Made by a program: the position numbers and the translations under genes
Assembly: GCA_016931055.1 (NCBI GenBank)
Contig: JAFGFL010000091.1
Coordinates: 42,108-106,107 of the forward strand
Direction of reading: 5' to 3'
Length of the DNA stretch: 64,000 nt
From: Candidatus Omnitrophota bacterium
GTDB taxonomy: Bacteria; Omnitrophota; Gorgyraeia; Zapsychrales; Zapsychraceae
Part shown: piece by piece, positions 1 to 64,000 of the stretch
Position numbering within the stretch: the stretch's first letter is position 1
Layout of the letters: every line of letters begins with the position of its first letter
The notes under the pieces: model-generated
Seen by the model: the letters and a program-made list of their open reading frames with translations, nothing else
The model's database searches: none
What the model was told of the DNA's origin: nothing

Positions 1-420
1 ATGCGCAAATCCGTCAAATATACCCTGAAAACCATCAATTCGATCAGTCTTATTAAGGACCGGCTAAAAGAACTTTTGTTCTCATTGTATCGAAATGGGA
101 CCAGGAATTTTTATATCATTGGCAAACATGACTTGAGCATGCTGGTTGAAATGGTCATCAAAGACATTCATTGGAATGATTGTTCTTTCAAGATTCTTGA
201 TGAAACTCCCAGGGACAAAGTAGATGGAATATTGCTGATATGCAATGAACATGTGAATGAAGAGGCGCTGGTTATCCATAATTATGTGCATCTCATTCAT
301 GAACTTGCGAGGGACTCTCACGCGATCCAAGTTACAGGCTGCGGTCTTTCTTTTGAGAAAAATTATAAAGCGACATGTGAAAGTGATGAAGGAATTGAAC
401 CTGTAAAAAAGGCTGGTTAA
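1..420 (+). CDS. hypothetical protein; the window starts at its first codon, so its true start may lie upstream
   Basis: Open frame from nt 1 to the stop at 418-420; I recognise no motif. Confidence 0.3.
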   Translation: MRKSVKYTLKTINSISLIKDRLKELLFSLYRNGTRNFYIIGKHDLSMLVEMVIKDIHWNDCSFKILDETPRDKVDGILLICNEHVNEEALVIHNYVHLIHELARDSHAIQVTGCGLSFEKNYKATCESDEGIEPVKKAG

Positions 421-423
421 GTC

Positions 424-1188
424 ATGAAAAGTCTTAAAAAGAGAATTAATGGTGGTGAATTAACTATCGGATCATGGATCACGATCAGTTCACCCGAGAA
501 TGTTGAAGTGATGGGGCAGTTTGGATTTGACTGGCTTACGGTTGATATGGAACATTCTATGATTACGTTGCCGCAGGCGCAACAGTTGGTCCGAACCATC
601 AAGTCGATGAATATTCCGGCTTTAGTGCGGGTGGAGGAAAATAATGCGAATAATATAAAAAGGGTAATGGATCTAGGAGCGGATGGGATTATTGTTCCGA
701 TGGTGCTATCGAAAGAAGGCGCGCAGAGAGCTGTTGAAGCGGTGAAATATCCACCGCAAGGAATCAGAGGAGTCGGTTTGACCCGGGCGCAAGGATATGG
801 TTTCAAATTTGATTCTTACAAGGAATGGGTTAAGCGAGAAAGTATTGTCATTGCCATTATCGAACACTATAAGGCGGTGGACCATCTGGAAGAGATTTTG
901 TCTGTTGATGGCATAGACGCGACAATGATCGGTCCCTATGACCTTTCCGGATCAATGGGTTATCCGGGGGAATATAAGCGCAAGAATGTTGCTGATCAAA
1001 TTGCGCGTTATCTTAAGGTTAGTAAAGCGTTGAATAAACCAGCTGGTTTCCATGTTGTTCCTCCGGTAGCAAAACAGGTGGACGAAAAAATCAGAAGAGG
1101 ATTTAAATTTCTTGCCTTTGGAACAGACGCGCTCTTTTTAGGAACGAAGATCAAGGAACAATTGCGAATGGTCAAGAAATTGAAATGA
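424..1188 (+). CDS. HpcH/HpaI-family class II (pyruvate) aldolase
   Basis: About 250 aa; overall resemblance to the 2-keto-3-deoxy-acid aldolase family (the DxxH.. divalent-metal aldolase TIM-barrel pattern, LGADGIIVPMV, IGPYDLS); the start sits directly after the upstream stop. Confidence 0.7.
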   Translation: MKSLKKRINGGELTIGSWITISSPENVEVMGQFGFDWLTVDMEHSMITLPQAQQLVRTIKSMNIPALVRVEENNANNIKRVMDLGADGIIVPMVLSKEGAQRAVEAVKYPPQGIRGVGLTRAQGYGFKFDSYKEWVKRESIVIAIIEHYKAVDHLEEILSVDGIDATMIGPYDLSGSMGYPGEYKRKNVADQIARYLKVSKALNKPAGFHVVPPVAKQVDEKIRRGFKFLAFGTDALFLGTKIKEQLRMVKKLK

Positions 1189-1192
1189 TTTG

Positions 1193-2026
1193 ATGCGGAC
1201 GGAAACCAAAATAAAGATATTCAATAAATTGTCGGGCCTTTTAACGGATTCATTAACGTCAGCGGCAAGAGAACAGTCTTTGCTTAATTTGCGGAGAAAA
1301 CTAGAGGCTATCGTGCCCGATATCAAGGAACAATATACGGCTTTCAAGGTGGACAATGAGTATCTTCGGGCGAAGGTAAGGAATATGCATGCTTTTCAGA
1401 TATCGCTTGTCCAGCCGGTTGTCAGCCAATTTGAAAGCCCGACTATTGTCGATATCGGGGATTCTGCCGGGACACATATCCAGTATTTAAAGGGACTTTT
1501 TTCTGATAGTTGTTCATTAAAATGTTTAAGCGTGAATCTGGAAAAGGAAGCGGTTGAGAAAGTCAGGCAAAAAGGGATTGAAGCTATTCAGGCGAGAGCG
1601 GAAAATTTGGTCCAATATGATGTTCAAGCTGATATTTTTCTTTGTTTTGAAATGCTGGAGCATTTAATGGATCCTTGCCGGTTTCTGTATGAATTGTCGA
1701 TGAAAACGAAAGCGAGGTTTTTAATTCTAACGGTTCCGTATGTGAAAAAAAGCCGGATTGGCCTGTATCAAATCCGAAATAATAGAAATGAGGATTTTGG
1801 TGCGGAAACGACGCATATTTTTGAACTATCCCCTGAGGATTGGAAATTGCTTTTCCGATTCACGGGATGGCGGGTTGACCATGAAGTTGTTTACCGGCAG
1901 TATCCTCGAAAAAACTGGCTGCGCCTGACCAGTTACTATTGGCGAAAATATGATTTTGAAGGATTTTTTGGGGTGCGTTTAATTCCGGACCATTCGTGGT
2001 CCTCAAGATATCAGGATTGGTCATAG
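1193..2026 (+). CDS. class I SAM-dependent methyltransferase-like protein
   Basis: Motif I-like VDIGDSAGTH; motif II/III-like DIFLCFEMLEHL; the ATG at 1193 follows a TTG at 1190. Confidence 0.45.
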   Translation: MRTETKIKIFNKLSGLLTDSLTSAAREQSLLNLRRKLEAIVPDIKEQYTAFKVDNEYLRAKVRNMHAFQISLVQPVVSQFESPTIVDIGDSAGTHIQYLKGLFSDSCSLKCLSVNLEKEAVEKVRQKGIEAIQARAENLVQYDVQADIFLCFEMLEHLMDPCRFLYELSMKTKARFLILTVPYVKKSRIGLYQIRNNRNEDFGAETTHIFELSPEDWKLLFRFTGWRVDHEVVYRQYPRKNWLRLTSYYWRKYDFEGFFGVRLIPDHSWSSRYQDWS

Positions 2027-2027
2027 G

Positions 2028-2837
2028 ATGAAAAGAATGAAAATAACTGCCATTATCCCTGTCCGCATGCAAGCCACACGGTTTTCTGGTAAACCGCTAG
2101 CTTTAATTTTGGGATTACCTATGGTGGAACATGTTCGCCGCCGGGTTTCTTTATGCCGGGAATTAAGTAATGTTATTGTTGCCACTTGTGATCAAGAGAT
2201 CAAAGAGGTTGTTGAGAAAGCAGGAGGAAAGGTCATCATGACGGCTGACACCCATCAGCGTTGCACGGATCGCATTGCCGAAGCGGCAAGGAACATTGAT
2301 GCGGACATAATCATCAATGTTCAAGGCGATGAACCGCTTGTTATACCGGAAATGATGAACGCGGTTATAGAGCCGTTTTTGTCGGATTTAAAAGTGCCTT
2401 GTGTCAACATGATTGCTCCGATTCTGGAAAAAGAAGAATTTGAGGATCCTAATGCTCCGAAGGTTGTCCGGAATCTGAAAGGCGATATCCTTTATATTTC
2501 AAGAGAACCGATTCCTTCCAAAAAGAAAGCGGCTCATGAAAATTATCCAAAATGGAAGCAGTTGGGATTGATTGCGTTTCGCAGTGATTTTCTTCAGACA
2601 TTTGCACGGCTTAAACCGACGCTATTGGAAGAGGTGGAATCCGTTGATATGATGCGGGCCATTGAACATGGATTTAGAGTGCGCACGGTCGTGACAGAGG
2701 CGAAAATGATCGGGGTTGATGTTCCCGCTGATGTTGGAAAAGTCGAACAGGTTTTAAGAACAGACCCATTATTTGAGAGATATATGTCTCGGTCAGTTAA
2801 TGCTGGACAAACAAACGATGAACGGATGGTCATATGA
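2028..2837 (+). CDS. kdsB: 3-deoxy-manno-octulosonate cytidylyltransferase (CMP-Kdo synthetase)-like
   Basis: IIPVRMQATRFSGKPL, VIVATCD, GGKVIMT..HQRCTDRIAEA, NVQGDEPLV, PNAPKVV, ILYISREPIP, GVDVPADV; these are colinear with the E. coli KdsB motifs IIPARYASTRLPGKPL / NVQGDEPMIP / GVDTPEDL. Confidence 0.8.
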   Translation: MKRMKITAIIPVRMQATRFSGKPLALILGLPMVEHVRRRVSLCRELSNVIVATCDQEIKEVVEKAGGKVIMTADTHQRCTDRIAEAARNIDADIIINVQGDEPLVIPEMMNAVIEPFLSDLKVPCVNMIAPILEKEEFEDPNAPKVVRNLKGDILYISREPIPSKKKAAHENYPKWKQLGLIAFRSDFLQTFARLKPTLLEEVESVDMMRAIEHGFRVRTVVTEAKMIGVDVPADVGKVEQVLRTDPLFERYMSRSVNAGQTNDERMVI

Positions 2838-3889
2838 ATAGATTGAGAGTGGGCATCGCGGGTTTTGGGGTTGTCGGAAATCGCCGGAGGGAAGTGATTG
2901 ATCAAAATCCGTATTTCCAGACAGTGGCGGCGTGTGATCAAAAGTTTATTCAAAATATGCCTAAATCGAAGGACCTGAAGTTTTTCACAAACTACAAAGA
3001 TTTATTGAAGGTGCCTCTGGATGTTTTGTTTGTGTGTCTGCCGAATTATTTGGCGGCGGAGGTAACAATCGCCGGATTAGAACGAGGGGTGCATGTCTTT
3101 TGCGAAAAACCACCGGGTCGGATGGTCGAAGACATTGAGCGGGTCATCGAAGCGGAAAAGAAACATCCGCAGTTGAAATTAAAATATGGCTTTAACCATC
3201 GGTACCATGATTCCGTTCAGGAAGCCTTAAGGATTGTCCATTCCGGGGAGTTGGGTGAGATCATCAATATGCGGGGCGTTTACGGAAAAAGCAAGATTAT
3301 TCCTTTCTCCGGTGGGTGGCGGGCGGAGCGGCGGTATTCCGGCGGAGGGATCCTTCTGGATCAGGGCATCCACATGGTCGATCTGATGCGGTTGTTTTGC
3401 GGGGAATTTGAGGAGGTCAAAAGCTTTGTCTCAAACAGTTATTGGAACCATGATGTGGAGGATAACGCTTACGCAATCATGCGCGATCGCAAAGGGCGCA
3501 TCGCGATGCTCCATTCAACAGCGACTCAATGGCAGCACCAATTTTCGCTGGAAATCGCCCTGACGCAAGGGTCTCTTTGTTTGAAAGGAATCCTCTCCGG
3601 GTCTAAAAGTTATGGCCAGGAGCAGCTCATCAAGGCAAGGCGCAGCGAGGCGGATACCGGGATCGAAGGCGAAGAAGTGGTCAATTACTTAAATGATGAT
3701 TCCTGGCGCAGAGAAGTTAATGAATTTGCCGATGCGGTCATCAATAATGTTCCAGTCCCATCGGGGACAAGTAGGGACGCACTGTTAACGATGCAGTTAG
3801 TGTACAAGATTTATTTCGCCGATGAAGGATGGCGCGAACAATTCCAGATTCAAGATCCCGTTAGAATTCCGGCCGGACAGGATCGTTAA
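2834..3889 (+). CDS. Gfo/Idh/MocA-family NAD(P)-dependent sugar oxidoreductase
   Basis: N-terminal Rossmann segment LRVGIAGFGVVG; EKPP motif FCEKPPG; roughly 350 aa; 4-bp start/stop overlap. Confidence 0.75.
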   Translation: MNRLRVGIAGFGVVGNRRREVIDQNPYFQTVAACDQKFIQNMPKSKDLKFFTNYKDLLKVPLDVLFVCLPNYLAAEVTIAGLERGVHVFCEKPPGRMVEDIERVIEAEKKHPQLKLKYGFNHRYHDSVQEALRIVHSGELGEIINMRGVYGKSKIIPFSGGWRAERRYSGGGILLDQGIHMVDLMRLFCGEFEEVKSFVSNSYWNHDVEDNAYAIMRDRKGRIAMLHSTATQWQHQFSLEIALTQGSLCLKGILSGSKSYGQEQLIKARRSEADTGIEGEEVVNYLNDDSWRREVNEFADAVINNVPVPSGTSRDALLTMQLVYKIYFADEGWREQFQIQDPVRIPAGQDR

Positions 3890-3903
3890 AACGGAGGAAA
3901 GCG

Positions 3904-4524
3904 ATGAATATCCTAGAGGAGATTTTTGCACAAAGCAATATCCGGACAGATTACTTTAGAAGTTATTGCGACTATTTAAAAAGACTTATCTCTCAAATCG
4001 ACATGGAATCGGTCGAGAGGGTCGTAGAGTGCTTTTCAAAAGCCAGACAGGAGAACAAGACGATTTACTTTGCCGGCAACGGAGGGAGCGCCGCGACCGC
4101 TTCCCATTTTGCCCAGGACATGAACGAGATCGGTCGAAAAATTCGCGGGAAAGGGTTTAGGACGCAAAGTATTAACGACAGTGTGGCTGCGCTGACGGCG
4201 ATCAGCAACGATTACAGTTATGACAATGTGTTTGCCATGCAGATTCAGTACAACTTTGATGAAGGCGATGTTTTGGTTGTTATCTCGGCTAGCGGGAACA
4301 GCCCAAATGTGATCAATGCCGTCAAACTAGCGAAAGAAAAGGGTGGAACAACAATTGGGTTGGTTGGGTTTGATGGAGGACGACTGGCACAGATCTGTGA
4401 CCATGTTGTTCATATTAAAAGTAAAAAGGGCGAATATGGCCCGGTGGAAGATATCCATCTGGTTCTCGATCACCTGATTGTTTCCTACTTGACGATGGAA
4501 TTAGCTAAAGAGAACAATCCATGA
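3904..4524 (+). CDS. gmhA: SIS-domain sugar-phosphate isomerase, GmhA-like (sedoheptulose-7-phosphate isomerase)
   Basis: FAGNGGSAATASHFAQD, ISASGNSPNVINAVKLAKEKG and GFDGG are colinear with the E. coli GmhA motifs CGNGGS..HFAEE, STSGNSANVI and GKDGG; 206 aa with no CBS pair, so not KdsD. Confidence 0.7.
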   Translation: MNILEEIFAQSNIRTDYFRSYCDYLKRLISQIDMESVERVVECFSKARQENKTIYFAGNGGSAATASHFAQDMNEIGRKIRGKGFRTQSINDSVAALTAISNDYSYDNVFAMQIQYNFDEGDVLVVISASGNSPNVINAVKLAKEKGGTTIGLVGFDGGRLAQICDHVVHIKSKKGEYGPVEDIHLVLDHLIVSYLTMELAKENNP

Positions 4525-5435
4525 AGAGAAAAGTCCTTGTTTCAACATCGACATTTGCCGATTCTGACGATGCTCCGTTAAAGAAGCTTAAGAAGTCCGG
4601 ATTTGAGGTCATGCTGAATCCTTATAAACGCAAGCTTTCCAAAGAAGAGTTGATGCAATTATTGCCGGGAGTTAGCGGCCTAATAGCCGGTTTAGAGACC
4701 CTTGATCATGAAGTGATGTCCCGGTCGCAACTGAAAGTTATATCGCGTTGCGGTTCGGGGACGTCAAATGTGGATAAGGAAACAGCCGGTAAACTTGGGA
4801 TCCGGGTGTGTAACACGCCTGATGGCCCAACGGATGCTGTTGCTGAGCTGACGATCGCATGCCTTCTGAACTTGCTGCGCAAGGTGTCGATAATGGATCA
4901 GGCCCTTCACCAGGGACGGTGGGAAAAACAGACGGGACTTCAATTGGAAGGCAAAACGGTTGTAATCATCGGATTAGGCAGGATAGGACGCCGAGTGGCG
5001 CAATTGTTAATCCCGTTCGGAGCGAGGATCATCGGTGTTGACCCGTTTGTCAATAAAGCCGATGCTTCAATTAAGATTTTGTCACTTCAAGAGGCTTTAC
5101 CGTTGGCCGATATCATAACGTTTCATTGCAGCGGTGAAAAATGTTTATTATCTGATAACGAATTTGGTTTGGTGAAAAAGGGCGTGTTTTTGCTGAATGC
5201 GGCGAGAGGAACATTAGTTGACGAGAAGGCATTAATTGAGGCTTTAGACACAAGCCGCGTAGCAGGTGTTTGGTTGGATACATTCGGGCAAGAACCATAT
5301 TCGGGGAAATTGATCCGGTATTCTCAGGTGCTATTGACACCGCATGTCGGTTCATACACGAAAGAATGCCGCCAGCAGATGGAAATGCAGGCGGTTAATA
5401 ATTTAATTGAGGCTTTAGCCAAATATGAATATTGA
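4521..5435 (+). CDS. D-isomer-specific 2-hydroxyacid dehydrogenase family protein
   Basis: NAD-binding GKTVVIIGLGRIGRRVA; downstream catalytic-domain pattern (LLNAARG..VDE, TPHVGS); 4-bp overlap with the upstream gene. Confidence 0.75.
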   Translation: MKRKVLVSTSTFADSDDAPLKKLKKSGFEVMLNPYKRKLSKEELMQLLPGVSGLIAGLETLDHEVMSRSQLKVISRCGSGTSNVDKETAGKLGIRVCNTPDGPTDAVAELTIACLLNLLRKVSIMDQALHQGRWEKQTGLQLEGKTVVIIGLGRIGRRVAQLLIPFGARIIGVDPFVNKADASIKILSLQEALPLADIITFHCSGEKCLLSDNEFGLVKKGVFLLNAARGTLVDEKALIEALDTSRVAGVWLDTFGQEPYSGKLIRYSQVLLTPHVGSYTKECRQQMEMQAVNNLIEALAKYEY

Positions 5436-6174
5436 ATTCCAAAACAAGATTGTTCTTGTCACGGGATCGACAAGGGGTATCGGCAGACAGATTGCGGAAG
5501 ATTTTGGAAAGTCAGGCGCCCAATTGATCCTGACTGGAACGCAACAGCGCCAGATTGATCAACTTAACGCGAGGGCAAAGAAACTCAGATTGAAACGAAG
5601 ATATTATTGTGTTGATTTCTCTTCCCGGGAAAGTTTACGAACGTTTCTCAAAGAAATTGAACAATATAAGCGCATTGATGTTTGTGTCAATAATGCCGGT
5701 ATCAACCGGTTAAATGAGGTGGATAGGACGAAAGAAGAGGATTGGGATGACATGATCGAAGTGAATTTACGGGCACCGTTTATGTTGATCCGCCAAATTG
5801 GCAAACAAATGAAAAAGCAGCGTTATGGGCGCATCATTAATATTTCCTCTATTTTTGGCATCGTAAGTCGTGAGAAACGATCAATCTATACGACAACGAA
5901 ATCCGGTCTGCATGGATTGACGGTTGCCGCGGCGCTTGAATTGGCCAAGTATAATGTTCTGGTGAACACGGTTTCCCCCGGATTTACACGGACAGATTTG
6001 ACCAACAAGAACCTGAGTAAAGAAGACCAAAAAGAAATTGCACGACAAGTACCCATGCAAAGATTCGGAAACACTCAGGATATTTCAAAAGTTGTTCTCT
6101 TTTGCGCGAGCGTATTAAACACCTATATGACAGGGCAGAATATTATTGTGGATGGAGGGTTTATCTGTGCCTAA
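5425..6174 (+). CDS. classical short-chain dehydrogenase/reductase (SDR)
   Basis: VLVTGSTRGIGRQIA (TGxxxGIG), NNAG, YTTTKSG (YxxxK). Confidence 0.75.
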   Translation: MNIEFQNKIVLVTGSTRGIGRQIAEDFGKSGAQLILTGTQQRQIDQLNARAKKLRLKRRYYCVDFSSRESLRTFLKEIEQYKRIDVCVNNAGINRLNEVDRTKEEDWDDMIEVNLRAPFMLIRQIGKQMKKQRYGRIINISSIFGIVSREKRSIYTTTKSGLHGLTVAAALELAKYNVLVNTVSPGFTRTDLTNKNLSKEDQKEIARQVPMQRFGNTQDISKVVLFCASVLNTYMTGQNIIVDGGFICA

Positions 6175-7243
6175 TTCATTTAGTGTCCGTTCCCTATTCC
6201 GTGAATATTCTGTCGAGTTTATCGACAATTTGAAACAAAGAATCCGGTCTTTGGTGGACAAAGGTCATTTCTTCGTTATTGACGCCGGGGTTTACGATCT
6301 CTATCAGGATTGTTTTAAGACGGTTGTTTCAAAAGACGCTCTATTTATCGAAGAAGCGATAGAAAAAGCGAAGACATTTGAAAATAGTTATTCTCTGATC
6401 AAGCGTTTAATGGCGTCTGGTGTCCGAAAGAATACGACCTTGGTGGCTGTTGGCGGCGGCGTTATCCAGGACCTGACGGCGTTCGTCAGTTCTATCCTGT
6501 TCAGGGGGATCGAGTGGATGTTCTTTCCGACGACCCTCTTGGCCCAGGCGGACAGCTGTATCGGGAGCAAGACATCGATCAATATGGAGGGTTATAAAAA
6601 CATTTTGGGGAATTTTTATCCGCCATCAAAGATTTTCATTGACCTGAAATTCCTAGAATCTTTAAATGATGGGGATATCAAATCCGGTATTGGGGAGATG
6701 ATGCATTTTTATTTTGTGGCTGGAAGTCCATATGCGGAGAAAATCGCGACACATTATCAAGAGTTGTTTGCCGGCCGAGAATGGTTCGGTGAATATATTG
6801 ATGCCAGCTTGGCCATAAAGAAAGATGTTATCGAGCGGGATGAATTTGATAAAGGCGAACGTAACCTGTTTAATTATGGCCATACATTTGGTCACGCGAT
6901 TGAAACGATCACGGATTATAAAGTGCCGCATGGTCAGGCGGTGACGTTAGGGATGGATATCGCGAATTATATATCTCTTCAGAGGGGGATGATTGATCTG
7001 GAGATATTTGGCCGGATGCGCCAGATTTTGATGAACAATTTGCCGAAATTGGAAATTTCCGATGAGCAAATGGATCGATATATGGATGCTTTGTCAAAAG
7101 ACAAAAAAAATACGAACCAGGGCCTGACATGTATTTTAACGGAGGGCCCGGGGCGGATGAAGAGGGTCTGTATTCCGATGGATGAACCATTACGCAACAT
7201 GATCGGTTCGTGTGTTAACCATTACGCGGTAAATAGGTCTTAA
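6167..7243 (+). CDS. 3-dehydroquinate-synthase-family sugar-phosphate cyclase (DHQS-like; EEVS/DOIS-like)
   Basis: LVAVGGGVIQDLTAFVSS, FFPTTLLAQADSCIGSKTSIN and NYGHTFGHAIE match the conserved DHQS nucleotide and metal-site motifs. A GTG at 6167 with GGAGGG 8 nt upstream is the likely start; the track ORF begins at an ATG at 6146. Confidence 0.7.
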   Translation: MPNSFSVRSLFREYSVEFIDNLKQRIRSLVDKGHFFVIDAGVYDLYQDCFKTVVSKDALFIEEAIEKAKTFENSYSLIKRLMASGVRKNTTLVAVGGGVIQDLTAFVSSILFRGIEWMFFPTTLLAQADSCIGSKTSINMEGYKNILGNFYPPSKIFIDLKFLESLNDGDIKSGIGEMMHFYFVAGSPYAEKIATHYQELFAGREWFGEYIDASLAIKKDVIERDEFDKGERNLFNYGHTFGHAIETITDYKVPHGQAVTLGMDIANYISLQRGMIDLEIFGRMRQILMNNLPKLEISDEQMDRYMDALSKDKKNTNQGLTCILTEGPGRMKRVCIPMDEPLRNMIGSCVNHYAVNRS

Positions 7244-7244
7244 T

Positions 7245-9212
7245 ATGGCGACGGGATTCAAAAACGCAAAAACATTATGGGCTTGTTGGATGAAGCCTGC
7301 TGATCTGCCGGAAGAAGCGGTTGTTCTCAGTTTTCTTAAACCGAGCGTTGAAGAAGAAATGAGAAAACAAGGGAAAACGGCTGAATTGATTTTCGCGCGG
7401 CAGAAAGCGGCGGATGTTAAACAAAAGGCATTGGACATGTATGTTGAAATGGTCGCTCAGCTCGGGACGGTTTCTTTAAAAGATGGAAAAACATTGCGAA
7501 AGGCGTTAGAGGACGGGGAAGGAATCAGCTCGTGGTGGTTCCATCCGGTTTCAAGGAAGTATTGCGAAGGCGAGCCGACATTTAATCATATTATCCAGAT
7601 ATTGGCAATTAGTCAGGTGGCTGAGGATCATGGGTGTTCCCATATCATTGTTTACGGTGGGCCCTATGAAATTGCAGATGCATTGGGTAAACGATTTTTT
7701 GTATCGGCACAAAAATGCCGAAACCAAAATTCGTGGATGTTTGATTATATTTTGCCGCTCATGCGACGGTTTAAATTTCTTATCGTTTCGATCTATGAAC
7801 TTATTGTTCTTAAATCGTGTGTGACAAATTCAAAGCCAGCGCAAATGGATGTCCTTTTTTCTGGTTTCTGGGACTGGAGCGTCTGGGAAGATGGATCATC
7901 AAAAAAGTTGGTGGATAGGTATTTCCAGGCTGTTCCCGAGAAAGTGAAGAAAGCGGGCATGGAGGTGGGTTGGCTGGCGTGGGTTCAGCACACAACGGAT
8001 CCAAATAAAACACGTCGGTCGATTCAGCAAGCGATAAAACCGCTTCGCCGGCATCCGGAAATCATTATTGTCCAATGTTTCCTGACGATTGTCGATATTC
8101 TCAAGGCCGTTATTGATTTAAGGCCGTTCTTGATCTTTTGGCGTTACAGAAATGTTTCAGGATTAAAAGGCGTTCTTTGCCAGGAGGGGCTTGATTTCTC
8201 TCCGCTGTTTCGAGGGGCTTTGTTTGCTGGTTTTCTGGACTCAACCATTCCTCGCCATGCCTTGATCATGTTGGCTCATCAAAAAGCGGCTTCGCACCAT
8301 CGTCCCAAGAGTGTCCTGAGTTTCCTTGATTTCTTTTTGCATGCGCGGGCCGTTAATGCCGGAATAAAGAAAGGATGCCCCTCATGCGTCTTGGTTGATG
8401 TGCAGCATGCGAGTTATTCACGGGAGAAAACATTTGGGATTTTTCAGCCGAATATTGAAGTTCACGGAAACCCTGATGGATGCATGATCCCCCATCCTGA
8501 TTACATTTGCGCGATGGGTGAACTTGGAAGGGAAATTTTCATTGAAGGCGGGGCAGATCCGGAGCGAGTCTTGATGACGGGGTCTTCCCGTTATGATGGC
8601 GCGACACGAGTTGACGCGGGAGAGAAGCCAAAAACGGGTATTTCAGGGAAACGGATACTGATCGTAACGACTTTACAGAAAATGGGATCCGAATTCGAAA
8701 TGGTTGACACGGTTCATGAGGCCTTCAGGCAATTTCCGGATGTTTCATTGTCTTTACGTTCTCATCCTTTCTTCAGAATGCAAGATAGTCCTGAATTTCA
8801 GCCTTACAAAGACAGAATACAATGCACTTCCGGAACTTCCCTGGATGATGATTTGAACAAGGCGGATATCGTCTTATTCTCTTATTCAACTGTTGCGGAA
8901 GAAGCATTTATTCGAGGGATTCCCGTTTGGCAATGGATTACAGCGGGGTATAACGCGTCCGTGTTCCGGGATATCGGGATGGTGCCAACATTTTTTTCTG
9001 TTGAAAGTCTGGTTCGTGTATATCGTCGATTTCTGGAAAGTCCTGATAAGTATGTGCCTTCGGTTGAACAGAGAAAGCTGGTTAAGCGAAAATGTTTTTT
9101 TGATGACAATGGAAGCGGCAGACTTCCTTCAGATAATATTGCAGAACTGCTGGCAACCATTTGCGGGAAGAAACATGAATTATCCGAATCTAGAGAATAT
9201 GCGGGGATTTAA
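7245..9212 (+). CDS. large uncharacterised protein with a GT-B-like C-terminal region; candidate surface-carbohydrate glycosyltransferase
   Basis: 655 aa; C-terminal GKRILIVTTLQ...LRSHPFF...ADIVLFSYSTVAEEAFIRGIPV resembles the retaining GT-B / TagF-KpsC-like C-domain arrangement; I recognise no precise family. Confidence 0.3.
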   Translation: MATGFKNAKTLWACWMKPADLPEEAVVLSFLKPSVEEEMRKQGKTAELIFARQKAADVKQKALDMYVEMVAQLGTVSLKDGKTLRKALEDGEGISSWWFHPVSRKYCEGEPTFNHIIQILAISQVAEDHGCSHIIVYGGPYEIADALGKRFFVSAQKCRNQNSWMFDYILPLMRRFKFLIVSIYELIVLKSCVTNSKPAQMDVLFSGFWDWSVWEDGSSKKLVDRYFQAVPEKVKKAGMEVGWLAWVQHTTDPNKTRRSIQQAIKPLRRHPEIIIVQCFLTIVDILKAVIDLRPFLIFWRYRNVSGLKGVLCQEGLDFSPLFRGALFAGFLDSTIPRHALIMLAHQKAASHHRPKSVLSFLDFFLHARAVNAGIKKGCPSCVLVDVQHASYSREKTFGIFQPNIEVHGNPDGCMIPHPDYICAMGELGREIFIEGGADPERVLMTGSSRYDGATRVDAGEKPKTGISGKRILIVTTLQKMGSEFEMVDTVHEAFRQFPDVSLSLRSHPFFRMQDSPEFQPYKDRIQCTSGTSLDDDLNKADIVLFSYSTVAEEAFIRGIPVWQWITAGYNASVFRDIGMVPTFFSVESLVRVYRRFLESPDKYVPSVEQRKLVKRKCFFDDNGSGRLPSDNIAELLATICGKKHELSESREYAGI

Positions 9213-9214
9213 TA

Positions 9215-10213
9215 ATGGCACAGACTAAAGTGCTTGTCACAGGTGGGGCGGGATTTATCGGCAGTCATCTGGTTGATCGATTATTGGCCGGTGGATATTC
9301 GGTCACCGTTATTGATAATTTTTCCACCGGAAGGGCGCTGAATCTATCTCACTGCCAAAAAGACATCACGTTGATCGAGGCGGATATAACTGATTTTGGC
9401 AAGATTTCACCTCTCTTTAAAGGAATCGATTGCGTTTTTCATTTAGCGGCGCTGGCTGATATTGTGCCATCGATTGTTAATCCAAGAGCGTATTACTTAA
9501 CCAATGTTTTAGGAACGATGAATGTGTTGGAAGCGTCACGGCTGGCCGGCGTGAGAAAACTGGTCTACACGGCGTCATCCTCTTGTTACGGTATCCCGCC
9601 TGAAGGGTTTTATCCTACCCTTGAGACAGCGCCGATCAATCCCCAATATCCTTACGCGCTGACAAAGTATTTAGGGGAGGAAACGGCTTTACATTGGGGA
9701 CAGGTGTATGGCCTTCCGGCCATATCGTTGCGTTTGTTTAATGTGTATGGGCCGCGGTCAAGAACATCCGGGACTTATGGGGCTGTCTTTGGCGTGTTTC
9801 TGGCGCAGAAGTTGAAAGGGAAGCCGCTGACGGTCGTTGGGGACGGGAATCAGGTGAGGGATTTTGTTTATGTGACGGACGTCGCTGAGGCCTTTTTTTC
9901 GGCAGGTTTTTCGGATGTCCAAAGCGGGATTTTCAATGTAGGAACGGGGAATCCGCAAAGTGTTAATAAACTGGTCTCTCTTTTAGGAGGCGCGAAAGTC
10001 CATATTCCCAAGCGTCCTGGGGAACCGGATATGACATGGGCGAATATCCAAAGGATTAAATCCGAACTTGGGTGGGAGCCAAGGGTTTCGTTTGAAGAGG
10101 GTGTCGCCAAAATACTGGAACATATCGATTACTGGAGAGAGGCTCCGGTCTGGACACCGGAAAAAATTGAGGAAGCAACTAAAGACTGGTTTAGATATCT
10201 TGTAAGGAACTGA
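9215..10213 (+). CDS. NAD-dependent nucleotide-sugar epimerase/dehydratase (extended SDR)
   Basis: VLVTGGAGFIGSHLVDRLL; catalytic YALTKYLGE (YxxxK); about 330 aa. Confidence 0.8.
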   Translation: MAQTKVLVTGGAGFIGSHLVDRLLAGGYSVTVIDNFSTGRALNLSHCQKDITLIEADITDFGKISPLFKGIDCVFHLAALADIVPSIVNPRAYYLTNVLGTMNVLEASRLAGVRKLVYTASSSCYGIPPEGFYPTLETAPINPQYPYALTKYLGEETALHWGQVYGLPAISLRLFNVYGPRSRTSGTYGAVFGVFLAQKLKGKPLTVVGDGNQVRDFVYVTDVAEAFFSAGFSDVQSGIFNVGTGNPQSVNKLVSLLGGAKVHIPKRPGEPDMTWANIQRIKSELGWEPRVSFEEGVAKILEHIDYWREAPVWTPEKIEEATKDWFRYLVRN

Positions 10214-10215
10214 TC

Positions 10216-11748
10216 ATGAATTCGAAAATCGCGAAGAAAATACAAACACCCGGGGTCTTGACCAAAATAGTCGCGGACCTTAAGAAAAAAGGGAAAAAAA
10301 TCGTTCAATGCCACGGTGTATTTGACATTGTTCATCTGGGCCATATTCGCCATTTTAATTTGGCAAAGAAAGAAGGAGATGTTCTGTTGGTGACATTGAC
10401 AAGGGACAAAGATGTTAAACGGGGTCCCGGGCGCCCGATCTTTAATGAAAACATGAGGGCGGAAACATTGGCTTCATTGGACGTGACGGATTATGTGAGC
10501 ATTATTGACGCGCCGACGGCGACTGATTTTATCAGGAAAGTCAAGCCGGATGTGTATGTCAAGGGGATGGAGTATAAACAGAAAGAGAAAGATTTAACGG
10601 GCAAGATTTATGAAGAAGAAGAGGCTATTCAATCGGTCGGCGGGCGCATCGCATTCACGGACGATATCACGTTTAGTTCATCAAACATTATTAACAGCTA
10701 TCTGGATACTTTTCCGCCAAGAACCGTGAAATATCTTAAGGCCATTTCCAAAAGGTATTCCATTGACCATATTATCGATTCAGTCAATGCGCTGCAAAAA
10801 CTGAAGGTCATTGTGATCGGAGACGCGATCGTTGATGAATATCATTATTGTACGACAATGGGAAAATCTTCGAAGGCTGAAATAGTGGTCAATAAGTATG
10901 AATCGGAGGAAATGTTCGCGGGGGGCGCTTTAGCCACGGCTAATAATGTGGGGAGTGTTTGCGGAGGCGTTGATCTGGTCACGATTTTGGGGAACAATCC
11001 TTCTCATGAGGACTTTGTCCGTCGGAGACTTAATTCAAACGTTAAACCTGCTTTCTTTTACCGGCCGGGAACAGGAACAACGGTGAAACGTCGGTTTGTC
11101 AGCAGTGTGTTTAACAGGAAGTTGTTTGAAATTTGTTATATGAATGACAGTGATATTTCACGGGAAGAGGAAGCCGAGATTGTTCAGAAGCTGAAGGAAA
11201 TGATCCATAGATATGATCTGGTCGTGGTCTCGGATTTTGGGCACGGGTTATTAACCCGGCGTATCATTGATCTGATTTGCAAGAAAGCCAAATATCTGGC
11301 CATCAATGTTCAGACAAACAGCGCGAATGCCGGATTTAATTTGGTTACCAAATATCCCAGGGCCAATTGTGTTTGTATCGATGAGATGGAACTGCGTTTT
11401 GCCGCCCATGACAAATTCGGTGATGTCCGGACGCTTTCCAAAAAGATATATAACCAGATTGGTTGCGATCATATCATTGCGACGAGAGGGAACTATGGTT
11501 CGATCTGTTATTCAAAAGAACATGGCTATCATGAGACCCCCGCCTTTTCAAGCAACGTGGTGGATGCCATTGGCGCGGGTGACGCGTTTTTTGCCTATAT
11601 TGCGCCCTGTTTTGCCTCGGGCATGCCGCAGGATATGGTTTCGTTTGTCGGCAACGCGGTCGGTTCGTTGGCTGTGCAGATCGTCTGCAACCGGGAACCG
11701 GTGAATTTGGTGGACTTGACAAAGTTTATGACACGATTACTTAAATAA
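10216..11748 (+). CDS. hldE: bifunctional heptose 1-phosphate nucleotidyltransferase / heptose 7-phosphate kinase (HldE/RfaE-like, domain order reversed)
   Basis: N-terminal cytidylyltransferase-like domain CHGVFDIVHLGHIRH (HxGH) with RGPGRPIFNENMR; C-terminal PfkB kinase domain with VIVIGDAIVDEY and VVDAIGAGDAFFA. Confidence 0.75.
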   Translation: MNSKIAKKIQTPGVLTKIVADLKKKGKKIVQCHGVFDIVHLGHIRHFNLAKKEGDVLLVTLTRDKDVKRGPGRPIFNENMRAETLASLDVTDYVSIIDAPTATDFIRKVKPDVYVKGMEYKQKEKDLTGKIYEEEEAIQSVGGRIAFTDDITFSSSNIINSYLDTFPPRTVKYLKAISKRYSIDHIIDSVNALQKLKVIVIGDAIVDEYHYCTTMGKSSKAEIVVNKYESEEMFAGGALATANNVGSVCGGVDLVTILGNNPSHEDFVRRRLNSNVKPAFFYRPGTGTTVKRRFVSSVFNRKLFEICYMNDSDISREEEAEIVQKLKEMIHRYDLVVVSDFGHGLLTRRIIDLICKKAKYLAINVQTNSANAGFNLVTKYPRANCVCIDEMELRFAAHDKFGDVRTLSKKIYNQIGCDHIIATRGNYGSICYSKEHGYHETPAFSSNVVDAIGAGDAFFAYIAPCFASGMPQDMVSFVGNAVGSLAVQIVCNREPVNLVDLTKFMTRLLK

Positions 11749-11758
11749 GGGAGGAAGT

Positions 11759-12775
11759 TTGATGAATCAGTTGAAAACGGTTTTGGTGACGGGCGGAGCA
11801 GGATATGTCGGCGCAGTTCTTGTTCCTAAATTATTAGATCAGGGATACCGGATCAAAGTGCTTGACCTTTATACATATGGAGAAGATGTTTTTGACGGCG
11901 TAAAAGATAAATCCAAATTAGAAGAGATCAAGGGGGATATTTGTGATCAATCCTTGCTGAAGAAGTCACTCCAGGGGTGGGACGCGGTTATCCATTTGGC
12001 CTGTATTTCCAATGATCCGTCTTTTGAACTTGACCCTGAGTTGAGCCGAAGGGTGAATTATGAGTGTTTTGAACCGTTGGTGAAGATCAGTAAGGAAGTT
12101 GGTGTCAAAAGATTCATTTATGCTTCTACCTGCAGCGTTTACGGGGTCAGCGACGCCGAGAACGTGACTGAAGACCATCCGCTACTGCCCATTACGGATT
12201 ATAACAAGTACAAGGGATTATGTGAACCCATATTGGCGAGGTATCAATCACCGGGATTTACTACCGTTACGATCCGGCCAGCGACGATTTGCGGATATTC
12301 CCCGCGGCAAAGATTTGATCTGACGGTCAATATTTTGACGAACCATGCGTACAACAAAAATCACATAACGGTATACGGGGGAAAACAGGAACGTCCGAAT
12401 ATCCATATTGATGACATTACTGATCTCTACGTCATGCTTTTGAAGCTTCCGGATGAACAAATCGCGGGAAAAATATACAATGCGGGTTATCAAAACCGGA
12501 CAGTATCAGATATCGCAGAAATAGTCGCGAATGTGATGGCTGAAGAATTCCCGGCAAGGGATCGAGCGACCATATCGACAACGCCGTCTGACGACAATCG
12601 ATCCTATCGGATTTCATCGGAAAAAATCAAAAAAGAACTGGGATTTGTCCCTCAGCATACCATTGAGGATAGTGTGAGGGATCTGATCAGGGCTTTCGAA
12701 GCAGGCAAATTCAAGGATCCCCTTAATAATATCCGTTATTACAATATCAAAATGCTGAAGGCGGTGAAGGTATGA
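11759..12775 (+). CDS. NAD-dependent nucleotide-sugar epimerase/dehydratase (extended SDR)
   Basis: VLVTGGAGYVGAVLVPKLL; YNKYKGLCE (YxxxK); RBS GGGAGGAAG upstream. Confidence 0.8.
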   Translation: MMNQLKTVLVTGGAGYVGAVLVPKLLDQGYRIKVLDLYTYGEDVFDGVKDKSKLEEIKGDICDQSLLKKSLQGWDAVIHLACISNDPSFELDPELSRRVNYECFEPLVKISKEVGVKRFIYASTCSVYGVSDAENVTEDHPLLPITDYNKYKGLCEPILARYQSPGFTTVTIRPATICGYSPRQRFDLTVNILTNHAYNKNHITVYGGKQERPNIHIDDITDLYVMLLKLPDEQIAGKIYNAGYQNRTVSDIAEIVANVMAEEFPARDRATISTTPSDDNRSYRISSEKIKKELGFVPQHTIEDSVRDLIRAFEAGKFKDPLNNIRYYNIKMLKAVKV

Positions 12776-13902
12776 CGTCCTGCGTGATGAGTGTTCCTTA
12801 TGTCGATCTGGCGCAGCAGCACGCGGCCATCAAAAATGAGTTGATGGATGCGATGGGGCATGTCCTTGACGGCGGTAAGTTTGTGCTTGGATCGGAAGTT
12901 CATGAGTTTGAAGAAAAGTTTGCCCAATTATGCGGTGTCCGTTTCGCGTTGGGACTCAATTCCGGGACAGACGCTCTTATCCTTGCGCTTAAGTCGTTGA
13001 ATATCGGAGCGGGAGATGAAGTCATCGCCGTTGCGAATTCATTTGTTTCTTCGGTCAGTTGCATCATGGCGGTGGGGGCGCGCCCTGTTTTTGTCGATGT
13101 CAACGCGGAATCCAATATGGATCCGCGGCTGATCGAACAGGCGATCACGCCCAAGACGAAGGCGGTTCTTCCCGTTCACTGGACGGGTCGGCCCGCGGAT
13201 ATGACGGCGATCATGTCTATCGCCAAGAAGCATCATTTGGCTGTCATTGAGGACTGCGCTCAGGCGGTTTGCGCTGAGCATCAAGGCCAGAAAGTTGGAT
13301 CATTTGGTCATGCCGGATGTTTCAGTCTTCATCCGCTAAAGACATTGAATGCTTGCGGCGATGGAGGCGTGTTGACGACAAATGATCCAGACATTTATGA
13401 GAAAGTGCGGATCCTCAGAGACAACGGGTTCCGGACGCGTGAAGAGTGCGTCATGTGGAGCAATAATTCCAGGCTGGATACCATCCAGGCCGCTATTTTG
13501 ATGGTTAAATTCAAGTATCTTGACGGCTGGACCGAGAAGCGAAGAGAAAACGCGCGATTCTATCAGGATCATCTTTCCGATTTGTCCGAGGTCCAGACGC
13601 CGGTTGATGAAGCCGGCACCAGGGCTGTTTATCATACTTTTGTCATTCAAGCGGATGTTCGGGACCGTTTGAAAGCTTATCTGGAAGAAAAAAGTGTTGG
13701 CACAAAAATCCATTATCCTGTTCCGCTTCATCTGCAGCCGTTTGCCAGAGGTTTAGGATACAAACGAAACAGTCTTCCGGTCACGGAGAAACAAGCGGGG
13801 CGGATTCTGAGTCTGCCGGTTTATCCTGAATTGGGAAAAGACGGGTTGAGTTATGTGGCCCAATGTATTCATGAATTTTATCGTATGAAAGGAAAGAAAT
13901 GA
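12772..13902 (+). CDS. DegT/DnrJ/EryC1/StrS-family PLP-dependent sugar aminotransferase
   Basis: NSGTDALILAL, GDEVI, FSLHPLKTLNACGDGG (PLP lysine); about 375 aa. Confidence 0.85.
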   Translation: MTSCVMSVPYVDLAQQHAAIKNELMDAMGHVLDGGKFVLGSEVHEFEEKFAQLCGVRFALGLNSGTDALILALKSLNIGAGDEVIAVANSFVSSVSCIMAVGARPVFVDVNAESNMDPRLIEQAITPKTKAVLPVHWTGRPADMTAIMSIAKKHHLAVIEDCAQAVCAEHQGQKVGSFGHAGCFSLHPLKTLNACGDGGVLTTNDPDIYEKVRILRDNGFRTREECVMWSNNSRLDTIQAAILMVKFKYLDGWTEKRRENARFYQDHLSDLSEVQTPVDEAGTRAVYHTFVIQADVRDRLKAYLEEKSVGTKIHYPVPLHLQPFARGLGYKRNSLPVTEKQAGRILSLPVYPELGKDGLSYVAQCIHEFYRMKGKK

Positions 13903-15047
13903 AGGTCCCTTATTCTTATTTAGACCGTCAGTTCGCGGATATTGACGCTTACTTGGAAGACATCAGGGCGCTTGTTGAAAGCGGGGATTTTACGTTGGGC
14001 AAGCCTGTTGATGAATTTGAAAAAAGCTTTGCCCGGTTGTGCGGTTTGCCGTACGCGATCGGGGTTGGATCAGGAACGGATGCACTGATCTTGTCTTTAA
14101 AAATTTTGGGAATAGGCCCCGGAGATGAGGTGATTACGACACCAAATACCTTTATCTCGACAGTTGGCGCTATCGTTATGGTGGGCGCGCGTCCGGTTTT
14201 TGTTGATAATAATGAAGAATATACGATTGATGCCGCGAAGATTGAGAAGGTGATCACCAAAAAGACAAAAGCGATCCTTCCGGTCCATCTGACGGGTTGC
14301 CCGGCCGATATGCCGACGATCATGAAAATCGCCCATCGGCACAAAGTATTGGTTGTTGAAGACGCGGCTCAGGCCATTCTTGCCTCGATCGATGGGAAAC
14401 ACATGGGTTCTTGGGGGGAAACAGCTTGCTTCAGTCTGCATCCGCTGAAGAATTTGAATGTCTGGGGCGATGGGGGCGTCATTGTGACCCGCTCGGCGCA
14501 GTTGTGCCGGAAGCTGAAACTTTTCCGGGACCACGGCATGGTGACGCGTGATGAAATTGAGATGTTCAGTCACAACAGCCGTCTGGATTCCATTCAGGCG
14601 GTTGTAGGCAACCGTTTGATTGGCGAAGTGCATTCCATCACGGATAAACGCATCGCTAACGCGCGGCGATTTGATGATGCTTTTAAAGGTTTGGACGATT
14701 ATATCAAGGTCCCGCCGAGAAGGGTGAATGTCAAACGGGTTTATCATACTTATGTGCTTCGGGTTAAGGATCGGGATAAATTATTGGCGCATTTGATTGA
14801 GAAGGGGATCAGGGCGAAAATTCATTATCCCATTCCTGTTCATTTGCAGAAAGCGGCCAAATATCTGGGATATAAACGGGGCGATTTTCCTGTTTGTGAA
14901 CAGGACGCGAGAACGATTTTGACCTTACCGGTCCATCAGCATCTAACGTCCGGCGAAATGGAATACATGATTGATTGCGTGAAAGGCTTTTATGCGGGAC
15001 GGAAAATCAAAGGAGTCAAGAAGCATGCGGCATGTTGTCGGGGTTGA
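13899..15047 (+). CDS. DegT/DnrJ/EryC1/StrS-family PLP-dependent sugar aminotransferase (tandem paralog)
   Basis: GSGTDALILSL, GDEVITTPNTF, FSLHPLKNLNVWGDGG; 4-bp overlap with the upstream DegT. Confidence 0.85.
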   Translation: MKVPYSYLDRQFADIDAYLEDIRALVESGDFTLGKPVDEFEKSFARLCGLPYAIGVGSGTDALILSLKILGIGPGDEVITTPNTFISTVGAIVMVGARPVFVDNNEEYTIDAAKIEKVITKKTKAILPVHLTGCPADMPTIMKIAHRHKVLVVEDAAQAILASIDGKHMGSWGETACFSLHPLKNLNVWGDGGVIVTRSAQLCRKLKLFRDHGMVTRDEIEMFSHNSRLDSIQAVVGNRLIGEVHSITDKRIANARRFDDAFKGLDDYIKVPPRRVNVKRVYHTYVLRVKDRDKLLAHLIEKGIRAKIHYPIPVHLQKAAKYLGYKRGDFPVCEQDARTILTLPVHQHLTSGEMEYMIDCVKGFYAGRKIKGVKKHAACCRG

Positions 15048-15654
15048 TTTTGATAATACCATCGTGAATTATGACAAGGTGATGTATCAAACGGCTGTCC
15101 GGTTCGGTTGGGTTGATGATTCAGTGAGGAAAAACAAGAAAGATGTTCGTGACCGGATCAGATTGTTGCCGCAGGGTGAAATAAAGTGGCGAAAATTGCA
15201 GGCTACTGTTTACGGGCAGGCCATGAGGGGCGCGATCATGAACATAGGGGTGAAGGAGTTCTTTCGGTCTTGTCGGATGAAAAGGATACCGACGTATATT
15301 ATCAGCCATAAGACCAAGTACGCGGCCGAAGATGAACAGAAAATTGATCTCAGGAAGGTGGCGTTGGATTGGATGGAGGAACAGGGGTTCTTTGGCCAAA
15401 AAGAAATGGGGCTTGCCCGAGATCAAGTGTATTTTGAATCGACACGGCAAAAAAAGATCGAACGGATCCGGAAAATGGGATGCACTTGTTTTGTTGATGA
15501 TCTTCAGGAGACTTTTTTGGAACCGTCGTTTCCAGGAGGCGTGGAAAAAATATTATTTTCGAAAAATGCCGCCAGCTGTTTGCCGAAAGAAATAAAAATA
15601 ATCGGTAGTTGGAAGGAAATCAGTGACTATCTCTTTAACACAAACAACGCATAA
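15025..15654 (+). CDS. HAD-superfamily hydrolase (putative sugar-phosphate phosphatase, GmhB/KdsC-like role)
   Basis: VGVDFDNTIV (DxDxT motif I); FVDD near the C-terminus; AAAGGAG RBS 8 nt upstream of the ATG at 15025. Confidence 0.5.
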   Translation: MRHVVGVDFDNTIVNYDKVMYQTAVRFGWVDDSVRKNKKDVRDRIRLLPQGEIKWRKLQATVYGQAMRGAIMNIGVKEFFRSCRMKRIPTYIISHKTKYAAEDEQKIDLRKVALDWMEEQGFFGQKEMGLARDQVYFESTRQKKIERIRKMGCTCFVDDLQETFLEPSFPGGVEKILFSKNAASCLPKEIKIIGSWKEISDYLFNTNNA

Positions 15655-16705
15655 AACGCCTGAAGAGGTATGCGCGATCACGTCAAAGATCTTGTTGAAC
15701 CCGATTGTACGGGCTGAACAGCTGGGGGGCGGGGCCAATAGCAGGGTTTTTCGATTGATCTCACATGAAAAAGCGTCCTATATCGTGAAGTTTTACTTTT
15801 CCCAAGGACTTGATACGCGGGATCGCATGGGCGTTGAATTCTCCGGTTTGTCGTTCTTAAGGCAATACGGGATAACCTGTGTTCCGCGGCCGATCACTTT
15901 TTCTCGAGAAGAACAGTGCGCCATTTATGAATTTATGGAAGGGAAAAAGATCCGGTCGGGGGAGATCACGCAAAAGGATATGGATGAAGCGGTTGATTTC
16001 TTGAGAGACCTAAAAGAACTGGGAAAACTTGATCAGAGCCGTGATCTTTCATCCGCGTCCGAATCTTGTTTTTCCATCCGATCAGTGGTTGAAAATATCC
16101 AGTTGAGAATGGAGAGATTGCATCAAGTCAATGGAAAAACGGAAGAGGACCGGCAAATGCGGATTTTCCTGGCGGATGAGTTCAGGCCGTTTTTGGATAC
16201 TGTTCAGGGATGGTGCCGGGAAAATGCGGCGAAGGCCCATATCTCATTTGATGAAGAAATTGGCCTGGAAGAGAGGACTTTGAGCCCATCGGATTTCGGA
16301 TTTCATAATGCTCTGCGGACAAACGAAGGACGCATCACGTTTCTTGATTTTGAATATTTTGGATGGGACGACCCGGCGAAAATGATTTCTGACTTTTTAT
16401 TTCATCCGGCGATGGAGATGAGCGGTCTATTGAAAAAATATTTTGTCCGCCGGATGGAAGAGGCTTTCCATGACAATGCAAAATTAATGAAGAGGGTCGT
16501 GTTGGTTTATCCGTTGTTCGGCTTGAAGTGGTGCCTCATTTTCTTAAATGAGTTTATTCCGGATGAGTTGGTCAAGCGTCACCATGCGTCTCTTGACACG
16601 TTAGACAGGCAAAAACTGCAGAGAAAACAATTGGATAAAGCCAAAACAATGCTTCAGAAGATAAAAGAAACTTACAAAATATTTCCATACAGGGATTTTA
16701 AATAG
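15623..16705 (+). CDS. aminoglycoside-phosphotransferase / choline-kinase-fold kinase (putative anomeric sugar kinase)
   Basis: GGGANSRVFRL...YIVKFY (nucleotide-binding lysine region); FGFHNALRTNEGRITFLDFEYFGWDDPAKMISDF (catalytic HxDxxxxN / DFE motifs); GTG start with GGAAGGA RBS. Confidence 0.55.
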   Translation: MTISLTQTTHKTPEEVCAITSKILLNPIVRAEQLGGGANSRVFRLISHEKASYIVKFYFSQGLDTRDRMGVEFSGLSFLRQYGITCVPRPITFSREEQCAIYEFMEGKKIRSGEITQKDMDEAVDFLRDLKELGKLDQSRDLSSASESCFSIRSVVENIQLRMERLHQVNGKTEEDRQMRIFLADEFRPFLDTVQGWCRENAAKAHISFDEEIGLEERTLSPSDFGFHNALRTNEGRITFLDFEYFGWDDPAKMISDFLFHPAMEMSGLLKKYFVRRMEEAFHDNAKLMKRVVLVYPLFGLKWCLIFLNEFIPDELVKRHHASLDTLDRQKLQRKQLDKAKTMLQKIKETYKIFPYRDFK

Positions 16706-16707
16706 AT

Positions 16708-17520
16708 ATGAATAATTCAGTTTTGGATGAACGATCGCGTTTTTTAAGGAGAAGAATTGTTGATGTGCTCAAAGAGGCCAAGCGGGGGCATGTGGGGGCC
16801 GCGCTGTCTTTGGTCGAAATATTCCGGGTCCTTTACGATGATGTCTTGCGATATGATCCGAAGAATCCCCGATGGAAGGACCGGGACCGATGTATTTTGA
16901 GTAAGGGGCACGGGTGTCTCGCGCTTTACGCGATTTTGGCGGATAAGGGATTTTTTCCTAGAGAAGAATTGGCCAAATTTTGTCAACCGGACGGGATTCT
17001 CGGAGGGCATCCTGAGATCAAGGTGCCTGGGGTTGAGACATCGTCAGGAAGCTTGGGGCACGGGCTTTCCATCGGGTTGGGTATGGCGCTCAATGCCCGT
17101 TATGAAAAAGCCGATTACCGTGTTTTTGTCGTTATGGGCGACGGGGAATGCAATGAAGGCTCCGTTTGGGAAGCGGCTTTGTCGGCAGGAAAACATAAGC
17201 TGAGTAACCTGACGGCGATCATTGATTACAATAAAATGCAGTCGTACGCGACGACCGCGGAGGTGCAGAATCTTGAACCGTTTGCGGACAAATGGAGGGC
17301 ATTTAATTTTGCCGTCCGGGAAGTCGATGGCCATGATGTTTCGGTGTTGCGCCAGGCATTGAAGAACATTCCGATTGAAAACGGCAAACCGTCAGTCATT
17401 ATTTGCCATACCGTTAAGGGGAAAGGTTTTTCCGGTACGGAATGTAATTTGAAGTGGCACCACAAGAACAAGATCAGCGATGAAGAAATTGATCAGATGT
17501 ATGGGGAGTTGGCTCGATAA
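16708..17520 (+). CDS. transketolase, N-terminal (TPP-binding) subunit of a split transketolase
   Basis: SKGHGCLALYAIL, SSGSLGHGLSIGLGMA, VVMGDGECNEGSVWEA (GDG..xxN TPP motif). Confidence 0.85.
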   Translation: MNNSVLDERSRFLRRRIVDVLKEAKRGHVGAALSLVEIFRVLYDDVLRYDPKNPRWKDRDRCILSKGHGCLALYAILADKGFFPREELAKFCQPDGILGGHPEIKVPGVETSSGSLGHGLSIGLGMALNARYEKADYRVFVVMGDGECNEGSVWEAALSAGKHKLSNLTAIIDYNKMQSYATTAEVQNLEPFADKWRAFNFAVREVDGHDVSVLRQALKNIPIENGKPSVIICHTVKGKGFSGTECNLKWHHKNKISDEEIDQMYGELAR

Positions 17521-18473
17521 TGCGTAAGACTTGTCTAGAAATAGTTTATGAACTTGCCAAAAAGGATAAGCGTGTTTTCTTTATAGGTTCCGACCTTGGT
17601 GAAGGAACTTTGGATAAATATAAGAAAGAAATGCCGGACCGGTTTTTCATGGAAGGGATTAGCGAAGCCAATATTATCGGGATGGCGGCGGGACTGGCCA
17701 TGGAAGGGAAAATACCCTATATAAACACGATCGCGACATTTCTCACCCGGCGCTGTTTTGAGCAGGTGGTCGTTGATCTTGGACTCCATAATCTAAATGT
17801 CCGTCTCTTGGGAAATGGGGGAGGGCTTGTTTACGCGCCTTTAGGGCCGACGCATGAAGCGACGGATGATATCGCGATTATGCGAACAATCCCCCACATG
17901 ACCGTTGTGGCTCCAGCTGATGCTGATGAAATGCGGCGTGTCGTGAACCAAACGATTGATTATCAGGGACCGGTGTATATCCGTATTGCCAAAGGATTTG
18001 ATCCGATTGTAACAAGGGAAGAAGTTCCTTTTAAGATCGGCAAAGCTATTCTCATGAAGGAGGGCGCGGATGCGTTGGTGATAACGACAGGTATAACTTT
18101 GAAGATCGGATTAGATGCGGCAGCGCAATTGAAGAAAGAAGGATTACATATTTCAGTCCTTCATGTGCCGACAGTAAAACCGTTGGATGAGGAACAAATC
18201 CTGGCTAGTGCCAAAAAAGTCCCGGTGATTGTGACCATCGAGGAACATACCGTTATCGGGGGCCTGGGAAGCGCCGTGGCGGAAACAATAGCCGAAGCGG
18301 ATATGTTGTCGTTCAAACGTTTCCGCAGGATTGGGATTCCCGATGTTTTTCCAGACCAATATGGGTCGCAAGCGAGTTTGATGGAGTATTTTGGTATTAC
18401 GGCGGAAAAAACTGCTTTGTTAATCGGAGAGTTGGTTCAGATGAAGGGCAAGGGAGTTGAGATCGTCCAGTAA
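17520..18473 (+). CDS. transketolase, C-terminal (pyrimidine-binding) subunit
   Basis: FFMEGISEANIIGMAAGLAMEGKIPY; C-terminal transketolase_C region; start overlaps the upstream stop (ATAATG). Confidence 0.85.
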   Translation: MRKTCLEIVYELAKKDKRVFFIGSDLGEGTLDKYKKEMPDRFFMEGISEANIIGMAAGLAMEGKIPYINTIATFLTRRCFEQVVVDLGLHNLNVRLLGNGGGLVYAPLGPTHEATDDIAIMRTIPHMTVVAPADADEMRRVVNQTIDYQGPVYIRIAKGFDPIVTREEVPFKIGKAILMKEGADALVITTGITLKIGLDAAAQLKKEGLHISVLHVPTVKPLDEEQILASAKKVPVIVTIEEHTVIGGLGSAVAETIAEADMLSFKRFRRIGIPDVFPDQYGSQASLMEYFGITAEKTALLIGELVQMKGKGVEIVQ

Positions 18474-18481
18474 GTTCGGTC

Positions 18482-19486
18482 GTGAATGAGGGCAAAAGGA
18501 TGTCGAAAAGAGTTTTGGTGACAGGGGCAACAGGTTTCATCGGGTCGCACATCGCGAGGCGACTGGTTCATGAGGGTGAAGAGGTCCATATTTGGACCCG
18601 TCGGGAGTCGGATAAGTGGCGGTTAACCGATATTTTGGGCAAGGTTCGGGAACACCATGTCAATATAGCGGATAGCCGGGAAGTTAAGGATGCCATTGCC
18701 GCCATTAAACCGAATGTCATTCATCATTGTGCCACCTATGGCGCGTGTCCTGGTCAGCATGATGTTATCCGTAGCGCAGAGGTTAATGTAATGGGGACGA
18801 TTAATCTGGTGGAAGCGTTGATGAACGTGGGAGGATACGATTGCCTTGTGAACATGGGGAGTTCGGCGGAATACGGGATAAAGAACAAACGGATAAAGGA
18901 AGATGATCCAAGGGAGGTCAATACGGCTTACGGGGCCACCAAAGCCGGGGCGGCCATGTTTTGTGAAGCGATGGCGAGGTCAAAAGGGCAACCCATCCTG
19001 AATTTAAAATTAACATCACCGTATGGACCCTATGACGAAGCAAGCCGGCTTATTCCTTCCGTTATCACTAAATGCCTTGCGGGTGAGGATCCAAAATTAT
19101 CAAAGGGAAATGAAAGCAGGAGTTTTTATTTCATTGACGATCTGATGGGCCTGATTGTGAAAATACCTCACACGTCGTGGGTGCCTGGAGAGACGATCCT
19201 TGCCGGGCCAGATCAGCAGTATTCGGTCCGCGACATCGCGACCCGCATAATTCGCCTAACAAAGGCCGATGTTACTCCGCTTTTCGGAGCATTGCCTTCC
19301 CGTGATTTTGACACGGATTATTGGGCCATCGACACGGGTAAAGCCAAAAGGATATTCGGCTGGGAAACGACGACGAGCATCGATGAGGGACTGTCACGCA
19401 CCATCAAGTGGTACCGGGATTATGCAAATAAGATGGAACAAGTTACATGGAAAGCACGTGTTGAAGCTGGAAAGGAAAGTAGATAA
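18482..19486 (+). CDS. NAD-dependent epimerase/dehydratase (extended SDR)
   Basis: VLVTGATGFIGSHIARRLV; YGATKAGAAMF (YxxxK). Confidence 0.75.
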   Translation: MNEGKRMSKRVLVTGATGFIGSHIARRLVHEGEEVHIWTRRESDKWRLTDILGKVREHHVNIADSREVKDAIAAIKPNVIHHCATYGACPGQHDVIRSAEVNVMGTINLVEALMNVGGYDCLVNMGSSAEYGIKNKRIKEDDPREVNTAYGATKAGAAMFCEAMARSKGQPILNLKLTSPYGPYDEASRLIPSVITKCLAGEDPKLSKGNESRSFYFIDDLMGLIVKIPHTSWVPGETILAGPDQQYSVRDIATRIIRLTKADVTPLFGALPSRDFDTDYWAIDTGKAKRIFGWETTTSIDEGLSRTIKWYRDYANKMEQVTWKARVEAGKESR

Positions 19487-20604
19487 TGACCGCTGTGTCA
19501 CGAAAAACTGCGATAAGAAAATCAAATAAAAGAAATAACATCGTTCAGTATCCACTGAAATTCCGGGCGGCCGTGTTGGAACGCCATAACGAACCGCTCG
19601 TGATCGATGAAGTCACCTTTAACGGGCCTCTCGAAGCTGGTCAGGTCCTCGTGCGGATCCATTATAGCGGTGTCTGTGGCAAGCAAATCGAAGAGATCAA
19701 GGGGAGCGGAGAACCCGATCCTTTTTTACCCCATATGCTGGGGCACGAAGGCAGCGGGATCGTTATGGATGTTGGGCCAGGCGTGCGGAAAGTCAAACCG
19801 GGAGATCATGTTGTTCTTCATTGGATGAAAGGAAGCGGTATTGATGCGGTTACGCCTCTATATAATCGCAAGGGTGTGAGGGTCAACGCGGGATGGATCA
19901 CAACATTTAATGAGTACGGGGTGATATCCGAAAACCGGATGACGGTTATCCCTGAAGGATCAGATTTGAGTGTCGCTTGTCTTCTCGGGTGTGCTGTGAC
20001 AACGGGTGTTGGCGCTGTTTTTCACCAAGCAAAGGTTTGCCCAGGCGAAGCAGCTGCCGTCTTTGGATGCGGAGGCGTAGGGTTAAATTGTATCCAAGGG
20101 GCGGCCATGGTCCATGCGCATCCGATTATTGCGGTAGATACAAATCCCAAAAATCTGAAGTTAGCCAAGACTTTGGGGGCGACTCATTTTATTAATGCTC
20201 ATGATGAAGATGTCCTTGCCAGAGTCAAGGAAATAACGAACGGGATGAACGCGCGATATGTTTTTATTGTCACGGCAGCGCCTTCGGCCATTGAGCAGGG
20301 GATCGAGGCCAGTTCCATCCCGGGAAGCGTCTATTTTGTTTCCGTTCCTCCTTTTGGGACAAAAATTTCAGTTGACGCATTGTCTATTCATCGGCGGCGG
20401 CAATTATTTGGTTCATTCGGAGGGGGATCGTTTCCGGATCGGGATGTCCCTGCCTGCCTGGCGCTTTATGAACGCGGTCTTTTAAAACTGAATGAACTGG
20501 TGTCGATCGGTGTATCCTTGGATGATATCAACAAAGGGATCGAAGAGCTTTTGATGGAAAAAGGAGGACGATGCATTGTGAGGATGGCCAATGACAAACG
20601 TTAA
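19486..20604 (+). CDS. Zn-dependent medium-chain alcohol dehydrogenase family protein
   Basis: HYSGVCGKQIEE, GHEGSGIV (zinc-ligand motif), GCGGVGLN Rossmann. Confidence 0.75.
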   Translation: MTAVSRKTAIRKSNKRNNIVQYPLKFRAAVLERHNEPLVIDEVTFNGPLEAGQVLVRIHYSGVCGKQIEEIKGSGEPDPFLPHMLGHEGSGIVMDVGPGVRKVKPGDHVVLHWMKGSGIDAVTPLYNRKGVRVNAGWITTFNEYGVISENRMTVIPEGSDLSVACLLGCAVTTGVGAVFHQAKVCPGEAAAVFGCGGVGLNCIQGAAMVHAHPIIAVDTNPKNLKLAKTLGATHFINAHDEDVLARVKEITNGMNARYVFIVTAAPSAIEQGIEASSIPGSVYFVSVPPFGTKISVDALSIHRRRQLFGSFGGGSFPDRDVPACLALYERGLLKLNELVSIGVSLDDINKGIEELLMEKGGRCIVRMANDKR

Positions 20605-21316
20605 GTTCTCCAGCTTTGATTATTCAACAGTTCAAGGCGTACCGGAAATTGCCTTGCGTGTTGAGCTGTTGTCTCAGCGGCTCCAATTGCTTTCGAAAAA
20701 TGAACAACCGATGATATTGGAAATCGGCGTCGGAACGGGCGATGTGACGTTAATGTTGGCCAAACAATTTAAACATGTGACATGTGTCGACATGGAGGAG
20801 GATAATTGCCAGGCTGTTTCAGATAGGCTTAAACCGTCGGGGTTGAATCATGTCGAGTTTGTCTGTTCAACGATCGAAGCGGCATCATTACCGAAGAAGT
20901 CGTATCAACACATTATTATGCAGAATATTCTTGAACATCTGAAAGACCCTGTTGAAGTCTTAAAAGTTGTCAAAAACTATTTGAAACCGGATGGACGTAT
21001 CCACCTCTCTGTCCCCTTGGCGAATTCTTTGCATCGGTGGCTGGGAGTTGAATTGGGGATGATTCCTTCAACAGAAACGTTGGCGGAATCGGATATCCAA
21101 TACGGGCATTACCGTGTTTATGTTCCTCAATTGCTTCGGGACCATATACAGTCTGCCGGATACACGGTCGCTTTTGAGAAATTATTTTATTTAAAGCCGT
21201 TAACAACGGCTGTTTTAACGCCGTTATCTAGAGAAATTCATGAAGCGCTGTTCCGGTTGGGTGAGCGATTCCACGAATTTGCTTCATATATCTATCTGGA
21301 GGCGATGGGCCGGTGA
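20591..21316 (+). CDS. class I SAM-dependent methyltransferase
   Basis: ILEIGVGTGDVT (motif I), CVDMEE, IIMQNILEHL, LKPDGRI. Confidence 0.75.
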   Translation: MTNVKFSSFDYSTVQGVPEIALRVELLSQRLQLLSKNEQPMILEIGVGTGDVTLMLAKQFKHVTCVDMEEDNCQAVSDRLKPSGLNHVEFVCSTIEAASLPKKSYQHIIMQNILEHLKDPVEVLKVVKNYLKPDGRIHLSVPLANSLHRWLGVELGMIPSTETLAESDIQYGHYRVYVPQLLRDHIQSAGYTVAFEKLFYLKPLTTAVLTPLSREIHEALFRLGERFHEFASYIYLEAMGR

Positions 21317-22623
21317 ACACTTTGATCAAGACATTCAGGAAGAAGAGCAAGTCATTCATGATTGAGTTTGGCTCGGGCGATTTGAGAAGGAAATCTGAAC
21401 TTTTGTGGAAAACGTCCAAGTTTTTTTTGTGGCACCTCTTTTTGATCCCGTTATCGATTATAATCATGCCTGGCATCATTGTTTTTACTTTGTTGTTTGA
21501 TTCTTTGATCAGGGTTCGGATCGGGAAGCTGGAGGATGATCGCATTGGTCATTTGGCCCATAATACGGATATCTACCTTCGTCGAATGAAGATGGGAAAA
21601 AAGGTCTGGCGGGAATGGCACTTGATGGTGTGCGATAAAACGGCTAATCGGCAATTGCTTTCCATGATCAAAAGGAGGCTATGTGTTTTGGAACACCCTA
21701 TTTTTCTGAAATTCTACAAAGCGGCTCGCGGATGGTCTTACCCTTCAAGGATATGGGCTGATATGCCATGTGATTATGGCGCGTTTGAAGAATATCGGAT
21801 AGTCAAGCCGCCACTAAGTTTCACGGAAGAGGAGAATGCCAGGGGGCAGAATCAGTTATTACGCATGGGAATTCCTGTTGAGAAATCGTTTGTATGCATG
21901 AATGCTCGGGACAATAGGTATTTAAAGGAACAATGGGTTGGCGGGAAGAAAAATGATTGGCAGGATCAGGATTTTCGCAATTCCAATATTGACACATTTT
22001 TGCCCGGGGCAGAATATCTGGCGTCTCAAGGGATCTATGTGTTGCGGATGGGTCACACGGTCGCGGATCCGCTTATGACAACCAATGAGCGGATTATAGA
22101 TTACGCGACACGCTGGCGTTCTGATTTCATGGATGTCTTTCTTACCGGACACGGCAAATTCTTTTTGGGAGATACTGCGGGGCTCCATTGTGTTGCTTTG
22201 GCGTTTGGTGTTCCCGTTGCGGCGGCGAATTGGATCCCGATTCGATACACGCCTCCGGGAAAACAGGATTTGTTTATACCGAAAAAGCTGTGGGATATCT
22301 CAAGAAAAAGGTTTCTTACCTTTAAAGAAATCATAGAGGGGGTAATTGACCGATGGGAACACGCGGAGCAATATATCCGTTCAGGCATTGAGCCGGTCAG
22401 TAATACCCCTGAAGAGATATTGGAATTAGTCAAAGAGATGAATGAGAGAATTGATGGGGTTTGGACGCCTGATGAGGAGGATGAAGAATTGCAGATGAGA
22501 TATCGGGCGTTATTTCCACCCAGTCATTATTCGTACGGATTTCACGCGCGCGTTGGAGCGGATTTCTTAAGGAAGAATCAGGATTTGCTGGCAGGGAAAC
22601 GACGGGATGTTGTTTCTGTTTGA
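21313..22623 (+). CDS. membrane-anchored hypothetical protein; candidate novel glycosyltransferase
   Basis: Hydrophobic helix FFLWHLFLIPLSIIIMPGIIVFTLL near the N-terminus; 436 aa; C-terminal GHGKFFLGDTAGLHCVALAFGVPVAAANW is loosely GT-B-like; family not recognised. Confidence 0.3.
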   Translation: MNTLIKTFRKKSKSFMIEFGSGDLRRKSELLWKTSKFFLWHLFLIPLSIIIMPGIIVFTLLFDSLIRVRIGKLEDDRIGHLAHNTDIYLRRMKMGKKVWREWHLMVCDKTANRQLLSMIKRRLCVLEHPIFLKFYKAARGWSYPSRIWADMPCDYGAFEEYRIVKPPLSFTEEENARGQNQLLRMGIPVEKSFVCMNARDNRYLKEQWVGGKKNDWQDQDFRNSNIDTFLPGAEYLASQGIYVLRMGHTVADPLMTTNERIIDYATRWRSDFMDVFLTGHGKFFLGDTAGLHCVALAFGVPVAAANWIPIRYTPPGKQDLFIPKKLWDISRKRFLTFKEIIEGVIDRWEHAEQYIRSGIEPVSNTPEEILELVKEMNERIDGVWTPDEEDEELQMRYRALFPPSHYSYGFHARVGADFLRKNQDLLAGKRRDVVSV

Positions 22624-24410
22624 CTCAAAGGAAAACAATGAACGCTTTCAAATTTATTCATGATATTTTTGCCAAGTTCCCGGCTTTAATCATCCAGAGT
22701 ATTGTTCTTCAGGTCATGGTGAGCATTTTAGGCGCGTGCTCTCTGGTTGTTGTAAGCCCTTTGGTTGATGTGTTAACAAACGCCGGTGCCGGTCAGGTCA
22801 GCTCATTAACGCGGAAAGTTTTTGATGTTTTTGCGTTTATCGGAGTTTTTCCGTCATTAAAGGGTTGGTTGCTGATATTCTTTGGTTTTGTTTTCTTGAC
22901 CAGCGTTCTTCAAATAATCGCGTGGCGGTCCATTATGCAGGTTAAGTATACAATGCTTCAAGACTTGATGCGGAACACGTTTGAAGATTTCTTCAAGGCG
23001 CAATGGTATTTCTTCAGCAGCGGGAAACAAGGGACATTAATCAATACCTTCTCCCGGGAACTGACGGTCATTGGAGACGCTTTCAGTTCAGTCGCGCGTT
23101 CTTTTGTCGGGATCATTCAAATGATTATTTTCTTGTTTGTGCCGGTATATATTTCATGGCAGGTCACGTTAATCAGTTTTGGGGTGGCGACTGTCTTCGT
23201 CATTCCGTTCTTCCTTCTGGGAAAACACAATTATAGGCTGGGATTGATGAACACATCAACAGCCAACGAATTTATGGGGATCATCCACGAAAATCTCAGC
23301 TTGACCAAAATCATGCTTGGGTTTGGAAACCAATTCAAAGGGGTGGAGAGTTTAGACCGGGCATTTGGAAAACACAAGAAAGCGGCCGTTGATTCTCTGG
23401 TTATTTCGGAGGCGTGCATATTGTTGTACCGGCCATTTGCCGTTTTTGTCATTATGGCGGCGCTTTTTTCGGCTCAAAAATTCAATGTGCCTCTTTCGGA
23501 GATAATGGTGTTGATCCTTGCGCTGTTTCAAGCGGCCTTGGCCGTCAACAGGCTTGTTCAGGAAAAGAATAAGCTGGAGAACTTCTTGCCCAGTTATGAG
23601 CAGATCGAATCTCTGCGGGCGCGAGCCAGAACGATGAAGCAGGCTTCTGGGAAGATTGAATTCGCCGGTTTCAAGAAGGAATTAAGGGTCGAGAAGGTAT
23701 CATTTGCTTATCCCCAGCATCCGGACGTCTTGCGCGATATTAATATTTCCATTCCGAAGGGGCAAATGATCGCTTTTGTCGGAAAATCAGGGGCGGGTAA
23801 ATCAACATTGATTGATATTATCATGGGATTTTATGAACCGATAAAGGGAAGTGTTTCTTTCGACGGCATGCCTTTACAGGAATTTAATGTCGATTCTTAC
23901 CGAAGGCACGTCGGATATGTTCCCCAAGAGAGCGTTCTGTTCAATGCCAGTATCCGGGACAACTTGTTATGGGCCAAACCGGACGCAACGGACGAAGAGT
24001 TGAGGAATGCGTGTCGGTTGGCTTTTGCGGATGAGTTCATTGATAACCTTGCCGAGAAATACAACACGCTGGTGGGAGACCGAGGGGTCCGCTTGTCGGG
24101 TGGCCAAGTGCAGCGCATTGCTTTGGCTAGGGCGTTATTACGCCGTCCGGACCTTCTCATTCTTGATGAGGCTACAAGCGCGCTGGATACTCATTCCGAA
24201 CGGGTGATCCAGAAAGCCCTGGAAAACATCTTGCATTCGACAACGGTTATTGTTGTTGCTCATCGGCTTTCAACAATTAAGAAAGCGGATTGTATCTATG
24301 TGTTGGACAGCGGCTGCATTATCGAACAAGGGACCTATTCAGTCCTTGTCGAAGACAATAACGCTTATTTCAATTCGATGGTCAAGCTCCAAGAACTCGG
24401 GGTTTCTTGA
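22620..24410 (+). CDS. ABC exporter, fused transmembrane and ATPase domains (MsbA/PglK-type)
   Basis: N-terminal half hydrophobic with about 6 TM segments; Walker A GKSGAGKST, signature LSGGQVQRIALARAL, Walker B LILDEATSALD, H-loop VAHRL. Confidence 0.85.
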   Translation: MTQRKTMNAFKFIHDIFAKFPALIIQSIVLQVMVSILGACSLVVVSPLVDVLTNAGAGQVSSLTRKVFDVFAFIGVFPSLKGWLLIFFGFVFLTSVLQIIAWRSIMQVKYTMLQDLMRNTFEDFFKAQWYFFSSGKQGTLINTFSRELTVIGDAFSSVARSFVGIIQMIIFLFVPVYISWQVTLISFGVATVFVIPFFLLGKHNYRLGLMNTSTANEFMGIIHENLSLTKIMLGFGNQFKGVESLDRAFGKHKKAAVDSLVISEACILLYRPFAVFVIMAALFSAQKFNVPLSEIMVLILALFQAALAVNRLVQEKNKLENFLPSYEQIESLRARARTMKQASGKIEFAGFKKELRVEKVSFAYPQHPDVLRDINISIPKGQMIAFVGKSGAGKSTLIDIIMGFYEPIKGSVSFDGMPLQEFNVDSYRRHVGYVPQESVLFNASIRDNLLWAKPDATDEELRNACRLAFADEFIDNLAEKYNTLVGDRGVRLSGGQVQRIALARALLRRPDLLILDEATSALDTHSERVIQKALENILHSTTVIVVAHRLSTIKKADCIYVLDSGCIIEQGTYSVLVEDNNAYFNSMVKLQELGVS

Positions 24411-25873
24411 TGAAGAAGATGCGAATTATTCCCAGACTAGATGTCAAAGGCCCCAATGTGGTTAAGGGAATCCAGTTGGAGGGTTTAAGGGTGGTCGGTA
24501 AACCTTCCGATCTTGCTCGGAAATATTATAACGAAGGGGCCGATGAGTTGATCTACATTGATATTGTGGCGAGTCTCTATGGACGAAACAATCTCGCGCA
24601 TATCATTGAGGAAACGATCAAAAAGGATGTTTTTATCCCCATTACGGTTGGAGGCGGTATTCGTAGCGTTGAGGATATTGACAAAATATTGCGGTCCGGT
24701 GCTGACAAAGTCGCGATTAACACCGCGGCAGTCAGGAATCCTGAACTCTTAAAGGAGGCCGTGCGCGTGTTTGGTTCTTCGACCATTGTTCTTTCGGTTG
24801 AGGCGAAGAAGATTTCCGATGGAAAGTGGGAGGCTTATGTTGATAACGGAAGAGAGCGAACGGGATTAGACGTTATTGATTGGATAAAGAAAGCGGTAGG
24901 ATTGGGTGTCGGTGAAATTCTCGTTACGTCGGTTGACCGGGATGGTACGCGCTTAGGATTTGATGGCCAATTGATTGATGCGGTTACGTCTGTGGTTTCT
25001 GTCCCTGTCATTGCGTCCGGAGGGGCGGGGGAAATAGGTCATGTGGCTCAGTGTATGGAAAACAAGAAATTGGATGGGATAGCGATTGCCAGTATGTTTC
25101 ATTATGGCGAGTGTACTGTTGGCGAATTGAAGGAAAAACTTTCCCAAGAGCATAGTGATCGAATCAAACGACCTAGCCACAGGGATAGGTTTTCGGAAGA
25201 TAAAGTCGATGCGAATGTATCTATTGTTGATTATCGATTGGGGAATCTATGTAGCGTGACTAATGCGTTTCGGCAGATTGGGGCGAATCCACGGTTGATT
25301 GATACTCCGCAACAGGTCTTGGATTCGCGTTATCTAGTTCTTCCCGGTGTAGGATCGTTTGAAGAGGGAATGAAACATTTGAGAAAAAACAATCTTGATC
25401 AGGCTATTGCGGAATATGTGAACGCGGGCAAACCCTTGCTAGGCATATGTCTCGGAATGCAGTTACTGATGACTAAGAGCAGTGAGTTCGGAGAATATTC
25501 AGGACTTGATCTGATTGAAGGGGAAGTGCTCAAATTTGAAGAAAATATCAGCATAGGACAAGAAGGTTACAAGATTCCTCATGTTGGTTGGAATTCCGTA
25601 TTTTGCAACCAAGATTGGAATGGAACAATCTTGGAGCCTCTGGAAGACGATATGGGGGCCTATTTTGTCCATTCGTATTATGTTCAGCCTAGAAACCGCG
25701 AGAATATCCTTGCGGTAACAGATTATTTTGGCCATCAATTCTGCTCTGTTATAAGAAAAGGGAATGTTTATGGATGTCAGTTTCATCCGGAAAAAAGCGG
25801 TCAAGAGGGGCTTGCGATATTAAGGGCATTTGTAAAGATTCGTCAAAAAGAAGGAGTGCTTAATGTGCGGTGA
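24407..25873 (+). CDS. fused imidazole-glycerol-phosphate-synthase-like cyclase (HisF-like) and glutamine amidotransferase (HisH-like); WbuZ-WbuY type
   Basis: N-terminal half IIPRLDVKG..VVKG, ITVGGGIRS, VAINTAAV (HisF barrel). C-terminal half VLPGVGSFEE, ICLGMQLL (class I GATase Cys), GCQFHPEKS (His). Order is HisF then HisH in one 488-aa protein. Confidence 0.8.
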   Translation: MMKKMRIIPRLDVKGPNVVKGIQLEGLRVVGKPSDLARKYYNEGADELIYIDIVASLYGRNNLAHIIEETIKKDVFIPITVGGGIRSVEDIDKILRSGADKVAINTAAVRNPELLKEAVRVFGSSTIVLSVEAKKISDGKWEAYVDNGRERTGLDVIDWIKKAVGLGVGEILVTSVDRDGTRLGFDGQLIDAVTSVVSVPVIASGGAGEIGHVAQCMENKKLDGIAIASMFHYGECTVGELKEKLSQEHSDRIKRPSHRDRFSEDKVDANVSIVDYRLGNLCSVTNAFRQIGANPRLIDTPQQVLDSRYLVLPGVGSFEEGMKHLRKNNLDQAIAEYVNAGKPLLGICLGMQLLMTKSSEFGEYSGLDLIEGEVLKFEENISIGQEGYKIPHVGWNSVFCNQDWNGTILEPLEDDMGAYFVHSYYVQPRNRENILAVTDYFGHQFCSVIRKGNVYGCQFHPEKSGQEGLAILRAFVKIRQKEGVLNVR

Positions 25874-27092
25874 AGCGCTTGAAACGCAGACTGAAACAAA
25901 GTATGGATTACCCAAAGAGGTTATCTATTGTAAACGATGTGTTATTTCAAATCAGAGGCCGCAATCAACGGTTGAGTTTAAGAACACTTCGGTCGAAAAG
26001 AAAAAGACGATCGCATTTGGAGAAGACGGGATCTGTGATGCCTGCCGATACGCTGAATACAAGGAAACAAAAATTGACTGGACCAAACGGAAAAAAGAGT
26101 TGGAGGCCCTGTGCGATCGTTATCGACGGGATGACGGGTATTGGGATTGCGTGATCCCCGCGAGCGGCGGGAAAGACAGTTCTTTCACGGCGCATACCTT
26201 AAAGTACAGATTTGGGATGCATCCGTTGACGGTCACATGGGCGCCCCATGAGTATACGGAAAGGGGATGGCAGAATTTGCAAGGGATGATCCATTCGGGT
26301 TTGGATAATGTCCTCATCAATGTCAACGGGAAAGTCCATCGTTACCTGACCAAATTAGCGTTCCTGAATTTAGGACATCCGTTTCAGCCGTTTATCATCG
26401 GGCAAAAGTTTGTGGGGCCCAAAACGGCGTTGCTTCGGGATATTCCCCTTATTTTCTATGGAGAAAACCAAGCTGAATACGGTAATGCGATTGGTGAAAA
26501 TGAAAGACCGACGATGGATCCAAAGTTCTTTTCAGCTGAAAAAAGCGATTACGTTGATGTCCATCTGGGTGGCGTTTCCGGCGCGGATCTTCTTAAAGAC
26601 CACGGGCTGACAAAAAATGACCTCGAGATGTATATGCCTCCTTTAAGGAAGGACATCGACGCCAAAGGAGTCCAGGTCCATTATCTGGGGTATTATTTGA
26701 AATGGGACCCGCAAGAGTGTTTTTATTATGCGGCCAAACACACGGGATTTCAGCCTAATTCCGAAAGGACGGAAGGAAGCTATTCAAAATACAGCAGTAT
26801 TGACGATAAAATTGATGTGCTGCATTATTTTACAACGATGGCCAAATTCGGGATTGGGCGGGCGACGTATGATGCGGTTCAGGAGATCCGAAATGGAAAG
26901 ATCACCCGGGAAGAAGGGGTTGCTCTGGTTCGGAAATACGACATGGAATTTCCACAAAAATATTTCCGGGATTGCCTGAAATATCTTGATATCACTGAAG
27001 AGGTATTTTGGGAAACAATTGAAAAGTTCCGCTCTTTACACTTATGGGAAAAGAAAGACGGCCAGTGGGTGTTGAAATATCAGGTTTTTTAA
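25863..27092 (+). CDS. N-acetyl-sugar amidotransferase (WbuX / PseA / LPS-biosynthesis PP-loop family)
   Basis: N-terminal Cys cluster CKRCVISNQRP..CDAC; PP-loop VIPASGGKDSS; AAGGAG RBS 8 nt upstream. Confidence 0.75.
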   Translation: MCGEALETQTETKYGLPKEVIYCKRCVISNQRPQSTVEFKNTSVEKKKTIAFGEDGICDACRYAEYKETKIDWTKRKKELEALCDRYRRDDGYWDCVIPASGGKDSSFTAHTLKYRFGMHPLTVTWAPHEYTERGWQNLQGMIHSGLDNVLINVNGKVHRYLTKLAFLNLGHPFQPFIIGQKFVGPKTALLRDIPLIFYGENQAEYGNAIGENERPTMDPKFFSAEKSDYVDVHLGGVSGADLLKDHGLTKNDLEMYMPPLRKDIDAKGVQVHYLGYYLKWDPQECFYYAAKHTGFQPNSERTEGSYSKYSSIDDKIDVLHYFTTMAKFGIGRATYDAVQEIRNGKITREEGVALVRKYDMEFPQKYFRDCLKYLDITEEVFWETIEKFRSLHLWEKKDGQWVLKYQVF

Positions 27093-27108
27093 ACACGTGG
27101 AGAGGTCA

Positions 27109-28155
27109 ATGGACAATGTGATTGATATTGCAGGGCGCTTGATCGGGAAGGATTATCTTCCGTTTGTGATTGCGGAAATTGGTATTAATCATGAGGGAGA
27201 CATGGACAAGGCCATCCGGATGGTGGATGATGCCAAAGCGGCCGGTTGTGAATGTGTCAAGTTCCAATGCCATGTGATTGAGGATGAAATGGTCCCCGCG
27301 GCAAAATCTGTTATTCCCGGGAATACGACTGAGAATATCTGGGACATCATGGCCAGATGCGCATTGACGGAAAAAGAAGATATCCGGCTGAAGAAATATG
27401 TTGAGTCGAAGAATATGATCTATCTTTCGACGCCGTTTTCCCGCGCGGCTTCCATAAGGTTGGAGAAGATGGGTGTCGCGGCCTATAAGATTGGGTCGGG
27501 GGAGTGTAACAATTATCCGCTAATTGAACACATTGCTTCCTATGGGAAACCGGTGATCCTAAGCACGGGAATGAATGACGTGTCTTCTATTAAGCCTGCG
27601 GTCGGGATTCTTAGGAAATCAAGAATTCCTTACGCCTTGATGCATTGCACATCCATATATCCGACGCCTTACAGTAAAGTACGGTTGGGGGCGTTAACTA
27701 TTCTTCAGAAAACTTTTTCGGATGCTGTCGTTGGATTAAGTGACCATTCTATGGGCATTTATACATGTCTGGCTTCGGTGGTTTTAGGAGCAAGCATTCT
27801 GGAAAAACATTTCACTTCGGATATAAGCTGGCCAGGGCCCGATGTGCCTATATCCATGGATCCGACGGATTTGAGAAACTTGGTGGAAGGGGCACGCGCT
27901 ATTCATCAGGCTTTAGGCGGGAACAAAGCGATCCTTCCGGAAGAGAAACCTGCGATTGATTTTGCGTACGCGACGGTTGTTTCCATTCGCAATATTGTCA
28001 AAGGTGAATCTTTGACGCGCGAGAATATCTGGGTCAAACGGCCCGGAACGGGACGGTTATTGGCGAAGGATTTTAGTCGTTTGTTAGGCAAGAAGGTAAA
28101 ACGCAATATTGCTGCCAATCAGCATATTCAACCGGAGGATGTCATTGGACTTTGA
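27109..28155 (+). CDS. nonulosonic acid synthase, NeuB/PseI/LegI family (copy 1)
   Basis: FVIAEIGINHEGD, CVKFQ, C-terminal SAF domain (VVSIRNIVKGESLTRENIWVKRPGTG); the ATG at 27109 lies inside the track ORF that starts at a GTG at 27097. Confidence 0.8.
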   Translation: MDNVIDIAGRLIGKDYLPFVIAEIGINHEGDMDKAIRMVDDAKAAGCECVKFQCHVIEDEMVPAAKSVIPGNTTENIWDIMARCALTEKEDIRLKKYVESKNMIYLSTPFSRAASIRLEKMGVAAYKIGSGECNNYPLIEHIASYGKPVILSTGMNDVSSIKPAVGILRKSRIPYALMHCTSIYPTPYSKVRLGALTILQKTFSDAVVGLSDHSMGIYTCLASVVLGASILEKHFTSDISWPGPDVPISMDPTDLRNLVEGARAIHQALGGNKAILPEEKPAIDFAYATVVSIRNIVKGESLTRENIWVKRPGTGRLLAKDFSRLLGKKVKRNIAANQHIQPEDVIGL

Positions 28156-29122
28156 TCTGCGACAGTACAGGGCGCTTGTGACCGGGGCTTCGGGGGTTTT
28201 AGGATTGCGTTTAAGTGAGCAATTGCTTAACGCCGGAGCCGAAGTCGTTGGATTCGATCTGGATGGAATGAGTAAACCGCTGCGGACTTTGTCAGGAACT
28301 CATGAAAAGGCGAAAATGATCAGTGGAAATATGTTGGATATGGCCTCGGTGTACGAAGCTGTCAGGATATTGAATCGGCAATCAGGCCGAAAGAGGGCCG
28401 TGTTTCATCTCTCTGCGATGAGTGACGCGAACCAATGCGACGCCGATCCCGAAGAAGCTTTTCGGCAAAATGTTGAGGCGACCGTGAATCTTATGCAGGT
28501 ATGTTCTCAGGAAGGTGTTCAGCGGGTCATATTTCCATCGACGGCTTATGTCTATGGTTCACTGTACAACGAGCTGATCAAGGAGGAGTATGCGATTCAT
28601 CCGGAAAGCGTTTATCCTTTGACAAAACTTTTAGCTGAACAAACGATCCAAGGATACGGAAATATGAACGTGATGAGCTGTGATATTGTCCGGATCAGCA
28701 ATATCTACGGGTCTGGTTCTAAATCAAATACGATCTTAGGGACCATTATGTTCCAAGCTGAGAAGAAAGGCGCGATCTTTCTGCAAAATCTTAAACCGGT
28801 TAGAGATTTTATCTATATTGATGATGTCGTTGACGGATTGAGCAGAATTCTTTTGGCCGGCGATGAGCCAGGGAGCCGTGTATATAATTTGTCAACAGGC
28901 AAAGGAACCTCTGTTGGCGAGTTGGCGCGGGTGTTTTGTCAGTTGAAAGGTCTGTCACCCGAGATGGTGAAATGCAGTGGCTCATCAGGGAAGGAATCAA
29001 GACTGGTTCTTTCCAACGATCTCCTTGAGCGGCGAATTGGTTGGAAGCCGCGATATTCAGTGCTTGAAGGCATACAAAAGACGATCAATGAGTGGGCGGG
29101 GAGGAAATATGCCGAAGCGTAA
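28139..29122 (+). CDS. NAD-dependent epimerase/dehydratase family protein
   Basis: RALVTGASGVLGLRLSEQLL; YPLTKLLAE (YxxxK); start ambiguous (ATG 28139 or TTG 28145 after GGAGG). Confidence 0.6.
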   Translation: MSLDFDLRQYRALVTGASGVLGLRLSEQLLNAGAEVVGFDLDGMSKPLRTLSGTHEKAKMISGNMLDMASVYEAVRILNRQSGRKRAVFHLSAMSDANQCDADPEEAFRQNVEATVNLMQVCSQEGVQRVIFPSTAYVYGSLYNELIKEEYAIHPESVYPLTKLLAEQTIQGYGNMNVMSCDIVRISNIYGSGSKSNTILGTIMFQAEKKGAIFLQNLKPVRDFIYIDDVVDGLSRILLAGDEPGSRVYNLSTGKGTSVGELARVFCQLKGLSPEMVKCSGSSGKESRLVLSNDLLERRIGWKPRYSVLEGIQKTINEWAGRKYAEA

Positions 29123-30296
29123 AATCGCGATATTCACGGGAAACCGCGCTGAGTATGGGCTCCAGTATCCGATCATCAAAGCGGTCGATGTTCATCCAAA
29201 GCTCGAATATTATCTGCTGGTCTCAGGAGCGCATTTGCAGGAGGATTTCGGGTATACCGTCCGGGAAATAGAAGCCAATGGTTTTAAAGTTTATCGTGAA
29301 GTGAAATTGACGATGGGCCGTGATGACCTTTTCGGGACGGTCCAGGCCATCGGTTCGGGAATTCTGAGTTTAAGCGTTATTCTCGATGAATTGAAACCGG
29401 ATATTCTGGTTGTCTACGCGGATCGTTTTGAAGGTTTTGCTGCTGTTATTACCGGAACGCAGATGGGAATACCGACGGCCCACATTGAAGGCGGGGATGT
29501 GACTGAAGGCGGGGCCCTTGATGATTCGGTGCGCCACGCGATGACCAAATTGTCGCATTTGCATTTCACGACGAATAGTGATGCGACAGGGAGAATCAAG
29601 AAACTCGGCGAAGAGCCATGGCGAGTGCACACCGTCGGGTTTCCAGCCATTGATCTGATCTCGGAGAAGAATTACGCTAAACCAGAGGAGCTGGTGGTCA
29701 AATACGGCATCGATTTGGCGCGGCCCGTTGTCTTGTATACGCAACATTCCATCGCGACTGAATTTTCGGACGCGGGTGCCCAAATTGAACCGGCATTGCA
29801 AGCCTTGACAAGGCTGGCGAAGGAAGGGGTCCAGGTTATCATGACTTTTCCCAATAACGACGCGGGAAGCGGGCTCATAATCGATAAGCTCAAGCAGGCT
29901 GGAGCTGAAGCGAAACAAAATATTCAATTGCACGCCAGCTTGGGCCGGTACAACTATCATGGGTTTTTGGCTCATTGCGGAAATGGGGGCAAGGGGGTTT
30001 GTGTTGGGAACTCCTCAAGCGGGATCAAGGAAACGCCTGCGTTCGGATGTCCTACCGTGAACATCGGTGATCGGCAAAGTGGAAGGCTCCGAGCGGAAAA
30101 CGTGCTTGACGTCGGTCACGATGCACAAGCGATTTATCGGGCGATCAGAAAATGCATCGATAACAAACAATTCCGTCAACGGTGCGCCACCTGCAAAAAC
30201 CCTTATGGCACAGGGGATGCGGGTAAAAAGATCGCGGATGTTTTGGCCACAGTGCCCCTTGATCTGAAGCTTTTGCAAAAAAAGATTACTTATTGA
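29109..30296 (+). CDS. UDP-N-acetylglucosamine 2-epimerase (hydrolysing), NeuC/LegG-like (copy 1)
   Basis: KIAIFTGNRAEYG, DILVVYADRFE, HIEGGDVTEGGALDDSVRHAMTKLSHLHF; ATG at 29109 with GGGAGGAAAT RBS. The track ORF from 28977 is a spurious 5' extension through the preceding gene. Confidence 0.75.
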   Translation: MPKRKIAIFTGNRAEYGLQYPIIKAVDVHPKLEYYLLVSGAHLQEDFGYTVREIEANGFKVYREVKLTMGRDDLFGTVQAIGSGILSLSVILDELKPDILVVYADRFEGFAAVITGTQMGIPTAHIEGGDVTEGGALDDSVRHAMTKLSHLHFTTNSDATGRIKKLGEEPWRVHTVGFPAIDLISEKNYAKPEELVVKYGIDLARPVVLYTQHSIATEFSDAGAQIEPALQALTRLAKEGVQVIMTFPNNDAGSGLIIDKLKQAGAEAKQNIQLHASLGRYNYHGFLAHCGNGGKGVCVGNSSSGIKETPAFGCPTVNIGDRQSGRLRAENVLDVGHDAQAIYRAIRKCIDNKQFRQRCATCKNPYGTGDAGKKIADVLATVPLDLKLLQKKITY

Positions 30297-30350
30297 GTGT
30301 TATGACACGAACCTAAGTGGGTTTGGTCGTTTATGAGATAGGAGGAAGGG

Positions 30351-30524
30351 ATGGAGGATAATCTGCTAAAAGGGAATTTTGAAGTGAAGAAGCCGATTAA
30401 GCTGGGAGATCAGGAGAAAGAAAAATCTGTCGGCGAAGAACTCAAAAAGAGGGCTTTGGGCACCTTAGGCGGGAGCATGGTTTATATGGAACGGAAGCAT
30501 TTTACCTGGGATGGGGATGAATGA
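30351..30524 (+). CDS. small hypothetical protein (57 aa), translationally coupled to the downstream Maf-like gene
   Basis: Strong SD GGAGGAAGGG immediately before the ATG at 30351; sequence MEDNLLKGNFEVKKPIKLGDQEKEKSVGEELKKRALGTLGGSMVYMERKHFTWDGDE; its TGA stop overlaps the next ATG (ATGA); below the ORF-track length cutoff. Confidence 0.35.
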   Translation: MEDNLLKGNFEVKKPIKLGDQEKEKSVGEELKKRALGTLGGSMVYMERKHFTWDGDE

Positions 30525-31552
30525 TCAATTCAAGCCAAACATTATTCTTTGATCGTATTGTTGACCAGATTTCTGAAATCGGGCTGGATTTTCATGTTAA
30601 TAACATCTTTCAGCATGCCGAGAAGAATTCGGCAGATGTTAAACGGTCCATCAAACAGCTGCCCGCGCTTAAAGGAAATAAAGCGCGCACAGGCATCGTT
30701 ATCAGCGCCGGGCCGAGTCTCCGCAAAAAGAATTCGATCCAAAGAATATTTGACTCCGATTATCAAGGGTCGATTATCGCTATTGATGCTGCTTACATTG
30801 CCTGTCTGAAGGCGGGCCTTATTCCGGATTATGTGGTGACGATGGATCCCAATCCAACCAGAATGGTCCGGTGGTTCGGTGATCATGATTTTGAAAAGAA
30901 TACGGGAAATGATGATTACTATACACGGCAAGACCTGGATGTGGATTTCCGCCGTAATAGTCAGGAACAGAACAGGCGGCATATTGAGCTTGTTAATCAG
31001 CATGGACCTCTCAGTAAGGCTATTATTGCGACATCGGCCCCCAGGAATGTTGTCACCAGGATAAAGGAGGCTCGCCTGGACATGTATTGGTGGAATCCGC
31101 TTATGGATGATCCTACTAGGCAGGGAAGCCTGACGCGCAGACTCTATGAGATGAACGGACTTCCGTGCATCAACACCGGGGGAAATGTGGGGACGACGGC
31201 CTGGATTTTTGCCAATTCGGTCCTGAAACTCCCGCGCGTCGCGATTGTCGGGATGGACCTTGGTTACTATATGGACACGCCGATTGAAATGACGCAGACG
31301 TATTATGAATTGATCCACCATTTGGGGGGACGGGAAAATATCAAGGGATGTTTCAAGGAATATGAATTTCCCCTTGACCAGCAGAAGTATTATACCGATC
31401 CGACTTATTTTTGGTACCGCAAGAATTTGCTGGAGATGCTGGAAAGAGCGCCAGGAAAGACAGTCAATTGCACTGAAGGAGGAACGTTATTCGGTCCGCA
31501 TATCGAATGCGTCCGTCTCGACCGGTTTTTGGAAGAATCTGCTCATGGCTAA
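30521..31552 (+). CDS. Maf-family / DUF115 (MptE-like fold) protein; putative nonulosonic-acid glycosyltransferase
   Basis: GIVISAGPSLRKK...IIAIDAAYIACLKAGLIPDYVVTMDPNP matches the conserved core of motility-associated-factor glycosyltransferases; 343 aa, shorter than Campylobacter Maf proteins. Confidence 0.5.
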   Translation: MINSSQTLFFDRIVDQISEIGLDFHVNNIFQHAEKNSADVKRSIKQLPALKGNKARTGIVISAGPSLRKKNSIQRIFDSDYQGSIIAIDAAYIACLKAGLIPDYVVTMDPNPTRMVRWFGDHDFEKNTGNDDYYTRQDLDVDFRRNSQEQNRRHIELVNQHGPLSKAIIATSAPRNVVTRIKEARLDMYWWNPLMDDPTRQGSLTRRLYEMNGLPCINTGGNVGTTAWIFANSVLKLPRVAIVGMDLGYYMDTPIEMTQTYYELIHHLGGRENIKGCFKEYEFPLDQQKYYTDPTYFWYRKNLLEMLERAPGKTVNCTEGGTLFGPHIECVRLDRFLEESAHG

Positions 31553-33143
31553 AATATTAATAATCAATCCGGTTATTCGCGAAGATGATGAACCCAAGCA
31601 CATCCCTTACGGGCTTGCTTTGTTAGCCAGTATCGCGATGGGACAAGGGCATCTTGTCCAGGTTTATGATGAGAACGCGTGGAGAAAAGGCGATGAGGTG
31701 ATCGCAAAAGTCTGTCAGGCTGATTGTTGGGACGCGATCGCCACCGGTGGATTAACGACGACTTACCGGTCGATTAAAAAGATATTGAACATATGCAAAG
31801 CAAATGCGCCGGAGGCCTTTGTGATCGCGGGTGGGGGGTTCTTCACGAGCATGCCTCATGAAATGATGCGATGGATCCCGGAAATCGATTTGGGGGTGAT
31901 CGGAGAAGCTTTTGTCACCTGGCCGGAGGTTTTAGGAAAAATCGACTCGAAGGATTTTGATTTTTCCCGTACGTTGGGAGTGTGTTATCGGGAGGGTAAT
32001 GAAACAGTACTAACGGGAGTCCGTCCCAATATCAAGGACTTGGACAGGCTGCCGTATCCCGCGTGGGATTTGTTTCCATTGGATATTTATTTCAGAAATT
32101 CCGCATTGTCTTTAAGCGAGGTGGCTTTCCGTTCCAAGAGACGCATGGACATTATGGGAAGTTTAGGGTGCGGCATGGTTTGCAAGTTTTGCTGGCATTT
32201 GGGGACGACGGGCGACATGATCGTTGACGAAAATGATGAAGGGAAAAAGGATGTGCGTTTTACTTACGGGCGTAATATCCGTTATTTTAGCCCCCGCTAT
32301 ATCGTGGAAATGGTGAAAACCCTGGTGCGTAAATATGGGGTTGATTTTGTTTATTTTATCGATGAGAATTTTATGACGATGGATATGGCGAGCGGACGGA
32401 CTTGGTTGAAGGAACTTTGTGAATGTTGGATCAAAGAAGGGTTACAGCCTATGTCGAGGCGCCAGGGATTGCCGGATGAAGAAAATGAGGGAGGGGTGTT
32501 TTGGTCCGGGACGAGCCATGCGGGCCTCGCGTACAGGGATATCCTGGATTTAATGTATCGGGCGGGTTGCGCTTCTTTGGTTTACGGGACCGAGTCGTTC
32601 GATCCGGAAATCCTTAAGAACCTCGGAAAAGGGGTCAATCAGCGACAGAATATCGATGCGCTTAAGACATGCATGGATTCAGGAATTGTTCCCATTCCGA
32701 ATATTATGATCGGTTTCCCTGAGGAAACATTTAAGAGTATCCGCACGACGATTGAATGGATGATTAAGTTAGGCATCCATAGCAAGCCCCATTTTGCCAC
32801 TCCCTATCCAGGATCGGAGTGGTACTACACCTATAAAGACAGTATTATCGAGCAATATAACGGTGATCTGGAGGCTTTTATTAAAGAACTTGGTGATGCG
32901 ATGAAGCTGACGGCCGTCATATCACATAATTTTTCTCCGTTGCAACTTCTTGGTTTGCAGCAAATTGTCATGCAGCGTGACCTGCGGTTGCTGGACCTGG
33001 CGGAGAAGCACTGGGGAGAGGCAGGTACTTTGACCAAGACAATCGCGGAACCCAGGAATTCATTTAACATCATCAAAAGAAAAATCCAGGCTCCTATAGA
33101 GGGGCAAAAAGAAAGAAATAACCCAAATCATGTTAATCGCTGA
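31545..33143 (+). CDS. cobalamin(B12)-binding-domain radical SAM enzyme (class B) #1
   Basis: N-terminal B12-binding fold KILIINPV...IPYGLALLASIAMGQGHLVQVYDEN; radical SAM cluster CGMVCKFC (CxxxCxxC). True ATG at 31545 (ATGGCTAA overlap with the upstream stop); the track ORF from 31362 is an artefactual extension overlapping the Maf-like gene. Confidence 0.75.
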   Translation: MAKILIINPVIREDDEPKHIPYGLALLASIAMGQGHLVQVYDENAWRKGDEVIAKVCQADCWDAIATGGLTTTYRSIKKILNICKANAPEAFVIAGGGFFTSMPHEMMRWIPEIDLGVIGEAFVTWPEVLGKIDSKDFDFSRTLGVCYREGNETVLTGVRPNIKDLDRLPYPAWDLFPLDIYFRNSALSLSEVAFRSKRRMDIMGSLGCGMVCKFCWHLGTTGDMIVDENDEGKKDVRFTYGRNIRYFSPRYIVEMVKTLVRKYGVDFVYFIDENFMTMDMASGRTWLKELCECWIKEGLQPMSRRQGLPDEENEGGVFWSGTSHAGLAYRDILDLMYRAGCASLVYGTESFDPEILKNLGKGVNQRQNIDALKTCMDSGIVPIPNIMIGFPEETFKSIRTTIEWMIKLGIHSKPHFATPYPGSEWYYTYKDSIIEQYNGDLEAFIKELGDAMKLTAVISHNFSPLQLLGLQQIVMQRDLRLLDLAEKHWGEAGTLTKTIAEPRNSFNIIKRKIQAPIEGQKERNNPNHVNR

Positions 33144-34950
33144 GCAATCTGACCAAGATCAACAACAGCATCCGTCAATCAACAAAGCAGTGAAAACCCT
33201 GTTTATTACCTTGCCCCAAAGAGATACGCCCGGGACATATCCGCCTTATGGCGCGTTAACGGTCATGAGCTATCTGAAGCGAGCGGGTTTTTCTAATGTC
33301 ACTCTTTACAATATCGATCTTATGCGGCCGACGATGAAGGAGGCTATAAATTATATCGCCGATTTTAATCCGGAAGTTTTATGTATTAGCGCCCCTGTTT
33401 CAACAGCTTACGGGAATTGCAAACAGGTGACTCTTGAGATCAAGAAGTGGTTGCCGCAAACGAAAATTGTTCTGGGAGGGAATTTGGCGGCGAGTGCGGA
33501 GATTATTCTCAGAAAGACGGGGGTGGATATCTGTGTTTTAGGTGAAGGGGAGATTGCCTGCGCTCAGCTTCTTGAAAAATTGTCACAACATTGTCCGATC
33601 AACGAGTTGAAGGCCATTAAAGGGTTGGGATTTCTTGATGAGAAAGGCGTGTTTATCAACACGGGCTACGCACAGCAGCTCCTGATGGATCAGGTCTATG
33701 ATATTGATTGGGATGTGTGGGATGACTTTTCTTTAAAGAAGTGTTTCCGTCAATTAAAGGAAATAGATCCCAAGTCTACTTACTACAAATATTACACGGG
33801 GATCGGCGGCCAGATCAGCAGTGACAAACGGGAAACCAGGATAGCTATCCTTCCTTGCTCAAAGGGGTGCGTCGCGCGCTGTACGTTTTGTCATCGGTGG
33901 CAAAAAGGCATTCGTTTTATCCCTCCAGAGATCATGATCCAGAGGATTAAATTACTTATGGACAGTTATCAAGTCGGAGTTGTCAACATATCTGATGAGT
34001 GTTTTGGCGCTGATGTTAAATGGTTGCATGAATTCTGCGCTTTGATCAAACCCTTGGGGTTGATTTGGGTTGTGGGCGGGATGAGGGTCAAACAGATCAC
34101 CTCTGAGATCGTTTCAATGATGAAAGACGCCGGTTGCCGTTCCATTGTTTACGGAATGGAGACCGGCAGCAAAAGGATGATTGAGGTAATGGAAAAACGG
34201 GCATCTATTGAAGATAACGAACGGGCTTTTCGGTTGACCCTGGAGGCAGGTTTGCAGACAATCCCCCAATTGATCATCGGCATGCCCGGTGAAAATCCGG
34301 AGACGATCAAGGAATCCGCCGATTTTATTTCTAGGAATATGATTTTGGATAAACACCAAAATCCTCGTGAAGTCAGCATTAACTATGCTCAGGCTTTGCC
34401 TGGGACCCCTCTTTATGAATTCGCCCGGCAGAAGGGGTTGATCGGGAAAGGTTTGGATGAGGAAGAGCGGTATCTTTTGCATATTTCTGACCGGAATGCG
34501 TGTGATGATGAAACGACGCTCAATTTTACCGATTATCCATATCTGACGCTGGTTTCCTGGAGGAACATTATTCTGGCCACGATGAAGTATCGATATGCGA
34601 AAGCGTTCGGCATTTCCCATTATAACAAGGTTATGTTTCCTGATGGCCGGCCCGGTCTCTGGTGTTTGCTTAAGAGCCGGAATTTCGGTCTGCTTCTCGA
34701 CCGTTTTCCCCGGTTGACTTTCAGGTTAAGACATTGGATGGAGTTCTTCAAATTTATTGATATTTGGAAGAAACGAGGGCTGAAGATCGCGGGTGGTTTT
34801 CTGGTTGAATTTTTTGTTGTTCATTTAAGGCGGTGCCGGAAAAAACATTCGGATTTCGAATATAAATCATTACGGAAGATCATCGGACAAGACGCCTCTT
34901 ATCCTTGCGAGGAAAGCGATCCGATGGCTTCCCTGCGAAAAGGCAGGTAG
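33130..34950 (+). CDS. cobalamin(B12)-binding-domain radical SAM enzyme (class B) #2
   Basis: B12-fold N-terminus (LFITLPQ..YPPYGALTVMSYLKRAGF..); CVARCTFC (CxxxCxxC); 606 aa; overlaps the upstream gene by 14 bp. Confidence 0.75.
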   Translation: MLIAEQSDQDQQQHPSINKAVKTLFITLPQRDTPGTYPPYGALTVMSYLKRAGFSNVTLYNIDLMRPTMKEAINYIADFNPEVLCISAPVSTAYGNCKQVTLEIKKWLPQTKIVLGGNLAASAEIILRKTGVDICVLGEGEIACAQLLEKLSQHCPINELKAIKGLGFLDEKGVFINTGYAQQLLMDQVYDIDWDVWDDFSLKKCFRQLKEIDPKSTYYKYYTGIGGQISSDKRETRIAILPCSKGCVARCTFCHRWQKGIRFIPPEIMIQRIKLLMDSYQVGVVNISDECFGADVKWLHEFCALIKPLGLIWVVGGMRVKQITSEIVSMMKDAGCRSIVYGMETGSKRMIEVMEKRASIEDNERAFRLTLEAGLQTIPQLIIGMPGENPETIKESADFISRNMILDKHQNPREVSINYAQALPGTPLYEFARQKGLIGKGLDEEERYLLHISDRNACDDETTLNFTDYPYLTLVSWRNIILATMKYRYAKAFGISHYNKVMFPDGRPGLWCLLKSRNFGLLLDRFPRLTFRLRHWMEFFKFIDIWKKRGLKIAGGFLVEFFVVHLRRCRKKHSDFEYKSLRKIIGQDASYPCEESDPMASLRKGR

Positions 34951-34959
34951 AAAGCGGTT

Positions 34960-35682
34960 ATGTTCAAGTCAAAGAAGATTTTGTCGTTTATCGGGGCACG
35001 GGCGGGATCAAAAGGCCTCAAGAACAAGAATATTATTGATTTAGCGGGAAAGCCGCTTGTCGGCTGGACCATCGACGCTTCTCTCGGGTCAAAATATATT
35101 GACCGGACTATAGTTTCAACGGATGGGGAGGAAATTGCCCGTTTCGCAAAAGCATCAGGCGCCGATGTTCCTTTTTTACGTCCTAAAGAATTGGCGGATG
35201 ATGAATCATTGCTTGATGGGGCGATTCAACATGGTGTTCAATGGCTGAGAGAACATGAACAAACGGTTTACGATTATCTTCTTCTTTTGCAGCCGACATC
35301 TCCTTTGAGGACGTCAGCCCATATCGATGCGGCGATAGAATATTTTTTTGAGCATGTGCGGTCTGACCGGGACATGTTGATATCGGTGACTCCTGCGCCG
35401 ATGAAAACGGGCTGGCTTATGCATCAAAATGCTGCTGGTTATGTCCAGTTCAGCCTGGATTTCACCCGGGGTAAACATCGCAGGCAGGAAATGCCTCAGA
35501 TGTATTTTCCGAATGGTTTCATCTATTTTGGCCCTGTGGGGATTATGGAGCGCATTGGCTCGGTTACGGAGATGATGATTCCGTATGTTACAAGTAAGGA
35601 TATATCGGTGGATGTTGATTCACTGGATGACTTGAAGGAAGCAGAGGCATTGATCCAAGGAAGAAGGAGAGCGAATCAGTGA
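34960..35682 (+). CDS. CMP-nonulosonate synthetase (acylneuraminate cytidylyltransferase NeuA/LegF/PseF family)
   Basis: ILSFIGARAGSKGLKNKN (IPARxGSKGIPxKN-type motif), LQPTSPLR. Confidence 0.8.
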   Translation: MFKSKKILSFIGARAGSKGLKNKNIIDLAGKPLVGWTIDASLGSKYIDRTIVSTDGEEIARFAKASGADVPFLRPKELADDESLLDGAIQHGVQWLREHEQTVYDYLLLLQPTSPLRTSAHIDAAIEYFFEHVRSDRDMLISVTPAPMKTGWLMHQNAAGYVQFSLDFTRGKHRRQEMPQMYFPNGFIYFGPVGIMERIGSVTEMMIPYVTSKDISVDVDSLDDLKEAEALIQGRRRANQ

Positions 35683-37568
35683 AAAGAGAAAACATTCTGC
35701 TTGTAGAGACTGGTTCGATGCCGTTCTGGAGAACTTTTGGATATGATGATGTTTATGCTCTTTACGGCAACTCCACCAAAGGCAAGAAACTTCCCTGCGA
35801 TTTCATGAAAATGGAAGAAGGGCTTTTATCTAATTATAAAGCCGGTCAAATCATTGATTGGGTTTATGGACTTTTCGTTGATACACCTGAGAACCAATTC
35901 TTGGCTGAAATCATGGCGGATGAACAGGGCGGCCGGATTCTTAAAAAAGCGCTGTTGTGGGAATTGGGAAGAATTTGTCATTCGATGATTTTAGCGGAGA
36001 AATTCAGGAAAGATTATGGGTTTAATCAAGTCATCGATTTCATCCCGCGGCCTTTTTTCTATGCGCTTTTTTGTTTAATTCAAAAAAAAGAAGGCGTGCT
36101 TCCGGAGGGCATCCGTATTCCTCAATGGTATCTTCGGAAAATGAAGAGACGTGAAACCATGAAGAGTTGGATCTACGCCGTGGGTTTAGCGCTTTATCCG
36201 GTGTTAATCGGTGTCACGATGTCAGGGAAGCCGCGGACGAGAAAAGAATATTCATACGCGGTCCATATGTGGGACAGCTGGATCAGTACTTACGGGCCCA
36301 AAAGCGAATATCGCATGCAGTTTCTTGAAGGTTCCCGAAGTGTCAGCAAGGACAACGCCCTTTATTTCATTGATCAAAAGGCAGGCAAAGAGAATATTCG
36401 ACAAATTCAAACGAGTGGTTATGAATGCTGTTATTTCAAAAACATGGTCAGATCATTCAACGGTAGGACGTACTGGAAAGATATTTATCCTCAGGTAAGA
36501 AAACATATAAAGGCTCTGTTATCCTCTGTGGGACAGAATGGTTTATTTGCTGAGACATGTTTCAAGGCGGTCGTTTCATATATCCATTGGAAAATATTTT
36601 TCCATTTTTACGGAATAAAAGTGTTTCTTTATGTCCAGGACCCCTGCGATATTGCGGGGACCTTGCTCCAAAAGCGGCATAAGGCGCGAAACGTCTTTAT
36701 TTATTACTCGACGCAATACGATTGTGTTGAACGGGAAAACATGAACACTTTTACGGAAACGTACTACGGGCATATGATGGCGACGGCCATGATTTCAAGC
36801 CGCATGTCCAACGATTATTTTAGGAGAAACAACGAGCTGATTGGAGATTACAGGGAATGCGGGCTGATCTGGTCTGACATTGTGTTTGCGATGAAGAATG
36901 ATCTTCAATGGCAAGCCAGGGTAAAAAAAGAGATCGGATTGCCTTCCGGGAGAATTGTCCTAGGGGTTTTCACTCCGGGGATTGGACGCGCCGGTTGTCT
37001 GACGGAAGACGAAGGGTTCAGAATGATTGATGACATTTATCGTCTGATCGAATCGAATGAACAGTATTGCGTGGTTCTCAGGTATCGGCAGGTTGGCCTG
37101 TGGACCGAAAATGGCGCTTTGCGAAAGAAATTGGAACAACTGATTGACCATGAACGGGTTTTTGATGCGCATCGATTGGCGCCGAAATATCAGGCATATC
37201 AACTGATGGGTTGTTGTGATCTGGTGATAGGGGGGTTTGCCTCCAGCGTGCCGATGGAATCCGTCGCTGGTGGGATAAGGACTGTATGTTATGTGCCGGA
37301 ACGGTTAAAAAAGAATGTTTTTGTAATCAATTCGTTCCCGAAGTTTTGCCCGAAGGATTTCAAACAATTGAATGAGTATGTGCACTTTTGGCTTGATGAA
37401 TGTGATGACAGGGCATTTGCTGATTTCCAGGATGCTTATGTGAAGCCTCATGTTGACAGTTATTGTGATGGGCAAGCGACGAAAAGGCTGGGCGCGTTGC
37501 TTGCGGAAATTGAAAAAGAGGCCAGGGGAAGTGTTTTGCCGATGGAGATGGAAACTGTTTCCGTGTGA
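35679..37568 (+). CDS. large uncharacterised protein; candidate novel glycosyltransferase
   Basis: 629 aa with no recognised motif; C-terminal GRIVLGVFTPG...VLRYRQ...CDLVIGGFASSVPMESVAGGIRTV is arranged like a GT-B C-domain; 4-bp overlap with the CMP-synthetase gene. Confidence 0.3.
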   Translation: MKRENILLVETGSMPFWRTFGYDDVYALYGNSTKGKKLPCDFMKMEEGLLSNYKAGQIIDWVYGLFVDTPENQFLAEIMADEQGGRILKKALLWELGRICHSMILAEKFRKDYGFNQVIDFIPRPFFYALFCLIQKKEGVLPEGIRIPQWYLRKMKRRETMKSWIYAVGLALYPVLIGVTMSGKPRTRKEYSYAVHMWDSWISTYGPKSEYRMQFLEGSRSVSKDNALYFIDQKAGKENIRQIQTSGYECCYFKNMVRSFNGRTYWKDIYPQVRKHIKALLSSVGQNGLFAETCFKAVVSYIHWKIFFHFYGIKVFLYVQDPCDIAGTLLQKRHKARNVFIYYSTQYDCVERENMNTFTETYYGHMMATAMISSRMSNDYFRRNNELIGDYRECGLIWSDIVFAMKNDLQWQARVKKEIGLPSGRIVLGVFTPGIGRAGCLTEDEGFRMIDDIYRLIESNEQYCVVLRYRQVGLWTENGALRKKLEQLIDHERVFDAHRLAPKYQAYQLMGCCDLVIGGFASSVPMESVAGGIRTVCYVPERLKKNVFVINSFPKFCPKDFKQLNEYVHFWLDECDDRAFADFQDAYVKPHVDSYCDGQATKRLGALLAEIEKEARGSVLPMEMETVSV

Positions 37569-37618
37569 AATGAGCGATGCTAACAAGAAAAACAGCCCTT
37601 AGGGGAGAATTGAATCAT

Positions 37619-38278
37619 ATGCCGAAAGACAAAATTGTTATCATCGGAGCGGGAGGATTTGGGAGGGAAGTCTGCCGTTGGGTCATGGATATGTACCAGG
37701 GACGCAAAGATGTTGTTGAGGGGTTTTATGACGACAATCCAAGAACCCTTGAAAAATTTCCTGATTTGGAGCTTTCGGTCATAGGAAATACGGCTTTTTC
37801 TGAGGCGCGTCAGGATGTTCTATTTGTGTGTTCGATCGGAAACGTTGAGAACCGGGAAAGACTGTTCATGAAAATCAAGAAATTGGGCGGCAGATTTCTC
37901 ACGGTCATTCATCCTTCGGCGATCATGTCTCCCAACTGTCGAATAGGTGAAGGCGCTATTATCGGGCCTGGGGTTGTGATCAGTGAAAGAGCGGATATCG
38001 GGAAAAACGCGGTCTTGAATATTGGAGTGATTTGCGGGCATGATGTCATTGTGGGAGCGCATTCAAACATTTGTCCCGGAGTCAATATTAACGGTGAGGT
38101 TGAGATCAAGCCGAGGGTGTTTATCGGCTCTTCGGCTGTTATTACACCCAGGGCGGTTATCCCTGAGGATTGTGATGTTTCGGCGGGGAGCGTGGTGTAT
38201 AAAAAGTCTGATTTAAAATCAGGAATGTGTTTGCACGGGAACCCGGCAAAACTATTTCCCAAAATGAGGAAGCACTAA
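37619..38278 (+). CDS. NeuD/PglD-family sugar N-/O-acyltransferase (left-handed beta-helix)
   Basis: KIVIIGAGGFGREV N-terminal Rossmann-like motif typical of NeuD/PglD; C-terminal hexapeptide repeats (IGEGAIIGPGVVISERADIGKNAVLNIGVICGHDVIVG); ATG at 37619 after AGGGGAG. Confidence 0.7.
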   Translation: MPKDKIVIIGAGGFGREVCRWVMDMYQGRKDVVEGFYDDNPRTLEKFPDLELSVIGNTAFSEARQDVLFVCSIGNVENRERLFMKIKKLGGRFLTVIHPSAIMSPNCRIGEGAIIGPGVVISERADIGKNAVLNIGVICGHDVIVGAHSNICPGVNINGEVEIKPRVFIGSSAVITPRAVIPEDCDVSAGSVVYKKSDLKSGMCLHGNPAKLFPKMRKH

Positions 38279-38284
38279 CGACTG

Positions 38285-38551
38285 ATGAAGGAAAGGGAAG
38301 CTGAAAGCATGAATGATCAAAATGAGAAAATAAGGAAAATATTCGCCGATGTTCTCGGCATTCCGGTTGAAAAAATTGATGATGACCTTCAATATAATTC
38401 TATCCCTGAATGGGATTCCATCGCGCATATGGCGCTGATCACGGCGCTTGACAAATCCTTCGATATAATGATTGAAACGGAGGATATCATTGACATGAGC
38501 AGTTTCGGAAAAGCCAAAGAAATCCTTCAGAAATATGAGGTTGTCCTATGA
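38285..38551 (+). CDS. acyl carrier protein
   Basis: 77-88 aa; IPEWDSIAHMALI carries the DS(I/L) phosphopantetheine-attachment serine; an alternative ATG at 38309 has a better RBS (AAGGAAAGGGAAG). Confidence 0.7.
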   Translation: MKEREAESMNDQNEKIRKIFADVLGIPVEKIDDDLQYNSIPEWDSIAHMALITALDKSFDIMIETEDIIDMSSFGKAKEILQKYEVVL

Positions 38552-39294
38552 AGACGATGGAAGGAAAGATTGTTTGGGTGACCGGCGCTTCAAGAGGTAT
38601 CGGGCGGGCCACTGCCTTAATGTTTGCCAAGGAAGGCGCCACTCTGATTCTCAATGCGCGGGAAGAAGGCCATTTGAAGGAAATTGACGCTCAAGTCAAA
38701 GAAGTTTCAGGGAATGCGCCGGTCCTTCTGGGTTACGATGTTTCTGATCCCGTGAAAGTCAAAGACAGCTTTCACCTGATCCATAAGAAGTTCAAGAAAC
38801 TGGATGTGATGGTGAACAATGCCGGAATCCTGGAGGATTCGTTGTTAGGGATGCTTAGCCCTGAATTGGTGACAAAGATATTCTCGACCAACGTGTTCTC
38901 GGTTATTTATCATATGCAATATGCTTCACGATTGATGGCGAAGGATGGAACGGGAAGCATTATCAATGTGAGTTCCATCATCGGCCGTTTGGGCAATGAG
39001 GGACAGGTGGCTTACGGCGCGAGCAAAGCCGCTGTCATCGGGGCGACATTGTCGGCGGCGAAGGAACTCGCGCCGGCGGGCATCAGGGTGAACGCGATTG
39101 CTCCCGGATTTATTGATACGGACATGGTGAAACAGCTGTCGCGTGAGAAATATGATCAACGTTTAGCGAGCATTAAAATGAAAAGGCTGGGGAGTCCGGA
39201 GGAAGTCGGAAAAGTGATCTTCTTTCTGGCTTCTGACGCGGCTTCCTATGTCACGGGTCAAGTGATCGGGATTGATGGGGGCATGCTGGTATGA
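38548..39294 (+). CDS. 3-oxoacyl-ACP-reductase-like SDR (FabG-like)
   Basis: VWVTGASRGIGRATA, NNAG, YGASKAAVIG (YxxxK), PGFIDTDM. Confidence 0.8.
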   Translation: MKTMEGKIVWVTGASRGIGRATALMFAKEGATLILNAREEGHLKEIDAQVKEVSGNAPVLLGYDVSDPVKVKDSFHLIHKKFKKLDVMVNNAGILEDSLLGMLSPELVTKIFSTNVFSVIYHMQYASRLMAKDGTGSIINVSSIIGRLGNEGQVAYGASKAAVIGATLSAAKELAPAGIRVNAIAPGFIDTDMVKQLSREKYDQRLASIKMKRLGSPEEVGKVIFFLASDAASYVTGQVIGIDGGMLV

Positions 39295-40697
39295 ATTTCT
39301 GGGATTTATCACATTCGGGAAAGAGCATTGTTGTCAATAACAGTGAAACCCGGAAGAACTATAGTTATTTGGAATTCCAAGATCGGGTGGATGCTTTCAA
39401 GGCGGAAATGGCGGCACAAAACACCAAAGGGAAAACGTTGGGATTCATCTTTTGCAGGAATTCGCCTGCCGCTTTGGCTGGATATCTGGCGGCTTTGCAG
39501 GGAAAACAAGCCGTTTGCCTGTTAAGCGTTCAATTAGCGGATTTTCTGAGGGATGAATTGATCCGGATTTACCAGCCTGATTGGATATGGGCTCCGTCGG
39601 AAATGGGGGCTTTACCAAATAATTATGATGGAAAGAGGGAATGGGAGGGGTATAGATTGTCTTGTATCTCGCGGGAATCTAAGGGGACGGAAATTCATCC
39701 GGATCTAGCTGTTCTTCTTTCGACATCCGGAACGACCGGAACTCCCAAAATGGTGCGTTTATCCTACCGGAATCTTCAGGCAAACGCCGAATCCATCGCG
39801 GAATATTTGAGGCTGACGTCCAATGAATGCCCGGTGACGACCTTGCCCATGCATTATTCCTACGGACTGTCTGTTGTGAACAGTCATTTACAGGTGGGGG
39901 CGACCTTATTGCTGAATAACCATGACATGATGACAAGGTCGTTCTGGAATTTATTCAAGGAAGAGAACCCTACCTCTTTCGCCGGAGTGCCTTATACCTT
40001 TCAAATGCTTCATCGATTGAAGTTTGAACAAATGCAGCTTCCGTCGTTAAGGACAATAACCCAAGCAGGAGGGCATCTGGATGTTCAATATCAGGAATAT
40101 TTTCAGAAAGCGTGCGGCCGGATGAATGTCAGGTTCTTTGTGATGTACGGCCAGACAGAGGCGACCGCGCGGATCAGTTATATTCCTGTCGAGAAACTTT
40201 CTGATTGTTTGGGTTCTATCGGGATTTCGATACCCGACGGGCGGATGGAAGCAGACCCGGAAACGCAGGAATTAATATACCATGGACCAAACGTCATGAT
40301 GGGATACGCCGAAAGCCGCAAAGACCTGAACAAAGGGGATGAATTAAACGGTCGGCTAAGAACGGGGGACATTGTCAGGCAGGATGAAAGAGGTCATTTC
40401 TATATTCAAGGGCGGTTGAAACGGTTTATCAAACCATTTGGATTGCGCGTGAACTTGGATGACCTGGAGTCGATGATCAAGAAACGATTCCAGAAAGCTT
40501 GTTATTGCACAGGGGATGATTCTCATTTGCTCATTGCCGTTCCGCATGAGAATTTAACCCAGGAAGTCAAAAACCTGATGGTGGATACGTACGGAATGAA
40601 ATTGTCCACATTGAGAGTTTCCACTCTGACGGATATTCCCCGTCTGGAAACGGGTAAAGTCAATTATGCGGCACTGAAGGACGCTCTGCTTAAATGA
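39291..40697 (+). CDS. AMP-dependent synthetase/ligase (acyl-ACP/CoA ligase, adenylate-forming)
   Basis: LLSTSGTTGTPKMV (AMP-binding P-loop), YGQTEA, GD.V..DE.G.F...GR C-terminal motif. Confidence 0.8.
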   Translation: MNFWDLSHSGKSIVVNNSETRKNYSYLEFQDRVDAFKAEMAAQNTKGKTLGFIFCRNSPAALAGYLAALQGKQAVCLLSVQLADFLRDELIRIYQPDWIWAPSEMGALPNNYDGKREWEGYRLSCISRESKGTEIHPDLAVLLSTSGTTGTPKMVRLSYRNLQANAESIAEYLRLTSNECPVTTLPMHYSYGLSVVNSHLQVGATLLLNNHDMMTRSFWNLFKEENPTSFAGVPYTFQMLHRLKFEQMQLPSLRTITQAGGHLDVQYQEYFQKACGRMNVRFFVMYGQTEATARISYIPVEKLSDCLGSIGISIPDGRMEADPETQELIYHGPNVMMGYAESRKDLNKGDELNGRLRTGDIVRQDERGHFYIQGRLKRFIKPFGLRVNLDDLESMIKKRFQKACYCTGDDSHLLIAVPHENLTQEVKNLMVDTYGMKLSTLRVSTLTDIPRLETGKVNYAALKDALLK

Positions 40698-41779
40698 ATC
40701 TGGAACGCTTTTTTCAAGAGGAACCATTCGCTTGGGGTGCTGATGAGAAAAACGGCATCTTATCGGACGCGCTGTGGAAATTAACGGAAAAACACAGGAA
40801 GGCCTGTGAGATGTACCGGCGGATCCTGGAAGCGCTGCCGAACGGCACATTCAATTCTAAACGGATCGATCAGGTGCCGACGCTTCCGATCGGGCTTTTT
40901 AAACGGTATGACTTAAAAAGTGTTTCTCCTAAAGCTGTTGTCCGGGTCCTGACATCGAGCGGAACGACTTCGCAGACAGTGTCCCGTATTTTTCTGGACA
41001 AAGAAACATCTGTTCTTCAGACCAAAGCGTTGACGTGTATTATGCGGTCATTTATCGGACCCAAGCGGTTGCCGATGATCTTGGTGGACAGTCAAAATGT
41101 CCTGGAGAGGAAGGATTCCATGAACGCCCGCGGGGCCGGCCTGGTTGGTTTGAGCCTGTTTGGCCGGGATCACTTTTACATGCTGGACGAATCCATGCGT
41201 GTCCGTTGGGAAGAACTGGGAGCTTTCCTTAAGGAACATGCTGGTGAGAAAATCCTTATTTTTGGATTTACATCGATGATTTGGCAATATTTTCTGGAAG
41301 AAGCAAGGGCGGGAAAACGTGATATCTCTGTGCGAAATGGCCTATTGGTCCATGGCGGCGGTTGGAAGAAATTACAGTCACTGGGGATATCAAACGATGA
41401 ATTTAAGAAAGCGATCAGAAACCAGTTCCAGATTGAGCAGATTCACAATTTTTACGGGATGGCGGAACAGGTGGGTTCCATATTCATGGAATGTGAACGC
41501 GGCTATCTCCACGTTCCGAATTGTTCCGATATAATCATTCGGGATGGGCGTTCTCTGGAAGCGCTGAGGAACCGGAAAAAAGGGATCATTCAGGTGTTGA
41601 GCGTTTTGCCCCAAAGCTATCCGGGGCACAGTTTGCTGACGGAGGATGAAGGGATGATTGAGGGAGAAGATGATTGTCGTTGCGGACGCAAGGGAAAGTA
41701 TTTCCAGGTTCTTGGCCGTTTACCTCAAGTCGAATTACGCGGATGCAGTGATGTTTACGCTTATGGAGAAAGTCACTAA
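40694..41779 (+). CDS. LuxE-like acyl-protein synthetase family protein
   Basis: About 360 aa; VLTSSGTTSQTVSRIF resembles the LuxE SSGTTG acyl-adenylate motif; sits next to the ligase and a LuxC-like gene. Confidence 0.5.
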   Translation: MNLERFFQEEPFAWGADEKNGILSDALWKLTEKHRKACEMYRRILEALPNGTFNSKRIDQVPTLPIGLFKRYDLKSVSPKAVVRVLTSSGTTSQTVSRIFLDKETSVLQTKALTCIMRSFIGPKRLPMILVDSQNVLERKDSMNARGAGLVGLSLFGRDHFYMLDESMRVRWEELGAFLKEHAGEKILIFGFTSMIWQYFLEEARAGKRDISVRNGLLVHGGGWKKLQSLGISNDEFKKAIRNQFQIEQIHNFYGMAEQVGSIFMECERGYLHVPNCSDIIIRDGRSLEALRNRKKGIIQVLSVLPQSYPGHSLLTEDEGMIEGEDDCRCGRKGKYFQVLGRLPQVELRGCSDVYAYGESH

Positions 41780-43005
41780 TGGAAGTATTATCGCCTGCAA
41801 ATGTCAAAGCGATGGATTACCAGGAGATTTTGGAAAGCATTCTAAAACGGGAGCCGTTTAAACCGTTTGATCCCGTCCTGATGGCGTTTGCCAAAGATGT
41901 TTCGGATGCCGTATTGAGCGACCGTCATTTTCGCGGTTACCCTGACATGATGGCGGCGGCTCACTGGATGCGGGCAAGTCATATAAAGGAGGTTCGCGAG
42001 AGATATGAATCCAGGCGGCAGGGACGGATTTGGCTGCCGAGAGGGACGGTCGTGCATTTTGCTCCGGCGAATGTGGATACTGTTTTTATTTACTCATGGA
42101 TTATTTCTTTTCTTCTGGGCAACAAAAACATCATCCGGCTTTCTCAGGGGAGAGGTCAGCAAGTGAACGCGTTTCTTCAGGCGGTCAATGGATTGCTCGA
42201 GAATAAGCGATACCAGCCGGTGAGCGACCGGAATATGTTTATCTGTTATGGGCATGAGGAGACGGTAACGGGAAGCCTTTGCGCTCAGTGCGATGTGCGT
42301 GTTATTTGGGGGGGGGATGAAACGGTTCGTTTGATCCGGCAGGTACCGCTGCCGCCTTACGCGACGGAAATCGTTTTTGCGGACAAGTTTTCTTTGGCGG
42401 CCATAAAAAGTAAGGCTGTCACAATATCGACGGAGAATGATTTGAACGATCTCGCTGGAAAATTCTATAATGATGCCTTCTGGTTCAATCAGAACGCCTG
42501 TTCATCACCGAGAATGGTTGTATGGATCGGTTCCAAGAGTGATAATGAGAGAGCGAAGAAGCTGTTTTGGGACGCGCTAAAGAAAGTAATTGAAAGAAAT
42601 GGCCTCAAGGAGGATGTGGCGGTCGGGTTGAACAGGATGTTGACGGGATACAGTTTTGCCGCTGAAGGATTAGCGGATCGATTGTCCTCTCAGGGGACGG
42701 AGAGGCCGTACCGTTTGCATATTAATGATTTAAGCGACCGGGTTAGGACGCAGCATGCTGGCGGCGGTGTATTCCTTGAAATGGAACTGTCCTCATTGTC
42801 CCTGCTAACCAGGCATGTGACTCGCAAGGATCAAACGTTATCTGTTTATGGATTTGACAAAGATGAATTGTCCGAATTCTCATCAGGTTTATTAAACGGA
42901 GGCGTGAACCGGGTCGTTCAGGTTGGGCAAGCGCTTGAGTTTGATTTGATTTGGGACGGATTTGATTTGTTTACTTATCTTTCGCGTGAAATCACGGTGA
43001 AATAA
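41779..43005 (+). CDS. LuxC-like acyl-CoA/acyl-protein reductase family protein
   Basis: About 408 aa, overall aldehyde-dehydrogenase-like; HFAPANVDTVFIYSWIISFLLGNKNIIRLSQ, VIWGGDETV; genomic context with LuxE-like/ACP/ligase as in the V. cholerae O1 rfbKLMNO genes. Confidence 0.45.
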   Translation: MEVLSPANVKAMDYQEILESILKREPFKPFDPVLMAFAKDVSDAVLSDRHFRGYPDMMAAAHWMRASHIKEVRERYESRRQGRIWLPRGTVVHFAPANVDTVFIYSWIISFLLGNKNIIRLSQGRGQQVNAFLQAVNGLLENKRYQPVSDRNMFICYGHEETVTGSLCAQCDVRVIWGGDETVRLIRQVPLPPYATEIVFADKFSLAAIKSKAVTISTENDLNDLAGKFYNDAFWFNQNACSSPRMVVWIGSKSDNERAKKLFWDALKKVIERNGLKEDVAVGLNRMLTGYSFAAEGLADRLSSQGTERPYRLHINDLSDRVRTQHAGGGVFLEMELSSLSLLTRHVTRKDQTLSVYGFDKDELSEFSSGLLNGGVNRVVQVGQALEFDLIWDGFDLFTYLSREITVK

Positions 43006-43017
43006 TGCAAGGGACCT

Positions 43018-44037
43018 ATGCCTAATAAGAAAAATACTCATGTTATGATCATCGCCGAGGCGGGTGTTAACCACAATGGAAACTTGGAGACGGCGTTGCG
43101 GCTGGTTGATGAGGCGGCATGTGCGGGTGCCGATGCCGTTAAATTCCAGACTTTTATTGCCGAAGCGGGTGTCAGCAAGTTCGCGCCGAAAGCCGAATAT
43201 CAGAAGAGAACCATGGGGAATGAGGAATCGCAACTGGAAATGGTCAAGAAGCTTGAACTGGATGAAAACGCGCACAGGAAATTGATGCAACGCTGCAAAC
43301 AGAAAGATATCCTTTTTCTTTCGACACCTTTTGACAGGGGAAGTATTGAATTGCTTGATCAGCTTGGACTGGAGATGATCAAAATTCCTTCCGGTGAGAT
43401 CACGAATCTTCCATATCTGCGAAAGGTCGGGGCCTTGAAGAAAAAGCTCATTCTTTCGACCGGCATGTCAACCCTCAAGGAAATCCGGGTGGCGCTCCGG
43501 ATACTGGAATCCTCAGGGACGCCAAGGAGCCGGATAACAGTTCTTCATTGCAATACCGAGTATCCAACTCCCTACGAGGACGTGAATCTTTTGGCCATGT
43601 TGACGATCAGAGACAAGTTGGGTGTTAAGGTCGGTTATTCCGATCATACTCTAGGCGTTGAAGTTCCTATTGCGGCGGCCGCTTTGGGCGCGTCGGTTAT
43701 TGAAAAACATTTTACTCTTGACCGGACGATGCCCGGACCCGATCATATAGCTTCCATTGAACCAGATGAACTGAGGCAAATGGTTTTGGCCGTGAGAAAT
43801 ATTGAGAAAGTCCTGGGGGATGGTACTAAAAAGGCTTCGCCTTCTGAACAAAAGAATATTCCTATCGCTCGTAAAAGTATTGTGGCTGATAAAGACATTG
43901 CCAAAGGGGAAATCTATTCCGAGAGTAATATTACAATCAAAAGGCCAGGAACGGGGATCACTCCTATGCAATGGGACCATGTGTTGGGCATTCCATCCAA
44001 AAGAAACTTTTGTAAAGATGAATTGATTGAATTATAG
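43018..44037 (+). CDS. nonulosonic acid synthase, NeuB/PseI/LegI family (copy 2)
   Basis: VMIIAEAGVNHNG, AVKFQTF, LSTPFD, C-terminal SAF domain (SIVADKDIAKGEIYSESNITIKRPGTG). Confidence 0.8.
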   Translation: MPNKKNTHVMIIAEAGVNHNGNLETALRLVDEAACAGADAVKFQTFIAEAGVSKFAPKAEYQKRTMGNEESQLEMVKKLELDENAHRKLMQRCKQKDILFLSTPFDRGSIELLDQLGLEMIKIPSGEITNLPYLRKVGALKKKLILSTGMSTLKEIRVALRILESSGTPRSRITVLHCNTEYPTPYEDVNLLAMLTIRDKLGVKVGYSDHTLGVEVPIAAAALGASVIEKHFTLDRTMPGPDHIASIEPDELRQMVLAVRNIEKVLGDGTKKASPSEQKNIPIARKSIVADKDIAKGEIYSESNITIKRPGTGITPMQWDHVLGIPSKRNFCKDELIEL

Positions 44038-44103
44038 ATCAAACAATGAAATCAATGAGAACAGGATTAATGACTAATGTATGTCAATGGGAAAGGGCTT
44101 TAA

Positions 44104-45741
44104 ATGAGTAAACCAAATATGCTATTCATTTCACCACCGGATATACCTATCGAAGAAATTAGGAATACGAATACACCGACGGCACAGTGGGCAACGAACA
44201 TTTCCATGAAGATGGGGATCTTATCGCTTGCGGCCTATACTTTAAAGCATGTGGATGCACAAATCCGGATTATTGATCTTGGTCTCGAGATTTCAAATAA
44301 TGAGGATAGTTTTAAAACGATGATATGGGAGGAGTTTTTACGTCTGACCATGTCGAAAGTGTTTGATTCAGAACTTCCTGAGATTGTCGGGATATCGGCT
44401 CTTTATAACTCCAATGCAGGATATATGGAACTTATTGCTTCAACCGCAAAAGTTTTATGGCCGGGAGTCTTGGTTATTGCGGGGGGTATTTTACCGACCA
44501 ATTATTATCGTTATGTTCTTGATGAGGCCCCGAGTATCGATGCCATCGTAATCAAAGAAGGAGAGAAGCCTCTTGTTGGGCTTCTTACAGCCGGTGATAA
44601 GAAAGAATACCTTGCTGGGGCAAAGGGATGGATGACAAGAGAAAGGCTTCATGAAGAGCCAACCATGGACTTAATCAATGATCTCGATGAAATCCCGTTC
44701 TTTAGATATGACCTGATTGATTTCGATGCTTATCAGAAATTGAATCGTTACCATGGTGAGCGCTCGTCTGATTCAATTGCTGTATCGGTGATGACAACAC
44801 GGGGATGTCCCTATGGATGTTGTTTCTGCGCATCACATACGGTCCATGGAAAGAAAATAAGACGACATAGTTCTGAACGTGTTTTGAATGACATCCATAA
44901 ACTAAAGGAATTATACAAAGTGAATATCATTTTGATTGAAGACGATCTTTTTTTTATTCAGAAAGAGTATGCGCTTGAGGTGTTAAAGGGCATTTCAAAA
45001 ATGAATTTGACCATTGAATTTCCAAACGGGATTTCCATCCAACATATGGATGAAGAAATGGTGGATGCTTTAAAAACAGCCGGCCTTAAAATGGCAACAC
45101 TAGCTGTGGAATCAGGGAGTGAGCGTGTGCTCAATGAAATCATTCATAAACCATATAAGAAACTATCAAGAGTGAAATATGTTGTTTCTCTTTTGCGAGA
45201 ACGGGGAATATATGTTCGGGCTGGTTTTATAATTGGTTTTCCGGGAGAAACGATGGAAGAGATTCTTGAAACTAAGCGGTTCATGAAAGAAACAGGCTTT
45301 AATTGGGTGCAGATATTTATTGCTACACCGTTAGTCGGATCTGAACTTTATGATATCTGTAAGAAGAACGAGCTGCTGATATCTGACAGTCTCGAGAAAT
45401 TCCATTTTGGGCAATCTAACATAAGATTATCACATTCAACTTCCGAAGAATTTGTTAACCTTCGATATTTGATGAATTTGGAAGTCAATTTTGTTGATAA
45501 TTATGATTTAAGGAATGGTAGCCCGCAAGTTGCACTGATTGGATTTCTCGATGTAATCAATCGGGTCCCCAATCACGCGTTTGCTTACTATTTTGCCTCT
45601 CAATGTTATGAAAAGATGGGAAAGGAAGATCTATGCCGTGAGTATCAAGCAAAGTATAGAGAGATTGTTCTTGCTTCAAGCGAATGGATGGGATACACAA
45701 AACACTTTAATCTTCCAATTGGGGAAATGGCTGAATTATGA
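44104..45741 (+). CDS. cobalamin(B12)-binding-domain radical SAM enzyme (class B) #3
   Basis: B12-fold N-terminus (MLFISPPD...GILSLAAYTLKH); CPYGCCFC (CxxxCxxC); 545 aa. Confidence 0.75.
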   Translation: MSKPNMLFISPPDIPIEEIRNTNTPTAQWATNISMKMGILSLAAYTLKHVDAQIRIIDLGLEISNNEDSFKTMIWEEFLRLTMSKVFDSELPEIVGISALYNSNAGYMELIASTAKVLWPGVLVIAGGILPTNYYRYVLDEAPSIDAIVIKEGEKPLVGLLTAGDKKEYLAGAKGWMTRERLHEEPTMDLINDLDEIPFFRYDLIDFDAYQKLNRYHGERSSDSIAVSVMTTRGCPYGCCFCASHTVHGKKIRRHSSERVLNDIHKLKELYKVNIILIEDDLFFIQKEYALEVLKGISKMNLTIEFPNGISIQHMDEEMVDALKTAGLKMATLAVESGSERVLNEIIHKPYKKLSRVKYVVSLLRERGIYVRAGFIIGFPGETMEEILETKRFMKETGFNWVQIFIATPLVGSELYDICKKNELLISDSLEKFHFGQSNIRLSHSTSEEFVNLRYLMNLEVNFVDNYDLRNGSPQVALIGFLDVINRVPNHAFAYYFASQCYEKMGKEDLCREYQAKYREIVLASSEWMGYTKHFNLPIGEMAEL

Positions 45742-46901
45742 AAAAAATATGTATTATTACTGGATCACGGGCGGAATACGGGATTCTCAGGCCTTTGATC
45801 GAAGAAATTAAGAATGACGGCAGTCTTGAACTGCAATTGCTGGTTACAGGGATGCACCTATCGACGGAATTCAATCTCACTTTTCAGGAGATAGAGAAGG
45901 ACGGATTTCCGATCAGCGAAAAAATTGAGACGCTGCTGAGTTCTGATACACCTGTCGGCATCTCAAAATCGATGGGATTGACTATCATCAGCTTCAGCGA
46001 AGCCTACGAGCGACTGAAGCCTGACCTCATTGTTGTCCTTGGGGACCGATTTGAGATTTTCAGCGCTCTTGTTCCGGCTCTGATTTGCGGGATCCCGGTG
46101 GCGCACATTGCCGGCGGCGAAATAACGCAAGGGGCTTTTGATGACGCCTTGCGTCATTCCATCACTAAAATGAGCCAGATCCATTTTACGGCGACCGAGG
46201 AATACAGAAAAAGGGTCATTCAATTGGGCGAACATCCTTCTACGGTCTTTAATGTCGGAGCCCCGGGGATCGATGCCATCCAAAAGACGCGATTCTTGAC
46301 CAGAGAAGGATTGAAGAAGGAACTGGGGATTGGCTTTAACAAGCGAAATCTGCTTATTGTATTTCATCCGGCGACCTTGGAGAAGAAAACGGCGTCCAAA
46401 GACCAATTCAGGGAGATACTTTCTGTTTGTGACGAACTCAAAGACACGAATATGTTTTTTGTTAAATCAAACGCGGATACCCATGGCCGGATCATCAACG
46501 CGATGATTGATGAATATGTCGCGGTCAATTCCGAGACAACATGGGCATTTACATCGTTAGGGCACGAAAAATACTTGTCTCTTCTGCGGCAGGTGGACGG
46601 CATGATAGGAAATTCTTCAAGCGGTATTGTTGAAGCGCCCAGTTTGAAGGTGGGCACGATCAATATCGGAGACCGGCAGAAGGGAAGAGTCCGGGCCCAA
46701 AGCGTCATCGACTGTGAGGCGACAAAAGGGGCGATAAGGAAGGGGATTAAGACGTTGTATTCAGCGGCCTATCAAAGAAAACTAAGAAATGTTCTCAATC
46801 CCTATGGGAAAGGGAACGCGGCAAAATCGATCAAGGGAATCATTAAATCATATCAGTTGAACAATATTGTTAAAAAGAAGTTTTATGACATCAAGGGATA
46901 A
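45738..46901 (+). CDS. UDP-N-acetylglucosamine 2-epimerase (hydrolysing), NeuC/LegG-like (copy 2)
   Basis: KICIITGSRAEYG, DLIVVLGDRFE, HIAGGEITQGAFDDALRHSITKMSQIHF; colinear with copy 1. Confidence 0.8.
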   Translation: MKKICIITGSRAEYGILRPLIEEIKNDGSLELQLLVTGMHLSTEFNLTFQEIEKDGFPISEKIETLLSSDTPVGISKSMGLTIISFSEAYERLKPDLIVVLGDRFEIFSALVPALICGIPVAHIAGGEITQGAFDDALRHSITKMSQIHFTATEEYRKRVIQLGEHPSTVFNVGAPGIDAIQKTRFLTREGLKKELGIGFNKRNLLIVFHPATLEKKTASKDQFREILSVCDELKDTNMFFVKSNADTHGRIINAMIDEYVAVNSETTWAFTSLGHEKYLSLLRQVDGMIGNSSSGIVEAPSLKVGTINIGDRQKGRVRAQSVIDCEATKGAIRKGIKTLYSAAYQRKLRNVLNPYGKGNAAKSIKGIIKSYQLNNIVKKKFYDIKG

Positions 46902-46904
46902 AAT

Positions 46905-48137
46905 ATGACTGTTAAAGGGAAACGAAATTTGGGAAAAAGAAATCTTCGGCCCGCCGTGTTGGGAGGAAAGCCCGCTTTTAATGAATTGATCAGTATCACG
47001 AAACCGACTATAACGTCCATCGGATGGCTGCGAAACAGGTATGGCGCTGTCTTGAAAAGCGGTGTTATAACCAACGCCGGAAATGTCAGGGAATTCGAGA
47101 AACGGATTGAAGAATACTGTGGCGTCAAGAATGCGGTGGCGGTCAGCAGCTGTACAAGCGGACTCATGCTGGTGTTAAAGACGATGAACCTAAAAGGAGA
47201 GGTTATTCTTCCCAGTTTCACGTTTCATTCGACGGCCCATGCGGTTGCTTGGGCGGGATTAAAACCTGTTTTTGTTGATTGTGATAATCGCACGTTTAAT
47301 ATTGATTCTGGGGAAGTTGAACGGGTGATCAATTCTCAAACCAGCGCGGTCATTGGTGTTCATTTGTTTGGAAATCCGTGCAATGTAAAGGAACTTGAAC
47401 GCATCGCAAAAAGGAACAAGCTGGCCTTGTTGTTTGATTCGGCCCACGGTTTTGGGGCTCAGTATAAAGGCCATCCTTTAGGATCGTCAGGGGATGCCGA
47501 AGTCTTCAGCTTAAGCCCGACAAAACTCCTTACAGCAGGAGAAGGAGGAATTGTCACGACGAATGACGATACACTGGCCAGAAATATCCGTGTGGGGAGA
47601 AATTATGGAGATGCCGGGACCTATAGTTGCGAATTTTCTGGTTTAAACGCGCGGATGAGCGAATTGCATGCGCTTTTAGGTATTTCAAGTCTTGAGAACC
47701 TTGAGAGGAATGTCCAATGGCGGAACAAGCTTGTTCGACTATACAAATCGTTATTATCATCGATCCCGGGTATTCGTTTTCAGGAAATCAGAGAAGGGGA
47801 CAGGAGTTCTTTCAAGGACTTTTCAATTGTGATCAATGAAAAAGAGTTTGGATTGAACAGGGACGTTTGCGGGGCATGTCTTGAGAAAGAAAATATCGGA
47901 GTAAAAAAATATTTTTACCCTGCCGTTCATACCCAGAAGGCTTTTGCCCGGTATTATAACAAGAGTTACCAACGGACTTTAAGAACAACAGTGGCCGTTT
48001 CGGAGAATATTCTGAGTTTGCCGCTTTATTCACATATGAAGGAAACTCATGTACGTAAAATTTGCGCTTGTATCGAAGGGATTAATCGGAACAAGCTTCA
48101 AATACAATCCTTATGGGAAAAGAATAAGTGGCTATAA
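46905..48137 (+). CDS. DegT/DnrJ/EryC1-family PLP-dependent aminotransferase (LegC/PseC-like)
   Basis: VSSCTSGLMLVL, FSLSPTKLLTAGEGG (PLP lysine), about 410 aa. Confidence 0.8.
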   Translation: MTVKGKRNLGKRNLRPAVLGGKPAFNELISITKPTITSIGWLRNRYGAVLKSGVITNAGNVREFEKRIEEYCGVKNAVAVSSCTSGLMLVLKTMNLKGEVILPSFTFHSTAHAVAWAGLKPVFVDCDNRTFNIDSGEVERVINSQTSAVIGVHLFGNPCNVKELERIAKRNKLALLFDSAHGFGAQYKGHPLGSSGDAEVFSLSPTKLLTAGEGGIVTTNDDTLARNIRVGRNYGDAGTYSCEFSGLNARMSELHALLGISSLENLERNVQWRNKLVRLYKSLLSSIPGIRFQEIREGDRSSFKDFSIVINEKEFGLNRDVCGACLEKENIGVKKYFYPAVHTQKAFARYYNKSYQRTLRTTVAVSENILSLPLYSHMKETHVRKICACIEGINRNKLQIQSLWEKNKWL

Positions 48138-49315
48138 TCAAAGAGGTGATTTTTATTGCTAATTTCCCATGGACCCAACGGGACAACGAGCGTTTTGGCG
48201 TTGATATTTTGCAGAAGCAAGGGGCTTTCAAGATTTCGGTTTTAGATGTTACTCGGGCGTTTTTGCCGTATCTACCAGAAGAAAAATTGTCTGAACCTTC
48301 TTTCTCAACCGAAGTTCGAAGGCTGAATAGTGCGGAAGAGATTCCGAGAGCTATGGCGGGGATTGATCCTAAAACAGCTTTTGTGTTTGTTTTGCTGGGA
48401 GAAGATCCGAAACGACGATTGATTTACCGACTGTTGTCTAAACATCAAATACGTTACGGAGTCATAACGACCAATTTATTTCCGGTCCCTCCTGTCACGA
48501 TGGATAATGTGTTGTCGAAACTGGGAAGTCCGAGCCGTGCTTACGCGTTTCTCAGCGCAAAGGTAAGAAAAATGTGTTTTCTTTTGACTAATCGTATCAT
48601 GCCGTTAAGAAGCGTTGATTTGTGGGTCACGACGAATAAAGACGATATTTCCCGATATTCCTTTCCCAGGGATAATAAGACAGAGTTCCTTCTTGGACAC
48701 GCGTTTGATTATGATTTGTTCCTGAACAGGAAAGCAAATGAAACGGATTCAACAGAAAGAACATGTGTTTTTATCGATCAATATCTGGCTTTTCATCCTG
48801 ATTTTGCCCGGTTTAATATCAAATCATATGTGTGTGCCGACCAATACTATCCGTCGATATGCCGGTTCTTTGAATATTTGGAAAAGAACTTAAACTGCGG
48901 TATTAAGATTGCGGCGCACCCTCGATCTGATTATTCAATTTATGGTGACTGCTTTAAAGGGAGGCCTATCGTTAAGGGAAGAACCCATGACCTGATGGCG
49001 GAGGCATCTTACGTTGTCGCGCATAACTCGACGGCTTTGAATTTCGCGGTGCTTTACAGAAAACCGGTTCTTTTTGTGACAACCAATGAATTAAAAGTTA
49101 CTCCTTCTCACGCGTTTGTCGAAGCGATGGCGGCATGGTTGGGAAAAGTCCCCATTAACATTGATGAATCGCTGGACAAAATCAATTTGAATTTAGAGTT
49201 GGTAGTGAATGAGGAAAAATACTGCGCTTATGAAGAAAGATTTATAAAAATGCCGGGGACGTCCCAAAAACCTTTATGGGAAATCATCACCCGAAGGCTT
49301 AAACAATATGTGTAG
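48128..49315 (+). CDS. uncharacterised protein; GT-B-like C-terminal domain (TagF/sialyltransferase-like arrangement); candidate nonulosonate transferase
   Basis: KIAAHPRSDY...DLMAEASYVVAHNSTALNFAVLYRKPVLFV resembles the C-terminal nucleotide-sugar-binding half of retaining GT-B enzymes; family not recognised. Confidence 0.3.
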   Translation: MAIIKEVIFIANFPWTQRDNERFGVDILQKQGAFKISVLDVTRAFLPYLPEEKLSEPSFSTEVRRLNSAEEIPRAMAGIDPKTAFVFVLLGEDPKRRLIYRLLSKHQIRYGVITTNLFPVPPVTMDNVLSKLGSPSRAYAFLSAKVRKMCFLLTNRIMPLRSVDLWVTTNKDDISRYSFPRDNKTEFLLGHAFDYDLFLNRKANETDSTERTCVFIDQYLAFHPDFARFNIKSYVCADQYYPSICRFFEYLEKNLNCGIKIAAHPRSDYSIYGDCFKGRPIVKGRTHDLMAEASYVVAHNSTALNFAVLYRKPVLFVTTNELKVTPSHAFVEAMAAWLGKVPINIDESLDKINLNLELVVNEEKYCAYEERFIKMPGTSQKPLWEIITRRLKQYV

Positions 49316-49324
49316 GAACGGACA

Positions 49325-50752
49325 ATGGATATGAAAAAGAACGAAATCAGAAATGTGGAAAAATTGCTCGTCAGTAAGGCCGAGACAATCAAGACGACGA
49401 TGCGTATCATTGACGCGGGGGCCGTGAAGACGGCGCTGGTGGTCGATGAGAAAAAGAGGCTTTGCGGAGTTATAACGGATGGAGATATCAGAAGAGGAAT
49501 ATTGCAGGGAGTGTCTATTGATGAAAATGTCACGAAGATCATGAATGCAAATCCGGTCTTTGAATATGAACATTCCTTCTCGAAAGAAAGAATACTCGAA
49601 GAGATAAAAAAACGGGGATTAACGGGGGTACCATTACTGGATAAAAATAACGTTGTTAAAGAATTTGTCATGGCATCGGAAGGGGCAAATCCCCATCATT
49701 TCAACACCCATCCGTTGATCAGCAAGCATTTAAAATGTATTCTGGTGATCGGCGGGGCCGGATATATCGGTTCAATCTTGACGCGGAAGCTGCTGAAGAA
49801 AGGATACAAAGTCAATGTGTTGGACATGCTGTTATATGGGGAAGATTCTTTGCGCGAATGTCTAGTTGATCCTGGTTTGAAGCTTATCAGGGGAGACACG
49901 CGGCACATTGAAGATATTACGGAGGCCATGCGGGGGGTTGATGCCGTTGTCCATCTGGCGGAATTGGTCGGCGATCCCGCTTGCGCCCTGAAACCGATAA
50001 CAACGCAGGAAATCAATTATTTTGCCACAGAGACAATTGCTTCGGTCTGCAAACATTTTCAAATAAACAGGCTGGTGTACGTCTCATCGTGCAGTGTTTA
50101 CGGCGCTTCCCGAAAAAATGAGTTGTTGACGGAAGAGGCCGAACTGAATCCGGTCTCGTTGTACGCGAAAATGAAGATGGCTTCCGAGAAGGCCTTGATG
50201 GAAATGAAAGATTCCAATTTTCTGCCCACGATTTTGAGATTGGGAACGGTGTTTGGGTTTTCACATCGGCCGAGATTTGATCTGGTTGTCAATGTCTTGA
50301 CAGCCAGGGCGCTCAAGGAGGGGGAAATTACGATCATGGGAGGGAAGCAATGGCGGCCTAACGTTTATGTCAGGGATGTGGCGGATACGATTATTTCGGT
50401 GTTGGAGGCGCCTTTAGAGAAAGTGGGAGGAGAGATTTTCAATGTGGGATCGAGCCATAACAATCACATGATCGCCGAGATTGGGGAAATGGTTCAAGAG
50501 GCCGTCCCGACCGCGCGGATGATAGTAAACAGTCAAAGCGATGATTTGCGTGATTACAGGATAAATTTTGATAAATTACGGAATGTCCTGAATATTGAAC
50601 TTGATAAGAGCGTGAAGTTTGGCATTGAGGAAGTAAAAGCGGCTTTAACAACATGTCCCGGCATTGATTACAAGGAAAAGAAATACAGCAACATAAAAGT
50701 GTGGAAAGAAATGAATATGATGAACCAGGAAGAAGCCTGTTTTAAGGAGTAG
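49325..50752 (+). CDS. CBS-domain pair fused to an NAD-dependent epimerase/dehydratase (extended SDR)
   Basis: N-terminal CBS pair (about 130 aa: IIDAGAVKTALVVDEKKRLCGVITDGDIRR..., VPLLDKNNVVKEF). C-terminal CILVIGGAGYIGSILTRKLL with YAKMKMASE (YxxxK). Confidence 0.7.
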   Translation: MDMKKNEIRNVEKLLVSKAETIKTTMRIIDAGAVKTALVVDEKKRLCGVITDGDIRRGILQGVSIDENVTKIMNANPVFEYEHSFSKERILEEIKKRGLTGVPLLDKNNVVKEFVMASEGANPHHFNTHPLISKHLKCILVIGGAGYIGSILTRKLLKKGYKVNVLDMLLYGEDSLRECLVDPGLKLIRGDTRHIEDITEAMRGVDAVVHLAELVGDPACALKPITTQEINYFATETIASVCKHFQINRLVYVSSCSVYGASRKNELLTEEAELNPVSLYAKMKMASEKALMEMKDSNFLPTILRLGTVFGFSHRPRFDLVVNVLTARALKEGEITIMGGKQWRPNVYVRDVADTIISVLEAPLEKVGGEIFNVGSSHNNHMIAEIGEMVQEAVPTARMIVNSQSDDLRDYRINFDKLRNVLNIELDKSVKFGIEEVKAALTTCPGIDYKEKKYSNIKVWKEMNMMNQEEACFKE

Positions 50753-50801
50753 AACAAAAGTTCATCGTCAAATGTTGTATGGAAAAAGCGGGGGTTAGTC
50801 T

Positions 50802-51575
50802 ATGAAAGTCGTTATTCTGTGCGGTGGGCTGGGAATGCGTTTAAGGGAAGAAACCGAAGTCAAACCGAAACCGATGGTGGAAATCGGCGGCATGCCGATT
50901 CTCTGGCATATTATGAAAACATACGCCTATTACGGTTTCAATGAGTTTGTCCTTTGTCTGGGATATAAAGGAGAAGCCATAAAGAAATATTTCTATAATT
51001 ATGAGATCATGGCAAACGATTTTACGGTGGAGCTTGGAACAAAAAAGATCGAAATCTATTCCAAACATTCCGAGAACGGATGGAAGGTGACACTTGTTGA
51101 CACGGGATTAAACGTGATGACGGGGGCCCGGCTTAAGAAAGTGGAACGGTTCATCGATTCCGACACCTTCATGCTTACCTACGGTGACGGCGTGATCGAC
51201 CTGGACATCAACAAATTATTGGCATTTCACAAGTCTCATGGAAAAATCGGAACAGTCACGGGGGTTTTTCCGCTTTTGACCTATGGGGAACTTTCCATTC
51301 GGGGAGACAGGGTTTTGTCCTTTGAGGAGAAACCCGCGAATGATAAGCATTCGATCAGTGGCGGGTATTTTGTATTCAATAAGAGAATATTTGATTATCT
51401 GAGCGAAAAAGACAGTTGCGTGCTGGAAAGAGAAGCTCTTAAGAAACTGGTCGATGAAGAACAATTGAAGGTTTTTGTTCATAATGGTTTTTGGCAGTGT
51501 ATGGATACCTATCGGGATTATGTTTATCTTCAGGAGATATGGAAGAAAAGTGAGGCGTTGTGGAAAAAATGGTAA
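50802..51575 (+). CDS. rfbF: glucose-1-phosphate cytidylyltransferase
   Basis: MKVVILCGGLGMRLREET..KPKPMVEIGGMPILWHIM and LCLGYKG are colinear with RfbF/DdhA. Confidence 0.8.
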   Translation: MKVVILCGGLGMRLREETEVKPKPMVEIGGMPILWHIMKTYAYYGFNEFVLCLGYKGEAIKKYFYNYEIMANDFTVELGTKKIEIYSKHSENGWKVTLVDTGLNVMTGARLKKVERFIDSDTFMLTYGDGVIDLDINKLLAFHKSHGKIGTVTGVFPLLTYGELSIRGDRVLSFEEKPANDKHSISGGYFVFNKRIFDYLSEKDSCVLEREALKKLVDEEQLKVFVHNGFWQCMDTYRDYVYLQEIWKKSEALWKKW

Positions 51576-52693
51576 GAGATGTTCAACTGTTCCGGGATGT
51601 ATATCGAGGAAAACGTGTCTTGGTGACGGGGCATACGGGATTCAAAGGTTCATGGCTGGCCCTTTGGCTTCTTGAACTAGGCGCTGAAGTCGCGGGATTT
51701 TCGAAATGCCTGCCTTCTGATCCGTGTCATTTTGACGCGACCGGTTTGAAAAAGAAACTCACTGATTATCGGGGGGATATCAGGAACCTGGGCGCGCTTG
51801 AGAAAGTCTTCAAGAAATTCCGTCCCCAAATCGTTTTTCATCTGGCCGCGCAACCTATTGTGCGTGAATCATATGATTTCCCAAAACTCACATTTGACAC
51901 GAATCTGGGCGGGACGGTCAATATTTTGGAATGCGTCAAAACATTTCCCAAAGTGGAAGCGGCGGTCATTATTACAAGCGACAAATGTTATGAAAATGTG
52001 GGATGGGATCAGGGATACCGTGAGACAGACCGTTTAGGCGGTGAGGACCCTTATAGTGCTTCCAAGGCCTGCGCGGAAATCGCGAGCAGAGCTTATATCC
52101 TGTCATATTTCAGTCAATCTGAAGGACCTCGGGTGACAACAACACGCGCCGGAAATGTCATTGGCGGGGGGGATTGGGCGCAGGACAGGATTATTCCTGA
52201 TTGTGTCCGGGCCTGGAGCCAGGGGAAAATACCGATTATCCGCAAGCCTGACGCGACGCGACCATGGCAGCATGTTTTGGAACCGTTAAGCGGATATCTC
52301 TGGCTGGGGTCCTGTTTGCTCAAAGATCCCAAGTTGGTTGGAGAGCCCTTTAATTTCGGGCCGAAGTGTAATGAGGTCAAATCGGTCCGAGAATTGGTTG
52401 ATTTATTTTTACGGTATTGGGGGGAGGGGGCCTGGAACCATGAGCCAACGGAAGGGGGCAAGAAAGAGGCGGCGTTACTGCAATTGTCTTGCGATAAGGC
52501 TTTAAAACTGATTTCTTGGCGTCCTGTTTTGTCTTTTAATGAGACAGTTGAAATGACGGCCCAGTGGTACAAAAAGTATTATAAGGGCCGCGGTGATTAT
52601 TATGATTTTGCCTGCCGGCAAATTGACCAATACATACAAAAGGCGGTTGCGGTTGGCCAGCCGTGGGTATCAAGGGCCGGGGACAAGAAATGA
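51560..52693 (+). CDS. rfbG: CDP-glucose 4,6-dehydratase
   Basis: GKRVLVTGHTGFKGSWL (RfbG-specific N-terminus), YSASKACAE (YxxxK), about 375 aa. Confidence 0.8.
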   Translation: MEKMVRDVQLFRDVYRGKRVLVTGHTGFKGSWLALWLLELGAEVAGFSKCLPSDPCHFDATGLKKKLTDYRGDIRNLGALEKVFKKFRPQIVFHLAAQPIVRESYDFPKLTFDTNLGGTVNILECVKTFPKVEAAVIITSDKCYENVGWDQGYRETDRLGGEDPYSASKACAEIASRAYILSYFSQSEGPRVTTTRAGNVIGGGDWAQDRIIPDCVRAWSQGKIPIIRKPDATRPWQHVLEPLSGYLWLGSCLLKDPKLVGEPFNFGPKCNEVKSVRELVDLFLRYWGEGAWNHEPTEGGKKEAALLQLSCDKALKLISWRPVLSFNETVEMTAQWYKKYYKGRGDYYDFACRQIDQYIQKAVAVGQPWVSRAGDKK

Positions 52694-53130
52694 TTGACGG
52701 CGTATTGATTAAACCATTGAAAGTCATCACAAACGAAAAGGGCGATGTGAGGCAGATGGTCCGTTGTGATGACCCGTTTTTCAAAAACTTTGGTGAAATC
52801 TATTTCTCTTTTATAGAACCTGGTTTCGTGAAAGGTTGGAAAAAGCATCTTCGTCAGACCCAGCATTATGCTGTTCCGATCGGGAAGATAAAGCTTGTTT
52901 TATACGATGCCCGAACGAAGTCGCCCACGAAAGGTCAAGTCCAGGAAATTATTGTCGGCGCCCGAAATTACCAGTTGGTGCGAATTCCTCCGCGCGTATG
53001 GTATGCGTTTCAGGCTGTCGGAAGGACCAAAGCTTTGATAGCCAACTGTGCGGACAGGCCGCATGAGCCGAAAGAGTCTATCAATATAGAGATCTCGGAC
53101 CAATCGATACCCTATACTTGGAAGGTGTAA
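52690..53130 (+). CDS. RmlC-like cupin NDP-4-keto-6-deoxyhexose 3,5-epimerase
   Basis: About 145 aa; cupin-like with GDVRQMV, KGWKKHLRQTQHYAVPIGKIKLVLYD, RIPPRVWYAFQAVG. ATG at 52690 (ATGA overlap with the rfbG stop); the track start at 52663 is a 5' extension. Confidence 0.65.
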   Translation: MIDGVLIKPLKVITNEKGDVRQMVRCDDPFFKNFGEIYFSFIEPGFVKGWKKHLRQTQHYAVPIGKIKLVLYDARTKSPTKGQVQEIIVGARNYQLVRIPPRVWYAFQAVGRTKALIANCADRPHEPKESINIEISDQSIPYTWKV

Positions 53131-53133
53131 TCA

Positions 53134-54096
53134 ATGAATATTTTAATCACAGGCGGGTTGGGATATATCGGAGGACGTCTGGCTGCGTATATTAAGGAAA
53201 CAACTAAAAACAAAGTTGTCCTTTCAACGCGCAATAAAGAGAAGAAATTGCCTGCCTGGGCCGCGGATTTTCGTGTCCTTCGAATGGATGTTCTCGATAG
53301 GAATTCCATTGAGCAGTGCCTGAACGAGTCTCAGCCGGATGTCGTTATTCATTTGGGTGCCAGCAATATCAATGAATGTAATGAAAATTCTCAAATGGCG
53401 ATTGATGTGAACGTGAAGGGGACCTATCGGCTTTTGGAAGCGGCCCATCAAGTCGGGGTGAAACGGTTTGTATATTTATCGACTTTTCATGTTTACGGAG
53501 ATCTTAAGGGCCGAATCACCGAGAAGACGATCCCGAAACCCGCCAGTATGTATGCTGTCACGAAACGATGCGGTGAAGATTTTGTTTCTTGTTTTCGCTT
53601 GCGCCATCACATGCAAACGCTGATCTTAAGACTTTCCAACGTGTATGGATGCCCCATGGATAAGGATGTCAATGTATGGCCGCTGGCGTTTAATTCTTTC
53701 TGCCGGCAGTGTGTGGAGAACGGGAAAATACTCATCAAGTCCAATCAATACAGGGATTTCATCGCCATGAGCGATGTCGTCAGGGCGGTTTGTTATCTCC
53801 TCTTTGATGTTCCTGACCAATGGCAAGAGGGTGTATTTAACTTAGGGGGAGATCAAAGCATGTCTGTTCTGAAGGCCGCTCGGCAAGTGGCCAGTATTTA
53901 TGGGGAATACAGCGGTAAGCGTTTGGTCCCTGTTGAACGGCCGTTAGAAGATCCGGGTCAAATGATGATGAACCCGTTTCGTTATTCCATTGACAAACTC
54001 AAGCACGCTGGCTTCCAAGTGGAAGGAAAGATGAAGGAAGAAGTTATAAAGACAATAATGATGTGTGAAGCGCTTAAGAAGGAAAGACCTGTATGA
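53134..54096 (+). CDS. NAD(P)-dependent epimerase/reductase (extended SDR); likely NDP-4-keto-6-deoxyhexose reductase
   Basis: MNILITGGLGYIGGRLAAYI; YAVTKRCGE (YxxxK). Confidence 0.65.
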   Translation: MNILITGGLGYIGGRLAAYIKETTKNKVVLSTRNKEKKLPAWAADFRVLRMDVLDRNSIEQCLNESQPDVVIHLGASNINECNENSQMAIDVNVKGTYRLLEAAHQVGVKRFVYLSTFHVYGDLKGRITEKTIPKPASMYAVTKRCGEDFVSCFRLRHHMQTLILRLSNVYGCPMDKDVNVWPLAFNSFCRQCVENGKILIKSNQYRDFIAMSDVVRAVCYLLFDVPDQWQEGVFNLGGDQSMSVLKAARQVASIYGEYSGKRLVPVERPLEDPGQMMMNPFRYSIDKLKHAGFQVEGKMKEEVIKTIMMCEALKKERPV

Positions 54097-55052
54097 ATCA
54101 GCCGTTAGTTTCGGTTGTGATGCCGACTTATAATCAAGCGCCATTTATCGAAGAAGCCATCAAATCTGTTTTGTCGCAGACTTACCGCCATATCGAATTG
54201 ATCATCATTGACAATTTTTCGACGGATAATACAAGACAAATCGTGGAATCTTTTGTGGACCCACGGGTAAGGTATCAGCCATTTGCCAATCAGGGGATCA
54301 TTGCCGCTTCACGGAATCTCGGAATAAAACAGGCCAAGGGAGAATATGTCGCTTTTATCGACTCGGATGACGTGTGGTTTGAAAATAAACTCAGATTGCA
54401 GATAGACGCGTTTAATGAAGATCCCGAGATAGGGTTGGTGTCTTGCCTTTTTGTTGTTAAGGGAGCGGGGGGAGATGGAAAGATCCTTGGCCCAAAGGAG
54501 AGGGGAATCCGCGGGCATTTATATGACCAGTTATTAAACTCAAATTTCATCGTAGGCTCATCGGTGGTTGTGAAGGGATCTGTTTTTGGGGAATTGGGCT
54601 ATTTCGACGAGTCATCTGAATTGCGGTGTGTGGAAGATTTTGATTTGTGGCTGAGGATCGCGCGGAGTAAAAAGGTGGTTTTCATACCCGAAATTCAGGG
54701 TATCTATCGACTCCATGCCTTAAATGCGAATGTCGAAGAGAGCCGGCTCGAGAAAGCATTGAGGGTCATTGACAAGCATTATGCGCACGGTTGGACGACG
54801 AAACAAAGGGCTGACCGGGCCAAGGCGAATTTTTATTTTAGAGAAGGCTGGTTTCTTATTGGACGCGACAACAAACGGGCGCGGTCTTATTTCAAGCGGG
54901 CCTTGGGTTTGGGGTCCAGAAGCGCGCGGCTCATTTTGTTGAGCATGTTTGGATTAACGCTTTCCGTCTTGCCATGGCTTTACCGGTTTATTCGGCGAAG
55001 AAATTTAGATAGAAAAATTAATCATAAAATACTGAATCCGCAGAATCTATAA
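54093..55052 (+). CDS. family 2 (GT-A) glycosyltransferase
   Basis: VSVVMPTYNQAPFIEEAIKSVLSQTY, IDSDD (DXD), about 320 aa. Confidence 0.8.
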   Translation: MNQPLVSVVMPTYNQAPFIEEAIKSVLSQTYRHIELIIIDNFSTDNTRQIVESFVDPRVRYQPFANQGIIAASRNLGIKQAKGEYVAFIDSDDVWFENKLRLQIDAFNEDPEIGLVSCLFVVKGAGGDGKILGPKERGIRGHLYDQLLNSNFIVGSSVVVKGSVFGELGYFDESSELRCVEDFDLWLRIARSKKVVFIPEIQGIYRLHALNANVEESRLEKALRVIDKHYAHGWTTKQRADRAKANFYFREGWFLIGRDNKRARSYFKRALGLGSRSARLILLSMFGLTLSVLPWLYRFIRRRNLDRKINHKILNPQNL

Positions 55053-55053
55053 G

Positions 55054-56712
55054 ATGGATCACTCACAAAAGCGAAATAAATTGGATGAAACCTTAAGCTT
55101 CACGGGAATGACCGCTATTGCTATTTTCTCATTCTTTTACGTATTACTCCATAATACTTTCGCGGAAATCAACATTCAGTTGTCTTTTCTTGATTTTCCT
55201 GTTTTTGTTGGTGAAATTTTGATGTTCATTGGCACGGGAATATTTTTGTCTAAAGTCTGGATTCACTGGCGGAAACCGGCCCGTTGGCATTATGTTCTGG
55301 CTTTATATTTTGTTTTTGTCGTCGGGAAAGCTTTGCATGGATATTTTTCGTGGAATGCTCTGTCCTTCCGTAACGCGGCGTTGATGTATTATCCCGTTTT
55401 TGCCATTTTCACGTACTGTTTTTATTCGCGCAATTATTTCAACACGGAAAGAAAAACGATCATTCTGTTGCTGATGATTTTGTTATTGGCGAATGGTGTT
55501 TTTCACCACTATTGGGTTGTGACTTGTTTTATTCTGGCAAACATCCTTATCAGGACGTATTCCAACAAGGTCATAAGAATATTCTTGTTTATAGTTTTGT
55601 GGGTGGTCACGCCATATAAACTAATGTTTTTTACTTCCAGGATGATGCTCATCAGTCATTGTGTCACGTTTCTTTTTCTGTTTACTACCTTAGGTATTGT
55701 GATGAATGGTAAGCTGAGGATCAAACTGTTGATTCTCTTCGTTGGGACATTATGGGTGGCTTGGGGGATATTCAACTTCTCTAATCTCAACAGGGCAAAA
55801 TCAATCGTTCGGATTGGAAAAATGATTGAGGTGTTCCGCGCCTTTGATGAACGGGTTCAAAAAGAAAAGGATGGTTATGTTCTGGAACAACGGGATCCGG
55901 CCAAGGTTTTTAATCCGGAAAGAGTAAACAATAATCTTTATGTGAGATTAGCGGAAATAAAGAAAGATGAAAATGTTGAGCTCTTGCAGCAGGAATTTCC
56001 CTTACCTGCGATAAAAACTGTTTCGGATATGTCTTCCGCCACAGCATCGGAAGACAAAGAGAAACGTTCTTATGATTCAACAAAAGAATGGTTTGACAAG
56101 GAAGTCAGCAGGTTAATGGGAGAATATGCTTCGGGTGAATCAATCCATGGAGGAACGGTGGGGGAACGAAAGGATGTTTCAAAGGCGCGGCTGATTGACA
56201 GGGAAACTTCCGGGAAACTCAAAGACAAGGTCAAAGAAAGAAGTGATTATAACCCTCAGTTGGGGATCAACAATGCTGTTTTCCGGCTTCTCATTTGGCG
56301 AGACATGATCGTTGAATTGGCCAGGGAGAAACCCCTGTTTGGTTTCAATTTCGGGAAACCGCTGAGATCGGTCAGTCTGGAAATCCTGAATTGGGGAACG
56401 TGTGACTGGCAAAGGGATGGGTGGATTGCCGCGCATAATTCATATTTGCACATTATTTATCGGGCTGGCATGGTAGGTGTTATATTTATCTTCTCCTTGT
56501 TCTGGATATTAGGAAGAATGATCATTGAATTCGTCCGGATGAGATCGATCACGGGGATATTGATGTGTGGTATTCTTATTGAGTGGTTGGTGGCTGCTAA
56601 CTTTTTATTGATATTGGAATTGCCTTATACGGCGATACCAGTATGGAGTTTGTATGGGATCACGTTGGCGTATTTTCAGGAAAAGAGTCGAACGCAAAGG
56701 AGCGGAATATGA
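55054..56712 (+). CDS. Wzy_C / O-antigen-ligase-family polytopic membrane protein (polymerase, ligase or O-oligosaccharyltransferase-like)
   Basis: About 10 predicted TM helices in the N-terminal half; a roughly 200-aa hydrophilic loop; AAHNSYLHIIYRAGMVGVIF matches the Wzy_C (WaaL/PglL) signature. Confidence 0.55.
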   Translation: MDHSQKRNKLDETLSFTGMTAIAIFSFFYVLLHNTFAEINIQLSFLDFPVFVGEILMFIGTGIFLSKVWIHWRKPARWHYVLALYFVFVVGKALHGYFSWNALSFRNAALMYYPVFAIFTYCFYSRNYFNTERKTIILLLMILLLANGVFHHYWVVTCFILANILIRTYSNKVIRIFLFIVLWVVTPYKLMFFTSRMMLISHCVTFLFLFTTLGIVMNGKLRIKLLILFVGTLWVAWGIFNFSNLNRAKSIVRIGKMIEVFRAFDERVQKEKDGYVLEQRDPAKVFNPERVNNNLYVRLAEIKKDENVELLQQEFPLPAIKTVSDMSSATASEDKEKRSYDSTKEWFDKEVSRLMGEYASGESIHGGTVGERKDVSKARLIDRETSGKLKDKVKERSDYNPQLGINNAVFRLLIWRDMIVELAREKPLFGFNFGKPLRSVSLEILNWGTCDWQRDGWIAAHNSYLHIIYRAGMVGVIFIFSLFWILGRMIIEFVRMRSITGILMCGILIEWLVAANFLLILELPYTAIPVWSLYGITLAYFQEKSRTQRSGI

Positions 56713-57701
56713 AGTGGAACGGAAAGAACGTATTGGTCACTGGGGCTGATGGATTTATCGGAAGCCATCTGGTTGAACGTTTGGTAAAAATGGGCGCGGA
56801 GGTCCGGGCTTTTGTTTTTTATAACTCTTTTAACAGTTGGGGATGGCTGGACGGCTTTAAAGAAACAACACTCAAACAAGTCGATATCTTCTCGGGTGAT
56901 ATCAGAGATCCCAACGGCGTTTTGGAGGCGATGAAGGATATCGATATTGTTTTTCATTTGGCCGCTCTGATTGGGATCCCTTTTAGTTATCATTCGCCGG
57001 ACAGCTATGTGGACACGAATATCAAGGGAACATTAAATGTTTTGCAGGCGGCCAGAAAATGGAGCGTGAAGAAGGTTGTCCATACCTCAACCAGCGAGAT
57101 TTACGGGACGGCGCAATACGCGCCGATTGATGAAAGTCATCCTGTCAATCCCCAGTCGCCTTACGCGGCGACAAAAGCGGCGGCGGACAGTCTCGCGTTA
57201 TCGTTTTACCGTTCGTTTGATCTTCCGGTAACTATCTTAAGGCCATTTAATACCTTTGGGCCGCGTCAGTCGGCGCGAGCGATTATCCCGACAATCATTT
57301 CCCAAATTTATTCCGGAAAGAAATCCCTGATATTGGGAAATTTAAAAGCCACGCGGGATTTTAACTTTGTGGGGAACACAGTCGATGCTTTCCTGAAAGT
57401 GGCTGAATCAAAGAAATCGGTGGGAGAGATTTTTAATACGGGGAGCGGAAAGGAAGTGTCTATTGGAGAGATGGCCGATCTCATCATGAAAATCACTCAT
57501 AGAAAGGTTGAGATCAAGACTTCGAAAGACCGCTTGCGTCCGGAAAAAAGCGAAGTGGGACGGCTCATTTGTAATGCCCAAAAGATTCAGTCGGTTTGCG
57601 GTTGGAACCCGGAGACAAGCCTGGAAGAAGGTCTGACGTTGACCTGTCGGTGGATAAAAGAAAACATGAACCATTTTAAAACGGATATTTATAATGTCTA
57701 A
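56709..57701 (+). CDS. NDP-sugar 4,6-dehydratase-like extended SDR
   Basis: NVLVTGADGFIGSHLVERLV, YAATKAAADSL (YxxxK), ILRPFNTFGPRQ (RmlB-like); ATG at 56709 with AAGGAG RBS. The track ORF from 56643 is a 5' extension. Confidence 0.7.
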   Translation: MKWNGKNVLVTGADGFIGSHLVERLVKMGAEVRAFVFYNSFNSWGWLDGFKETTLKQVDIFSGDIRDPNGVLEAMKDIDIVFHLAALIGIPFSYHSPDSYVDTNIKGTLNVLQAARKWSVKKVVHTSTSEIYGTAQYAPIDESHPVNPQSPYAATKAAADSLALSFYRSFDLPVTILRPFNTFGPRQSARAIIPTIISQIYSGKKSLILGNLKATRDFNFVGNTVDAFLKVAESKKSVGEIFNTGSGKEVSIGEMADLIMKITHRKVEIKTSKDRLRPEKSEVGRLICNAQKIQSVCGWNPETSLEEGLTLTCRWIKENMNHFKTDIYNV

Positions 57702-58413
57702 AATTCAAGCGGTGATTCTTGCCGGCGGGAAAGGCTCGCGGTTAAGGCCTTACACGACGGTTCTTCCAAAACCTCTGATGCCCCTGGGGGAGTTTCCCAT
57801 CGCGGAGGTTATTGTCCGTCAACTGAAAAGTTTCGGGCTGGCCAATATTGTCATTTCGACGGGACATCTTGCCGAATTGATCGAGGCGTATTTTGGGAAC
57901 GGGAAACGGTGGGGAGTGAATATTCGTTATGTCAGGGAAGACCGGGCTCTGGGAACAGCGGGCGCCCTGAAGCTTATCAAGAATCTGGAAAGTGATTTCC
58001 TGGCCATTAATGGAGATGTTTTGACGGATGTTGATTATGGCGCTTTATTGAAATTTCACAAAAGCAAAGGCGGGATAGCGACAATCACAGTCAAGGAAAG
58101 AGTGGTCATAACGGATTTTGGCGTTATTGAAGTGGGCAAGAACAGCGAGATGGCCGACTATATTGAGAAGCCCCAACTCAAATCGTTTATGAGTATCGGT
58201 GCCTATATTCTTAACAAACGCTGTAAGGCCTATATTAAGGAAGATGAATGCGTCGGAATGCCTGAATTGATGTTAAGAATGAAGCAATCGGGAGAGAAAG
58301 TATTTTGTTGCCCTACCCAGGCCATGTGGCTGGATCTTGGCCGGTTTGATGATTTTAATGCGGCCCAGGAACTTTTTGAAAAGAACAAGAAGAAGTTCAT
58401 TAACGGTTTCTGA
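57694..58413 (+). CDS. sugar-1-phosphate nucleotidyltransferase
   Basis: AVILAGGKGSRLRPYTTVLPKPLMPL (GGxGxRL), GTAGAL; about 240 aa. Confidence 0.75.
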   Translation: MSKIQAVILAGGKGSRLRPYTTVLPKPLMPLGEFPIAEVIVRQLKSFGLANIVISTGHLAELIEAYFGNGKRWGVNIRYVREDRALGTAGALKLIKNLESDFLAINGDVLTDVDYGALLKFHKSKGGIATITVKERVVITDFGVIEVGKNSEMADYIEKPQLKSFMSIGAYILNKRCKAYIKEDECVGMPELMLRMKQSGEKVFCCPTQAMWLDLGRFDDFNAAQELFEKNKKKFINGF

Positions 58414-58415
58414 TA

Positions 58416-59348
58416 ATGAAAAAAAAAGCGCTTATTCTGGGGGTGGAAGGGTTTCTTGGCAAGGCCATGTGGAAACATTTGCAGCGGAGCAAAACACGCT
58501 GGGAAGTTTTTGGTCTTGATCATGCCGTGAGTCGGACAAGCAAGAATATCTTTGCCTGTGATATTCAACAACAGCGAAAATTGCTTGATGTCCTGGGATC
58601 GATCAAACCAGAGATTGTTTTTCATTTTGCCGGTGGCCGGTTTGTGGAAAAGAAACAGCTTATGGAAGCCAATATTTCAACAACGCGTTGTTTGTTTGAA
58701 GTGATAGCAAAAATCAGAAAATATCGGCCAAGGGTCATTATTCCTGGTACGGCGGCGGAATATGGGAAAATGCCGCCTCGAAGACGAAAGATGAATGAAT
58801 CGGACACGCCCCGTCCTTTAACGAATTATGGAGAGGCTAAATACAAACAAACCTGTTTGGCATTGGATTATGCGCGTGATGGGCATGATGTTGTTGTCGC
58901 AAGGATTTTTAATATTTCCGGAGAAGAGACTCCTTCGGGTTTGGCCATTGGCCGGTTTGCCGAACAGATTGTCCAAATAGAGAGTGGACGCTCCTGCGCA
59001 GTGATCCACTCAAAGAATCTGGATGGGCGAAGGGATTTCCTGGATATTGAAGATGTCTGTCGCGCATTATTATCCCTTGCTCGACATGGAATGGCCGGCC
59101 AAGTCTATAATGTTTGTTCGGGGCGAGCATATCGGATAAGAGAATTATTGCATGGGCTATTGGCTTTATCAAAAATTAAAGGTGTCCGGATTGAGGAAGA
59201 TGAAGGGGATTTCTCGATGAGTTGCGATGTCATCGGTTCTAATGTCAAAATCAAGTTCCTATGTGATTGGCGCCCAAAGGTCAGTATGCGAAAGAGTTTA
59301 AGAAACACGATGAATAGTTATCGTTCTTTGATCAGAGAGAATGGATAG
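58416..59348 (+). CDS. NAD(P)-dependent epimerase/reductase family protein (atypical extended SDR)
   Basis: KALILGVEGFLGKAMWKHL glycine-rich N-terminus; YGEAKYKQT (YxxxK). Confidence 0.6.
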   Translation: MKKKALILGVEGFLGKAMWKHLQRSKTRWEVFGLDHAVSRTSKNIFACDIQQQRKLLDVLGSIKPEIVFHFAGGRFVEKKQLMEANISTTRCLFEVIAKIRKYRPRVIIPGTAAEYGKMPPRRRKMNESDTPRPLTNYGEAKYKQTCLALDYARDGHDVVVARIFNISGEETPSGLAIGRFAEQIVQIESGRSCAVIHSKNLDGRRDFLDIEDVCRALLSLARHGMAGQVYNVCSGRAYRIRELLHGLLALSKIKGVRIEEDEGDFSMSCDVIGSNVKIKFLCDWRPKVSMRKSLRNTMNSYRSLIRENG

Positions 59349-60542
59349 ATGCGGATACTCATTGTTCACAATAGATATAAGGACCCGGGCGGTGAGGACG
59401 CGGTTGTCCGTTCAGAGCGCGCGCTTTTGGAAAACTTTGGGGAAGAGGTGTTTCTCTACGAGAGGGATAACGCTGAGTTTGATTCCCGCTCAATATTAAG
59501 GAAAGTCAGCTGTCTTCGGACGTTTAGTTGGTCGGATAAAACGTACAAGGAAATAACGGATGTGATCAGGGAATTCCGGCCTGATATCGCTCATTTTCAT
59601 AATATTTTTTACGCGATCAGTCCTTCAGCCTATCAGGCCTGTAAAGATGAGAATGTTCCGGTTGTCCAGAGCCTTCATAATTTCCGTCTTTTTTGCGCGA
59701 ACGGGCTTTTTTTCCGGGATAACAAGGTATGCGAAGATTGTGTCCGCAAATCTTGGAGAGAAGGGATTGTTCACCGATGTTTCAGAAAGTCTGCTTTTAT
59801 GACAGCGCTTATCATCGGAATGATCTCGAAACATTGGAAGGAGGGAACCTGGAGTGAACTGGTTGACCGGTATATAACGGCTTCATCGTTTGGCCGGATG
59901 AAAATGATAGAAGCCGGAATCCCGGAGGGAAAAATTACGGTCAAACCGAATTTTGTTTATCCTGACCCGGGTTTTTCAGATGAGAAAAAAGAATTTGCTC
60001 TCTATGTGGGGAGATTAAGGGAGGAAAAAGGCGTTGATACGCTTGTTCAAAGCTGGGAAAAGCTTCCGGATGTTCCGTTAAGAATAATCGGCGACGGGCC
60101 GATGTTGAATCGTCTTAGGGCTTTGGTGGACAAGAGGAAAATTAGCAATGTTGAATTTCTTGGGCATGTTTCACAGGGCCAGTATGAGGTCAACATGAGA
60201 AAAGCGAGATTTCTTGTGGTTCCCTCCATATGCTATGAAAATTTTCCCAGGATAGTCGCTGAGGCCTTCGCGTTCGGGATCCCTGTTATTGCCAGCCGGT
60301 TAGGCAGTCTGGCGGAAATCATTGAAGATGGGAAGACCGGCCTGCTGTTTACTCCGGGAGATGCGAGCGACCTCGGCAAAAAAGTCCGCTGGATGATGGC
60401 CCATGACGATGGTTTGGCCCAGATGGGGAAAGAGACTCGCCAGATGTTTGAGGAGAAATATACCGATCGAAAGAACTATCGATCTTTGATGGAAATTTAT
60501 GGGAAAACGCTGGGGCAGCCATGCGCCTGTTCAGGGGCTTGA
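59349..60542 (+). CDS. family 4 (GT-B) glycosyltransferase
   Basis: GRLREEKGVDTL; ENFPRIVAEAFAFGIPVIAS (EX7E motif); TGLLFTPGD. Confidence 0.8.
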   Translation: MRILIVHNRYKDPGGEDAVVRSERALLENFGEEVFLYERDNAEFDSRSILRKVSCLRTFSWSDKTYKEITDVIREFRPDIAHFHNIFYAISPSAYQACKDENVPVVQSLHNFRLFCANGLFFRDNKVCEDCVRKSWREGIVHRCFRKSAFMTALIIGMISKHWKEGTWSELVDRYITASSFGRMKMIEAGIPEGKITVKPNFVYPDPGFSDEKKEFALYVGRLREEKGVDTLVQSWEKLPDVPLRIIGDGPMLNRLRALVDKRKISNVEFLGHVSQGQYEVNMRKARFLVVPSICYENFPRIVAEAFAFGIPVIASRLGSLAEIIEDGKTGLLFTPGDASDLGKKVRWMMAHDDGLAQMGKETRQMFEEKYTDRKNYRSLMEIYGKTLGQPCACSGA

Positions 60543-60543
60543 T

Positions 60544-62034
60544 ATGAACAACACAAATGTTTTAAAAGAAAGTGACGGGACCCGGATGAAAAAGTTTTTT
60601 AATTCCCATTTTGGCGTGTTGATGGTGTTTCTTTTATGTTTTTCCTATTGGAGTTATCTGTTGTTTAATTCGCGGATGGAAATAAAGCACGATGCCATCG
60701 GATATGAACAGCTTGGAACCATGATTTATAAAGAAGGATGGGGCGAGTTCTTCAAGACAGGGCCCCATCGCGAACCTTTATATCCTTTGATCATTGCTGT
60801 CTCGATGCGTATTGCGAATATAGCCCGGGTTCCGTATCAAGATGTCCAGAGGGTTATTCAAATTATGATCTTATTCATGACTCAACTCTTTATGGTCGCG
60901 ATATTGAGCAAGAGTAAAATTTCAAAGTGGATCATTCTGGCGGTGATTTACTATTTCGGCTTTTCGCCGGCTGTTGTTAATTCTGTTTTTAGCCTGTTTT
61001 CGGAGATTGCCGTTTATCCATTTGTCCTGGGTATTGTTTATTTCGGGTATCTTTCTTGGAGAGATATTCACTGTTCAAACGATGAGAAGGTTGTTTTATG
61101 GGCCGTCATGACATCATTAGCATTTGCAGGAGCTTCATTCGGAAAAGGGATATTCCAATATGTTTTTGCGTTCTTTCTCGTTCCGTTTTTTTGTGCGATG
61201 TTACGGTCATTGATCCTAAGGGACTGGAGAGTATCGCGTAAAGCATTTGTCTATATTGTCATCACCGTTTGTATTGTCGGCACAACGGTTATTTCCTATA
61301 GATCCTTGAATGAAAAATATAATGGGTCCTTTGAATTCACGAATAGATATGATTTTCTTCTCTTTGGCAATGCGGCCAAAAGGGTCGAGAAAATGGATAA
61401 GGATTTGTTTTTAGCGCACATTCTTTCGGTTCCCGGCGGCGGCGTTTGCCGTGCCGTTTTTCCGGAAGAAGCATGCCGGTATAGTGAATTCCATTATGCT
61501 GATCAATACAGGGCGATGATGTTGCCCAAACTTCTGGAAGGAACACGGCAAGAAGACGTATCGAAGAAAACCATTTCTCTTGCTTTTGAAATGATCTTTA
61601 GAAATCCGGTCCAATATGCTGTCTTAACTGCGCTGGAGAGTTTAAAAATGGGATTTTGGGAATCGACGCAAATGGGATATGTCCTTTATCCTCAGCCGTT
61701 AAACCGATTTTTTAGTTCTGCGGTAGTCAAAAACGGGGTTCGGTTTCTTTTGGCGATACTGACGTATTTCTCTTTATTTTATTGTGGATACCATGTCTAT
61801 CGGCGCAGGTCACGGTTATTTTGCTCTGATACCATTGCAGATGTCAGAGTCCAAATGGAATTCATCATTTTAATTATCGTTGTTTTATTTACCGGTTTAT
61901 ATTCGGCCTATTCCATACTGACCCGGTTTGCATTGCCTATAACGGTTCTTTATATGTGCTGTATTGCTTTTACAATGCAGAATATTCTTGAATACTATCG
62001 GTGTGGTTCTCAAAGAGGGGATTCGAAACAGTAG
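60544..62034 (+). CDS. polytopic integral membrane protein; putative GT-C-type glycosyltransferase or polymerase
   Basis: At least 10 hydrophobic segments throughout (FGVLMVFLLCF, LIIAVSM, LFMVAILS, WIILAVIYYFGF, VYPFVLGIVYFGY ...); ATG at 60544 with no overlap into the preceding gene. Confidence 0.4.
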   Translation: MNNTNVLKESDGTRMKKFFNSHFGVLMVFLLCFSYWSYLLFNSRMEIKHDAIGYEQLGTMIYKEGWGEFFKTGPHREPLYPLIIAVSMRIANIARVPYQDVQRVIQIMILFMTQLFMVAILSKSKISKWIILAVIYYFGFSPAVVNSVFSLFSEIAVYPFVLGIVYFGYLSWRDIHCSNDEKVVLWAVMTSLAFAGASFGKGIFQYVFAFFLVPFFCAMLRSLILRDWRVSRKAFVYIVITVCIVGTTVISYRSLNEKYNGSFEFTNRYDFLLFGNAAKRVEKMDKDLFLAHILSVPGGGVCRAVFPEEACRYSEFHYADQYRAMMLPKLLEGTRQEDVSKKTISLAFEMIFRNPVQYAVLTALESLKMGFWESTQMGYVLYPQPLNRFFSSAVVKNGVRFLLAILTYFSLFYCGYHVYRRRSRLFCSDTIADVRVQMEFIILIIVVLFTGLYSAYSILTRFALPITVLYMCCIAFTMQNILEYYRCGSQRGDSKQ

Positions 62035-62053
62035 GCTTTTTGTTGAATAGAGA

Positions 62054-63217
62054 ATGCCAATGGATACATACGATCAAAAACAACCTTTAAGGGTATTGGT
62101 GCTGCACAACACATTATCGCCTTATCGCATTGTTCTATTTAAAGCGCTAGCTGAGAGCGAGAAATATATTTTTAAGTTTCTTTTTTATGTGAAGCAACAT
62201 AATGATCATAAATGGGAATTTCCAGAAAATCTGGGGTTTGATTACTCAATTATGGACACCTTTGATATAAAAACGCCGGGCGGAACGTTGTATTTTATTA
62301 AAGACCTCAGTTTATTTAGGGGGACATATGACCTGGTGGTTATCAGCGATCACATTAATATACCGGAAACATTATTGCAGATATACGCGAAGATAAAAGG
62401 AATTCCTATCTTAAGGTGGACGGAAGCGACGAAGTTGATGTTGAAAAATGTTGGAAGAATAAAAAGAGGTTTCAAAGCGTTACTTAACAAGACATCCGAC
62501 GCGATGCTTGTTCCCGGGGCAGAGTCAAGAGAATATGTGCAATCGACAACAAAGAAACCAATATATACTTGTAACAATGTTGTTGATAACGAATTGTTCG
62601 CTCAGGCGAGGAATGTCTCTAGGGATGTTGTTATAAGAAAAAAAGAACAATTTGGTTTACAGGGTGTTGTTATTTCGTTTTTTGGGCAGTTTGTCAAAAG
62701 AAAAGGGGTGGAGATTTTGATTAAGGCCCTGGACTTCGTTCAATCACAAGAAGAATTCAGCTTGTTGTTGGTGGGGGATGGTATTTTAAAGAACAAGATA
62801 TTTGCCGAATTAAACAGGAATAAGCGGTATAAATTCTTTATGGCTGGATATGTTGACCAAAATATGCTGCCGACGTATTACGCGATTTCTGATATTGTTG
62901 TCTTACCTTCCTATTTGGATGTCTGGGGAATGGTTGTCAATGAATCCATCGCGGCTGGTGTGCCCGTTATTTGTTCTGACGGCGCAGGAGCCTCCAGGGA
63001 CTTAATTCATCCCGGCGAATCGGGCCTGATTTTTCCAAAGGAAGATGTTGGGGCTTTAGCTTCGGCGATTGAGACAATGCTTTCGAGTGTAGAATTGCGT
63101 AGAAATATGGTGGTTAAAGCGGATAAGATCTTGGAAAATTATACCGTCGAAAAGGCTAAAGATCAATTTCTTAAGGCAATCAATAGCACATATCGCACAA
63201 TTAAAGCGCAAAAATAA
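62054..63217 (+). CDS. family 4-like (GT-B) glycosyltransferase
   Basis: ISFFGQFVKRKGVEILIKAL; VVLPSYLDVWGMVVNESIAAGVPVICSD (GT4 C-domain acceptor/donor loop); about 387 aa. Confidence 0.65.
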   Translation: MPMDTYDQKQPLRVLVLHNTLSPYRIVLFKALAESEKYIFKFLFYVKQHNDHKWEFPENLGFDYSIMDTFDIKTPGGTLYFIKDLSLFRGTYDLVVISDHINIPETLLQIYAKIKGIPILRWTEATKLMLKNVGRIKRGFKALLNKTSDAMLVPGAESREYVQSTTKKPIYTCNNVVDNELFAQARNVSRDVVIRKKEQFGLQGVVISFFGQFVKRKGVEILIKALDFVQSQEEFSLLLVGDGILKNKIFAELNRNKRYKFFMAGYVDQNMLPTYYAISDIVVLPSYLDVWGMVVNESIAAGVPVICSDGAGASRDLIHPGESGLIFPKEDVGALASAIETMLSSVELRRNMVVKADKILENYTVEKAKDQFLKAINSTYRTIKAQK

Positions 63218-63274
63218 TACGGTTTATGCTTAAAAGCCGGGGCAGCTTCATTACTTAGAGAAAATATTCATACG

Positions 63275-64000
63275 ATGCAATCTCGAAGGATAATTGAATT
63301 TATTCAGAAATATGGACGGGAACTGACAGTATTTTCCATATGTGTTTACGCGATGTATCTGCGCCTGGTGAAATTGGCACACCATACGTTATGGGAAGAT
63401 GAAAAATGGCAATTGGATTGTATGCAGGGCTCTTTTCGAGCGATGTTAACAATGCTCCCGAAAAGGGAAGTCTTCCCCTATTTATCTGGAGATTACTATT
63501 TGATATTTCCGTTCTTTAAAATATTCTCTTATAACAAATGGGGCCTGGCCATTCCACATATCCTTGCCACCATCCTAGGGTTGATATTCTTATATCTCCT
63601 AAGTAAGCAATACTTTAAGACGTTCCTGGGTTATATTGTTACTTTCTCCATTGTCTGCTTAAACGCGACTTTAATTAATCATGCTACTGAAATAAGGGTG
63701 TATGCTGTATTGCCGACCTTAGCTTTAATGGCCCTTTATTTTTCACAAAAGATTGTTGATCAGAATGTTCGCATGGACATCAGAATAAAATGTGCGATCG
63801 GAATTTTTTTTGTTGTCGTGATATGGTTTCATGCCTATGGAATTGCTGTCTTTTTCTTGCCGTTGGCCTATTCAGTCATAAACACATTAATGGATAGAAA
63901 GAAAAGTGAGCAATCCTTAGTGATTTTAAAAGATATACTTAAGTTTGTAGCGGTCATCCTGTGTATTGCGATGCCTCTGTGGCTTTATAGCTTTCTTGGA
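63275..64000 (+). CDS. GT-C glycosyltransferase, ArnT/PMT-like (GT39/GT83 type), 3'-truncated by the window edge
   Basis: ORF absent from the track but open from the ATG at 63275 to the window end. Hydrophobic N-terminus TVFSICVYAMYLRLV; LWEDEKWQ matches the periplasmic DE motif of ArnT/PMT enzymes; several further TM segments. Confidence 0.5.
   Translation, partial: MQSRRIIEFIQKYGRELTVFSICVYAMYLRLVKLAHHTLWEDEKWQLDCMQGSFRAMLTMLPKREVFPYLSGDYYLIFPFFKIFSYNKWGLAIPHILATILGLIFLYLLSKQYFKTFLGYIVTFSIVCLNATLINHATEIRVYAVLPTLALMALYFSQKIVDQNVRMDIRIKCAIGIFFVVVIWFHAYGIAVFFLPLAYSVINTLMDRKKSEQSLVILKDILKFVAVILCIAMPLWLYSFLG

What the first reader, a model, noticed from the sequence alone, without database searches (positions are those of the whole stretch)
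31545..45741. Three cobalamin-binding radical SAM enzymes embedded in a nonulosonic-acid pathway
Two tandem class B radical SAM genes (31545-33143, 33130-34950) and a third (44104-45741) each carry an N-terminal B12-binding fold and a CxxxCxxC cluster (CGMVCKFC, CVARCTFC, CPYGCCFC). They are interleaved with the CMP-nonulosonate synthetase, NeuB, NeuC, aminotransferase and Maf-like genes. Class B radical SAM enzymes typically C-, P- or N-methylate unactivated centres (GenK, Fom3, TsrM) or carry out other radical rearrangements. To my knowledge none has been tied to legionaminic/pseudaminic-type sugars. This points to C-methylated or otherwise radical-modified nonulosonic acids (or modified N-acyl groups) of a kind not described.
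Basis: partly seen in the sequence, partly recalled or inferred. Interest (0 to 1): 0.8.

Follow-up and report, generated by a model that had tools for sequence, protein, structure and literature searches.

The report
B12-type radical enzymes in sialic-acid-like sugar cluster
Three cobalamin-type radical SAM enzymes really do sit inside a bacterial sialic-acid-like (legionaminic-type) sugar gene cluster, and one belongs to an apparently undescribed three-gene cassette found next to such sugar genes in many bacterial phyla, pointing to an unknown radical modification of these surface sugars.

Summary
ORFs 31545-33143 (A), 33130-34950 (B) and 44104-45741 (C) each carry Pfam B12-binding and Radical_SAM domains above threshold, one CxxxCxxC motif and no SPASM domain. 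They are 20-24% identical to each other. They lie among two NeuB, two NeuC, a CMP-sugar synthetase, an aminotransferase and acetamidino genes in an Omnitrophota MAG.

The new result concerns A. It belongs to a strongly conserved family (48-74% identity across phyla). In 78 of 78 testable genomes its gene directly follows a 340-aa MptE-like gene, a paralogue of the Maf catalytic core. A CMP-sugar synthetase is the commonest neighbour, and NeuB lies within 10 kb in 36 of 47 long loci. Carriers include cultured Thalassotalea, Colwellia, Methylobacter, Leptospira and Paramagnetospirillum.

B and C are accessory. They recur in nonulosonate or deoxysugar clusters elsewhere, and C looks like a low-GC insertion.

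The chemistry is unresolved. C-methylation of the CMP-sugar is the leading guess, but the sugar diol-dehydratase AprD4 is as close a structural relative as the methylases. I found no paper linking radical SAM enzymes functionally to these sugars. Unexplained C10 ulosonic acids in Magnetospirillum are a possible product.

The parts
30351..30524 (+). Conserved 57-aa protein, first gene of the cassette. Motifs LKGNF ... LGGSMVY.ER ... W.
   Evidence: ORF with an AGGAGG ribosome-binding site; its stop overlaps the MptE-like ATG. A homologous small ORF sits directly upstream of the MptE-like gene in 62 of 70 loci; G40, G41 and S42 are invariant in 62/62. 53 stand-alone representative clusters of 41-86 aa in the 1.84-billion-protein library. 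No Pfam family.
30521..31552 (+). Short MptE-like protein (343 aa), a paralogue of the Maf catalytic core. Obligate neighbour of rSAM-A.
   Evidence: PF01973, 60.4 bits. Directly upstream of rSAM-A in 78/78 loci, median gap 7.5 nt. Profile against PDB: archaeal MptE 8SD5 E=2e-9, Maf 5MU5 E=0.004. hhalign to full-length Maf core, 95.7%.
31545..33143 (+). rSAM-A: class B-architecture radical SAM enzyme, core of the conserved cassette.
   Evidence: Pfam. Family 62-74% identical across phyla among the top 120 database hits. AF2 pLDDT 88.9; Foldseek top matches TsrM, OxsB, AprD4, MgmA, TokK, CysS. Only one Cys triad (C209/C213/C216).
33130..34950 (+). rSAM-B: second class B-architecture radical SAM enzyme, accessory.
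   Evidence: Pfam. Co-occurs with A only in close Omnitrophota relatives (L005; P0123). Homologues at 51-52% identity lie in CTP_transf_3 / NeuB / LIC12162 clusters of Scalindua and others. No sugar context at 44% identity.
34960..35682 (+). Divergent CMP-nonulosonate synthetase (CTP_transf_3).
   Evidence: Pfam. NCBIfam PseF 127 bits, below cut-off. This family is the commonest gene flanking the cassette: found in 55 loci, and directly downstream of rSAM-A in 19-23 depending on the counting method.
35679..37568 (+). 629-aa protein of unknown function, recurrent partner of rSAM-B. Possible glycan transferase or polymerase.
   Evidence: No Pfam or NCBIfam hit here. The counterpart in a relative carries a weak precomputed PF27878 PFTS_polysacc hit. 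Homologous to the 624-aa protein next to the rSAM-B homologue in L167 (E=1e-55).
24407..27092 (+). WbuZ/HisF-HisH fusion plus WbuX amidotransferase (acetamidino formation).
   Evidence: NCBIfam WbuX 361 bits, above cut-off 203; WbuZ 267 bits and HisH 210 bits. WbuX is frequently next to the cassette elsewhere.
27097..30296 (+). NulO set 1: NeuB1, an SDR epimerase/dehydratase, and NeuC1.
   Evidence: Pfam. NeuB_NnaB 364 bits (below cut-off); NeuC_NnaA 380 bits (above cut-off).
37577..43005 (+). N-acyl tailoring block: NeuD/PglD-family acyltransferase, 88-aa ACP-like ORF (38285-38551), FabG-like ketoreductase, AMP-binding ligase, LuxE, LuxC.
   Evidence: Pfam. NeuD_NnaD 175 bits, above cut-off. 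ACP-like ORF with a WDSI motif. The same AMP-binding/LuxE/LuxC/PglD block sits next to the rSAM-C homologue in L089/L090.
43018..44037 (+). NeuB2, a Neu/Leg-type nonulosonate synthase.
   Evidence: Pfam 325 bits. NeuB_NnaB 498 bits, above cut-off 400.
44104..45741 (+). rSAM-C: third class B-architecture radical SAM enzyme, a compositionally foreign insertion between NeuB2 and NeuC2.
   Evidence: Pfam. 100% identical to an NCBI Omnitrophica MAG protein. GC 0.395 and GC3 0.368, against about 0.46 and 0.50-0.54 for neighbours. Absent between NeuB and NeuC in a related contig. Adjacent to NeuB in L001, L089/L090, L092 and L169.
45738..50752 (+). NeuC2, DegT aminotransferase, a 395-aa unknown protein, and a CBS-domain SDR (LegB-like region).
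   Evidence: Pfam. NeuC_NnaA 475 bits.

Best explanation
The three genes are working parts of Neu/Leg-type nonulosonic-acid (NulO) tailoring pathways. They are not bystanders.

The core unit is a translationally coupled cassette with three genes: a 57-aa protein, a short MptE-like protein, and rSAM-A. It is usually followed by a CMP-NulO synthetase.

My best guess at the mechanism, all of it inferred:
1. The MptE-like protein is a paralogue of the CMP-NulO-using Maf core. It holds the cytidylylated sugar, or the free sugar just before activation.
2. The small protein acts as an adaptor subunit.
3. rSAM-A uses the 5'-deoxyadenosyl radical and methylcobalamin to methylate an unactivated carbon. 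The target would be C9 or another backbone carbon, or the methyl of the N-acetyl or acetamidino group.
4. The product is a C-methylated, possibly chain-extended, CMP-legionaminic-type sugar.

rSAM-B travels with a 625-aa putative transferase. rSAM-C is a foreign insertion next to NeuB2 and an ACP/LuxE/LuxC N-acyl block. Both would add further radical modifications in the two parallel NulO pathways of this Omnitrophota cluster.

What is shown: domain architecture, fold, gene order and its conservation.
What is inferred: the substrate, cobalamin use, methyl transfer and the role of the small protein.

The confidence given (0.4) is for the methylation mechanism. Confidence that all three act in NulO or glycan tailoring is about 0.85.
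For: - Architecture: Pfam B12-binding plus Radical_SAM above cut-off, and no SPASM.
- Fold of A: matches cobalamin-dependent TsrM, OxsB, MgmA, TokK and CysS.
- Operon structure: overlapping stop and start codons from 30351 to 37568.
- MptE-like gene directly upstream of A in 78/78 loci.
- Small ORF present in 62/70 loci.
- In 47 loci of at least 15 kb: CMP synthetase in 42, NeuB in 36, NeuC in 31.
- Unbiased ORF clustering gives the same ranking.
- The cassette lies inside a flagellin glycosylation island in Thalassotalea and in an O-antigen-type cluster in Leptospira ryugenii, close to a ferredoxin gene.
- B and C recur in NulO clusters of other phyla.
- Precedents from my own knowledge of the literature: GenK and GenD1 C-methylate sugar carbons, and Fom3 methylates a CMP-linked substrate.
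- CMP-activated C10 ulosonic acids (+CH2 in the backbone) are reported in Magnetospirillum gryphiswaldense with no genes assigned (bioRxiv 10.64898/2026.04.20.719630; PMC8157484). The cassette occurs in the related Paramagnetospirillum caucaseum (L055).
Against: - There are no chemical data for any carrier of the cassette.
- None of the three reaches a curated class B family cut-off. The best results are 86-171 bits against cut-offs of 480-575.
- AprD4 is the top PDB sequence hit for A and C and the second for B. It scores about the same as the methylases in the fold search. It is a non-methylating sugar diol dehydratase.
- OxsB and BchE/HpnJ-type non-methylating class B enzymes are equally near.
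- The invariant GGS of the small protein could mark it as a substrate rather than an adaptor.
- The C10 sugars could instead come from heptose plus PEP, or from a transketolase step. Such genes accompany the cassette here (3904-18473) and in L055.
- I could not check whether M. gryphiswaldense itself has the cassette.
Confidence: 0.4

Rival explanations
1. The enzymes are non-methylating radical enzymes acting on the NulO or its precursor. Options are an AprD4-like 1,2-diol dehydration/deoxygenation, an epimerisation of an unactivated stereocentre, or an OxsB/OxsA-like two-protein rearrangement of a nucleotide-linked sugar. In the last case the MptE-like protein would be the nucleotide-binding partner.
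For: AprD4 (6FD2) is the best PDB sequence match for A (E=1.5e-9) and C (4.9e-15), and the second best for B (5.1e-10). AprD4 and OxsB score like TsrM in the fold search, with TM about 0.6. Curated methylase families are not reached. NulO stereoisomers and deoxy variants exist whose enzymology is incomplete (my own knowledge).
Against: Most characterised members with this architecture are methylases. The NCBIfam hits to AprD4 are weaker (33-75 bits) than those to BchE, HpnJ and the methylase families. The Pfam B12-binding domain scores above its cut-off in all three.
Confidence: 0.3
2. The 57-aa protein is the substrate or a carrier. One version: the MptE-like protein (Maf-core paralogue) glycosylates its invariant Ser42 with the NulO, and rSAM-A then modifies the tethered sugar. 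The other version: rSAM-A methylates the peptide itself, giving a RiPP-like glycopeptide.
For: G40, G41 and S42 are invariant in 62/62 sequences, between conserved flanks and a variable linker. The protein is always stand-alone and always first in the cassette. Maf proteins O-glycosylate Ser/Thr (literature; PMC9298399 abstract). The third-best NCBIfam hit of A is a RiPP C-methyltransferase family, at 81.6 bits. An ABC exporter is adjacent in 12 loci.
Against: No protease, RRE or PqqD domain was detected. Conservation at both ends is unlike RiPP precursors. The cassette is embedded in flagellin and O-antigen sugar clusters and is tied to the CMP synthetase, which fits sugar tailoring. The ABC exporter is of the kind that also flips lipid-linked glycans.
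Confidence: 0.15
3. The target is not the sugar backbone but the N-acyl substituent. The enzymes would extend or branch an acetyl, acetamidino or ACP-derived acyl group by methylation, as TokK and CysS do on side chains. This applies especially to rSAM-C.
For: rSAM-C lies beside the ACP/FabG/AMP-binding/LuxE/LuxC/NeuD block here and in L089/L090. In L169 and L001 it follows a FemAB-like acyltransferase or a methyltransferase. WbuX acetamidino genes often flank the cassette.
Against: Many cassette loci have no special acyl genes (for example Thalassotalea). Distant rSAM-C relatives (35-40% identity) sit with NDP-hexose dehydratase, aminotransferase and NeuB-like genes but without acyl genes.
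Confidence: 0.25
4. The co-location is fortuitous, and the rSAM genes serve unrelated pathways.
For: Some homologues at 44-54% identity have no sugar context: P0035 and P0178, and L170 has only GT2/PMT genes.
Against: Adjacency to the MptE-like gene in 78/78 loci, and NeuB or CMP synthetase within 10 kb in 36-42 of 47 long loci across more than ten phyla. Translational coupling in the window.
Confidence: 0.03

Closest known systems
GenK / GenD1 (class B radical SAM C-methyltransferases of gentamicin biosynthesis)
   Same: N-terminal B12-binding domain plus a radical SAM barrel with a single CxxxCxxC cluster. They act on unactivated carbons of amino sugars, and GenK extends a sugar carbon chain by one carbon. 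That is the chemistry proposed here.
   Different: No detectable specific sequence relationship; the window proteins reach no curated family. GenK acts on a pseudo-oligosaccharide, not a CMP-ulosonic acid, and needs no MptE-like or small partner. The comparison rests on my knowledge of the literature and was not tested here.
Fom3 (fosfomycin; class B C-methyltransferase acting on cytidylyl-2-hydroxyethylphosphonate)
   Same: A class B enzyme whose true substrate is CMP-linked and is made by an adjacent cytidylyltransferase. This parallels the tight rSAM-A / CMP-synthetase linkage.
   Different: The substrate is a phosphonate, not a sugar. No homologue of the MptE-like or small protein is involved. 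The related PhpK family scores only 58-92 bits here, against a cut-off of 600.
AprD4 (radical SAM 1,2-diol dehydratase of apramycin, PDB 6FD2)
   Same: Best or near-best solved relative by sequence, and an equal match by fold. It acts on an amino sugar and has a B12-like N-terminal domain.
   Different: It is not a methylase and, by my knowledge of the literature, is not cobalamin-dependent. NCBIfam AprD4 model scores are 33-75 bits against a cut-off of 500.
OxsB/OxsA (oxetanocin; cobalamin-dependent radical SAM enzyme working with a nucleotide-binding partner)
   Same: A two-protein system in which a class B enzyme rearranges a nucleotide-linked sugar. Fold match to A at E=1.9e-19.
   Different: The partner is an HD-domain phosphohydrolase, not an MptE-like protein. 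The chemistry is ring contraction of deoxyadenosine phosphates.
Maf (motility accessory factor) flagellin nonulosonic-acid glycosyltransferases
   Same: The cassette's 343-aa protein shares the MptE-like core and its motifs (GPSL, PD.VV..DP, G.D) with full-length Maf. Both occur in NulO clusters, sometimes side by side.
   Different: It lacks the Maf N- and C-terminal domains and TPR repeats. It has its own roughly 35-aa insertion with invariant Arg and Asp residues. By sequence it is closer to the archaeal pterin pyrophosphokinase MptE than to Maf 5MU5. It is always paired with a radical SAM enzyme.
Known NulO tailoring enzymes (PtmH N-methyltransferase, PtmG/WbuX amidotransferases, O-methyl- and O-acetyltransferases)
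   Same: They act late in the pathway, probably on CMP-sugars, and diversify Leg and Pse.
   Different: All use polar chemistry on N or O atoms. None is a radical SAM enzyme, and none can alkylate an unactivated carbon.

Membership tests
Radical SAM superfamily | CxxxCxxC motif ligating the [4Fe-4S] cluster, within a Radical_SAM (PF04055) core | tested here: met
   PF04055 at 51.5, 61.2 and 72.2 bits against cut-off 29.5. Motifs read directly. Cys triads invariant in A1 and A3.
Class B (cobalamin-binding-domain) radical SAM enzymes | N-terminal Rossmann-type B12-binding domain (PF02310) preceding the radical SAM core | tested here: met
   PF02310 at 48.0, 60.6 and 45.2 bits against cut-off 32.1. 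The model of A superposes on TsrM, OxsB, TokK, CysS and MgmA over 430-480 columns.
Class B (cobalamin-binding-domain) radical SAM enzymes | Actual binding of cobalamin | not testable with these tools
   AprD4 shows that this architecture can exist without cobalamin use (my knowledge of the literature). No sequence motif settles the question. The DxHxxG His-on motif is absent from A on reading; by my knowledge class B enzymes usually lack it too.
Class B radical SAM methyltransferases | Transfer of a SAM-derived methyl group via methylcobalamin to the substrate | not testable with these tools
   Needs an enzyme assay or isotope labelling.
Curated class B families (BchE, HpnJ, PhpK, Sden_1168, KedN5, HpnR, BzaD, MgmA/MJ_0865, AprD4, RiPP rSAM_ocin_1) | Score at or above the NCBIfam curated cut-off | tested here: not met
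   Best scores are A 85.8 (BchE, cut-off 481), B 129.4 (BchE, cut-off 481) and C 171.1 (Sden_1168, cut-off 575).
   No PF13186 hit in any of the three. A has no further conserved Cys cluster.
Maf flagellin NulO glycosyltransferases (for ORF 30521-31552) | MptE-like (PF01973) catalytic core | tested here: met
   PF01973 at 60.4 bits against cut-off 34.6. 20/20 family members hit it. hhalign to the Maf core, 95.7%.
Maf flagellin NulO glycosyltransferases (for ORF 30521-31552) | Full-length architecture of about 600-850 aa with flanking N- and C-terminal domains | tested here: not met
   343 aa. Only Maf residues 172-346 are matched. NCBIfam PseD domain model 44.8 bits against cut-off 670.
Neu/Leg-type nonulosonate pathway (context) | NeuB-type synthase plus hydrolysing NeuC-type 2-epimerase plus CMP synthetase | tested here: met
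   NeuB2 498 bits against cut-off 400. NeuC1 and NeuC2 at 380 and 475 bits against cut-off 236. PseI scores are below cut-off. CTP_transf_3 present.

The most novel reading that the evidence does not exclude
The cassette (small protein, MptE-like protein, rSAM-A) would be the missing biosynthetic origin of the unexplained CMP-activated ten-carbon ulosonic acids seen in Magnetospirillum gryphiswaldense. It would extend the carbon chain of a CMP-legionaminic-type sugar by radical, cobalamin-dependent methylation of its terminal carbon. If so, C10 or C-methyl sialic-acid-like sugars decorate flagella and polysaccharides in more than ten bacterial phyla.

A still more exotic variant is not excluded: the sugar is tailored while O-linked to the invariant serine of the 57-aa protein, a protein-templated sugar modification.
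Probability: 0.2. Interest if true: 0.85.

Novelty: new variant of a known kind. Interest (0 to 1): 0.66.

Why it matters
Nonulosonic acids (sialic, legionaminic and pseudaminic acids) cap bacterial flagella, S-layers, capsules and LPS. They control motility, phage recognition and immune evasion.

All known tailoring of these sugars happens on N or O atoms by polar chemistry. A conserved radical, probably cobalamin-dependent, tailoring system would add a new chemical dimension: C-alkylation, deoxygenation or rearrangement of the backbone.

It would also give a gene-level handle on ulosonic acids of unexplained mass reported since 2020.

The cassette occurs in cultivable bacteria, so the question can be tested directly by gene knock-out plus CMP-sugar mass spectrometry. 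Candidates are Thalassotalea, Colwellia/Cognaticolwellia, Methylobacter tundripaludum SV96, Leptospira ryugenii and Paramagnetospirillum caucaseum.

The three-component make-up (small protein, Maf-core paralogue, class B rSAM) is also new for radical SAM enzymology.

Tried and rejected
- AF2 of the MptE-like protein. The single-sequence model was useless (pLDDT 29), so no fold search was run on it.
- Curated families. NCBIfam names none of the three rSAMs, the small protein or the 629-aa protein. Pfam finds nothing for the small protein.
- The 629-aa ORF against the TIGR04326-like 655-aa ORF, and against the Scalindua 623-aa and LIC12162 proteins: no pairwise similarity. Only the L167 624-aa protein matched.
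- tblastn of rSAM-A against 72,556 plasmids: no hit.
- Rfam scan of the window, looking for example for a cobalamin riboswitch: nothing.
- Literature. 'Radical SAM' + 'flagellin glycosylation' + 'cobalamin': 0 papers. 'Radical SAM' + 'nonulosonic': 0 papers. 'DUF115' + 'radical SAM': 2 irrelevant papers. Radical SAM + Leg + Pse: only the Legionella LPS-locus paper.
- Legionella lead. In strains Lens and 130b, ORF 13-A (unknown function) plus ORF 13-c (radical SAM) might be this same pair.
- M. gryphiswaldense. I could not check whether it carries the cassette.
- Fold and sequence comparison could not separate methylase from dehydratase or rearrangement chemistry.
- Rejected idea: the small protein as a LysW-like C-terminal amino-group carrier. 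Its C-terminus is not conserved beyond the W.DG motif.
- Rejected idea: the small protein as a standard ACP/PCP. It is too short, has a disordered-looking linker, and its LGGS motif lacks the D/H of the carrier-protein motif.

Full report
**Setting**

The 64-kb window is one uninterrupted array of about 60 co-directional ORFs on the + strand. GC is about 0.455 and GC skew on the coding strand is strongly positive. Pfam and NCBIfam scans of essentially all ORFs of at least 150 aa show only glycan-biosynthesis functions. rSAM-C is 100% identical to a protein annotated by NCBI in a 'Candidatus Omnitrophica bacterium' MAG, on a 119-kb contig. No flagellar genes, RNA families or mobile elements were seen.

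**Check of the observation**

The three ORFs are real and carry the stated features.
- Pfam scores are given in the observation check; all pass their cut-offs, and there is no SPASM hit.
- The motifs CGMVCKFC, CVARCTFC and CPYGCCFC are present.
- The three proteins are only 20-24% identical to each other, so they represent three separate subfamilies rather than recent duplicates.
All homologues begin at this methionine.
NCBIfam places both synthases and both epimerases in the Neu/Leg type: NeuB_NnaB 364 and 498 bits, NeuC_NnaA 380 and 475 bits. They are not Pse type.
- An acetamidino-forming WbuX / WbuZ-HisH set lies just upstream.

- rSAM-A belongs to an unusually conserved family. The top 120 database hits are 62-74% identical, although they come from many phyla. 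A 28-sequence alignment has 72% mean column identity.
- A scan of one genome per GTDB species found 135 species encoding a relative. The best 80 are 48-74% identical.
  - MAG lineages include Omnitrophota, Planctomycetales, Leptospiraceae, Elusimicrobiota, Bdellovibrionota-like predators, Legionellales, Chromatiaceae, Rhodospirillales, Anaerolineales and Terriglobia.
  - Cultured carriers include Colwellia chukchiensis, Cognaticolwellia aestuarii, three Thalassotalea species, Methylobacter tundripaludum SV96, Ca. Uabimicrobium amorphum and Paramagnetospirillum caucaseum SO-1.
  - Leptospira ryugenii also carries it.
- In all 78 loci with upstream DNA, the homologue of window ORF 30521-31552 (MptE-like) lies directly upstream on the same strand. 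The median gap is 7.5 nt.
- In front of that gene there is nearly always a 55-70-aa ORF. In the window it is 30351-30524. It has a strong ribosome-binding site and an ATGA stop/start overlap.
- This small protein has a conserved N-terminal LKGNF, a variable charged linker and a conserved LGGS(M/I)..V..(R/K)....W segment. G40, G41 and S42 are invariant in 62 of 62 sequences.
- It is called as a stand-alone 41-86-aa protein in 53 representative clusters of the 1.84-billion-protein library. It belongs to no Pfam family.
- Unbiased clustering of all ORFs in the 80 loci ranks the co-occurring families as follows:

| Family | Loci |
|---|---|
| rSAM-A | 70 |
| MptE-like | 65 |
| CMP-NulO synthetase (typically directly downstream) | 55 |
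| Small protein (blastp only) | 40 |
| NeuB | 34 |
| PtmE-like NTP-transferase | 33 |
| 4,6-dehydratase | 32 |
| NeuC | 31 |
| PglD/NeuD | 25 |
| DegT | 22 |
| WbuX | 18 |

- Among the 47 loci of at least 15 kb, 42 have a CMP synthetase and 36 a NeuB.
- No further universal partner exists.
- The unit is therefore small protein + MptE-like + rSAM-A, tightly linked to CMP activation of a legionaminic-type sugar.
- It works in different glycoconjugate settings.
  - In Thalassotalea it lies in a compact flagellin glycosylation island. On one side are FleQ/FleSR. The island holds Maf, the cassette, a dehydratase, NeuC, a formyltransferase, PIG-L, NeuB, PtmE and a CMP synthetase. On the other side are FliT/FliS/FliD/FlaG and flagellin.
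  - In Leptospira ryugenii it lies in an O-antigen-type cluster with a flippase, and a ferredoxin gene follows the CMP synthetase downstream of the rSAM.

**The MptE-like partner**

- It is not a full Maf. A profile of 20 members matches the archaeal pterin pyrophosphokinase MptE (8SD5, E=2e-9) better than Maf (5MU5, E=0.004), over the N-terminal nucleotide-binding part.
- Profile-profile comparison with full-length Maf proteins from the same loci gives 95.7% probability over the whole Maf core. The GPSL, PD.VV..DP and G.D motifs are shared.
- The short protein has its own roughly 35-aa insertion with invariant Arg and Asp residues.
- It is therefore a nucleotide- or CMP-sugar-binding enzyme or subunit. 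Whether it transfers, phosphorylates or merely presents the sugar is unknown.

**rSAM-B and rSAM-C are accessory**

rSAM-B:
- It accompanies A only in close Omnitrophota relatives (L005; the P0123 contig).
- Its homologues at 51-52% identity lie in other NulO-type clusters.
  - In Ca. Scalindua the cluster has a LegB-like dehydratase, DegT, PglD, NeuB, NeuC, a formyltransferase, PIG-L, PtmE, two CMP synthetases and another B12-rSAM.
  - Two further contigs have LIC12162-family proteins, an ABC exporter, NeuB and CTP_transf_3.
- The 629-aa ORF after the window's CMP synthetase is homologous to the 624-aa protein beside the rSAM-B homologue in L167 (E=1e-55).
- At 44% identity the sugar context is lost.

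rSAM-C:
- It is a compositional outlier: GC 0.395 and GC3 0.368, against about 0.46 and 0.50-0.54 for its neighbours.
- It is absent between NeuB and NeuC in a related contig.
- It is adjacent to NeuB in L001 (NeuB-C-NeuC), L169, L089/L090 (AMP-binding-LuxE-LuxC-PglD-C-NeuB-NeuC) and L092.
- More distant relatives (35-40% identity, many contigs) recur with NDP-hexose nucleotidyltransferase, 4,6-dehydratase, DegT and a divergent NeuB-like gene. The wider family is therefore also sugar-associated.
- A few homologues have no such context.

**What chemistry?**

- The AF2 model of A is confident (pLDDT 88.9, pTM 0.88).
- Its best PDB matches all have TM about 0.55-0.63. They are the cobalamin-dependent TsrM, OxsB, MgmA, TokK and CysS, and equally AprD4.
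- By sequence, AprD4 is the top solved relative of A and C and the second of B.
- No curated NCBIfam class B family is reached.
- The architecture is therefore class B. Neither cobalamin use nor methyl transfer is shown, and these tools cannot show them.
- Three precedents favour C-methylation of the CMP-activated sugar or its N-substituents; all rest on my own knowledge of the literature.
  - Most characterised class B enzymes are methylases.
  - GenK and GenD1 methylate sugar carbons.
  - Fom3 needs a CMP-linked substrate, which parallels the cassette's link to the CMP synthetase.
- Non-methylating radical chemistry (diol dehydration, epimerisation, OxsB-like rearrangement with a nucleotide-binding partner) remains a strong rival.
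- The invariant Ser of the small protein keeps a carrier or substrate role open.

**A possible product**

- Two papers report ulosonic acids with a ten-carbon backbone in Magnetospirillum gryphiswaldense. The marker ion is m/z 311.10 instead of 297.09, which corresponds to one extra CH2. The CMP-sugars are at m/z 679.198, 693.214 and 707.230. No genes were assigned (PMC8157484; bioRxiv 10.64898/2026.04.20.719630).
- The same preprint reports +14.01 Da CMP-NulOs in Ca. Kuenenia. Its cluster architecture (deacetylase and formyltransferase) resembles the Scalindua locus that carries the rSAM-B homologue.
- The cassette is present in Paramagnetospirillum caucaseum and in a magnetotactic Rhodospirillaceae genome (L055 and L071).
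- This is a lead, not a test. I could not query the M. gryphiswaldense genome.
- A heptose/transketolase module accompanies the cassette both in the window (3904-18473) and in L055. It offers an alternative route to C10 sugars.

**Literature and novelty**

- Full-text searches found no paper that connects radical SAM enzymes functionally with nonulosonic, legionaminic or pseudaminic acids.
- The only mention is an uncharacterised radical SAM ORF (13-c), next to a conserved unknown ORF (13-A), in the LPS locus of some L. pneumophila strains (PMC3766260). That might be the same pair.
- Class B enzymes in sugar pathways are a known kind. New here are the attachment to NulO pathways, the three-gene make-up with a Maf-core paralogue and a small GGS protein, and the wide distribution. 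I rate it a new variant of a known kind.

**Verdict**

- Observation: confirmed.
- Interpretation: partly supported. The link to NulO tailoring is strongly supported, at about 0.85. Methylation is plausible but unproven, at about 0.4.

Noticed in passing
window 30351-30524 (+): A conserved 57-aa ORF with an invariant GGS motif, translationally coupled to the MptE-like gene. It belongs to no described family. It became part of the main finding.
   Followed up: yes
window 38285-38551 (+): An 88-aa acyl-carrier-protein-like ORF (motif EWDSIAHM) between the NeuD/PglD acyltransferase and FabG. Together with AMP-binding, LuxE and LuxC it suggests an unusual ACP-built N-acyl group on the second nonulosonate. 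A relative's cluster has ACP/KASIII/KR/FkbH instead.
   Followed up: partly
window 44104-45741: rSAM-C is a compositional outlier (GC 0.395, GC3 0.368, against about 0.46 and 0.50-0.54 in flanking genes). It is preceded by a 66-nt AT-rich spacer. It looks like a recent horizontal insertion between NeuB2 and NeuC2.
   Followed up: partly
window 424-7243: A separate octulosonate-like module: HpcH/HpaI aldolase, methyltransferase, KdsB-like CMP-Kdo synthetase (303 bits, above cut-off), GFO oxidoreductase, SIS isomerase, 2-hydroxyacid dehydrogenase, SDR and a DHQ-synthase-like protein. The trio KdsB-like / 2-hydroxyacid DH / HpcH aldolase also flanks the cassette in several other loci (for example L018, L054, L073, L078 and L082).
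   Followed up: no
window 9215-18473; L055: A heptose/chain-extension module: SDR, HldE-like kinase-nucleotidyltransferase, SDR, two DegT genes, a 220-aa unknown, an APH-type kinase and a split transketolase. Paramagnetospirillum caucaseum has the same module at 35-63% identity directly after the cassette. It could be an alternative route to higher-carbon sugars.
   Followed up: no
window 1-64000: All of the roughly 60 ORFs are on one strand, with strong positive GC skew (0.12-0.23) throughout. The whole 64 kb is a single glycan super-cluster with at least three CMP/NDP-sugar pathways, four glycosyltransferases and one ABC exporter.
   Followed up: no
L003 (Ca. Scalindua), L167, L168, L169: NulO clusters of anammox and other uncultured bacteria often carry two or more different B12-binding radical SAM genes, next to roughly 590-aa LIC12162-family and roughly 620-aa PFTS_polysacc-like proteins. 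Radical SAM tailoring of these sugars may be common in anaerobes.
   Followed up: partly
L085 (Thalassotalea sp. 1_MG-2023) and L028, L031, L033, L034: Five Alteromonadales loci hold the cassette with a dehydratase, NeuC, NeuB, PtmE and a CMP synthetase. Maf, a formyltransferase and PIG-L were seen in several of them. None has a DegT aminotransferase or a PglD acetyltransferase. Either those steps are encoded elsewhere or the sugar is not a canonical 5,7-diamino Leg.
   Followed up: no
window 28109-29122 / 28977-30296: The longest NeuC1 ORF overlaps the preceding SDR gene by 146 nt. The NeuC model aligns from residue 48, so the true start is probably the Met at about 29109 (MPKRKIAIF).
   Followed up: partly

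What the first reader, a model, noticed from the sequence alone, without database searches (positions are those of the whole stretch)
38285..43005. ACP / FabG-like / AMP-ligase / LuxE-like / LuxC-like cassette: a tetronate-type acyl side-chain module next to the nonulosonate genes
Five consecutive genes encode an acyl carrier protein (DSI serine), a FabG-like reductase, an adenylate-forming ligase, a LuxE-like acyl-protein synthetase and a LuxC-like reductase. This gene set mirrors the Vibrio cholerae O1 rfbK-L-M-N-O genes that build the 3-deoxy-L-glycero-tetronyl N-acyl group of perosamine. Here it lies immediately downstream of a NeuD/PglD-type acyltransferase (37619-38278) and between the two NeuB copies. 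The implied product is a nonulosonic acid N-acylated with an unusual short hydroxy-acyl group instead of acetyl.
Basis: partly seen in the sequence, partly recalled or inferred. Interest (0 to 1): 0.7.

Follow-up and report, generated by a model that had tools for sequence, protein, structure and literature searches.

The report
Acyl side-chain cassette beside sialic-acid-like sugar genes
Five tightly packed genes in an uncultured Omnitrophica bacterium probably build a short, hydroxylated acyl group that replaces acetyl on a sialic-acid-like surface sugar; the same gene set is already reported in flagellar glycosylation islands and occurs in hundreds of species, but nobody has tested what it makes.

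Summary
Five + strand ORFs at 38285-43005 encode an ACP, a FabG-type SDR, an adenylate-forming ligase, a LuxE-family acyl-protein synthetase and a LuxC-family reductase. All score above their Pfam thresholds and keep their catalytic residues. Their start and stop codons overlap, and a NeuD/PglD-type acyltransferase gene ends 6 nt upstream. The set lies inside a legionaminic-acid-type gene set.

The cassette is not new as a gene set. The same five genes are described in Aeromonas group II and Enterobacteriaceae flagellar glycosylation islands, where they were only guessed to make a "lipo-sugar". My scan found it in at least 577 species-level genomes across many phyla. It is usually flanked by N-acyltransferase, PseI/NeuB, DegT or CMP-transferase genes.

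The parallel with Vibrio cholerae O1 RfbK-O holds at domain level only, and with differences: an Fe-ADH instead of the SDR, and LuxC and LuxE fused. No sequence alignment was possible.

Best reading (confidence about 0.6): LuxE and LuxC reduce a carboxylate to an aldehyde, the SDR reduces that to an alcohol, the ligase loads the hydroxy-acid on the ACP, and the NeuD-type enzyme N-acylates the 4-amino sugar precursor. A C4 dihydroxybutyryl (tetronyl-type) product is plausible, because it fits the unexplained 376.14 Da Aeromonas sugar, but it is unproven. It is a new member of a known but uncharacterised kind.

The parts
37577..38278 (+). NeuD/PglD/VioB-family hexapeptide N-acyltransferase. The likely real start is 37619. 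Proposed to transfer the cassette's acyl group to the 4-amino sugar intermediate (the LegH position).
   Evidence: TIGR03570 175 bits (cut-off 160.8), PglD_N plus Hexapep. Best solved relatives are VioB 7txp (E 1.2e-21), PerB 4ea7 and PglD 3bss. Ends 6 nt before the ACP gene. An acyltransferase directly flanks the cassette in 27 of 80 related loci.
38285..38551 (+). Acyl carrier protein, 88 aa, phosphopantetheine serine S45 in the DSI motif
   Evidence: PF00550 27.9 bits. D44-S45 conserved in 56/56 homologues next to LuxE genes.
38548..39294 (+). FabG-type NADPH short-chain dehydrogenase/reductase. Proposed to reduce the aldehyde (or an oxo group) to an alcohol.
   Evidence: adh_short_C2 218.7 bits. 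TIGR01830 245.7 bits, below its cut-off of 297.75. Best PDB matches are FabG enzymes, E about 1e-51. TGxxxGIG motif and S143/Y156/K160 conserved in 59/59.
39291..40697 (+). Adenylate-forming ligase, 468 aa. Proposed to load the finished acid on the ACP.
   Evidence: PF00501 130.6 bits. Weak, below-cut-off NCBIfam matches to acyl-ACP synthetase domains of Aas, to DltA and to a 2-oxoglutaryl-ACP ligase. Nearest solved enzymes include oxalate-, malonate-, o-succinylbenzoate- and 4-hydroxybutyrate-CoA ligases. Core motif residues and catalytic K456 conserved in 72/72.
40694..41779 (+). LuxE-family acyl-protein synthetase. Activates a carboxylate with ATP and carries it as a thioester on C351.
   Evidence: PF04443 162.7 bits. 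Aligns to Photobacterium LuxE 7xc6_E over residues 54-352, with RGC(351)S opposite KGC(364)S. Cys364, Lys238 and Arg355 are the functional residues in PMC9157457. K225, R342 and C351 conserved in 80/80.
41779..43005 (+). LuxC-family acyl-thioester reductase (aldehyde-forming), catalytic C241
   Evidence: PF05893 97 bits. Aligns to LuxC 7xc6_A, with QNAC(241) opposite QQAC. C241 conserved in 74/74.
43018..44037 (+). NeuB/LegI-type nonulosonate synthase (context: the pathway the cassette serves)
   Evidence: TIGR03569 498 bits (cut-off 399.65).
45738..48137 (+). NeuC-type hydrolysing 2-epimerase (45738-46901) and DegT-family aminotransferase (46905-48137). Both are legionaminic-type pathway steps (context).
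   Evidence: TIGR03568 475 bits. DegT PF01041 337 bits; the LegC-family model scores 190 bits, below its cut-off.
34960..35682 (+). CMP-nonulosonate cytidylyltransferase-like gene (context)
   Evidence: PF02348 78.7 bits. PseF model 127 bits, below its cut-off.

Best explanation
The five genes, together with the upstream NeuD-type acyltransferase, form one operon-like unit. It makes a short, hydroxylated acyl donor on a dedicated carrier protein and uses it in place of acetyl-CoA to N-acylate the 4-amino group of the legionaminic-acid precursor. That nitrogen becomes N7 of the finished nonulosonic acid.

Proposed steps:
1. LuxE-like enzyme adenylates a free carboxyl group of a small (probably C4 dicarboxylic) acid and holds it as a thioester on Cys351.
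2. LuxC-like enzyme takes it on Cys241 and reduces it with NADPH to an aldehyde.
3. The FabG-type SDR reduces the aldehyde to an alcohol.
4. The AMP-ligase adenylates the remaining carboxyl and loads the hydroxy-acid on Ser45 of the ACP.
5. The NeuD-type enzyme transfers it to the amino sugar.

Shown: the gene set, the intact catalytic residues, the tight linkage, and the conserved neighbourhood. Inferred: the order of steps, the substrate, acyl-ACP use by the NeuD-type enzyme, and the product. The most likely product class is a C4 dihydroxybutyryl (tetronyl-type) group; I put that specific product at about 0.3.
For: All domains are above family thresholds. The functional residues of LuxE (K225, R342, C351) and LuxC (C241) align to those of the solved LuxC-LuxE complex. 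They are invariant in 74-80 homologues, as are the ACP serine, the SDR triad and the ligase lysine.

The genes have overlapping start and stop codons, with 6 nt from the acyltransferase to the ACP gene.

The cassette is conserved in at least 577 species-level genomes. Of 80 loci, 33 have the identical order. In other variants the SDR directly follows LuxC, or whole LuxE-LuxC(-SDR) units are duplicated (L021, L032, L042, L061). That fits an 'activate, reduce to aldehyde, reduce to alcohol' trio.

The genes directly flanking the cassette are N-acyltransferases in 27 of 80 loci (10 hexapeptide, 17 GNAT), then DegT, CMP-transferase and GT2. NulO-type genes lie within 10 kb in 47 of 80 loci. The synthases include PseI-type (L005, L022, L030, L020), NeuB/LegI-type (L075) and an intermediate class. 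In Brevibacillus the unit hexapeptide transferase-ACP-SDR-ligase-LuxE-LuxC stands alone.

V. cholerae O1 makes N-(2,4-dihydroxybutanoyl)-perosamine with the same domain set (PMC12208996, PMC9915646, PMC9201469).

Aeromonas strains that carry this cassette directly downstream of pseH have a 376.14 Da pseudaminic-acid derivative (PMC7874193). Pse with one acetyl and one C4H6O3 acyl computes to 376.148 Da. 3-Hydroxybutyryl gives 360.15, hexanoyl 372.19 and octanoyl 400.22.

No ketosynthase, dehydratase or enoyl reductase is present in the cassette, so it does not elongate a chain.
Against: No biochemical or genetic test of the cassette was found in the held literature.

Solved NeuD/PglD/PerB/VioB enzymes use acetyl-CoA, not acyl-ACP (names, and my own knowledge).

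The mass match in Aeromonas cannot separate isomers such as O-methylglyceroyl, 2,3-, 2,4- and 3,4-dihydroxybutyryl. It comes from a pseudaminic-acid system, not this organism.

The SDR is closest to true 3-oxoacyl-ACP reductases, so it may reduce a keto group rather than an aldehyde.

The V. cholerae parallel is at domain level only, with a different alcohol dehydrogenase family.

The window also encodes other amino-sugar pathways (DegT genes at 12772 and 13899) that could be the acceptor.
Confidence: 0.6

Rival explanations
1. Lipo-sugar reading, as suggested in the two papers that noticed the cassette. The genes channel a long-chain fatty acid to a fatty aldehyde or fatty acyl group that is attached to the glycan.
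For: LuxC and LuxE of luminous bacteria reduce myristic acid (PMC9157457). Both genome papers propose a lipid component.
Against: The proteins are far below the NCBIfam equivalog cut-offs for true LuxE (61.7 against 550 bits) and LuxC (38.6 against 750 bits). The glycan masses in cassette-bearing Aeromonas (376 and 422 Da linking sugars) leave room for only about 102-148 Da of acyl group; an octanoyl derivative would already be 400.2 Da and a myristoyl one 484.3 Da. There is no LuxD-type transferase and there are no chain-building enzymes.
Confidence: 0.07
2. 3-Hydroxyacyl reading. The ligase loads a 3-oxo acid such as acetoacetate on the ACP and the FabG-type enzyme reduces it, giving the common N-(3-hydroxybutanoyl) group. 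LuxE and LuxC then do something separate, for example making an aldehyde for another modification.
For: The SDR is most similar to genuine 3-oxoacyl-ACP reductases. 3-Hydroxybutanoyl is a well-known N-acyl group of pseudaminic and legionaminic acids (my own knowledge; 'Hb' is listed among the substituents in PMC5378307).
Against: It leaves the two most conserved genes, LuxE and LuxC, without a role, although they are coupled to the rest by overlapping codons and co-occur in nearly every locus. The computed mass of 360.15 Da does not fit the 376.14 Da Aeromonas sugar.
Confidence: 0.13
3. Different-acceptor reading. The acyl-ACP is real but is transferred to another amino sugar of this 64 kb glycan island (a 4-amino-4,6-dideoxyhexose such as viosamine, perosamine or bacillosamine) or to a hydroxyl group, not to the nonulosonic acid.
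For: The closest solved relatives of the acyltransferase are VioB and PerB. The V. cholerae module acylates perosamine. The window has two further DegT aminotransferases and several 4,6-dehydratase-like genes. In Brevibacillus the module has no NulO gene within 10 kb, and 33 of 80 loci show no NulO-type neighbour. Aeromonas AH-3 also carries an unexplained terminal 102 Da moiety.
Against: Here the module sits between the CMP-transferase and the NeuB, NeuC and DegT genes of one pathway. The NeuD-type gene is the only N-acyltransferase I found in the window, so a legionaminic pathway would otherwise lack its LegH step. NeuB or PseI lies within 10 kb in 24 of 80 loci, many of which are cut short by contig ends.
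Confidence: 0.15

Closest known systems
[quoted passage not shown]
   Same: The same five protein families, listed in the same order in the Aeromonas paper. Both sit directly downstream of the sugar N-acyltransferase gene and inside a nonulosonic-acid gene set. Enterobacterales loci with the cassette also came up in my own scan (L050, L080).
   Different: In Aeromonas the pathway is pseudaminic acid, the adjacent transferase is pseH (assigned to the GNAT family from my own knowledge, not checked here) and a GT2 (Fgi-1) follows luxC. Here the pathway is NeuB/NeuC/DegT (legionaminic-type), the transferase is a NeuD-type hexapeptide enzyme and NeuB follows LuxC. No flagellin gene is in this window. 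No Aeromonas sequences were available, so orthology is inferred from the description, not aligned.
Vibrio cholerae O1 rfbK-L-M-N-O (wbeK-O, VC0248-VC0252), which makes the 3-deoxy-L-glycero-tetronyl (2,4-dihydroxybutanoyl) N-acyl group of perosamine
   Same: A carrier protein, an adenylate-forming ligase, LuxC and LuxE domains, an alcohol-forming reductase and an acetyltransferase-like enzyme clustered within a sugar pathway. The acceptor is also a 4-amino-4,6-dideoxy sugar.
   Different: In V. cholerae LuxC and LuxE are fused in one 2478-nt gene, the alcohol dehydrogenase is iron-dependent rather than an SDR, the gene order differs, and the acceptor is GDP-perosamine. Sequence similarity was not measured.
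LuxC-LuxE fatty acid reductase of luminous bacteria (PDB 7xc6)
   Same: Same Pfam families. The acylated C-terminal cysteine, the Lys/Arg pair of LuxE and the catalytic cysteine of LuxC are all conserved.
   Different: Only distant similarity (E 3.7e-8 and 3.5e-5), far below the NCBIfam equivalog cut-offs. The LuxC-like protein is 408 aa against the 477-residue solved LuxC chain. There are no LuxD, LuxA or LuxB genes. The sugar-pathway context implies a small acid, not myristate.

Membership tests
Pfam PF04443 (LuxE acyl-protein synthetase family) | Score above the gathering cut-off over most of the model | tested here: met
   162.7 bits against 24.9; model positions 22-385 of 391.
Pfam PF04443 (LuxE acyl-protein synthetase family) | C-terminal acylated cysteine plus the Lys/Arg adenylation pair | tested here: met
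   C351, K225 and R342 align with Cys364, Lys238 and Arg355 of 7xc6_E. Invariant in 80/80 homologues.
True LuxE / LuxC of bioluminescence (NCBIfam equivalogs NF052244, NF052251) | Score above the curated equivalog cut-off | tested here: not met
   LuxE 61.7 against 550 bits; LuxC 38.6 against 750 bits. They are family members, not orthologues of the light-organ enzymes.
Pfam PF05893 (LuxC acyl-CoA/acyl-protein reductase family) | Score above the gathering cut-off, and the catalytic cysteine | tested here: met
   97 bits against 21. QNAC241 aligns with QQAC of 7xc6_A. C241 conserved in 74/74.
Housekeeping FabG (TIGR01830 equivalog) | Score above the equivalog cut-off | tested here: not met
   245.7 against 297.75 bits. 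It is a FabG-like SDR with an intact Ser-Tyr-Lys triad, but not the fatty-acid-synthesis enzyme.
NeuD/PglB/VioB sugar N-acyltransferases (TIGR03570) | Score above the cut-off; PglD_N domain plus hexapeptide repeats | tested here: met
   175 against 160.8 bits; PglD_N 42.5 bits and Hexapep 49.8 bits.
Aeromonas / Enterobacteriaceae flagellar-glycosylation-island acyl cassette | Five genes: ACP, 3-oxoacyl-ACP reductase, AMP-dependent synthetase, LuxE, LuxC, contiguous and co-oriented | tested here: met
   compared with the description in PMC7874193.
Aeromonas / Enterobacteriaceae flagellar-glycosylation-island acyl cassette | Embedded among nonulosonic-acid genes, next to the sugar N-acyltransferase | tested here: met
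   NeuD-type gene 6 nt upstream, NeuB 12 nt downstream. The pathway type differs (Leg-type, not Pse).
Aeromonas / Enterobacteriaceae flagellar-glycosylation-island acyl cassette | Located in a flagellar region (flagellin and maf genes nearby); GT2 Fgi-1 downstream of luxC | tested here: inconclusive
   One MptE/Maf-like gene lies at 30521-31552, but there is no flagellin in the 64 kb window and no GT2 follows LuxC. Only 1 of 80 related loci (L066) shows a flagellin within 10 kb.
V. cholerae O1 tetronate module (RfbK-O) | Carrier protein, AMP-ligase, LuxC and LuxE domains, and an acetyltransferase in one cluster | tested here: met
   Domain-level comparison with the annotations quoted in PMC12208996, PMC9915646 and PMC9201469.
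V. cholerae O1 tetronate module (RfbK-O) | Iron-containing alcohol dehydrogenase (RfbM); LuxC and LuxE fused (RfbN) | tested here: not met
   Here there is an SDR and two separate genes.
V. cholerae O1 tetronate module (RfbK-O) | Sequence-level orthology to RfbK/L/N/O, and a 2,4-dihydroxybutanoyl product | not testable with these tools
The product needs chemistry.

The most novel reading that the evidence does not exclude
The cassette is a general, portable 'carboxylate-to-alcohol on a carrier protein' module. It turns a C4 dicarboxylic acid (malate or oxaloacetate) into dihydroxybutyryl-ACP. The adjacent NeuD-type or GNAT transferases are acyl-ACP-dependent versions of LegH/PseH. That would identify the long-unexplained 376 Da (and perhaps 422 Da) pseudaminic-acid derivatives and the 102 Da cap of Aeromonas flagellins, and assign a function to this gene set in more than 500 species. 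In this Omnitrophica island the chain might additionally be C-methylated by one of three neighbouring B12-radical-SAM enzymes, giving an N-acyl group not yet described on any nonulosonic acid.
Probability: 0.25. Interest if true: 0.6.

Novelty: new member of a known kind. Interest (0 to 1): 0.45.

Why it matters
Nonulosonic acids on flagella, capsules and lipopolysaccharide shape motility, phage attachment and immune recognition, and their N-acyl groups carry much of that specificity. How any N-acyl group other than acetyl, formyl or acetimidoyl is made is largely unknown. This cassette is one of the most widespread candidate routes: at least 577 species-level genomes across roughly fifteen phyla. 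Yet it is annotated only as 'fatty acid synthesis-like'. A concrete, testable pathway is now available, with a mass prediction (+102.03 Da on the ACP, 376.148 Da for the Aeromonas sugar). It could be checked quickly in Aeromonas or Bacillales strains that are already in culture. For this particular window the finding is an ordinary new instance in an uncultured lineage.

Tried and rejected
1. Shewanella oneidensis sfmABCDE. I recalled it as the same cassette. The paper shows a PseI-like protein, a 3-oxoacyl-ACP reductase, a methyltransferase and an ATP-grasp enzyme, with no LuxE or LuxC. Rejected.
2. Morona et al. 1995 (the V. cholerae tetronate pathway paper) is not held. The pathway details rest on later papers' summaries and on my memory.
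3. Direct alignment to V. cholerae RfbK-O or to Aeromonas Orf1-3/LuxE/LuxC was not possible. The single genome-contig scan returned the 80 closest loci, with neither genus among them.
4. Papers on Tannerella forsythia (N-glyceroyl Pse), on Clostridium flagellar Pse, and the SugarBase preprint say nothing about ACP or LuxE genes.
5. Full-text searches for a functional study of the cassette found only the two genome-survey papers. A search for dihydroxybutanoyl- or 4-hydroxybutanoyl-substituted nonulosonic acids listed no paper containing any of those three acyl terms.
A flagellar target is therefore not shown.
7. The 629-aa ORF upstream of the acyltransferase has no Pfam, NCBIfam or PDB match.
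8. Substrate prediction from the ligase's nearest solved relatives (oxalate, malonate, succinylbenzoate and 4-hydroxybutyrate ligases) is suggestive of small acids. The matches cover only the conserved C-terminal part of the fold (query residues about 112-468, in most cases about 136-400), so I did not use it as evidence.


Full report
**1. What is there**

The window carries five + strand ORFs at exactly the reported coordinates: 38285-38551, 38548-39294, 39291-40697, 40694-41779 and 41779-43005. Against Pfam they are:
- an acyl carrier protein (PP-binding, 27.9 bits);
- a short-chain dehydrogenase (adh_short_C2, 218.7 bits);
- an adenylate-forming enzyme (AMP-binding, 130.6 bits);
- a LuxE-family acyl-protein synthetase (PF04443, 162.7 bits; cut-off 24.9);
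- a LuxC-family reductase (PF05893, 97 bits; cut-off 21).

Successive genes overlap by 4, 4, 4 and 1 nt. The upstream NeuD/PglD-type acyltransferase ends 6 nt before the ACP gene, and a NeuB gene starts 12 nt after LuxC.

The expected catalytic residues are all present:
- the SDR has TGxxxGIG and Ser143/Tyr156/Lys160;
- the ligase has the STSGTTG..K, YGQTE and C-terminal lysine motifs;
- the LuxE-like protein aligns with Photobacterium LuxE (7xc6_E) over residues 54-352, placing RGC351S opposite KGC364S. Cys364 is the acylated cysteine there, and Lys238/Arg355 drive adenylation (PMC9157457). These correspond to K225 and R342 here;
- the LuxC-like protein aligns with LuxC (7xc6_A), with QNAC241 opposite QQAC.

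**2. Context**

The protein set is 100% identical to one from a 'Candidatus Omnitrophica bacterium' metagenome-assembled genome (P0001). An independent assembly confirms the gene calls. The whole 64 kb is one co-oriented glycan-biosynthesis region.

Around the cassette lie:
- NeuB copy 1 (27097);
- a GalE/LegB-like SDR and a NeuC-type 2-epimerase;
- a Maf/MptE-like gene (30521);
- two B12-radical-SAM genes;
- a CMP-transferase (34960);
- a 629-aa orphan;
- the NeuD-type acyltransferase, then the cassette;
- NeuB copy 2 (43018; TIGR03569 498 bits, above cut-off);
- a third B12-radical-SAM gene;
- a second NeuC-type epimerase, a DegT aminotransferase, a CBS-plus-dehydratase protein and a nucleotidyltransferase.

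This is the gene content of a legionaminic-acid-type pathway. The NeuD-type enzyme occupies the LegH (4-amine N-acyltransferase) position; that pathway assignment rests on established knowledge of the Campylobacter Leg pathway. WbuX plus a WbuZ/HisH fusion at 24407-27092 points to an acetamidino group as well. I found no other N-acyltransferase in the window and no flagellin.

**3. The cassette elsewhere**

The LuxE-like protein has more than 7,000 database relatives at E<=1e-10. The 80 loci kept come from Bacillota, Bacteroidota, several classes of Pseudomonadota, Campylobacterota, Nitrospirota, Spirochaetota, Elusimicrobiota, Bdellovibrionota, Ignavibacteriota, Actinomycetota, Chloroflexota, Margulisiibacteriota and others.

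I searched them with the window's proteins:
- 33 of 80 have the order ACP-SDR-ligase-LuxE-LuxC;
- 9 have SDR-ACP-ligase-LuxE-LuxC;
- at least 6 have ACP-ligase-LuxE-LuxC-SDR;
- most of the rest are contig-end fragments;
- four loci (L021, L032, L042, L061) carry a second LuxE-LuxC pair, in three of them (L021, L042, L061) directly followed by an SDR gene.

Catalytic residues are invariant: ACP Ser 56/56, SDR triad 59/59, ligase Lys 72/72, LuxE Lys/Arg/Cys 80/80, LuxC Cys 74/74.

Genes directly flanking the block are hexapeptide acyltransferases (10 loci), GNAT acetyltransferases (8 upstream, 9 downstream), DegT (7), CMP-transferase (5), GT2 (4), and a split transketolase just upstream of the ligase (8). 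DegT, NeuB/PseI, NeuD or CMP-transferase homologues lie within 10 kb in 47 of 80 loci. The synthases are PseI-type in L005, L020, L022 and L030, NeuB/LegI-type in L075, and an intermediate class in five others. In Brevibacillus ginsengisoli the unit 'hexapeptide transferase-ACP-SDR-ligase-LuxE-LuxC' stands without NulO genes.

The module is therefore a portable unit that travels with an N-acyltransferase and plugs into different amino-sugar pathways.

**4. What is already known**

Two genome surveys describe this very gene set.
- In Enterobacteriaceae islands, Acp, FabG, CaiC, LuxE and LuxC occur in about 70-80 strains (PMC4875605).

Both papers only suggest that the glycan 'may incorporate a liposugar'. 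Full-text searches found no functional study.

For V. cholerae O1, held papers give:
- RfbL (VC0249) as the ligase that activates 2,4-dihydroxybutanoate and attaches it to the carrier protein RfbK (PMC12208996);
- VC0250 as an iron-containing alcohol dehydrogenase;
- VC0252 as an acetyltransferase (PMC9915646, PMC9201469).

Mutations in wbeN were among the O1-antigen-biosynthesis mutations that gave resistance to the O1-antigen-dependent ICP phages. It differs in the alcohol-forming reductase family and in the LuxC-LuxE fusion. I could not align sequences.

**5. Mechanism**

The cassette has two ATP-dependent carboxylate activators (the ligase and LuxE), one thioester-to-aldehyde reductase, one carbonyl reductase and one carrier protein. 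It has no chain-building enzymes.

The simplest chemistry that uses every part is this: reduce one carboxyl of a small di-acid to an alcohol (LuxE, LuxC, SDR), tether the other carboxyl to the ACP (ligase), then transfer the acyl group to an amine (NeuD-type enzyme). It is also the logic attributed to the V. cholerae genes. The recurring LuxE-LuxC-SDR adjacency and its duplication in some loci fit this trio.

Product size can be bounded from published Aeromonas data. Cassette-bearing strains carry linking sugars of 376.14 Da (AH-3) and 422 Da with minor 376 Da (ATCC 7966). Computed residue masses are:

| Residue | Mass (Da) |
|---|---|
| Pse5Ac7Ac | 316.127 |
| Pse with acetyl + C4H6O3 acyl | 376.148 |
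| Pse with acetyl + hydroxybutyryl | 360.153 |
| Pse with acetyl + hexanoyl | 372.190 |
| Pse with acetyl + octanoyl | 400.221 |

The match to a dihydroxybutyryl-type group is my inference. It does not separate isomers. A C4H6O3 + C3H4O3 pair would give 422.154 Da, and the unexplained terminal '102 Da' unit of AH-3 has the same nominal mass as C4H6O3. Both remarks are speculative.

These masses argue against the long-chain 'lipo-sugar' idea. The far sub-threshold scores against true LuxE and LuxC equivalogs argue the same way.

**6. Open points**

- Solved NeuD/PglD/PerB/VioB enzymes are acetyl-CoA users, so acyl-ACP use is an inference from linkage.
- The SDR is closest to real 3-oxoacyl-ACP reductases and could act on a keto group.
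- The acceptor could be another amino sugar of the island.
- The target of glycosylation (flagellin, another protein, or a polysaccharide) is unknown.
- The product in this organism cannot be read from sequence.

**7. Verdict**

The gene set itself is already in the literature and is very common. This window adds an instance in Omnitrophota, attached to a legionaminic-type rather than a pseudaminic pathway.

The main value lies in a testable pathway and mass prediction for a widespread, functionally unassigned module. Novelty: new member of a known kind. Interest: 0.45.

Noticed in passing
window 31362-33143, 33130-34950, 44104-45741 (+): Three B12-binding radical SAM enzymes sit inside the nonulosonic-acid gene set. 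They are only 20-24% identical to each other. The third is closest to P-/C-methyltransferase-type families, though far below their cut-offs. None has a homologue in the 80 related loci. They might C-methylate the sugar or its acyl chain.
   Followed up: partly
window 16708-18473 (+); L028, L032, L034, L056, L057, L074, L076, L080 just upstream of the AMP-ligase gene: A split transketolase (N-terminal and pyrimidine/C-terminal subunits) lies 20 kb upstream in the window. A homologous C-terminal subunit gene sits directly upstream of the ligase, between the SDR and the ligase where both were detected, in 8 related loci, including a Tannerella MAG. This may be a variant that supplies a two-carbon (glycolyl-type) unit to the ACP.
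   Followed up: partly
L021, L032, L042, L061: Some loci carry two LuxE-LuxC pairs, in L021, L042 and L061 directly followed by an SDR gene, around one ACP and one ligase. This suggests two successive or parallel carboxylate reductions.
   Followed up: no
window 24407-27092 (+): A WbuZ(HisF-like)/HisH fusion plus a WbuX N-acetyl-sugar amidotransferase (361 bits, above cut-off). This is the machinery that converts an acetamido group to an acetamidino group, so the sugar may carry both an acetimidoyl and the unusual acyl group.
   Followed up: no
window 424-7243 (+): A further set of genes: HpcH/HpaI aldolase, methyltransferase, CMP-type cytidylyltransferase, GFO/IDH/MocA oxidoreductase, SIS isomerase, D-2-hydroxyacid dehydrogenase, SDR and a 3-dehydroquinate-synthase-like enzyme. 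It looks like a third, unusual CMP-activated acid-sugar pathway.
   Followed up: no
window 35679-37568 (+): A 629-aa ORF between the CMP-transferase and the acyltransferase has no Pfam, NCBIfam or PDB match, one hydrophobic segment, and no homologue in the 80 related loci. It is a candidate nonulosonate transferase or other novel step.
   Followed up: partly
window 1-64000: All 58 or so large ORFs are on the + strand, with positive GC skew (0.12-0.23) throughout and G+C of 39-49%. This is an unusually long single-orientation glycan region. The no-Pfam ORFs at 55054 and 60499 have about 8 hydrophobic segments each, so they may be a polymerase or flippase.
   Followed up: no
window 28109-29122 / 28977-30296: These two ORFs overlap by 146 nt. 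The NeuC model starts at residue 48 of the second ORF, so its true start is probably downstream of 28977.
   Followed up: no
L079 6447-7481: The NeuB-like match beside the cassette in Pseudovibrio denitrificans contains two in-frame stop codons. It may be a pseudogene or a sequencing error.
   Followed up: no
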